From assembly GCF_964059055.1 (NCBI RefSeq), contig NZ_OZ060386.1:390001-422000 (forward strand): DNA of 32,000 nucleotides. The letters run 5' to 3'. Shown piece after piece: positions 1 through 32,000 of this stretch (its first letter is position 1; each line of letters starts with the position of its first letter). Made by a program: the position numbers and the translations under genes. The notes beneath the pieces were generated by a model that saw only the letters and a list, made by a program, of their open reading frames with translations, made no database searches and was not told where the DNA came from. The stretch comes from Buchnera aphidicola (Neophyllaphis podocarpi) (lineage in GTDB: Bacteria; Pseudomonadota; Gammaproteobacteria; Enterobacterales; Enterobacteriaceae).

Positions 1-2
1 TA

Positions 3-749
3 AAACAACTAAAATTAGCTCTAAATACACCTATAAAAAAATTCAAAAAATTTGATGTTTGTAAAAATAAAATAAAAAAACAACTAAATTGTAATATATT
101 ACAAATGGAAAATGAACTTTATACACAAATTAGACCTAAAGTAAATATTAAACCTAATCAAATACATTATAAAGAATTACTGAATAAAGGTATAGAATAT
201 ATAGAAATAAGATCATTAGATGTAAATCCTTTTTCTTCTATAGGAATAAATAAAATACAGATGCATTTTTTAGAAATATTTATCATATGGTGTATGATAG
301 GAAGTTCCAAAAAAATGAATCAAACAGAACTAAATATTTCGAATGAAAATTGGAATCGTATTATATTAGAAGGTAGAAAACCTAAACAAATTATAAAATT
401 TAAAAAAAATAAAACAATTTATTTAAAAAATGTTATGAATCACATAATAAAAGATCTATATGAAATAGCAGAAATATTAGATGACAAATCAAAAAATAAA
501 TCTTATACAAAATCTTGCAATAATGTATATGAATTAATTAAATATCCAGAATTAACTTACTCTAATATTACTCTCAAAAAAAATCTAAAATATGGAATGA
601 AAGAAAGCGGTTTAATGTTAGCAGAAAAATATTTTAATAAATTTAAAAATAAATCAATGAAAATTTTAAAATATGAAGATTTTATAAAAGAAATAAAATA
701 TTCAAATAAACTAAAAAAAGAAATAGAAAATCAAGAAAAAATCAATTAA
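3..749 (+). CDS. gshA: glutamate--cysteine ligase, C-terminal part (5' end lies left of the window)
   Basis: The frame is open from nt 3, so the Met at 105 in the ORF track is internal. NILQMENELYTQIRPK, YIEIRSLDVNPFSSIGI and NWNRIILEGRKP match conserved GshA blocks as I recall them for E. coli (LQIENELYAPIRPK; YIExRSLDINPFSPIGI; NWNRVILEGRKP). TAA stop at 747-749. Confidence 0.9.
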   Translation, partial: KQLKLALNTPIKKFKKFDVCKNKIKKQLNCNILQMENELYTQIRPKVNIKPNQIHYKELLNKGIEYIEIRSLDVNPFSSIGINKIQMHFLEIFIIWCMIGSSKKMNQTELNISNENWNRIILEGRKPKQIIKFKKNKTIYLKNVMNHIIKDLYEIAEILDDKSKNKSYTKSCNNVYELIKYPELTYSNITLKKNLKYGMKESGLMLAEKYFNKFKNKSMKILKYEDFIKEIKYSNKLKKEIENQEKIN

Positions 750-849
750 TTAAAAAAACAAATTTATTATAAATAGAAATTTATTTAAATTAATTGCATA
801 AAAATATTTTTATACAATAAAATTATATCTAAATTTAAATTAAACTACA

Positions 850-877
850 TAAATCAATATACAAATATATTGATTTA
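850..877. repeat. 12-bp hairpin with a 4-nt loop in the gshA-endA spacer
   Basis: TAAATCAATATA (850-861), loop CAAA, TATATTGATTTA (866-877). It contains one C:G pair. No flanking T-run, so the function is unknown. Confidence 0.5.
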
Positions 878-1049
878 ATACATTAAAAAATAAAATTTCA
901 TACAAATTAACTAAGAAAATAAAATATATTTATACAATTAAACTTTAATATAAAAATATTATTTAGTTGTATACTATACATAATCAGTGAATTTTATTAA
1001 TAACTATATTATTATATTAAAATAATTTATTAATAAAATTGATTAAATA

Positions 1050-1754
1050 ATGTATATAAAACTAGTTATATTAATTATTATAATGTCTATATCATCTGTT
1101 TCAGCATTTGAATTAAAAAAAAATAAAAAAAATTTTTATCAAGCAAAAATTTTAGCAAGTAAAATAGAAAAAAAAGCTCCTGGAACTTTTTATTGTGGTT
1201 GTAAAATTATATGGAATAATAAAAAAGGAATACCAGATTTAAATTCATGTGGATATAAAATACGAAAAAATAAAGTGAGAGCAAATAGAATTGAATGGGA
1301 ACATGTAGTTCCAGCATCACAATTTGGAAATAAAAGAATTTGCTGGAAAATAGGAGGACGTAGTCAATGCGATAAAGATTCAGGATATCAAAAAATAGAA
1401 ACAGATTTGCATAATTTAAGACCTGCTATAGGAGAAATTAATGGAGATAGGTCTAATTTTTTATTCGAATTAATAAGAAATAAAAAATTGGTAAATCAGT
1501 ATGGAAAATGTAGCGTGAAAATTGATTTCAAAAATAAGATTATAGAACCTCCAGAAATAGCTAGAGGAGCTATAGCTAGAACTTATTTTTACATGAGAGA
1601 TAAATATAAAATTAAATTATCAGATAAACAATCGTATATTATGAGCATATGGAATAAAAAATATAAAGTTAGTTTATGGGAGTGTAAAAGAAATAATTTA
1701 ATTTCAAAATATCAAGGAAATTATAATTTTTATATAACAAATCAATGCAAATAA
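1050..1754 (+). CDS. endA: periplasmic endonuclease I
   Basis: 234 aa with a signal-peptide-like N-terminus (MYIKLVILIIIMSISSVSA). Conserved EndA blocks APGTFYCGCKI, RIEWEHVVPA, HNLRPAIGEINGDRSN and ARGAIARTYFYMRD. Followed by rsmE as in E. coli. Confidence 0.93.
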   Translation: MYIKLVILIIIMSISSVSAFELKKNKKNFYQAKILASKIEKKAPGTFYCGCKIIWNNKKGIPDLNSCGYKIRKNKVRANRIEWEHVVPASQFGNKRICWKIGGRSQCDKDSGYQKIETDLHNLRPAIGEINGDRSNFLFELIRNKKLVNQYGKCSVKIDFKNKIIEPPEIARGAIARTYFYMRDKYKIKLSDKQSYIMSIWNKKYKVSLWECKRNNLISKYQGNYNFYITNQCK

Positions 1755-1766
1755 TTTTTTATTAAA

Positions 1767-2504
1767 ATGAAAATTTATAGAATATATTTAAAAAATAATA
1801 ACATAAAGATTAATAAAAAAATCGTAATAAATAATATAAAACAAGTACATTATTTAAATAAAGTAGTAAGAATCAAACATAACGACTTAATAGAAATATT
1901 TAATAATAGTAAATATGTGTATCATGCAAAAATTATAAATTTAAAAAAAAACAATATACATATGAAAATAATAAAAATAATAGAAACAAAAAAAGAATCT
2001 TTCTTACAATTACATTTAGGACAAGTTATATCTAAAAAACAAAATATGGATTTTACTATACAAAAATCTGTAGAATTAGGAGTAAAAACTATTACTCCAT
2101 TAATTTCAGAAAAATGTTATAAAAAATACAAAAATGATGTATATGAAAAAAAAATAACACGATGGAAAAAAATAGCTGAATCTGCATGCTGCCAATGTCA
2201 AAGAAATATATTACCGAAAATTAATAACATAACTGAATTAAAAAAGTGGTGTATAGAACAAACTAAATCACTAAAAATATTTTTTAACCCTTATAGTTCT
2301 ATAAGTATTAAAAAACTACCAAAAAAACATATAAAAAATATAAGATTATTAATAGGATCAGAACATGGTTTTAGTAGTATAGAAATAGAATTATTAAAAA
2401 AAAATAAATTTTATGATATTTTGTTAGGGCCAAGAATATTAAGAACCGAAACTGCTTCAATTACAGCTATTAGTATTTTACAATTCAAATATGGAGATAT
2501 TTAA
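1767..2504 (+). CDS. rsmE: 16S rRNA (uracil1498-N3)-methyltransferase RsmE (YggJ)
   Basis: 245 aa. The C-terminal LIGSEHGFS...LGPRILRTETA is typical of the RsmE SPOUT family. Conserved endA-rsmE adjacency. Confidence 0.88.
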   Translation: MKIYRIYLKNNNIKINKKIVINNIKQVHYLNKVVRIKHNDLIEIFNNSKYVYHAKIINLKKNNIHMKIIKIIETKKESFLQLHLGQVISKKQNMDFTIQKSVELGVKTITPLISEKCYKKYKNDVYEKKITRWKKIAESACCQCQRNILPKINNITELKKWCIEQTKSLKIFFNPYSSISIKKLPKKHIKNIRLLIGSEHGFSSIEIELLKKNKFYDILLGPRILRTETASITAISILQFKYGDI

Positions 2505-2508
2505 AATT

Positions 2509-3096
2509 TTAAAAAATCCATAGTTTACTAGGAGTTAAAACATAAGGTAAACGAATATCCCAATCATAAACCGGAAAATTATCAACTAATTGAAAATCAT
2601 AAGCTAAACCAATAGGTATAATATTATATAAGTTATAATTATATAATAATCGGTCATAAAATCCTTGACCGAAACCTAATCTATTACCTTTTTTATTAAA
2701 AGCAACCAATGGAACAAAAATAATTTTGAGCTGAAAAATATCTATAGAAGCATTTCTTTCATAAAAAGGTTCTTTTATATTAAATTTATTTATTAATAAT
2801 TTAGCATTACTATAATAACGCACAAAGATAATTTTTTTTTCTTTAAAAGAAGATATTTTAGGAACGTAAACATTGTTACTATTTGATAATAAATTTTTAA
2901 TTAAATTAAAAGTATCAATTTCACCGTCAAAAGATAAAAAAATACCAACATTAAAATTTGATTTTACTATTCCGTAACTAAAAATATGATTAGATATTTC
3001 TTTACTAAAAAAAATTCTCTGTTTTTTAGTTATATTATTTCTTAGATGTCTAATATAATTTCTTATATTTTTGGATGATTTATCTTTAATAAACAT
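2509..3096 (-). CDS. ygfA: 5-formyltetrahydrofolate cyclo-ligase
   Basis: 195 aa with GNRLGFGQGFYDR, the G-x-G-x-G-[YF]-YDR signature of the 5-FCL family. Size agrees with the E. coli YgfA/Fau family. Confidence 0.82.
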   Translation of the reverse strand: MFIKDKSSKNIRNYIRHLRNNITKKQRIFFSKEISNHIFSYGIVKSNFNVGIFLSFDGEIDTFNLIKNLLSNSNNVYVPKISSFKEKKIIFVRYYSNAKLLINKFNIKEPFYERNASIDIFQLKIIFVPLVAFNKKGNRLGFGQGFYDRLLYNYNLYNIIPIGLAYDFQLVDNFPVYDWDIRLPYVLTPSKLWIF

Positions 3097-3132
3097 ATTG
3101 ATTAATACTATTTTAATATTTTTATTAATTGA

Positions 3133-3807
3133 TTATTTTCTCATGGTTTTTATACCACTATTTGTACCTATTAGAGCAATATCCGCTGTTCGATTAGCAA
3201 ATATACCAACGGTTACAACACCAGGTAATGAATTAATAAAATTTTCCATATTTAAAGGATTTGAAATATCTAAATTATGAACATCAATAATAATATTATT
3301 ATTTTCTGTAACTATATTTTGTCTAAGAACAGGTATTCCTCCTAATTTTATTATTTCTTTAGATATATAATTATAAGATAAAGGAATAATTTCTATCGGT
3401 ACAGGAAATTTTCCTAAATATTCTACTTTTTTAGATTCATCAACTATACAAATAAATTTATTAGCAAAATTAGAAATTATTTTTTCTTTAGTAAGAGCTC
3501 CTCCTCCACCTTTAATCATTTCTAAATTAGAATTAATTTCATCCGCACTATCTATATATAATACTAAAGAACTAATTTGATTTAAATCAAATACTTTGAT
3601 ACCTTCCCGTTTTAAATATGTAGTAGAAATAACTGAACTAGAAACTGTACCTTTTATAATATGTTTTATTGATTTTAAAGCGTGTGTTATAAAGTTAATT
3701 ATTGTAGTGCCAGTTCCTATTCCTATAATAGATCCAGGAGGAATAAAATCAATAACTGCATAACCTACAGATTTTTTTAACTGATCCTGATTCATAATAA
3801 AACTCAT
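3133..3807 (-). CDS. rpiA: ribose-5-phosphate isomerase A
   Basis: 224 aa. GIGTGTT near the N-terminus, DSADEI and KGGGGALTKEKI are RpiA active-site blocks. Confidence 0.93.
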   Translation of the reverse strand: MSFIMNQDQLKKSVGYAVIDFIPPGSIIGIGTGTTIINFITHALKSIKHIIKGTVSSSVISTTYLKREGIKVFDLNQISSLVLYIDSADEINSNLEMIKGGGGALTKEKIISNFANKFICIVDESKKVEYLGKFPVPIEIIPLSYNYISKEIIKLGGIPVLRQNIVTENNNIIIDVHNLDISNPLNMENFINSLPGVVTVGIFANRTADIALIGTNSGIKTMRK

Positions 3808-3961
3808 TATATAATAAAAAAATTGGTATAATTGAAGTCAAAGTATTACAAGATAAAAATCTTTAACAAATAAATATTTTTTATGTATATTTTATAAAAT
3901 TTAAATGAGGGGAAAAATAAACTTAATTATATAAAAATAACTGATGCAATTTATTGCAACT

Positions 3962-4033
3962 CTGGGGTACCTGGATTCGAACCAGGGATGCCGGTATCAA
4001 AAACCGGTGCCTTATCCTCTTGGCTATACCCCA
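3962..4033 (-). tRNA. glnU: tRNA-Gln (anticodon UUG)
   Basis: The reverse complement reads TGGGGTATAGCCAAGAGGATAAGGCACCGGTTTTTGATACCGGCATCCCTGGTTCGAATCCAGGTACCCCAG. It folds as a cloverleaf with acceptor UGGGGUA/UACCCCA, anticodon stem CCGGU/ACCGG, loop UUUUGAU and T-loop GGTTCGAATCC. U1:A72 and G73 match E. coli tRNA-Gln. CCA is not encoded. Confidence 0.9.
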
Positions 4034-4067
4034 AAAAAAAATAATAATAAATAACATTTTACATTTT

Positions 4068-4149
4068 TACGGGAGACGAGACTTGAACTCGTAAACCTTT
4101 CGGTGCCAGAACCTAAATCTGGTGCGTCTGCCAATTTCGCCACTCCCGC
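4068..4149 (-). tRNA. leuW: tRNA-Leu (anticodon UAG), long variable arm
   Basis: The reverse complement reads GCGGGAGTGGCGAAATTGGCAGACGCACCAGATTTAGGTTCTGGCACCGAAAGGTTTACGAGTTCAAGTCTCGTCTCCCGTA. This is nearly identical in architecture to E. coli leuW. Anticodon loop UUUAGGU, class II variable arm, A73 discriminator and a G1:U72 wobble. Confidence 0.9.
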
Positions 4150-4206
4150 AAAAAAGATTGTATTTTACATGAGTATATATAATAATTAATGTTAGTTGTT
4201 TAATTG

Positions 4207-4281
4207 TGGCTATGATGGGATTTGAACCCATGACCTCAGCGTTATGAGTGCTGCGCTCTAAACCAACTGAGCTACATAGCC
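4207..4281 (-). tRNA. metT: tRNA-Met, elongator type (anticodon CAU)
   Basis: The reverse complement reads GGCTATGTAGCTCAGTTGGTTTAGAGCGCAGCACTCATAACGCTGAGGTCATGGGTTCAAATCCCATCATAGCCA. The acceptor and D arm closely resemble E. coli metT (GGCUACGUAGCUCAGUUGGUUAGAGC). A paired 1:72 position argues against an initiator. A lysidine-modified tRNA-Ile2 cannot be fully excluded from sequence alone. Confidence 0.8.
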
Positions 4282-4462
4282 TTTATTAATTTTTATTTAC
4301 TGTTAAAATAAAAATTAATTATAACAACAAAAAAATTAAAAATAAACATATTACTTATGATAACCGTAAATTATATTTTATACAATAGTAAATTTATAAA
4401 ATGTATATAAAATAACAAATAAAAAATAAAATGTACTAATTATTCAAATTGTTGGTATCAAA

Positions 4463-6103
4463 ATGAAAAAAAATAATCATAAAATAAATTTCATTAATCA
4501 TATAATAAATAAAGATTTTGAAAAAAATAAAAAAATAAAAGTACGTACTAGATTTCCTCCCGAACCAAACGGATATCTGCATTTAGGTCATGCAAAATCT
4601 ATATGTTTAAATTTTGGAATTGCAAAATATTATAATGGAACATGTAATTTGAGATTAGATGATACTAATCCTGAAAAAGAAAATAAAAATTATGTAGAAT
4701 CTATAAAAAATGATGTTAAATGGCTAGGTTTCAAATGGCATGGTAAGGAGCATTACGCATCAGAATATTTTAATAAAATATATCAATATGCAATTGAATT
4801 AATCAAGAAAGGATTGGCATATGTTGATAGAATGTCAAAAAAAGAAATAAAAATACACCGTGGAACATTAAACACAAAAGGTAAAAATAGTATATATAGA
4901 ACACAATCTGTAAAAGAAAACTTATTTCTATTCAAACAAATGAGAAAAGGTAGGTTTAAAGAAGGAAGTATGTGTTTAAGAGCAAAAATCAATATGAGTT
5001 CTTCATATATAATAATGAGAGATCCTGTATTATATAGAATTAAATTTGTTAGACATCATAAAACTGAAAAAAAATGGTGTATATTTCCTATGTATGATTT
5101 TACTCATTGTATATCCGATGCTATTGAAAAAATAACACACTCTTTATGTACTTTAGAATTTGAAAATAATAGGCGTTTATACAATTGGATATTAAAAAAT
5201 ATCAATATAAATTTTTATCCAAAACAATATGAATTCTCAAAATTAAATTTAGAATACAATATTTTATCTAAAAGAAAAATAAAAAAAATAATAGAAAAAA
5301 AAATAATTAAAGGGTGGGATGATCCTAGAATTATGACTATTATTGGTTTAAAAAGAAGAGGATATACAGCATCTTCTATAAGAGAATTTTGTAATAGAAT
5401 TGGTGTTAGCAAAAAAAATAATTTAATAGAAATATGCGCTTTAGAAGCATGCATATCTGAAGAATTAAATAAAAATGCTAATAGAATTATGGCTATATTA
5501 AATCCTATAAAAATTATTATAGAAAACTTACATGAAAGTTATAAAGAAAATATATTACTTAAAAACCATCCAAAAAATATAAACATGGGAACAAGAAAAG
5601 CAATATTTAGCAAGGAAATATATATAGATAAAAAAGATTTTTGTGAAAACTCACATCCCGGATATAAAAGACTATCATTAGGCAAAGAAGTTAGACTGAG
5701 ATATGCATATATAATTAAAGCAACAAAAGTAGAAAAAGATAATAAAGGCAATATAAAAAATATTTTTTGTGTATGTGATTTAAACACATTAGGTAAAAAT
5801 CCTACAGATAGAAAAATTAAAGGAGTTATACATTGGATTTCAGCTTTAAATGCAATAAAAGCTAAATTTAATTTATATAATTATCTTTTTTTAATTAAAA
5901 ATCCAGAATTAGAAAAAAATTTTTTAAATTTTATTAATCCAAAATCTTTAGTTATTCAATACGGATTAATAGAAAAATGGAGCAAAAAAATAAAACCAGG
6001 ATCTAATTATCAATTTGAAAGAGAAGGTTATTTTTCAGCAGATTATAAAGAATTTACAAACAAAAACTTGGTATTCAATCGTATTATTAAGTTAAATAGA
6101 TAA
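4463..6103 (+). CDS. glnS: glutaminyl-tRNA synthetase
   Basis: 546 aa. Class I HIGH region [16 protein letters not shown], an MSK-type loop ILSKRK, and full-length collinearity with E. coli GlnRS. Confidence 0.95.
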
Positions 6104-6232
6104 AATTTGATAAATATTAATTAAATAAAATAGATAAAAAGGTTTAAAAAATAAAATAAACAAGATATTCTTAAAAAAATTATAAATATTTTAAATCAAA
6201 TTTATGTAACAAAAAATTATATTTTTTATATT

Positions 6233-6275
6233 ATTACTAATAAAAAATTTTTAATTATTAGTAATTTATCTTTTA
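6233..6275 (+). terminator. candidate intrinsic terminator downstream of glnS
   Basis: A perfect 11-bp stem ATTACTAATAA (6233-6243) / TTATTAGTAAT (6255-6265) with an 11-nt loop, followed by the T-rich TTATCTTTT. It lies about 130 nt after the glnS stop. The stem is almost all A/T, so stability is modest. Confidence 0.4.
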
Positions 6276-6284
6276 AAAATCTAA

Positions 6285-7940
<1,656 letters not shown>

Positions 7941-7948
7941 ACAAAAAT

Positions 7949-7953
7949 AAGGA
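7949..7953 (+). promoter_or_regulatory. Shine-Dalgarno-like AAGGA for eno
   Basis: AAGGA lies 7 nt upstream of the eno ATG at 7961. G-containing pentamers are rare in this composition. Confidence 0.5.
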
Positions 7954-7960
7954 TAATAAT

Positions 7961-9232
7961 ATGTCAAAAATTACAAAAATAATAGGAAGAGAGATAATTG
8001 ATTCTAGAGGTAATCCGACAATAGAATCAGAAGTTCATTTAAAAGATGGAAGTATAGGAATAGCATCTGTACCTTCAGGAGCTTCTAAAGGAAGTCGTGA
8101 AGCAATGGAACTAAGAGATAGTGAAAATCCATATCGTTATCATGGAAAAGGAGTACAAAAATCTGTTAGTTATATAAATAAAGAAATACAACAATCTCTA
8201 AAAAATAAATGTGCTGAAAATCAACAAAATATTGATAACATAATGATTCAATTAGATGGAACTGAAAATAAATCTAGATTAGGTGCTAATACTATCTTAG
8301 CAGTTTCTTTAGCAGTAGCAAAATCAGCTTCAATATCTAAAAAAATACCTTTTTATCAACATATATCAGAAATTAATGAAACACCAGGAACATTTTCAAT
8401 TCCATTACCAATGATGAATTTAATTAATGGAGGAGCTCATGCAAATAATAATATTGATATACAAGAATTTATGATAAAACCAATAAAACAAATAAATATT
8501 AAAGAATCTATAAGAATGGGTTCGGAAATATTTTACACTCTTGGAAAAATTTTAAAAGAAAATAATCTAAATACAGCAGTAGGAGATGAAGGAGGATATG
8601 CCCCAAATCTAAAATCTAATAACCAAGCTATAGAAATATTGCTTAGTGCAATTAAAGAATCAGGATATATAATAGGAAAAGATGTGACATTGGCAATAGA
8701 TTGCGCTGCATCAGAAATATACAATAAAAAAACATTAAAATATAAATTAAAAGGAGAAAATAAAGAATTTTCATCAAAAGAATTTACGAACTATCTAAAA
8801 CAACTAACAGAAAAATATCATATAACTTCTATAGAAGATGGATTACATGAATCTGACTGGAACGGATTTAAGTATCAGACTAAATTAATGGGTAAAAAAA
8901 TTCAAATAGTAGGAGATGACCTTTTCGTAACTAACACTAAAATTTTAAAGAGAGGAATAAAAGAAAATGTGGCTAATGCTATTTTAATTAAATTAAATCA
9001 AATAGGATCGCTAACAGAAACATTAATGACTATAAAAATGGCAAAACAGGCGAATTATAAAGTAATTATTTCACATAGATCCGGAGAAACAGAAGACGTG
9101 ACAATATCTGATTTAGCTGTTGGAACTTCTGCGGGACAAATAAAAACTGGATCTCTAAGCAGATCAGAAAGAACTGCTAAATATAATCAACTAATTAGAA
9201 TAGAAGAAAAAATAACAAATACTATCATTTAA
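7961..9232 (+). CDS. eno: enolase
   Basis: 423 aa. [34 protein letters not shown] and SHRSGETED are canonical enolase blocks. Confidence 0.96.
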
Positions 9233-9254
9233 CAAAATTATTGATTAAATCATT

Positions 9255-9289
9255 AAAATAACGGGTATTTAATAAACTCGTTATTTTTT
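9255..9289. terminator. candidate bidirectional terminator between convergent eno and ispF
   Basis: A 9-bp perfect stem AAAATAACG (9255-9263) / CGTTATTTT (9279-9287). An alternative register adds G9265:C9277 and G9264:U9278 and leaves TTTTT (9285-9289) single-stranded. The reverse strand gives TTT after the stem. Confidence 0.45.
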
Positions 9290-9295
9290 AAAAAA

Positions 9296-9787
9296 TTATA
9301 TTTTTTGAACTAATGTTATTGCATGACATGCAATTCCTTCTGTTCTACCTACAAAACCTAATTTTTCTGTAGTTGTAGATTTAATGCTAATATTTTTATA
9401 TGAACAAGATAAATCTTTAGAAATATTAATCCGCATATCTTTTATATAAGGTGTCATTATAGGATATTCTGCAATAATTGTCATATCTGTGTTGGAAATA
9501 CAATATCCTATATTTTTAACTTTATCATAAGCTTTACGTAATAAGATACGACTATCAATATTCTTATAAATTTTTTTAGTGCTAGAAAAAAACAATCCTA
9601 TATCACCTAATGATACTGATCCTAATAAAGAATCTATTAAACAATGCAATAGTACATCACCATCGGAATGAGCAATTAAACATTTAGTATGAGGTATTAT
9701 CACACCTCCCATAATAAAACTAGTTTTTTTTTCTGTACTACTAAAAGCATGAACATCAAAACCACTTCCAATACGCATAATTATCAA
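9296..9787 (-). CDS. ispF: 2-C-methyl-D-erythritol 2,4-cyclodiphosphate synthase
   Basis: [21 protein letters not shown] and GLFFSST-type blocks. The ORF begins MIIMRIG, and the homologous start is probably the fourth codon (Met at 9778). Confidence 0.93.
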
Positions 9788-9794
9788 TAACCTC

Positions 9795-10505
9795 TTAAAT
9801 ATATACTGAATTTAAATAATAATTAATTAATTTTAAATCTTCAGGAAAAGTAAGTTTAATATTTTGATTAGATCCTAATACCATCTTAGGATAATATCCA
9901 CATAATTCTAAAGCAGATGATTCATCAGTAATTTTAATACCTTTTCTTAATATATATTTTAAACAATTAAATATTAATTTAAATGGAAAAATTTGAGGCG
10001 TCAATGAAAGAAATAAACTATCCCGATTAACTGTATGAGAAATATATTTATTATATTTTATAAATTTTATAGTATCTTTAATTTTATTAGTCAATATTCC
10101 GCCAACACTACTTGTATTAACTAAGTCTATTATTTTATTAAGATCTTTATATTGTAAACAGGGTCTAACTGCATCATGAATTAGTACCCATTCAGCATTT
10201 TTTACAAAAGATAATCCTAGAAATACAGAACTACAACGATTTATACCACCCCTAGTTACAAAAATACGTTTATTTAAATAAATAGGTAAGTTACAAAAAT
10301 AATTATCTTTTTTATGTAAAACAATTATTATTTTTATAATTCTAGAATCTTTCAGTAAAGTAGAAATAGAATGTTCAATTATTGTGCGTTTATTGATAAC
10401 TAAATACTGTTTAGGAAAATTTAATAACATTCTTTTTCCTATACCAGCAGCAGGTATAACAGCAACAATATTATTTTTTTTTAACTTCATAGTTAACTTA
10501 TACAA
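9795..10505 (-). CDS. ispD: 2-C-methyl-D-erythritol 4-phosphate cytidylyltransferase
   Basis: 236 aa. [11 protein letters not shown]...PKQYL and [10 protein letters not shown] motifs. ftsB-ispD-ispF order and orientation as in E. coli. Confidence 0.93.
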
Positions 10506-10574
10506 TGTAAAATTAAAAATTAGTAATAAATATTAATTTAATGTAATAATTCTTGAATTAATCTATAAAAAATC

Positions 10575-10856
10575 TCATGATTTTTTAATTATTCCTAATT
10601 TACTAAGAGCTATACCTTTTATAGATTCTAATGTATTATTATTTATATATTCTATTTCTTTTAAAATTTTCTTATTATTTATTCTTGCTTTAATATTATT
10701 TTTTTTTATTTTAATAAAAGTTTTATATATAAAAAAGTAATCACAAAAACCATTTTTACCAAACCAAAAAGAATATTGCAACCAAAATAATAAAATAAAT
10801 AATATAAAAGTAATTTTGTCTATTTTAAAAAATTTATTTAAATTTATAGATAACAT
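10575..10856 (-). CDS. ftsB: cell division protein FtsB
   Basis: 93 aa. A single N-terminal hydrophobic segment followed by WLQYSFWFGKNG (E. coli WLQYSLWFGKNG), then a coiled-coil-like region. Sits directly upstream of ispD. TGA stop. Confidence 0.85.
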   Translation of the reverse strand: MLSINLNKFFKIDKITFILFILLFWLQYSFWFGKNGFCDYFFIYKTFIKIKKNNIKARINNKKILKEIEYINNNTLESIKGIALSKLGIIKKS

Positions 10857-11134
10857 TTATATATTATATAACCTTTAAAATATAAAAAATTAATAAAATT
10901 TAATAATTACATAAGATAATAATTAAAATAAGTTTAATTAAAATTAAAAATAAATTATTAAAATAAAAATATAAATTTATTTTTATAAAAAATTTAATAC
11001 AACAATATAAATATCAATTTTAATATAATTAAAATCATAAAACAATACAATAATTATTAAATTAATAACATAAAACATGTTATTTTAATATTACATAAAA
11101 AGTTAGATCAATACAATTATTGATTATATCACAC

Positions 11135-11138
11135 AGGA
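11135..11138 (+). promoter_or_regulatory. Shine-Dalgarno-like AGGA for polA
   Basis: CACAGGAAAAG, with AGGA 9 nt upstream of the polA ATG at 11148. Confidence 0.4.
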
Positions 11139-11147
11139 AAAGATTAT

Positions 11148-13870
11148 ATGATTAGTAAAAAGATATTAATATTAATAGATGGATCATACTATTTATATCG
11201 TTCTTATTATGCTTTAAAAAATCTTAAAAACGAAAAAGGAGAGCAATCTGGAGCTATATATGGTGTTATAAATTTAATAATAAATTTAATTAAAAAATAC
11301 AAAACAAAAAATATTGCAATAATTTTTGATTATAAAAAAAAAACTTTAGAAATAAAATCTTTGCAGAATACAAAGCTAATAGAAAAATAATGCCAGAAAA
11401 TTTAAAAAATCAAATAGCTCCTTTAATAAAAATAATTAAAGCAATAGGAATACCGTTTATATCTATTAAAAATGTAGAGTCTGATGATGTTATTGGAACT
11501 TTATGCAAACAAGCAGAAAAAGATAATAGAAAAGTAATAATAGTTACGAGCGATAAAGATATGGCTCAATTAGTTACAAAAAATATTAATATTATTAATG
11601 ATAATATTGATTATATTATGGGCATTAAAGAAATAAAGAAAAAATATGGAGTATATCCTAAAAATATAATAGATTTATTAGCGTTAACAGGAGACAAATC
11701 AGATAATATTCCAGGAATTAAAGGAATTGGTCCAAAAACAGCAATAAAACTTATAGAAGAAATAGGTGATTTAACATTAATTTATAAAAACTTAAAAAAA
11801 ATATTAACAATTAAAATACGTGGAGCTAAAAATATTATAAAAAAACTAAATAAAGATAAAAAAAATGCTTTAATATCTTATAAATTAGTAAAAATAAAAT
11901 TAAATGTAAAATTACAAATTTCTCTTGAAAATATAAAAATAAAAAATACAAAAATAAAAACAGTATTAAATTTATTTAAATATTACAATTTTAATAAATG
12001 GATAAAACAAATAGAATTAAATACATGGAATTTAAAAACAGATAATAAATTGAATATTGATAAAAAAGAAAAAAAAAATAAAATAAAACAAAAATTTGTA
12101 TATTTAAATAAAGAAAATTTAGAAAATAATATAAATATTATAAATAATTACAGTATGATTTCAATATATTTTGAAATTAAAGATATAAAAAATGTATGTA
12201 ACAATATTAATATAAGAAACATTTTTATATCAACATCTAAAAAAACTACATATATTATTAATATAGAAGAAATTCATCAAATAAATAACAAAAAAACATT
12301 TGATAAAAATTATATATTTTTAAAATTAAAAAATATTTTAGAAAATAATTTAATAAATAAAATTCACTATAATTTAAAATTAAATTTAATAATTTTTAAA
12401 AAATATAATATAAAATTAAGAGGAAAAAATTTTGATATTATACTAGAATCTTATTTACTAAAAAACACAATAAAAAATCATGATAAGATTGAAATTCTGA
12501 CAGAAAAATGGATACAATTAAAAAATAATACATATAGCAATATAAAAAATAAAATTACAAAAAACATTATAGAAGAAAATCAAAAATCTATAATTATATT
12601 CATGTTACATGTAATAATGTACAAAAAAATTAAAAAAAATAAAAAAATAAAAAATCTATTATTAAATTTAGACATACCTTTATTAAAAGTAATTTTAAGA
12701 ATTGAAAAAAATGGGGTATTAATAAACAAAAATGTGCTAATAAAACATGCAGAAAAAATAAAAATAAGATTAAAAGAAATAAATAAAAAAGTAAAAACAC
12801 TAACAGGAAAAAATTTCAATATTTTATCTACAAATCAGTTAAAAAATATATTATTTAATGATGAACAAAAAAAAAAATTATCAACTAGTAAATTAACATT
12901 GAAAAATTTGTTTAAAAATAATCCATTAATTACTTTAATATTAGAATATCGAAAATTATATAAAATAAAATCTGTATACTGCGACAATTTAATAAAATTG
13001 ATTAATAATATTACAAAAAGAATACATACTTGTTATAATCAAGTAAAAACAACCACAGGAAGATTAACTTCTACAAATCCTAATCTGCAAAACATACCAA
13101 TAAAAAGCAAAGAAGGAAAAATAGTAAGACAAGCATTTATATCTAATAAAAATAATATATTAGTATCAGTAGATTACTCACAAATAGAACTAAGAATTAT
13201 AGCACACTTCTCAAAGGATAAAAAACTTCTATTATACTTTAAAAAAAATAAAGATATTCATATAGAAACAGCTAAAAAAATATTTAATATTAAATCAACA
13301 GAAATAACAAAAGATCAAAGACAGATAGCTAAAACCATAAATTTTGCATTAATTTATGGAATGAAACCTTTTGGACTATCAAAAATATTAAATATAAACA
13401 TAATAGAAGCTGAAAATTATATAAAAATTTTTTTTAAAAAATATAAAGGAGTATATAATTATATAAAACAAAATTTAGAATTTGCAAAAAAAAATAAATA
13501 TGTTTTAACATTGTTTGGAAGAATTTTACATGTTAAAGATATCAATTCTTTGAATAATAATAAAAAAAAATCATCTGAAAGATTGGCAATAAATGGACCT
13601 ATACAAGGTACAGTAGCAGATATTATCAAATATTCTATGATTAAAATAGACCAATGGATTAATAAAAATAAAATACAAAAAAATATAAAAATGATAATGC
13701 AAATACATGATGAATTGATATTTGAAATTAATAAAAATAATATTTATAAATATTGTGAAAAAATTAAAAAAATAATGGAAAATAATAAAAAACTAACTGT
13801 ACCAATTAATATAAATATAAAAACTGGAAAAAATTTACTAGAAATGAAACTAATAAAAATATTAAAATAA
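11148..13870 (+). CDS. polA: DNA polymerase I, reading frame interrupted at an A10 tract (an automated pipeline would flag it as a frameshifted pseudogene)
   Basis: ORF 11148-11390 (5'-nuclease N-terminus: LILIDGSYYLYRSYYA...AIIFDYKKK) and ORF 11390-13870 are one gene. The second frame is already open from 11336 and reads KKNFRNKIFAEYKANRKIMPENLKNQIAPL, matching E. coli [29 protein letters not shown]. Polymerase motifs A (VDYSQIELRIIAH), B (RQIAKTINFALIYGM) and C (QIHDELIFE) are intact. Length plus 1 nt gives 908 codons. Confidence 0.9.
11334..11343 (+). repeat. A10 homopolymer at the polA frameshift point
   Basis: Counted directly: gat tat AAAAAAAAAA ctt. With 11 A the frame reads DYKKKNFRNKIF. 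Confidence 0.95.
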
Positions 13871-13939
13871 AAATATTAGTATCTAATTAATACCTTAATT
13901 AGTAAATTAAAAATATATTAATTAATTTTTATATTAAAT

Positions 13940-14542
13940 TTAATTTTTAGACCATAAATCTAACATATTAGATAATTTTTTAACACTATCTTTGTTAAAA
14001 ATTGAAAATAATTCAACTGTTATTGTATTGTTATAATCTTGAAATATAATATGTTTTATCTGAATTAAAACTTTTTTTTGTAAGCTAAATGATATTTTGT
14101 CAGATTTAGTCAATAAAATTAAAACTTGTATTTTATTTAAAAATGCTAGTTTAATAACTTCTTGATCTATTTTTTTCATAGGATGACGAATATCCATAAA
14201 AACAACTATACCCTGTAAAATAGTACTTGTATTTAAATATCTAAATACTACATTTTTGAAATTTGAATTAATTAAATAAGAATATTTAACATATCCATAA
14301 CCAGGAAAATCTAATAAATAAAATCCTTTAAATACTTCAAAAAAATTAACTAGTTTAGTACAACCTGGAACTTTACTAGTACGTGATAATTTTTTTTGAT
14401 TAGTTAGAAAATTTAAAGCACTAGATTTTCCAGAGTTAGAATAACCTAAAAATGCTACTTCAATTCCTGAATTTATATTTTTATAAGTTATATTAGGTTC
14501 GCTTTTTAAAAATCTAGTTTGGTGATAATTATATTTTGACAA
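13940..14542 (-). CDS. engB: ribosome-biogenesis GTPase EngB (YihA)
   Basis: 200 aa. G1 GYSNSGKSSALN, G3 DFPGYGY, G4 LLTKSDK. Convergent with polA, as I recall for E. coli. Confidence 0.9.
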   Translation of the reverse strand: MSKYNYHQTRFLKSEPNITYKNINSGIEVAFLGYSNSGKSSALNFLTNQKKLSRTSKVPGCTKLVNFFEVFKGFYLLDFPGYGYVKYSYLINSNFKNVVFRYLNTSTILQGIVVFMDIRHPMKKIDQEVIKLAFLNKIQVLILLTKSDKISFSLQKKVLIQIKHIIFQDYNNTITVELFSIFNKDSVKKLSNMLDLWSKN

Positions 14543-14685
14543 TTATTATATCCATAATTTTTAGAAAATTATAAAAATTAAATTATTTAATATTTTACAT
14601 GATAAAATAAATTAAATAAAGTTATTAAAATTAATAAATAATAAAAATATTAAAAGTTTAATAGAGAGGTAAATAAAATTAAACA

Positions 14686-16506
14686 ATGATTAAAAGAATT
14701 AGAAACATAGCTGTGATAGCTCATATTGATCATGGAAAAACTACTTTAATAGAAAAAATATTAGAACAGTCAGATACTTTTAAAAAAACACATAAAACAA
14801 TTAATAAGATAATGGATTCTAATGTAATAGAAAAAGAAAGAGGAATTACTATATTAGCTAAAAATACCTCAATTACATGGAATAATCATACTATAAATAT
14901 AATAGATACTCCTGGTCATGCAGATTTTAGCGGTGAAGTGGAAAGAATTATTTCTATGGTAGATTCAGTTCTTTTAATTGTAGATGCATTAGAAGGTCCT
15001 ATGCCTCAAACTAGATTTGTTACAAAAAAAGCATTTGAAAACAACATAAAACCAATTGTAGTAATAAACAAAATAGATAGAAAAGATGCTAGGCCTGATT
15101 GGGTGATAAATGAAATTTTTGATTTGTTTATAAACTTAAACGCAACAGATGACCAGCTAGATTTTAAAGTAGTATATACTTCAGCATTACTAGGATCATC
15201 AGGAACTGAAATAAATAAAATCAAAAATAATATGGATGCTTTATATAATAGCATAATTAAATATGCTCCTTATCCTAAAGTAAAATTAAACGGTCATTTT
15301 CAAATGCAAATTTCACAATTAGATTATGATAATTATTTAGGAATTGTAGGTATAGGTAAAATTAATAGAGGGATAGTTAAAACAAATCAACAAGTTGCAA
15401 TTATAAATAGTAAAAATGAAATTAAATACGGAAAAATAAATAAAGTTTTAAAATATCAAGGAATAAATAAATTTGAAAGTGAATCAGCAAAAGCAGGAGA
15501 TATTATCGCTATTACTGGTTTAAATAATATCAAAATTTCTAATACAATATGTGATTATAAAAACATAGAAATAATGAAAGAAATAAAGATTGAAAAACCT
15601 ACTGTAACAATGTTTTTTGGAGTTAATACATCACCTTTCTCAGGTAAAGAAGGTAAATATATTACATCTAGAAAAATATTAGAAAGATTAAAAAAAGAAA
15701 CTATAAATAATATAGCTTTAAAAGTAGAAGAAACTAAAAAAAATAACGTTTTTAGCGTATCAGGTAGAGGAGAATTACATATTTCAATATTAATAGAAAA
15801 TATGAGGAGAGAAGGATTTGAATTAGAAATTTCTAGACCAAAAGTAATATTGAGAAAGATCAATAATATTATAAAAGAACCATTTGAAGATGTATTAATA
15901 GAAATAAAAGAAAAACATCAAGGAATAATTATGAAAATAATGGGAGAAAGAAAAAATGATCTAAAAAGTATAAATAAATCAGAAAATAAAGATAGAGTAC
16001 GTATGCACTATACAGCAACAAGTAGATCTTTGATAGGATTTAGATCAGAATTTATAAATATAACATCTGGAACAGGAGTATTATACTCGTCTTTTAGTCA
16101 CTATGATAACTTACAAAACTATAATAAAAAACAAAGAGAAAACGGAGTATTAATTTCTAATAAAGAAGGAACATCTATTGGATTTGCTTTATTTAATTTA
16201 CAAAATAGAGGAAAGCTCTTTATAGGACCAGGAGAAAAAGTTTATGAAGGTCAAATTATTGGAATACATAATAGAAATAATGATTTAACTGTAAATTGTT
16301 TACTTGCAAAAAAACTTACTAATATGAGAGCATCAGGTTCTGATGAAGCTATTAATCTAACAACACCAATTAGAATGAGCTTAGAGGAGTCATTATCATT
16401 TATAAATGATGATGAATTGATAGAAGTAACACCTAAGAATATTCGTTTACGAAAAAAATATTTGACTATAAATGCAAGAAAAAAAACAAGTAAATATATT
16501 AAATAA
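14686..16506 (+). CDS. typA: translational GTPase TypA/BipA
   Basis: 606 aa. AHIDHGKTTL, DTPGHADF, NKIDR. Full-length collinearity with BipA. Confidence 0.95.
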   Translation: MIKRIRNIAVIAHIDHGKTTLIEKILEQSDTFKKTHKTINKIMDSNVIEKERGITILAKNTSITWNNHTINIIDTPGHADFSGEVERIISMVDSVLLIVDALEGPMPQTRFVTKKAFENNIKPIVVINKIDRKDARPDWVINEIFDLFINLNATDDQLDFKVVYTSALLGSSGTEINKIKNNMDALYNSIIKYAPYPKVKLNGHFQMQISQLDYDNYLGIVGIGKINRGIVKTNQQVAIINSKNEIKYGKINKVLKYQGINKFESESAKAGDIIAITGLNNIKISNTICDYKNIEIMKEIKIEKPTVTMFFGVNTSPFSGKEGKYITSRKILERLKKETINNIALKVEETKKNNVFSVSGRGELHISILIENMRREGFELEISRPKVILRKINNIIKEPFEDVLIEIKEKHQGIIMKIMGERKNDLKSINKSENKDRVRMHYTATSRSLIGFRSEFINITSGTGVLYSSFSHYDNLQNYNKKQRENGVLISNKEGTSIGFALFNLQNRGKLFIGPGEKVYEGQIIGIHNRNNDLTVNCLLAKKLTNMRASGSDEAINLTTPIRMSLEESLSFINDDELIEVTPKNIRLRKKYLTINARKKTSKYIK

Positions 16507-16532
16507 TTTTAATTAAAACTTATAATAAAAAG

Positions 16533-16593
16533 GTAAGTAATATAATTCAAAATTTATTAAATTATAATTAATAATAAAAATTATATTACTTAC
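16533..16593 (-). terminator. 15-bp perfect inverted repeat; candidate gmk terminator in the convergent typA/gmk spacer
   Basis: GTAAGTAATATAATT (16533-16547) pairs with AATTATATTACTTAC (16579-16593), plus a G16532:U16594 wobble, with a 31-nt loop. On the minus strand it is followed by CTTTTTATTATA. There is no T-run on the plus side. Confidence 0.4.
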
Positions 16594-16677
16594 TAAAAAC
16601 ACTAAAAATGTATAAATTATCAACAATAATTAATTCATTATAATTACTTAGATAATAAATATAAAAATAATAAATAA

Positions 16678-17301
16678 TTAATTATTTAAAAGTTCATTAA
16701 TTAAAAGTTTATATTTAATTTTCTGGCGATTAGTAGATAAACGTTCTGCGCAAATAATATTTCTTAAATTAATTATAGATGAATTAAAATTATCATTTAT
16801 GATTAAATAATCATATTCAACATAATGATTCATTTCTAAAACAGATTTAGACATACGTTTTTTAATAATATTATTACTATCTTGAGAACGAAATAATAAT
16901 CTATTATACAATTCACTTTTTGAAGGAGGAAGCAAAAAAATACTCTTAGAATCAGGAATTTTATCTTTTATTTGTTTAGCTCCTTGCCAATCTATATCTA
17001 AAAAGATATCCATACCTTCTGATAAAACTTTATAAACATTTAATTTAGAAGTTCCGTAATAATTATTAAATACTTTAGCATATTCTAAAAATTGTTTTTT
17101 TTTAATCATATAAAAAAATTCTTCTTTAGATATAAAGTAATAATGTTGACCATTATTTTCACCTGGTCTAATTGTTCTAGTAGTATGCGAAATAGATACT
17201 TTAGTATCATAAATTAATTTTGTTTTTAACAAAGCATTAATTAAACTAGACTTACCAGCTCCACTAGGAGCCGAAATAATAAAAATTTTTCCTATAGACA
17301 T
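16678..17301 (-). CDS. gmk: guanylate kinase
   Basis: 207 aa. P-loop SAPSGAGKSSL, HTTRTIRPGENNGQHYYF. Confidence 0.95.
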   Translation of the reverse strand: MSIGKIFIISAPSGAGKSSLINALLKTKLIYDTKVSISHTTRTIRPGENNGQHYYFISKEEFFYMIKKKQFLEYAKVFNNYYGTSKLNVYKVLSEGMDIFLDIDWQGAKQIKDKIPDSKSIFLLPPSKSELYNRLLFRSQDSNNIIKKRMSKSVLEMNHYVEYDYLIINDNFNSSIINLRNIICAERLSTNRQKIKYKLLINELLNN

Positions 17302-17433
17302 AAAATTTAATTTATTTAATCATAAAAATATATTTGTATTTAAAAAATAATTATACATTTTAAAATATTTTTTTATTTAAATTTTATATAAAATTAAAAA
17401 TAAAAATAATAAAAATTATAAAAATAATATATA

Positions 17434-18393
17434 TTATATTATTTTCAATAAAATATTTGTTTTATAAATACGTAATTTAATATCATTAACTAAATTTTTA
17501 TCTAATACTCCCTGAATTATAAAATATATATTACTTACTGTTATAATATTTAAAATTTTTCCTGCAATATACCATTTACCAAAAACTTGTTTTTCAATTA
17601 AATTACTATTAACATATAAATTATTATATTTTCCAAATAAACAATACAAAGATTTTTTATTAGATTTAGAAAAATTAATTTTAGAAATCATTTCCTGTCC
17701 AATATAACAACCTTTATCAAAACTTAAACCATGATTAGAAGCTAAATTTAAATTCTGAGGAAAAAACTTACCAATGATTTTATTATTTATGATAGGGAAA
17801 TTAGATCTAATTAACAAACTTAAAAAGTAAGAATTATCATAAGAAACAATGTTTTTATTTAATTGCTGAATACGATTATTAAAGTTATCAACATGTATAA
17901 TTATTAAAAAATGTTTAATAGGATATTTAAAACTTAAAACAAATATATCTTTATTGCATATTAATAAATTATTAAATTTATTAAACTTAATTTCAAAATT
18001 TTCTTCTAAGAAACTAACAGCTTTAAAACCTAAAACACCAATCAATACTAATTCAGAATTTTGTTCAATATTTAATCTAGAAAAAATGGAATATTTTTTT
18101 AATTCAAAAATTTGTTTATTAGTAATATTAGAAGGCTGAATATAATAAAAATCTTTTAAATATTTGAATATGTAAAAAACACTTAAAATCTTTCCTTTAT
18201 TATTGCAATGAGCAGAAATTAAATAGTTATTTTTATTTAGTAATTTAATATCAATAGTAAATTGACTTTGCAGATAATTAAAACTATCAATACCACATAT
18301 TTTAATTATTTTTAATTCATTCAATAAAAATAATTTTAACGGTACATCTTTTTTTAAAATAGTATTTAAATCAGAAAAAGTATCTAAAACCAT
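17434..18393 (-). CDS. ygfZ: folate-dependent tRNA-modification/Fe-S protein YgfZ
   Basis: 319 aa with the family-defining KGCYIGQE motif near the C-terminal third. Divergent from prfB as in E. coli. Confidence 0.88.
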   Translation of the reverse strand: MVLDTFSDLNTILKKDVPLKLFLLNELKIIKICGIDSFNYLQSQFTIDIKLLNKNNYLISAHCNNKGKILSVFYIFKYLKDFYYIQPSNITNKQIFELKKYSIFSRLNIEQNSELVLIGVLGFKAVSFLEENFEIKFNKFNNLLICNKDIFVLSFKYPIKHFLIIIHVDNFNNRIQQLNKNIVSYDNSYFLSLLIRSNFPIINNKIIGKFFPQNLNLASNHGLSFDKGCYIGQEMISKINFSKSNKKSLYCLFGKYNNLYVNSNLIEKQVFGKWYIAGKILNIITVSNIYFIIQGVLDKNLVNDIKLRIYKTNILLKII

Positions 18394-18555
18394 AAAATGT
18401 CGCCTAGAAATATTTTTATATACAATAAATAGTATTAATTGTAAATAAATATATCATATTGTACAAAAACATATAAGTTTATATAAATAAAATAATATAA
18501 AATTAAAAAATATTATATAATTTTTAATATTTTATTCAAAAAAGAAAAATATAAT

Positions 18556-19695
18556 ATGAAAGATATATATATAATTAAAAATAAAATAAATTATATAAAA
18601 AAAAATATAAAAATAATAAAAAAAAATTTACAAATTAATAAAAAAAACAAACGATTAAAAAAAATAAATCAAGAATTAGCAACACCGCAAATTTGGAAAA
18701 ATAATAAACTTTATGCAAAAAATTTAAATAAAGAAAAATATAATTTAGAAAAAATTATAAATAAAATTAACATAATACAAACAAGTATTAATGATATTAA
18801 TGATATAATTATTTTTTCTTTAAAAGAAAAAGATAAATCTTTATTAAAAGAGACAGAAAAATTATTAAAAGATCTGGAAAAAAGAATAAAAAAAATTAAA
18901 ATACAGCAAATGTTTTTTAAAAAAAATGATAAAAATAATTGTTATATAGATATTCAACCAGGATCAGGCGGAATAGAAGCTCAAGATTGGGCTAAAATGC
19001 TATTAAAAATGTATTTAAAATGGGCTGAAAATAAAAATTTTAAAAGTGAAATAATAGATATATTACCAGGAGAAATAGCTGGAATTAAATATGCTACATT
19101 AAAAATAGAAGGAAAATATGCTTTTGGATGGATGAGAACAGAAAACGGTATACATCGTTTAGTACGCAAAAGCCCATTTGATTCTACAGGAAAAAGACAT
19201 ACATCATTCAGTTCAATTTTTGTTTATCCTGATATAAATAATAAAGATATAAATATAGATTTTAATCTTTCTGATATCAGAATAGATGTATATAGAGCTT
19301 CAGGAGCAGGAGGTCAACATGTTAATAGAACAGAATCAGCTGTAAGAATAACCCATATACCAACTGGCATAGTAACTCAATGTCAAAATGATAGATCTCA
19401 ACATAAGAATAAAGAAACAGCTATTAAACAAATGAAATCTAAATTATATAAATTAGAACTTATTAAAAAAAATATAGAAAAAAAAAATCTAGAAAAACAA
19501 AAATCAGATATTAGATGGGGTAATCAAATTAGATCTTACATATTAGACGATTCTAGAATTAAAGATATAAGAACTAATATAGAAAGCAGAAATATACAAG
19601 CAATACTAAATGGAGAATTAGATATATTCATATTAGAAAGTCTAAAATTAGAACTACAAAAGGATTATGAAAATGATAGAAAAAAAAATAAATAA
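18556..19695 (+). CDS. prfB: peptide chain release factor 2, single uninterrupted ORF
   Basis: 379 aa. RF2-specific SPF tripeptide (RKSPFDS), GGQ motif (YRASGAGGQHVNRTESAVRITHIPTGIVTQCQNDRSQHKNK) and DIRWGNQIRSY. No in-frame TGA in the first 30 codons. Confidence 0.95.
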   Translation: MKDIYIIKNKINYIKKNIKIIKKNLQINKKNKRLKKINQELATPQIWKNNKLYAKNLNKEKYNLEKIINKINIIQTSINDINDIIIFSLKEKDKSLLKETEKLLKDLEKRIKKIKIQQMFFKKNDKNNCYIDIQPGSGGIEAQDWAKMLLKMYLKWAENKNFKSEIIDILPGEIAGIKYATLKIEGKYAFGWMRTENGIHRLVRKSPFDSTGKRHTSFSSIFVYPDINNKDINIDFNLSDIRIDVYRASGAGGQHVNRTESAVRITHIPTGIVTQCQNDRSQHKNKETAIKQMKSKLYKLELIKKNIEKKNLEKQKSDIRWGNQIRSYILDDSRIKDIRTNIESRNIQAILNGELDIFILESLKLELQKDYENDRKKNK

Positions 19696-21175
19696 AAACA
19701 ATAATGAATTTCAAGTCAGGTTAAATAAATTACAAGATATAAAAAGAAAAGGTATAGCTTTTCCTAATAATTTTAAAACTAGTGATAATATTTATACAAT
19801 AAAAAAAAAATATATATCTGAAAGTAATGAAAAATTAAAAAAAATAAATAAAAAATTTTGTATAGCAGGAAGAATAGTAAATCAAAGGAAAATAGGTCAA
19901 GTGACATTTCTTTCACTGCAAGATATAAATGGAACAATTCAGATATATATAAAAAAACAAGTAATAACCAAAAAAATTTATGATAAAGAAATAAAAAAAT
20001 TAGATTTAGGAGATATAATTGGAGTTAAAGGTAAATTATTTAAAACTATAACTAAAGAACTTACTATCTATTGCGAAAAATTTCAACTTTTAACTAAATG
20101 TTTAAGATCTTTACCAGATAAATTTCATGGATTAGCTAATAAAGAAATAAAATATCGAAAAAGATATTTAGATCTTATAACTAATAGAAATATATGTAAT
20201 ATCTTTAAAAAAAGGTTTTTGATTATAAAATCAATTCGTAAATTTATGGATAATAATGATTTTATAGAAGTAGAAACTCCTATGATGCAAAATATTCCAG
20301 GAGGAGCTATAGCTAATCCTTTTATCACATATCATAAATCTTTAAATATAAATTTATATCTAAGAATATCACCAGAATTAAGTTTAAAACAATTAATTAT
20401 AGGAGGATTTAATAAAATATTTGAAATAAATAGAAATTTTAGAAATGAAGGTTTATCTCTTCGTCATAATCCAGAGTTTACAATGATGGAATTATACATA
20501 TCATATATCACATATGTTGAAATGATGCAATTTGCTGAAAATTTATTAAAATATTTAGTAAAAAAAATCTTTAAAAAAAATAAAATAAAATTTAAAGGAT
20601 ATAACATTGATTTTAGTAAAAAATTTCAAATATTAACAATGAAAGAGTCTATTTTAAAATTTTATCCAAAAATAAAAATAAATGACTTAAAAAATAAAAA
20701 TGAAATTATAAAAATTGCTAATTATTTAGATATTAATGTAGAAAGTAACTTTACTAAAGAAAGAATTATATTGGAAATATTTGAAAAAAAAATAGAAAAT
20801 AAATTAATAGAACCTACATTTATCACAGAATATTCATTAGAATCTTCTCCTCTTGCTAGAACAAATGATAACAATCCTAATGTAGCTGATAGATTTGAAT
20901 TATTTATAGGAGGAATGGAAATAGGCAATGGTTTTTCAGAATTAAACGATTCTGAAGATCAAAGCAATAGATTCAAAAAACAATATATTGAAAAATATAA
21001 AAATAAAAATATAGAAAAACAATTCTACGATAAAGAATATATAAAAGCTCTTGAATATGGTCTGCCTCCTACTGCTGGTATGGGTATAGGTATAGATAGA
21101 ATAGTTATGTTATTAACAAATAGCTATAATATAAAAGATGTTATATTATTTCCAATATTAAAACCAATAAAATAA
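19667..21175 (+). CDS. lysS: lysyl-tRNA synthetase (class II)
   Basis: 502 aa. GIAFPNNF, KFHGL, RYLDLI, FIEVETPMMQ, FEINRNFRNEG and GLPPTAGMGIGIDR. Either candidate start (19667 or 19673) lies inside the prfB 3' end. Confidence 0.95.
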   Translation: MKMIEKKINKNNNEFQVRLNKLQDIKRKGIAFPNNFKTSDNIYTIKKKYISESNEKLKKINKKFCIAGRIVNQRKIGQVTFLSLQDINGTIQIYIKKQVITKKIYDKEIKKLDLGDIIGVKGKLFKTITKELTIYCEKFQLLTKCLRSLPDKFHGLANKEIKYRKRYLDLITNRNICNIFKKRFLIIKSIRKFMDNNDFIEVETPMMQNIPGGAIANPFITYHKSLNINLYLRISPELSLKQLIIGGFNKIFEINRNFRNEGLSLRHNPEFTMMELYISYITYVEMMQFAENLLKYLVKKIFKKNKIKFKGYNIDFSKKFQILTMKESILKFYPKIKINDLKNKNEIIKIANYLDINVESNFTKERIILEIFEKKIENKLIEPTFITEYSLESSPLARTNDNNPNVADRFELFIGGMEIGNGFSELNDSEDQSNRFKKQYIEKYKNKNIEKQFYDKEYIKALEYGLPPTAGMGIGIDRIVMLLTNSYNIKDVILFPILKPIK

Positions 21176-21183
21176 AAACAAAA

Positions 21184-22443
21184 ATGAAAGAAATAAATAA
21201 AAAAAAATTTATAAGTAATAATAAAATTATTAGTATAATGAAAAAGATAAAAAAACCTATATGGATATATAATGAAAAAAAAATATGTGAAAAAATTAAA
21301 GAACTAAGCAATTTTGATATAGTTAGATATGCACAAAAAGCATGTTCAAATATACATATATTATCTATAATGAAAGAAAATGGACTTAAAGTAGATGCAG
21401 TTTCTTTAGGTGAAATAGAAAGAGCTTTAGCTGCAGGTTACAGTACGCAAAACGAAGATATAGTTTTTACTTCTGATATTTTTGATATAAATACGCTAAA
21501 AAAAGTTTTAAAATTAAATATTACAGTTAATGTTGGTTCAATAGATATGATTCATCAAATAGGAGAAACATCACCAAATCATAATATTTGGATTAGAATT
21601 AACCCAAGATTTGGTCACGGACATAGCAAAAAAACCAATACTGGAGGAGAAAATAGCAAACATGGTATATGGTATATAAAAGAAGCTAAAGAAGCTATAA
21701 AAAAATATAAATTGAAATTAAAAGGTTTGCATATGCATATAGGTTCAGGAGTAGATTATAAGCACTTGAAAAAACTATGTCAATCAATGGTAGAACAGGT
21801 AAAATATTTAGATCAAGATATAAATTTAATATCAGCAGGAGGAGGATTACCTATTCCATATAAAAAAAATGATAAGTCTATCAACATAAAACACTACTTT
21901 AAATTATGGAATAATGCAAGAAAAGAAATAGAAAAATATTTAGGTCACAAAATAAAATTAGAAATAGAACCTGGGCGTTTTTTAGTAGCTGAGTCAGGTC
22001 TACTTATAACTCAAATTAGAGCAATAAAAAAAATAAAAAATAGAAGATTTATTTTAGTAGATGCAGGATTCAATGATTTAATGAGACCAATTATGTATGG
22101 AAGCTACCATCATATATCAATAATACCGCATAATAGTAGAAAAATAAAAAAAGATGAGTTAATTGAAACAGTAGTAGGAGGACCATTATGTGAATCAGGA
22201 GATATTTTCACACAAACAGAATTAGGAGATATTGAAACTCGTTTACTTCCAATTGCATATCCTGGAGATTATTTAATATTTTATGATACTGGAGCATATG
22301 GAGCTTCTATGTCATCAAATTATAATAGTAGACCATTAATTCCAGAATTTTTATTAAAAAAAAGTAATATATTATTTCAAATAAGAAGACCGCAAACTAT
22401 AAAAGAATTATTAATGCTAGAAAGAATTAAAAAAATATTTTAG
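21184..22443 (+). CDS. lysA: diaminopimelate decarboxylase
   Basis: 419 aa. PLP-lysine block RYAQKACSNIHIL, GHGHSKKTNTGG, EPGRFLVAE and GPLCESGD. TAG stop. Confidence 0.94.
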   Translation: MKEINKKKFISNNKIISIMKKIKKPIWIYNEKKICEKIKELSNFDIVRYAQKACSNIHILSIMKENGLKVDAVSLGEIERALAAGYSTQNEDIVFTSDIFDINTLKKVLKLNITVNVGSIDMIHQIGETSPNHNIWIRINPRFGHGHSKKTNTGGENSKHGIWYIKEAKEAIKKYKLKLKGLHMHIGSGVDYKHLKKLCQSMVEQVKYLDQDINLISAGGGLPIPYKKNDKSINIKHYFKLWNNARKEIEKYLGHKIKLEIEPGRFLVAESGLLITQIRAIKKIKNRRFILVDAGFNDLMRPIMYGSYHHISIIPHNSRKIKKDELIETVVGGPLCESGDIFTQTELGDIETRLLPIAYPGDYLIFYDTGAYGASMSSNYNSRPLIPEFLLKKSNILFQIRRPQTIKELLMLERIKKIF

Positions 22444-22453
22444 TAAAATTATA

Positions 22454-23323
22454 ATGAATTTTTCTTTAAACTTTCAGTTATATAATTATGTTATTTTTTT
22501 AACTAAAAATATACCTATAAATTGGTATGGATTAATGTATATTTTTATATTTTTAATATATATAGTGTATGGAACTAAAAAATCAAACATTCCAAATTTT
22601 TTTTTAACAAAAAAAGAAATAGAAAATTTGTTATTTTATGGTTTTTTAGGTATGCTAGTAGGAGGTAGAATAGGATATATAATATTATATAATATAAAAT
22701 TTTTTATTATTAATCCTATTTATATATTCAAAATATGGATGGGAGGCATGTCATTTCACGGAGGATTAATAGGAATATTAATCTCATTGTTATTTTTTTC
22801 TTATAGAACTAAAAAAAACTTCTTTTATATTTCTGATTTTATTACCCCATTAGCACCATTAGGAATTACTTTAGGAAGATTAGGCAATTTTATAAATGGA
22901 GAGTTATGGGGAAGAATATCAGTTAATAATAGTTTTTCAATATTATTTCCTAATTCAAAATATGTAGATCTAAAAGAAACAATAATCCATCCCCAATATA
23001 AAATATTTATAAATAAATTCGGGGTAATTCCTAGACACCCATCTCAATTATATGAACTTTTATTAGAAGGAATAATTTTATTTTTATTACTAAATAAAAT
23101 GAATAAAAAAAATAAAAATCCGGGATACATATCTTCACTGTTTTTAATATTTTATGGAATACTAAGATTTATATGTGAATATTTTAGAGAACCTGATTAT
23201 CAAATTAAATTTATAATAAATTATTTTACAATAGGTCAAATTTTATCTTTTCCAATGATTATATTAGGTATAGTAACTATTACAAAATGTTACATAAATT
23301 CATTCATTAAAAAATTAAAATAA
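22454..23323 (+). CDS. lgt: prolipoprotein diacylglyceryl transferase
   Basis: 289 aa, polytopic membrane protein. [14 protein letters not shown] is identical to the E. coli Lgt signature as I recall it. HPSQLYE. lgt-thyA operon. Confidence 0.94.
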
Positions 23324-23324
23324 A

Positions 23325-24119
23325 ATGAAACAATATATAAAACTATTAAAAAAAATCATTAAACATGGAAAAAATAAAGACGATAGAACAGGTATAGGTA
23401 CAAAATCAATTTTTGGCTATCAAATGAAATTCAATTTAAAAGAAGGTTTACCTATACTTACAACAAAAAAATGTCATATACCTTCTATTATTCATGAATT
23501 ACTTTGGTTTTTAAGTGGAGATACAAATATAAAATATCTTCAAAAAAATAAAATCTCAATTTGGAATGAGTGGGCAGATAAAAATGGTAATTTAGGTCCT
23601 ATATATGGTAAACAATGGAGAAAATGGACAAATAATGAAGGAAAAAACATAGATCAAATAGCTAATATAATAAAAGAAATAAAACATAACCCAAATTCGA
23701 GAAGAATAATAGTATCTTCATGGAATGTAGGAGAAATTGATAAAATGCTTTTACCTCCTTGCCATATAATATTTCAATTTTATGTTATAAACAGGAAATT
23801 AAGTTGTCAAGTATATCAAAGATCTTGTGATGTATTCTTGGGATTACCGTTCAATATAACTAGCTATTCAATATTACTATCTATGATAGCTCAACAATGT
23901 AATTTAAATATAGGAAAATTTATATGGACAGGAGGTGATGTACATTTATATAAAAACCATATAAATTTAGCAAAAATTCAAATTTCTAGAACTCCATCTA
24001 AATTACCTGAATTAATTATTAATAAAAAACCTTCTTCGATATTTAAATATAATTTTAATAACTTCGAAATAAAAGGATACAAACCACAATCTACAATTAA
24101 AGCAAAAGTAGCTATTTGA
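23325..24119 (+). CDS. thyA: thymidylate synthase
   Basis: 264 aa. [16 protein letters not shown], catalytic Cys in [22 protein letters not shown] stop. Confidence 0.96.
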
Positions 24120-24156
24120 AAAAATTTAAAATAAAAATATATAAATAAAATAAAAT

Positions 24157-25479
24157 ATGAACAAAAAAATACATATAAAAACCTGGGGATGTCAAATGAA
24201 CGAGTACGATTCATTAATTATCACCAGGACACTACAAAAAGATAAATATACTATAACAAAAGTAGCAGAAGAAGCAGATGTTTTAATTTTAAATACTTGC
24301 TCTATACGTGAAAAAGCACAAGAAAAATTATTTCACCAATTAGGTAGATGGAAAAAAATAAAAGAAAAAAAACCTAAATTAATAATTGCTGTAGGAGGTT
24401 GTGTAGCTGCACAAGAAGGTAAAAAAATTAAATTAAGAGCAAAATATATAGACATAATTTTTGGTCCTAGAACATTAAATTTATTACCTAATATGATTAA
24501 ACAAATAAGTCAAAAAAATAATTTTGTAATAAATATAGATTCACCTAAAATAATTAAAAAATTTAATATCAATTTAAAAAAAATAAATAAAGGAATAAAA
24601 ACATCAATTTCTATAATGGAGGGATGTAATAAATATTGTAGTTTTTGTATTGTACCACATACAAGAGGAACAGAAATTAGTAGACCTCATAATAGTATTA
24701 TATCTGAAATATCAGAATTATCACATAATGGAACAAAAGAAATAACTTTATTAGGCCAAAATGTAAACGCTTATAGAGGAAAAAACGAACACGGAGAAAA
24801 ATGTAATTTTGCTGATTTAATAAGACGTATATCTTTAATAAAAGAAATTAAACGTATAAGATTTATTACTAGTCATCCTGTAGAATTTAATGAGGAAATT
24901 ATAAATTTATATAAAGAAATACCTAAGTTAGCTAGCTTCTTACATCTTCCTGTACAAAGCGGATCAGATAAAATACTTAAACTTATGAAAAGAAGACATA
25001 CTATTAAAGAATATAAAAATATAATAAAAAAAATATTGAAATTTAGACCTAACATGCAATTTAGTTCTGATTTTATAATAGGATTTCCAGGAGAAACAGA
25101 ATCAGATTTTAATAAAACATTAAAGTTAGTTAAAGAAATAAAATTTGATTTTAGTTTTAGTTTTATATATTCTCCTAGACCAGGAACTCTAGCATGTAAT
25201 TTTGTAAATAATACAACATTAAACGAAAAGAAAAATAGACTTAATATATTACAGAAACAAATACTTAATCAAGGTAGAATATGGACTAAAAGTATGCTAA
25301 ATACAAAACAAGAAGTTTTGGTTGAAGGATACACAAAACAAAAAAATAATGAGTTTTTTGGAACAACAGAAAATAATAGAACTATATATTTTAATAGCGA
25401 TTATAATATAATAGGAAAATTAGTTATAGTAAAAATAAAAAATATTTACAAAAATAAAATTTTAGGAAAAATTATATAA
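24157..25479 (+). CDS. miaB: tRNA-i6A37 methylthiotransferase MiaB
   Basis: 440 aa. N-terminal IKTWGCQMNEYDS, radical-SAM GCNKYCSFCIVP, C-terminal TRAM-like region. Confidence 0.94.
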   Translation: MNKKIHIKTWGCQMNEYDSLIITRTLQKDKYTITKVAEEADVLILNTCSIREKAQEKLFHQLGRWKKIKEKKPKLIIAVGGCVAAQEGKKIKLRAKYIDIIFGPRTLNLLPNMIKQISQKNNFVINIDSPKIIKKFNINLKKINKGIKTSISIMEGCNKYCSFCIVPHTRGTEISRPHNSIISEISELSHNGTKEITLLGQNVNAYRGKNEHGEKCNFADLIRRISLIKEIKRIRFITSHPVEFNEEIINLYKEIPKLASFLHLPVQSGSDKILKLMKRRHTIKEYKNIIKKILKFRPNMQFSSDFIIGFPGETESDFNKTLKLVKEIKFDFSFSFIYSPRPGTLACNFVNNTTLNEKKNRLNILQKQILNQGRIWTKSMLNTKQEVLVEGYTKQKNNEFFGTTENNRTIYFNSDYNIIGKLVIVKIKNIYKNKILGKII

Positions 25480-25531
25480 TCAAAAATAATTTTATGATAC
25501 ATATACTAAATACAAAAACAATGAAATTATA

Positions 25532-25986
25532 ATGAAAAAAATTATTGTAAATGTACAAATAGCCTGTAAAAAAAAAATATACCAGAGAAAACAAAATTAA
25601 TATACTGGATTAAATATATATTTAAAAAATTCAAAAAAAAAATAAATATAACAATAAGAGTTGTTAGTATAAAAGAAATAAAAAATTTAAATCAAAAATA
25701 TAGAGGAAAAAATACACCTACAAATATATTATCTTTTCCTTTCATAAATCATCCTTATAAAAAATCATTGTTAATAGGTAATTTAATTATCTGTAATAAA
25801 ATTATGCAAATTGAAGCAAAAAAGCAAAGAAAAGAAATAAATGAACATTGGGCACATATTATAATACATGGAGGATTACACTTAATGGGATATAATCATA
25901 TAAAAAACAAAGAAGCAAATACTATGGAAAATTTAGAAATTAAAATTTTAAAAAAAATGGGTTATAAGAATCCATATATTAAATAA
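25532..25986 (+). CDS. ybeY: endoribonuclease YbeY, reading frame interrupted at an A10 tract
   Basis: ATG at 25532 gives MKKIIVNVQIACKKK (E. coli ...LDLQLACED...), then a stop after 7 more codons. The frame one base back is open from 25570 and reads IPEKTKLIYW...INITIRVVSIKEIKNLNQKYRGKNTPTNILSFPF...HWAHIIIHGGLHLMGYNH (zinc motif H-x3-H-x5-H). The ORF track shows only its last 72 codons. Length plus 1 nt gives 152 codons. Confidence 0.88.
25568..25577 (+). repeat. A10 homopolymer at the ybeY frameshift point
   Basis: Counted directly: gcc tgt AAAAAAAAAA tat acc. With 11 A the frame reads ACKKKNIPEKTKL. Confidence 0.95.
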
Positions 25987-26025
25987 TACATTACTAAATT
26001 AATTAAAAGAGAAACAAAAAAATAT

Positions 26026-26913
26026 ATGAACGATGATAGTTGTTCAAAAAAAACAGATAAATCCAATAGAAAAGGTTTTTTTTCTTTATTGTTACATCAA
26101 ATATTCAATGAAGAACCAAAAAACTGCGAAGACTTATTAAAATTAATTCGTAATTCAGAACAAAAAGAATTAATAGATCATGACACAAGAGATATGATAG
26201 AAGGAGTATTACATATAACTAAAAAAAGAGTAAGAGAAATAATGATTCCAAGAACACAAATGGTTACATTAAAGTTAAATTTCAGTTTAAGTAAATGTTT
26301 AAATATAATCATAAAATCTGCTCATTCAAGATTTCCTGTAATAAGTGAAGATAAAGATCGTATAGAAGGTTTTTTAATTGCTAAAGATTTACTACAATTT
26401 ATGCATAATGAAAAAAATTTTTTAATTAATAAAATATTAAGACCAGCAATTATAGTACCTGAAAGTAAATATGTTAATCAAATGTTGAAAGATTTTAAAT
26501 CTAAAAGATATCATATGGCAATAGTTATAGATGAATTTGGAGCTTTATCAGGATTAGTAACGATAGAAGATATTTTAGAGTTAATTGTAGGAGAAATAGA
26601 AGATGAATATGATAAAAAAAATCAGGAAGATAAAAATATAAATCAGCTTAGTAAAAATACTTACAAGATAAAATCTTTAACTTTAATAAAAGATTTTAAC
26701 GAGATATTTAATACTAATTTTAGTTATGAAGAAGTAGATACAATTGGGGGTTTAGTAATGCAAAAATTTGGAAGATTACCAAAAAAAGGAGAAAATATTA
26801 AAATTAATAAATATAATTTTAAAATTTCAATAGTAAATAGTCATCGTATAATACAAGTTGTTGTTATGATTCCTAAAGACATGCCTATTCCCAAAAAATT
26901 ACTAGATATTTGA
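26026..26913 (+). CDS. corC: CBS-domain magnesium/cobalt efflux protein CorC (YbeX)
   Basis: 295 aa. MIPRTQM, a CBS pair, [23 protein letters not shown] and a CorC/HlyC C-terminal domain. Follows ybeY as in E. coli. TGA stop. Confidence 0.92.
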
Positions 26914-26954
26914 TACTCATAATAATTTTAATAAAAAAATAAAAATGTTAATAA

Positions 26955-27004
26955 AAAGATAATAGTTATGTATTATAATTAAATAATATATAACTATTAT
27001 CTTT
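26955..27004 (+). other. 22-bp hairpin (21 Watson-Crick pairs plus 1 G:U, 6-nt loop) between corC and leuS
   Basis: AAAGATAATAGTTATGTATTAT (26955-26976), loop AATTAA (26977-26982), ATAATATATAACTATTATCTTT (26983-27004). Verified base by base. It ends 14 nt before the leuS ATG, and no T-run follows. Confidence 0.75.
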
Positions 27005-27018
27005 AAAAATAAAAAAAA

Positions 27019-29580
27019 ATGAAAAAAGAATATAATTTTAAATCTATAGAAAGCAATATCCAAAAATACTGGGAAGAAAATAAAATTTTTAAAGTCAAAG
27101 AAGAAAAAAATAGAAAAAAATTCTATTGTTTATCTATGTTACCTTATCCTTCTGGAAATTTACATATAGGTCATGTTAGAAATTACACAATAGGAGATGT
27201 AATATCAAGATTTTATCGAATGTTAGGGAAAAATGTTTTAAATCCTATAGGATGGGATGCTTTTGGATTACCAGCAGAAGAAGCAGCTATTAAAAATAAT
27301 ACATCAGCAAAAATATGGACTAAAAAAAATATTTCATATATGAAGAAACAATTAAAAAAATTAGGATTTTCATTTGATTGGAGTAGAGAAATAAATACAT
27401 CTAAAAAAGAATATTTTATATGGGAGCAATGGTTTTTTATACAATTATATAAAAAAAAATTAGTTTATAAAAAAAAATCATTAGTAAATTGGTGTCCTAC
27501 AGATAAAACTGTATTAGCAAATGAGCAAGTAATTAATAAAAGATGCTGGCGTTGTAATTCAGAAATAAAATTAAAAAATATGTATCAATGGTTTATAAAA
27601 ATTACAAAATATGCTGAAGAATTATCAGATGATTTAAATAGTCTAAATGATTGGCCTAAGAAAGTTAAAAAAATGCAAAAAAACTGGATTGGAAAATCAA
27701 AAGGAATGGAAATAATATTCAATGTATATAATAAAAGTAGTAAAATATCAGTTTACACTACTAGAATAGAAACATTAATGGGAACAACATGTATATTATT
27801 ATCTTATAAACATGATTTTGTAAAGAAATATTTAAATAAAAACTTAAATATTACCAATTTTATAAAATCTCATGATTTAGATAAAGATAAATATCTTTAT
27901 AAAAAAAATGAAAAAATAGGAATAAATACTAATGAAATAGCTATAAATCCTATAAATCAAGAAAAAATACAAATATGGATTGTGAATTTTATTTACTCAG
28001 ATTATGGAACAGGAGCAGCAATATGTGTTCCAGCTCACAATAAAAATGATCTTGAATTTGCATTAAAATATAATATACCTATAAAAAAAGTTTTATTAAA
28101 AAATGATAATAAAAATAAATTAAAAAAAACAGATGAAAGCATACTATGTAATTCAGGTGAATTCAATGGTTTAAGTATTACAAAAGCGAATAAAATAATT
28201 TCAGAAAAAATAATCAAAATGAATAAAGGAAAAAAAAGAATTTTTTTTAAACTTAAAGATTGGTGTATATCAAGACAAAGATATTGGGGAACACCTATTC
28301 CTATGGGTGTAATAGATAATAAAAAAATTACATATGTTCCTGAGAATAAATTACCAATAACTCTAAATACAAAATCTTATAATAAAAAAAAATTATGTAA
28401 TAATAATATTATAATTAATGATAAAAAAAATATAATTTTAGAAAAAGATACATTTGATACATTTATAGCATCATCATGGTATTATGCTAGATATACATGC
28501 CCTAAATTCACAAAAGGTATGCTTAATCCTAAAAAAACAAGTTACTGGTTACCAGTTGATTTATATATAGGAGGAATTGAACACGCAATAATGCATTTAC
28601 TATATTTTAGATTTTACCATAAATTAATGCGTGATTTTAAACTAGTAAAAGGAAATGAGCCTGTAAAAAAATTATTATGTCAAGGTATGGTATTATCTGA
28701 TGCATTCTATTATACAACAAAAAAAGGAGAACAAAAATGGATTAAAAAAAATGATGCCTTAATAACATACAACAAATCAGGAAAAATAAAAAATGCATAT
28801 TTAAAAAACACAAAACAAAAATTGATACATGTAGGAATGACTAAAATGTCTAAATCTAAAAACAATGGGGTAAATCCAAATGAAATAATAAAAAAATATG
28901 GCTCAGATACTTTACGTTTATTTGTAATTTTTGCAGCTCCAATAGAAAATAATTTAGAATGGAATGAAGCAGGAATAAGAGGTATGAGTAGATTTTTAAA
29001 AAAAATATGGAGAATAACATATAATTATATAAATCAAAAAATAGAAAAAAAAATTGAATGTAATAACAAAAAAAACGAAATAAAAGAAATAAATAAAATA
29101 CAACAAAAATTACATGAAACTATTAAAAAAGTATCAGAAGATATAAAAAATAAAAATTCATTAAACACTGCTATATCTGCAATAATGAAATTTACTAACA
29201 AAATTAGTGAAATCAATTTAATTACAAATAAAAATAATTCATTAATTAAAGAATCAATAATATCAATTATAAAAATGTTATATCCTTTTGCTCCTCATTT
29301 TAGCTGTGCTCTATGGAAAGAAATACAAGGAAATTATAATATAGAAGATCATAAATGGCCTGTATTAAATAAAAAATTACTTGTTTGTAATAAATACTTA
29401 ATTATCATACAAATAAATGGTAAAACTAGAAGAAAAATTAAAATAAATAAAAATTTTACTAAAGAAGACATTTTTAATAAAATTAAAAAAGATAAATTAG
29501 TAGATAAATATATTGAAAATAAGAAAATAAAAAAAATTATATTTATTCCTAAAAAAATTATAAATATTGTTATATATTAA
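27019..29580 (+). CDS. leuS: leucyl-tRNA synthetase
   Basis: 853 aa. HIGH region PYPSGNLHIGHVRNY, CP1 editing-domain block YGTGAAICVPAHNKNDLEFA, KMSKS as GMTKMSKSKNN. Confidence 0.96.
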   Translation: MKKEYNFKSIESNIQKYWEENKIFKVKEEKNRKKFYCLSMLPYPSGNLHIGHVRNYTIGDVISRFYRMLGKNVLNPIGWDAFGLPAEEAAIKNNTSAKIWTKKNISYMKKQLKKLGFSFDWSREINTSKKEYFIWEQWFFIQLYKKKLVYKKKSLVNWCPTDKTVLANEQVINKRCWRCNSEIKLKNMYQWFIKITKYAEELSDDLNSLNDWPKKVKKMQKNWIGKSKGMEIIFNVYNKSSKISVYTTRIETLMGTTCILLSYKHDFVKKYLNKNLNITNFIKSHDLDKDKYLYKKNEKIGINTNEIAINPINQEKIQIWIVNFIYSDYGTGAAICVPAHNKNDLEFALKYNIPIKKVLLKNDNKNKLKKTDESILCNSGEFNGLSITKANKIISEKIIKMNKGKKRIFFKLKDWCISRQRYWGTPIPMGVIDNKKITYVPENKLPITLNTKSYNKKKLCNNNIIINDKKNIILEKDTFDTFIASSWYYARYTCPKFTKGMLNPKKTSYWLPVDLYIGGIEHAIMHLLYFRFYHKLMRDFKLVKGNEPVKKLLCQGMVLSDAFYYTTKKGEQKWIKKNDALITYNKSGKIKNAYLKNTKQKLIHVGMTKMSKSKNNGVNPNEIIKKYGSDTLRLFVIFAAPIENNLEWNEAGIRGMSRFLKKIWRITYNYINQKIEKKIECNNKKNEIKEINKIQQKLHETIKKVSEDIKNKNSLNTAISAIMKFTNKISEINLITNKNNSLIKESIISIIKMLYPFAPHFSCALWKEIQGNYNIEDHKWPVLNKKLLVCNKYLIIIQINGKTRRKIKINKNFTKEDIFNKIKKDKLVDKYIENKKIKKIIFIPKKIINIVIY

Positions 29581-30127
29581 TAATATGTTCAAAGACAAAA
29601 AATATAAGATAATAGTATTAATTTTATTAATTAATATGTTTATGATATCTGGATGTGTATTAGAAGAAAATGCATTAATTAAAATAGATCCTATAATTAA
29701 TATATTATTAGATGATAGCAGAATAAATGATAACTCTATTAAGGAAATAATAAGAGAAAAATTTAGTTATTATAATGTAAGTATATTAAATAAAACAAAA
29801 GAAAATAAAAACACGCCAGAATTAATTATTTTAGATATAAAAGAAAAAAAGAAATCCGATAACTTAAGCAATAAAAATAATTTATATGAATATTATATTC
29901 ATATTAAAATAAATTATATTATCAATATAAATAATCAGTCATGTAAAAATAGTATTAAAATTGTAAAATCGTTTATAAGTTGTAGTAAATTTATATATGA
30001 AAAAGAAGAAATTTATGAAAATTTAAAGAAAACAATAAAAAAAGATGCTATAGAAAAATTAATACAAAAAATTTTAATTGAATATTTAATAAATAAAAAT
30101 AATATTCAAAAATGTTATATAAATTAA
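29567..30127 (+). CDS. lptE: LPS-assembly lipoprotein LptE (RlpB)
   Basis: 186 aa. Hydrophobic leader ending in the lipobox-like FMISGC. Size and position between leuS and holA match lptE. Primary-sequence similarity is weak by eye. The start may instead be the Met at 29586, which would remove the 14-nt overlap with leuS. Confidence 0.7.
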   Translation: MLYINNMFKDKKYKIIVLILLINMFMISGCVLEENALIKIDPIINILLDDSRINDNSIKEIIREKFSYYNVSILNKTKENKNTPELIILDIKEKKKSDNLSNKNNLYEYYIHIKINYIININNQSCKNSIKIVKSFISCSKFIYEKEEIYENLKKTIKKDAIEKLIQKILIEYLINKNNIQKCYIN

Positions 30128-30140
30128 GGCTTAAAATAAA

Positions 30141-31132
30141 ATGACAAATTATATAAATAGCATAGAATTTTATAAAAACGCTTTTTTTAAAAAAAATTTT
30201 TATTTTTTAATAGGTAATGAAACTAAAGTTACGCAGGAAATCACAGAAAAAATAATTTTAAATTGTAACAAAAAAAATTTTAACAAAATTAAAAACTTCT
30301 ATGTAGAAGATCATAAAATTTTTAATAAAATATTTTATAAAATTCATGAACAAGATTTTTTAGAAAAAAAACAAATTATAATAATCAAAACTGATATAAA
30401 GTCATTTAGCATAAAGATAAAAAAAAAATTCAACACTTAGTATCAATAAAAAATAAAAACATAATATGTATTATTTTTTTTGAAAAAAATATATTAAATA
30501 ATAAAAATTATTTAGAAATGTTAAAAACAAATCAAGACATAGTTTTTATAAAATGCAATAAACCCAAAATAAACGAATTATATGAATGGATTAAATTTAA
30601 ATCTAAAAAACTAAAAATAAAAATTAGCAAGATAAATCATGAGTTAATAATAAAAAATTATATAGATAACTTTACAGGTTTAATTAATTTTATAAATATA
30701 ATATCTCTTATATGGCCAAATAAAAAAATAAATAGAAAAAAAATTCAACAAATTATAGAATGTGAAAATAGATTTACATACTCACAATGGATTAATTATA
30801 TTATTAAAGGAAACCAAGAAAAAACTATAAAAATTCTACAATATTTTAAAATACAAAATTATAGTCCGGTAATATTAATTAGAGTATTACAAAATTTTAT
30901 ATTAAATATTATAAATTTAAAAAGAAAAACTAAATATTGTATTTATGAAAATTATTTAAACAAAAATATTTTAACAAAAAATAATAATTTAGAAGAAAAA
31001 TCAAAAAAAATAAATAATAAAAAATTATATAATTCAATAAAATTAATAAGTTTAATAGAATTAAAAATCAAAAGAAATTTTAAGAAAAATGTTTGGTTAG
31101 AACTAATTAATTTATCATTAACATTATGTTAA
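30141..31132 (+). CDS. holA: DNA polymerase III delta subunit, reading frame interrupted at an A10 tract
   Basis: ORFs 30141-30440 and 30518-31132 are one gene. The N-terminal FYFLIGNETKVTQE resembles E. coli YLLLGNDPLLLQE. The frame one base back is open from the A tract through 30518 (KKKIQHLVSIKNKNIICIIFFEKNILNNKNYLEMLKT...). The C-terminal VWLELINLSLTLC resembles VWAELEGLSLLLC. Length plus 1 nt gives 331 codons. Confidence 0.85.
30419..30428 (+). repeat. A10 homopolymer at the holA frameshift point
   Basis: Counted directly: aag at AAAAAAAAAA ttc. With 11 A the frame reads IKIKKKIQHLVS. Confidence 0.95.
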
Positions 31133-31139
31133 TAACTAA

Positions 31140-31793
31140 ATGAAAATTATGAAAAAAAATACTTTAAATATAATTTTAGGAGGAACTTTTGATCCTATTC
31201 ACTATGGTCATTTAAATATATCAAAAACATTAGCAAAAGAACTACAATCAAAGAAAATAACTTTAATACCCAATAAAAAATCATTAAATAAAATTAAGTC
31301 TACTGCATCTATAAAACATAGATTAAAAATGATTAAATTAGCTATAAAAAATAATAAAATGTTTAATTTAAATTATTTAGAAATAAAGTCAAATAATACA
31401 TTTTATACTATAGATACATTAAAAAAAATAAGAAAAGAAATAGGTTATAAAAAATCTTTAGCTTTTATAATTGGAGAAGATAATTTAATTGAATTATATA
31501 AATGGCATAAATGGAAAAAAATATTGAAAATAAGTCATTTAATAGTTTATAGAAGAAAAATTATTAATAAAAAAAATAAAATTTTTTTTGAAAAAAAAAT
31601 AACTCCTTATATAACAAATAAAAAAAATATGCTAACTAATCATGCGTTTGGATTAATATTTATATCTAATGCCCCTTTTATTAATTTATCTTCAACACAA
31701 ATAAGAAAAAATATAAAAGAAGGCATATCATGCAATAACATGCTACCTAAAAAAGTATTAAATTACATTAATAAAAAAAATATATATTTCTAA
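31140..31793 (+). CDS. nadD: nicotinate-nucleotide adenylyltransferase
   Basis: 217 aa. The nucleotidyltransferase motif GGTFDPIHYGH, and the ISSTxIR-like LSSTQIRK near the C-terminus. holA-nadD adjacency. Confidence 0.92.
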   Translation: MKIMKKNTLNIILGGTFDPIHYGHLNISKTLAKELQSKKITLIPNKKSLNKIKSTASIKHRLKMIKLAIKNNKMFNLNYLEIKSNNTFYTIDTLKKIRKEIGYKKSLAFIIGEDNLIELYKWHKWKKILKISHLIVYRRKIINKKNKIFFEKKITPYITNKKNMLTNHAFGLIFISNAPFINLSSTQIRKNIKEGISCNNMLPKKVLNYINKKNIYF

Positions 31794-32000
31794 AATATAA
31801 AATTAATATAAAAAATTAAAATATTTAACCTTATAAGACTAAGATATATAGAAATATTAATAATAATTAAAAATATTATAAATATAAACGTTAATTTATT
31901 ATGATAATTACTAATAATTTAATTAATAAAAAGAAATTATATAATTATATAAAATAATTATATTAATATAGGAGTTAAGTTTTATTTTAAATATATTTAA

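Follow-up and report, generated by a model that had tools for sequence, protein, structure and literature searches.

Are polA, ybeY and holA of a Buchnera aphidicola (Neophyllaphis) symbiont, each of which is broken by a run of exactly ten adenines, misread, decaying, or still in use as full-length genes? The window that we analyzed, meaning the whole 32,000-nucleotide stretch of DNA, has a GC content of 20.7% and comes from a genome of 559,180 bp; like the cases in the class of Tamas 2008, it belongs to an obligate insect endosymbiont whose genome is reduced and AT-rich. An exact recount agreed with the initial annotation in finding eight A-runs of at least 10 nt (seven A10 and one A11) and no T-run of that length, the longest T-run being 9 nt. 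All eight lie on the coding strand of plus-strand genes (three in polA, two in ybeY, and one each in prfB, lysS, and holA), as had been claimed; that all are on the plus strand only reflects the predominance of plus-strand genes in the window. An ORF check also bore out the division into five tracts that are in frame and three, in polA, ybeY, and holA, that break the frame. The genes and tracts are as follows.

11148..13870, plus strand: polA, two ORFs (11148-11390 and 11390-13870); product with one added A, 907 aa
11334..11343, plus strand: A10, breaks the polA frame; one more A needed (−1 frame move)
12069..12078, plus strand: A10, in frame, polA; interrupted by G in L011
12867..12877, plus strand: A11, in frame, polA
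19478..19487, plus strand: A10, in frame, prfB
19801..19810, plus strand: A10, in frame, lysS; CA9 in L011
25532..25986, plus strand: ybeY; product with one added A, 151 aa
25568..25577, plus strand: A10, breaks ybeY at codons 13-15; one more A needed
25633..25642, plus strand: A10, in frame, ybeY; lies 55 nt downstream of the broken tract
30141..31132, plus strand: holA, two ORFs (30141-30440 and 30518-31132); product with one added A, 330 aa
30419..30428, plus strand: A10, breaks holA at about codon 96; one more A needed

At all three broken tracts (11334, 25568, and 30419) the downstream frame was −1 relative to the upstream frame, and insertion of one A, the repair that the initial annotation had proposed for each of these A10 runs, produced single ORFs of 907 (polA), 151 (ybeY), and 330 (holA) codons. 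The permitted shift intervals were 11336-11387 for polA, 25570-25597 for ybeY, and 30410-30437 for holA, with the A10 run within each. The proteins translated with the added A (+1A products) matched NCBIfam equivalogs end to end and above cut-offs: PolA matched NF004397 DNA polymerase I at 862 bits with residues 6-900 unbroken, YbeY matched TIGR00043 at 128.6 bits, and HolA matched TIGR01128 holA at 90.9 bits with residues 20-327 unbroken. The YbeY N-terminus, MKKIIVNVQIAC, is encoded in the pre-shift frame and is conserved in outgroup Buchnera. We rejected internal restart past the tract for each gene: the post-shift frame of ybeY runs for 63 codons without a canonical start, restart in polA would remove ~80 residues from the start of the 5′ nuclease domain, and restart in holA would divide the 330-residue protein at residue 96, a position that we take, judging from E. 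coli delta, to lie in domain I.

Frame breaks occurred only in tracts of at least 10 nt (3/8, compared to 0/83 for A8-9 runs; Fisher p = 4.6e-4), and such long tracts were fewer than a codon shuffle predicts (8 observed vs 17.1 expected, P = 0.0045). The shared polarity of the three breaks gave a two-sided p of 0.25; a fourth case in the same direction is the lgt gene of L017, another Buchnera, which also requires a −1 move, and the evidence on polarity thus consists of three cases, or four with lgt, and does not by itself reach statistical significance. In a further 8.4 kb surveyed to the right of the window, there was one more A10, in frame, in recC. A contig search with LysS returned only distant spirochaete and Bacilli matches and no relatives, and exact look-ups of the proteins P0001 and EndA gave no recorded match.

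The initial annotation had suggested looking for the frameshifted state in related strains, and we found A10 at all three broken sites in CP135042 (99.4% identical) and CP135039 (95.4% identical). Listed by the loci compared, the polA tract was A10 in L010 and L011, and the ybeY and holA tracts were A10 in L010, L011, and L009; the Logan assembly of SRR29340286 had A10 at the ybeY and holA tracts. CP135039 and CP135042 were obtained from NovaSeq 2x150 reads with Pilon polishing (assemblers NOVOPlasty/MEGAHIT), and the other laboratory's genome from Illumina HiSeq 2x251 reads with SPAdes. In more distant comparisons, ybeY and holA were intact in three other Buchnera, and the polA site of distant Buchnera L016 read, in frame, AAA AAA AAA AAC TTT AGA, which is equivalent to the window sequence with one added A.

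These observations effectively refute the proposal that the A10 calls are homopolymer under-calls of tracts that are really A11, an explanation that we now consider extremely improbable. Homopolymers are error-prone in sequencing, and one Logan contig (L014) runs only 9 A into the polA tract before it stops, perhaps because read lengths vary at that site. Against this, the irreproducibility expected of an artefact was not found: three Illumina genomes from two laboratories, representing different aphid samples and assemblers and including one that is 4.6% diverged, agree with each other, as does the Logan assembly at two of the three sites. Moreover, A11 was called at 12867 and A12-A13 in other Buchnera, and systematic loss of one A would instead break the in-frame A10 tracts; the argument in the initial annotation that a callable A11 weighs against a length cap therefore stands, with in-frame A10 and A11 tracts present in the same genes. 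A second possibility, that polA, ybeY, and holA are young pseudogenes heading for loss and make no full-length protein, is very unlikely. Gene loss in endosymbionts usually begins with homopolymer indels, and the annotations of CP135039 and CP135042 lack a polA call, split holA, and start ybeY after the tract. However, the lineages separated after the frameshifts arose, at dS ~0.15, and in both of them 838 (polA), 135 (ybeY), and 234 (holA) downstream codons have remained free of stops and indels; barring the 3′ end of polA, we found no extra stops or frame-changing indels in either lineage. Of nine unconstrained A/T runs just 6-7 nt long, five changed in length over the same divergence. Values of dN/dS were 0.12 before the shift (p = 0.098) and 0.19 after it (p = 9e-18) for polA, 0.12 after the shift (p = 0.006) for ybeY, the pre-shift part of which is too short for the test, and 0.23 before (p = 0.04) and 0.47 after (p = 0.03) for holA. 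Neighboring intact genes had values of 0.05-0.42, and the post-shift value for holA, the highest in the region, is in keeping with decay. All three post-shift segments and the holA pre-shift segment were nevertheless significantly below 1 (p < 0.05), and the short pre-shift parts were conserved as well. Rather than a dN/dS near 1 with accumulating stops and indels, as in a decaying pseudogene, we thus observed A10 kept at dN/dS of 0.12-0.47, as for a conserved frameshift under purifying selection. The gene holA, present in a single copy and coding for a clamp-loader subunit, is essential in E. coli.

We favor, with a probability of roughly 0.7, the interpretation that the A10 tracts are genuine, heritable deletions in genes that are still used, mainly by way of RNA polymerase slippage. 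According to this model, one base was lost from sense-strand poly(A) in each of polA, ybeY, and holA, with an in-frame A11 as the most likely ancestor in polA. The deletions predate the divergence of the two Neophyllaphis symbiont lineages and have lasted since then in genes that stayed under purifying selection, and the genes are therefore probably still in use. RNA polymerase would slip backwards on the T10 template, so that some transcripts gain a single additional A, and translation of these transcripts into full-length protein is the most likely route of expression; low-level −1 ribosome slippage on A AAA AAA may contribute. Slippage frequent enough to make a frameshift tolerable would be confined to tracts of about 10 nt or longer, and the restriction to alleles that need one more A would follow from the tendency of the slipping polymerase to insert rather than delete bases on A/T runs. 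The same slippage would harm transcripts at the in-frame A10 and A11 tracts of polA and ybeY, and the yield of correct mRNA is therefore expected to be low. The suggestion in the initial annotation that A11-to-A10 deletions are tolerated through slippage is thus the best supported of its explanations and is established as a phenomenon in Buchnera and Blochmannia; for these particular sites, we infer slippage, its efficiency, and transcription as the main step. According to PMC5009743 and also PMC3017870, Tamas 2008 found that tracts of this kind in Buchnera and Blochmannia are corrected in 12-50% of transcripts. In the transcripts of Buchnera, most length errors at A/T runs are insertions, and these become exponentially more frequent as the run lengthens, up to 11 (PMC5574713).

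Restoration of the frame mainly in translation, by a ribosome that shifts or slides by −1 on A AAA AAA, is a decidedly unlikely alternative, even though this heptamer lies in the upstream frame at all three tracts and a −1 move is what all three genes and lgt of L017 require. A −1 tandem slip would yield a protein identical to that encoded with the added A, so transcriptional and ribosomal slippage are inseparable by sequence alone, and frameshifting on A runs has long been known (PMC5009743). However, the 70 nt downstream of the tracts fold weakly (−1.6, −2.6, and −6.4 kcal/mol; z-scores +1.2 to −1.15), no GGAG/AGGA (Shine-Dalgarno-like) element occurs within 25 nt upstream of them, and what experiments have shown in Buchnera is mRNA that varies in tract length. 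AAA-AAA is less shift-prone than AAA-AAG in E. coli. We rejected a canonical −1 ribosomal frameshift cassette at these sites, as the hairpin and Shine-Dalgarno stimulators are absent. A different reading accepts slippage and adds that, because it gives insertions only, just those one-base deletions derived from A11 can be rescued, which would leave the out-of-frame A10 tracts always one A short; selection would then actively hold them as throttles on the expression of low-copy replication and RNA-processing proteins. We regard this addition as possible but unlikely. Both lineages carry the three broken tracts at the same length and without interruption, substitutions have altered two of the five long tracts that are in frame, no broken tract has reverted to A11 despite frequent indels in far shorter unconstrained runs, and dnaX and dnaG provide precedents in Blochmannia. 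An argument for the maintenance of frameshifts of this kind by selection has been published (Wernegreen 2010, as cited in passages of PMC3017870 and bioRxiv 10.1101/2022.08.28.505559). The numbers are tiny, however: conservation of 3/3 broken tracts compared to 3/5 in-frame tracts gives a Fisher p of 0.46, so perfect conservation of the broken tracts may be suggestive but is not significant, and a deletion-biased mutation spectrum or limited time would look alike.

RNA polymerase slippage as the main route of rescue would place these genes in a class that was published in 2008-2010, and the mechanism is not new. The three genes resemble the poly(A) frameshifts of endosymbionts (Tamas 2008; Wernegreen 2010; PMC3017870) in having a one-base break in a sense-strand A-run of ~10 within an AT-rich reduced genome, in being otherwise intact and constrained, and in sharing the frameshift with related species. 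Information-processing genes are hit in both settings, namely dnaX, dnaG, and pth in B. vafer and polA, holA, and ybeY here. Our case differs from the published ones in the host lineage, that of the Neophyllaphis Buchnera, in the genes affected, and in that slippage is deduced; it also differs in density, with 3/28 genes of the window affected compared to 4-8 genes per whole Blochmannia genome (PMC3017870). A closer parallel is pheA in Buchnera of Periphyllus/Chaitophorinae, in which passages of bioRxiv 10.1101/2022.08.28.505559 describe a conserved poly(A) break that the authors regard as rescued through transcriptional frameshifting, although the gene and the aphid subfamily are different; polA, ybeY, and holA are not discussed in the matched passages of that study. 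Programmed transcriptional slippage, as in Thermus dnaX, IS transposases, and potyvirus P3N-PIPO, likewise depends on a stutter on an A/T run that shifts the frame in some transcripts, but those systems make two useful products per gene, whereas the unslipped product here would be a truncated fragment without evident use and the arrangement therefore resembles a way of containing damage more than a purpose-built switch. The dnaX type of programmed −1 ribosomal frameshifting shares the lysine-codon slippery heptamer and the −1 direction, but it combines A AAA AAG with an upstream Shine-Dalgarno element and a downstream hairpin, whereas the heptamer here is all A and is accompanied by neither element. 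Our analysis extends the known set of frameshifts rescued by slippage by three well-conserved cases in core information-processing genes and provides a small, consistent data set on polarity and length threshold, a rule that is open to genome-wide and RNA-seq testing.

The main value of the finding is practical. The treatment of the three genes as functional, with an added A in translation, had already been adopted by the depositors of the genome, whose proteins CAL4324222.1 (polA), CAL4324428.1 (ybeY), and CAL4324504.1 (holA) are exactly the +1A translations; their annotation rule is given in passages of bioRxiv 10.1101/2022.08.28.505559, the pheA study, and also yielded these full-length products. 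This curated record recovers polA, ybeY, and holA, whereas the automatic pipelines (RefSeq/GenBank CP135039, CP135042) understate the capacity of the symbiont for replication and RNA processing. In GenBank CP135039 and CP135042, no polA gene was called, the ybeY start was placed after the tract at a non-canonical ATA codon, and holA was split into a 99-aa piece and a 204/219-aa piece, with three of the four resulting pieces named ‘hypothetical protein’ and the remaining one ‘DNA polymerase III subunit delta’.

Three A10 tracts, at 11334-11343 in polA, 25568-25577 in ybeY and 30419-30428 in holA, break the frame, as the initial annotation had proposed. Three-frame translation showed that at each tract an open frame gives way to a second open frame of the same gene, shifted to −1, and adding one A to each tract (the +1A version) produced single ORFs of 907 (PolA), 151 (YbeY), and 330 (HolA) codons without an internal stop. 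The intervals in which each shift can occur are so narrow that the correction must fall at or very near the tract.

Possible shift intervals, each running from where the downstream frame has its last stop to where the upstream frame has its first
11336-11387, plus strand, polA
25570-25597, plus strand, ybeY
30410-30437, plus strand, holA

The repaired proteins gave single end-to-end matches to NCBIfam equivalogs at 862 bits (PolA), 128.6 bits (YbeY), and 90.9 bits (HolA), above the curated cut-offs of 720, 45, and 80, respectively. In ybeY, the twelve codons before the shift (MKKIIVNVQIAC) align with the YbeY N-termini of three distant Buchnera, and the frame after the shift contains no ATG, GTG, or TTG over 63 codons. 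The mechanism and evolutionary pattern considered here are already published, and these three instances are already annotated: the +1A products are, verbatim, CAL4324222.1 (DNA polymerase I, 907 aa), CAL4324428.1 (endoribonuclease YbeY, 151 aa), and CAL4324504.1 (DNA polymerase III subunit delta, 330 aa) of a 559,180-bp genome. A preprint (bioRxiv 10.1101/2022.08.28.505559) gives the depositing group's annotation rule and extends the same treatment to pheA of Chaitophorinae Buchnera, where a poly(A) break is conserved. GenBank/RefSeq, in contrast, annotate CP135039 and CP135042 with no polA, a split holA, and a truncated ybeY, the GenBank ybeY CDS being 135 aa with an ATA start right behind the tract.

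An exhaustive scan of the window found 169 A-runs of at least 7 (83 A7, 57 A8, 21 A9, 7 A10, and 1 A11) and 23 T-runs of at least 7, the longest being 9. The eight A-runs of at least 10, all sense-strand in plus-strand genes, and the lack of T-runs of this length agree exactly with the initial annotation. Sense-strand long A-runs arise because lysine makes up 14% of residues in the window, 95% of it encoded by AAA, and all eight lie on the plus strand because ~80% of the coding sequence does; genes on the minus strand, for their part, have five A9 runs in the sense strand. Compared with within-gene codon shuffles, runs of at least 8 were enriched (91 observed, 62 expected) and runs of at least 10 were depleted (8 observed, 17.1 ± 3.9 expected; P=0.0045). 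The accumulation of sense-strand runs at length 8 in the window coding sequences and this depletion suggest selection against tracts longer than about 9-10. The syntenic 21.5 kb of OZ060393, a more distant Buchnera, contains 15 A-runs of at least 10 (up to A13) and one T12, all in frame, and the apparent length ceiling is thus particular to the Neophyllaphis lineage. The non-random part of the pattern is the location of the breaks in tracts of at least 10 (3/8, compared to 0/83 A8-A9 tracts; Fisher p=4.6e-4); the shared polarity (3/3) is non-significant alone (p=0.25). The density of broken genes, 3/28 for this window only, exceeds the Blochmannia figure of 4-8 genes per genome with such frameshifts, as given in PMC3017870.

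Each of the three broken tracts is also exactly A10 in both syntenic relatives that we compared, CP135042 (labelled N. varicolor, 99.4% identical to the window) and CP135039 (labelled N. podocarpi, 95.4% identical). The ybeY and holA tracts are likewise A10 in a Logan contig of SRR29340286; these contigs are 99.9-100% identical to CP135042 and are therefore another assembly of that sample's reads. CP135039 and CP135042 were built from NovaSeq 2x150 reads with NOVOPlasty/MEGAHIT and Pilon (PMC11193766). Judging from the CAL accessions and from the newly sequenced Neophyllaphidinae Buchnera mentioned in bioRxiv 10.1101/2022.08.28.505559, the window record was most likely produced by the INRAE/Genoscope project described there, which assembled HiSeq2500 2x251 reads with SPAdes. 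Given this agreement, it is highly improbable that the A10 calls are assembly or sequencing errors at true A11 tracts. A systematic one-base loss at A10 is not expected of a high-coverage Illumina consensus, A11 was called in polA at 12867-12877 (which, as the initial annotation had argued, speaks against a simple length cap), and A12-A13 were called in other Buchnera. Moreover, systematic homopolymer under-calling, which the initial annotation had offered as a possible cause, would instead break the four in-frame A10 tracts (polA 12069-12078, prfB 19478-19487, lysS 19801-19810, and ybeY 25633-25642), which are intact. The sole irregularity is a Logan contig (L014:1-10 = window 11334-11342) that stops within the polA tract after nine A's, an end that may reflect read-length variation or heteroplasmy; the remaining Logan contig ends lie in ordinary sequence.

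The rival view that polA, ybeY, and holA are young pseudogenes heading for loss, with no full-length protein, is unlikely, although less so than miscalling, on evidence from the comparison of the window with CP135039 (synonymous divergence ~0.15). Because the frameshifts are common to both lineages, they are older than the split, and the genes have since been kept in the frameshifted state, which rules out simple recent pseudogenes. Bar a 14-nt difference at the extreme 3' end of polA, neither lineage has gained a stop or frame-changing indel in the three genes, and the segments before and after the tracts gave the dN/dS values below.

dN/dS by segment, window versus CP135039, with one-sided p against neutrality
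polA, 62 codons before the tract: 0.12, p = 0.098 (not significant)
polA, 838 codons after the tract: 0.19, p = 9e-18
ybeY, 135 codons after the tract: 0.12, p = 0.006
holA, before the tract: 0.23, p = 0.04
holA, after the tract: 0.47, p = 0.03
intact neighbouring genes: 0.05-0.42, p n/a

Between the same two sequences, intergenic A/T runs changed length in 5/30 (length 5), 3/6 (length 6), and 2/3 (length 7) cases, and none of the eight coding tracts of at least 10 did so. The out-of-frame state may be actively maintained, beyond mere tolerance: in neither lineage has a broken tract been interrupted by a substitution, altered in length, or returned to A11, and two of the five in-frame long tracts carry a substitution, but these numbers are too small to separate the two groups (Fisher p=0.46).

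In three more distant Buchnera, OZ060393 (L016), CP135047 from Formosaphis (L017), and OZ060418 (L018), ybeY (149-152 aa) and holA (331-340 aa) each form one ORF. The polA site reads GAT TCA AAA AAA AAA AAC TTT AGA (S-K-K-K-N-F-R) in OZ060393 and GAT TAT AAA AAA AAA A-C TTT AGA in the window; with one A added, the window thus has precisely the in-frame arrangement found elsewhere. From this comparison, the polA break probably goes back to the loss of one base from an in-frame A11, and across the sequences compared the frame-breaking events are restricted to the Neophyllaphis symbiont lineage. Neophyllaphis Buchnera keep a full-length polA (window 11148-13870), whose 907-aa product comprises the 5' nuclease and the Klenow part. 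Two of the other Buchnera keep polA only as a 285-294-aa 5'-3' exonuclease (L016:3546-4430, L018:3404-4261). Formosaphis Buchnera keeps it split into 304-aa and 602-aa ORFs (L017:1334-4008, overlap 2200-2248), with the break outside long poly(A) and only an A5 nearby; this may be a gene genuinely encoded in two pieces or a pseudogene. The lgt gene of Formosaphis micheliae Buchnera (L017:12830-13777) is frameshift-split, with no gene called. Its shift interval covers an A10, an A7, and an A9, and +1 A is needed (shown for the A10, 13038-13047), the same polarity as in the three window cases and a further case fitting the pattern.

We consider the polA, ybeY, and holA breaks to be probable slippage-rescued poly(A) frameshifts (probability roughly 0.7), judging from sequence and from analogy with a class of frameshifts known from Tamas et al. 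(2008) and Wernegreen et al. (2010). Shared features are the AT-rich genome of an endosymbiont, a frameshift of one base within a sense-strand A-run of ~10, a gene otherwise intact and constrained, and a frameshift conserved between species. In that class, as summarised in PMC5009743 and PMC3017870, polymerase slippage yields mixed mRNA, 12-50% of it frame-corrected. Of the three explanations in the initial annotation, an A11-to-A10 deletion tolerated through slippage is the best supported; the deletion has support at polA, and transcriptional slippage is what we infer at these sites. RNA polymerase slippage at a broken tract would add one A in some transcripts, giving the full-length frame. 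Traverse and Ochman measured transcription indels in Buchnera directly: A/T homopolymers showed mostly single-base insertions, rising exponentially with run length to 11 nt, deletions were seldom tied to homopolymers, and their data held no case of frame restoration by transcription error (PMC5574713). If slippage yields insertions, rescue would be limited to alleles short of one A, and if shorter tracts slip too seldom, to the longest tracts; insertion-biased, length-dependent slippage could thus account for both the shared +1 polarity and the long-tract restriction. The same slippage would corrupt the in-frame A10/A11 tracts of polA and ybeY, so the yield of correct mRNA would be modest, for polA at most s(1-s)^2, or ~15%, if all long tracts slip equally at s.

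Restoration of the frame mainly by a ribosomal −1 slip or slide on A AAA AAA is doubtful, if a little less so than the pseudogene view. This heptamer stands in the upstream frame at all three tracts, and a −1 tandem slip would give an identical protein; against it, a canonical programmed −1 cassette is absent from all three, with no Shine-Dalgarno-like element found upstream and with 70 nt downstream that fold no better than shuffled controls (−1.6, −2.6, and −6.4 kcal/mol; z-scores +1.2 to −1.15). Unstimulated low-level slippage or sliding may yield the same protein as the transcriptional route, the two being indistinguishable by sequence.

The window (G+C 20.7%; plus strand A 47%, T 32%) is a run of housekeeping genes: gshA', endA, rsmE, ygfA, rpiA, tRNA-Gln/Leu/Met, glnS, pyrG, eno, ispF, ispD, ftsB, polA, engB, typA, gmk, ygfZ, prfB, lysS, lysA, lgt, thyA, miaB, ybeY, corC, leuS, lptE, holA, and nadD. 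Besides polA, ybeY, and holA, all are intact, without breaks. The tRNA cluster lies between rpiA and glnS, and an A9 run at 4033-4041 adjoins its tRNA-Gln gene.

3961-4281, minus strand, tRNA-Gln(TTG), tRNA-Leu(TAG), tRNA-Met(CAT)

WP_367676064.1 and CAL4324330.1, from the 559,180-bp genome of Buchnera aphidicola (Neophyllaphis podocarpi), match the window LysS at 100% identity; the nearest LysS outside the Neophyllaphis symbiont clade is only 57-60% identical, which marks the lineage as isolated within Buchnera. Over 9655-31186, the N. podocarpi-labelled window is closer to the N. varicolor-labelled relative than to the N. podocarpi-labelled one, suggesting host misidentification or a cryptic species in one data set. 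CP135042, otherwise finished, has an ambiguous GNTN in its gmk-ygfZ spacer (L010:7746-7749, inserted after window 17428). The prfB gene (18556-19695) is one unbroken 379-codon ORF that has no counterpart of the programmed +1 frameshift site of E. coli prfB and whose 3' end runs 29 nt into the start of lysS. In CP135039, a 1-nt indel in the A-run at 19657 changes the C-terminus of the prfB product (371 aa). Near the stop codons of miaB (25467) and corC (26893), one-base indels in short A-runs likewise make the C-terminal tails differ from one Neophyllaphis symbiont lineage to the other, matching the pattern of 3'-end indels described for Blochmannia.
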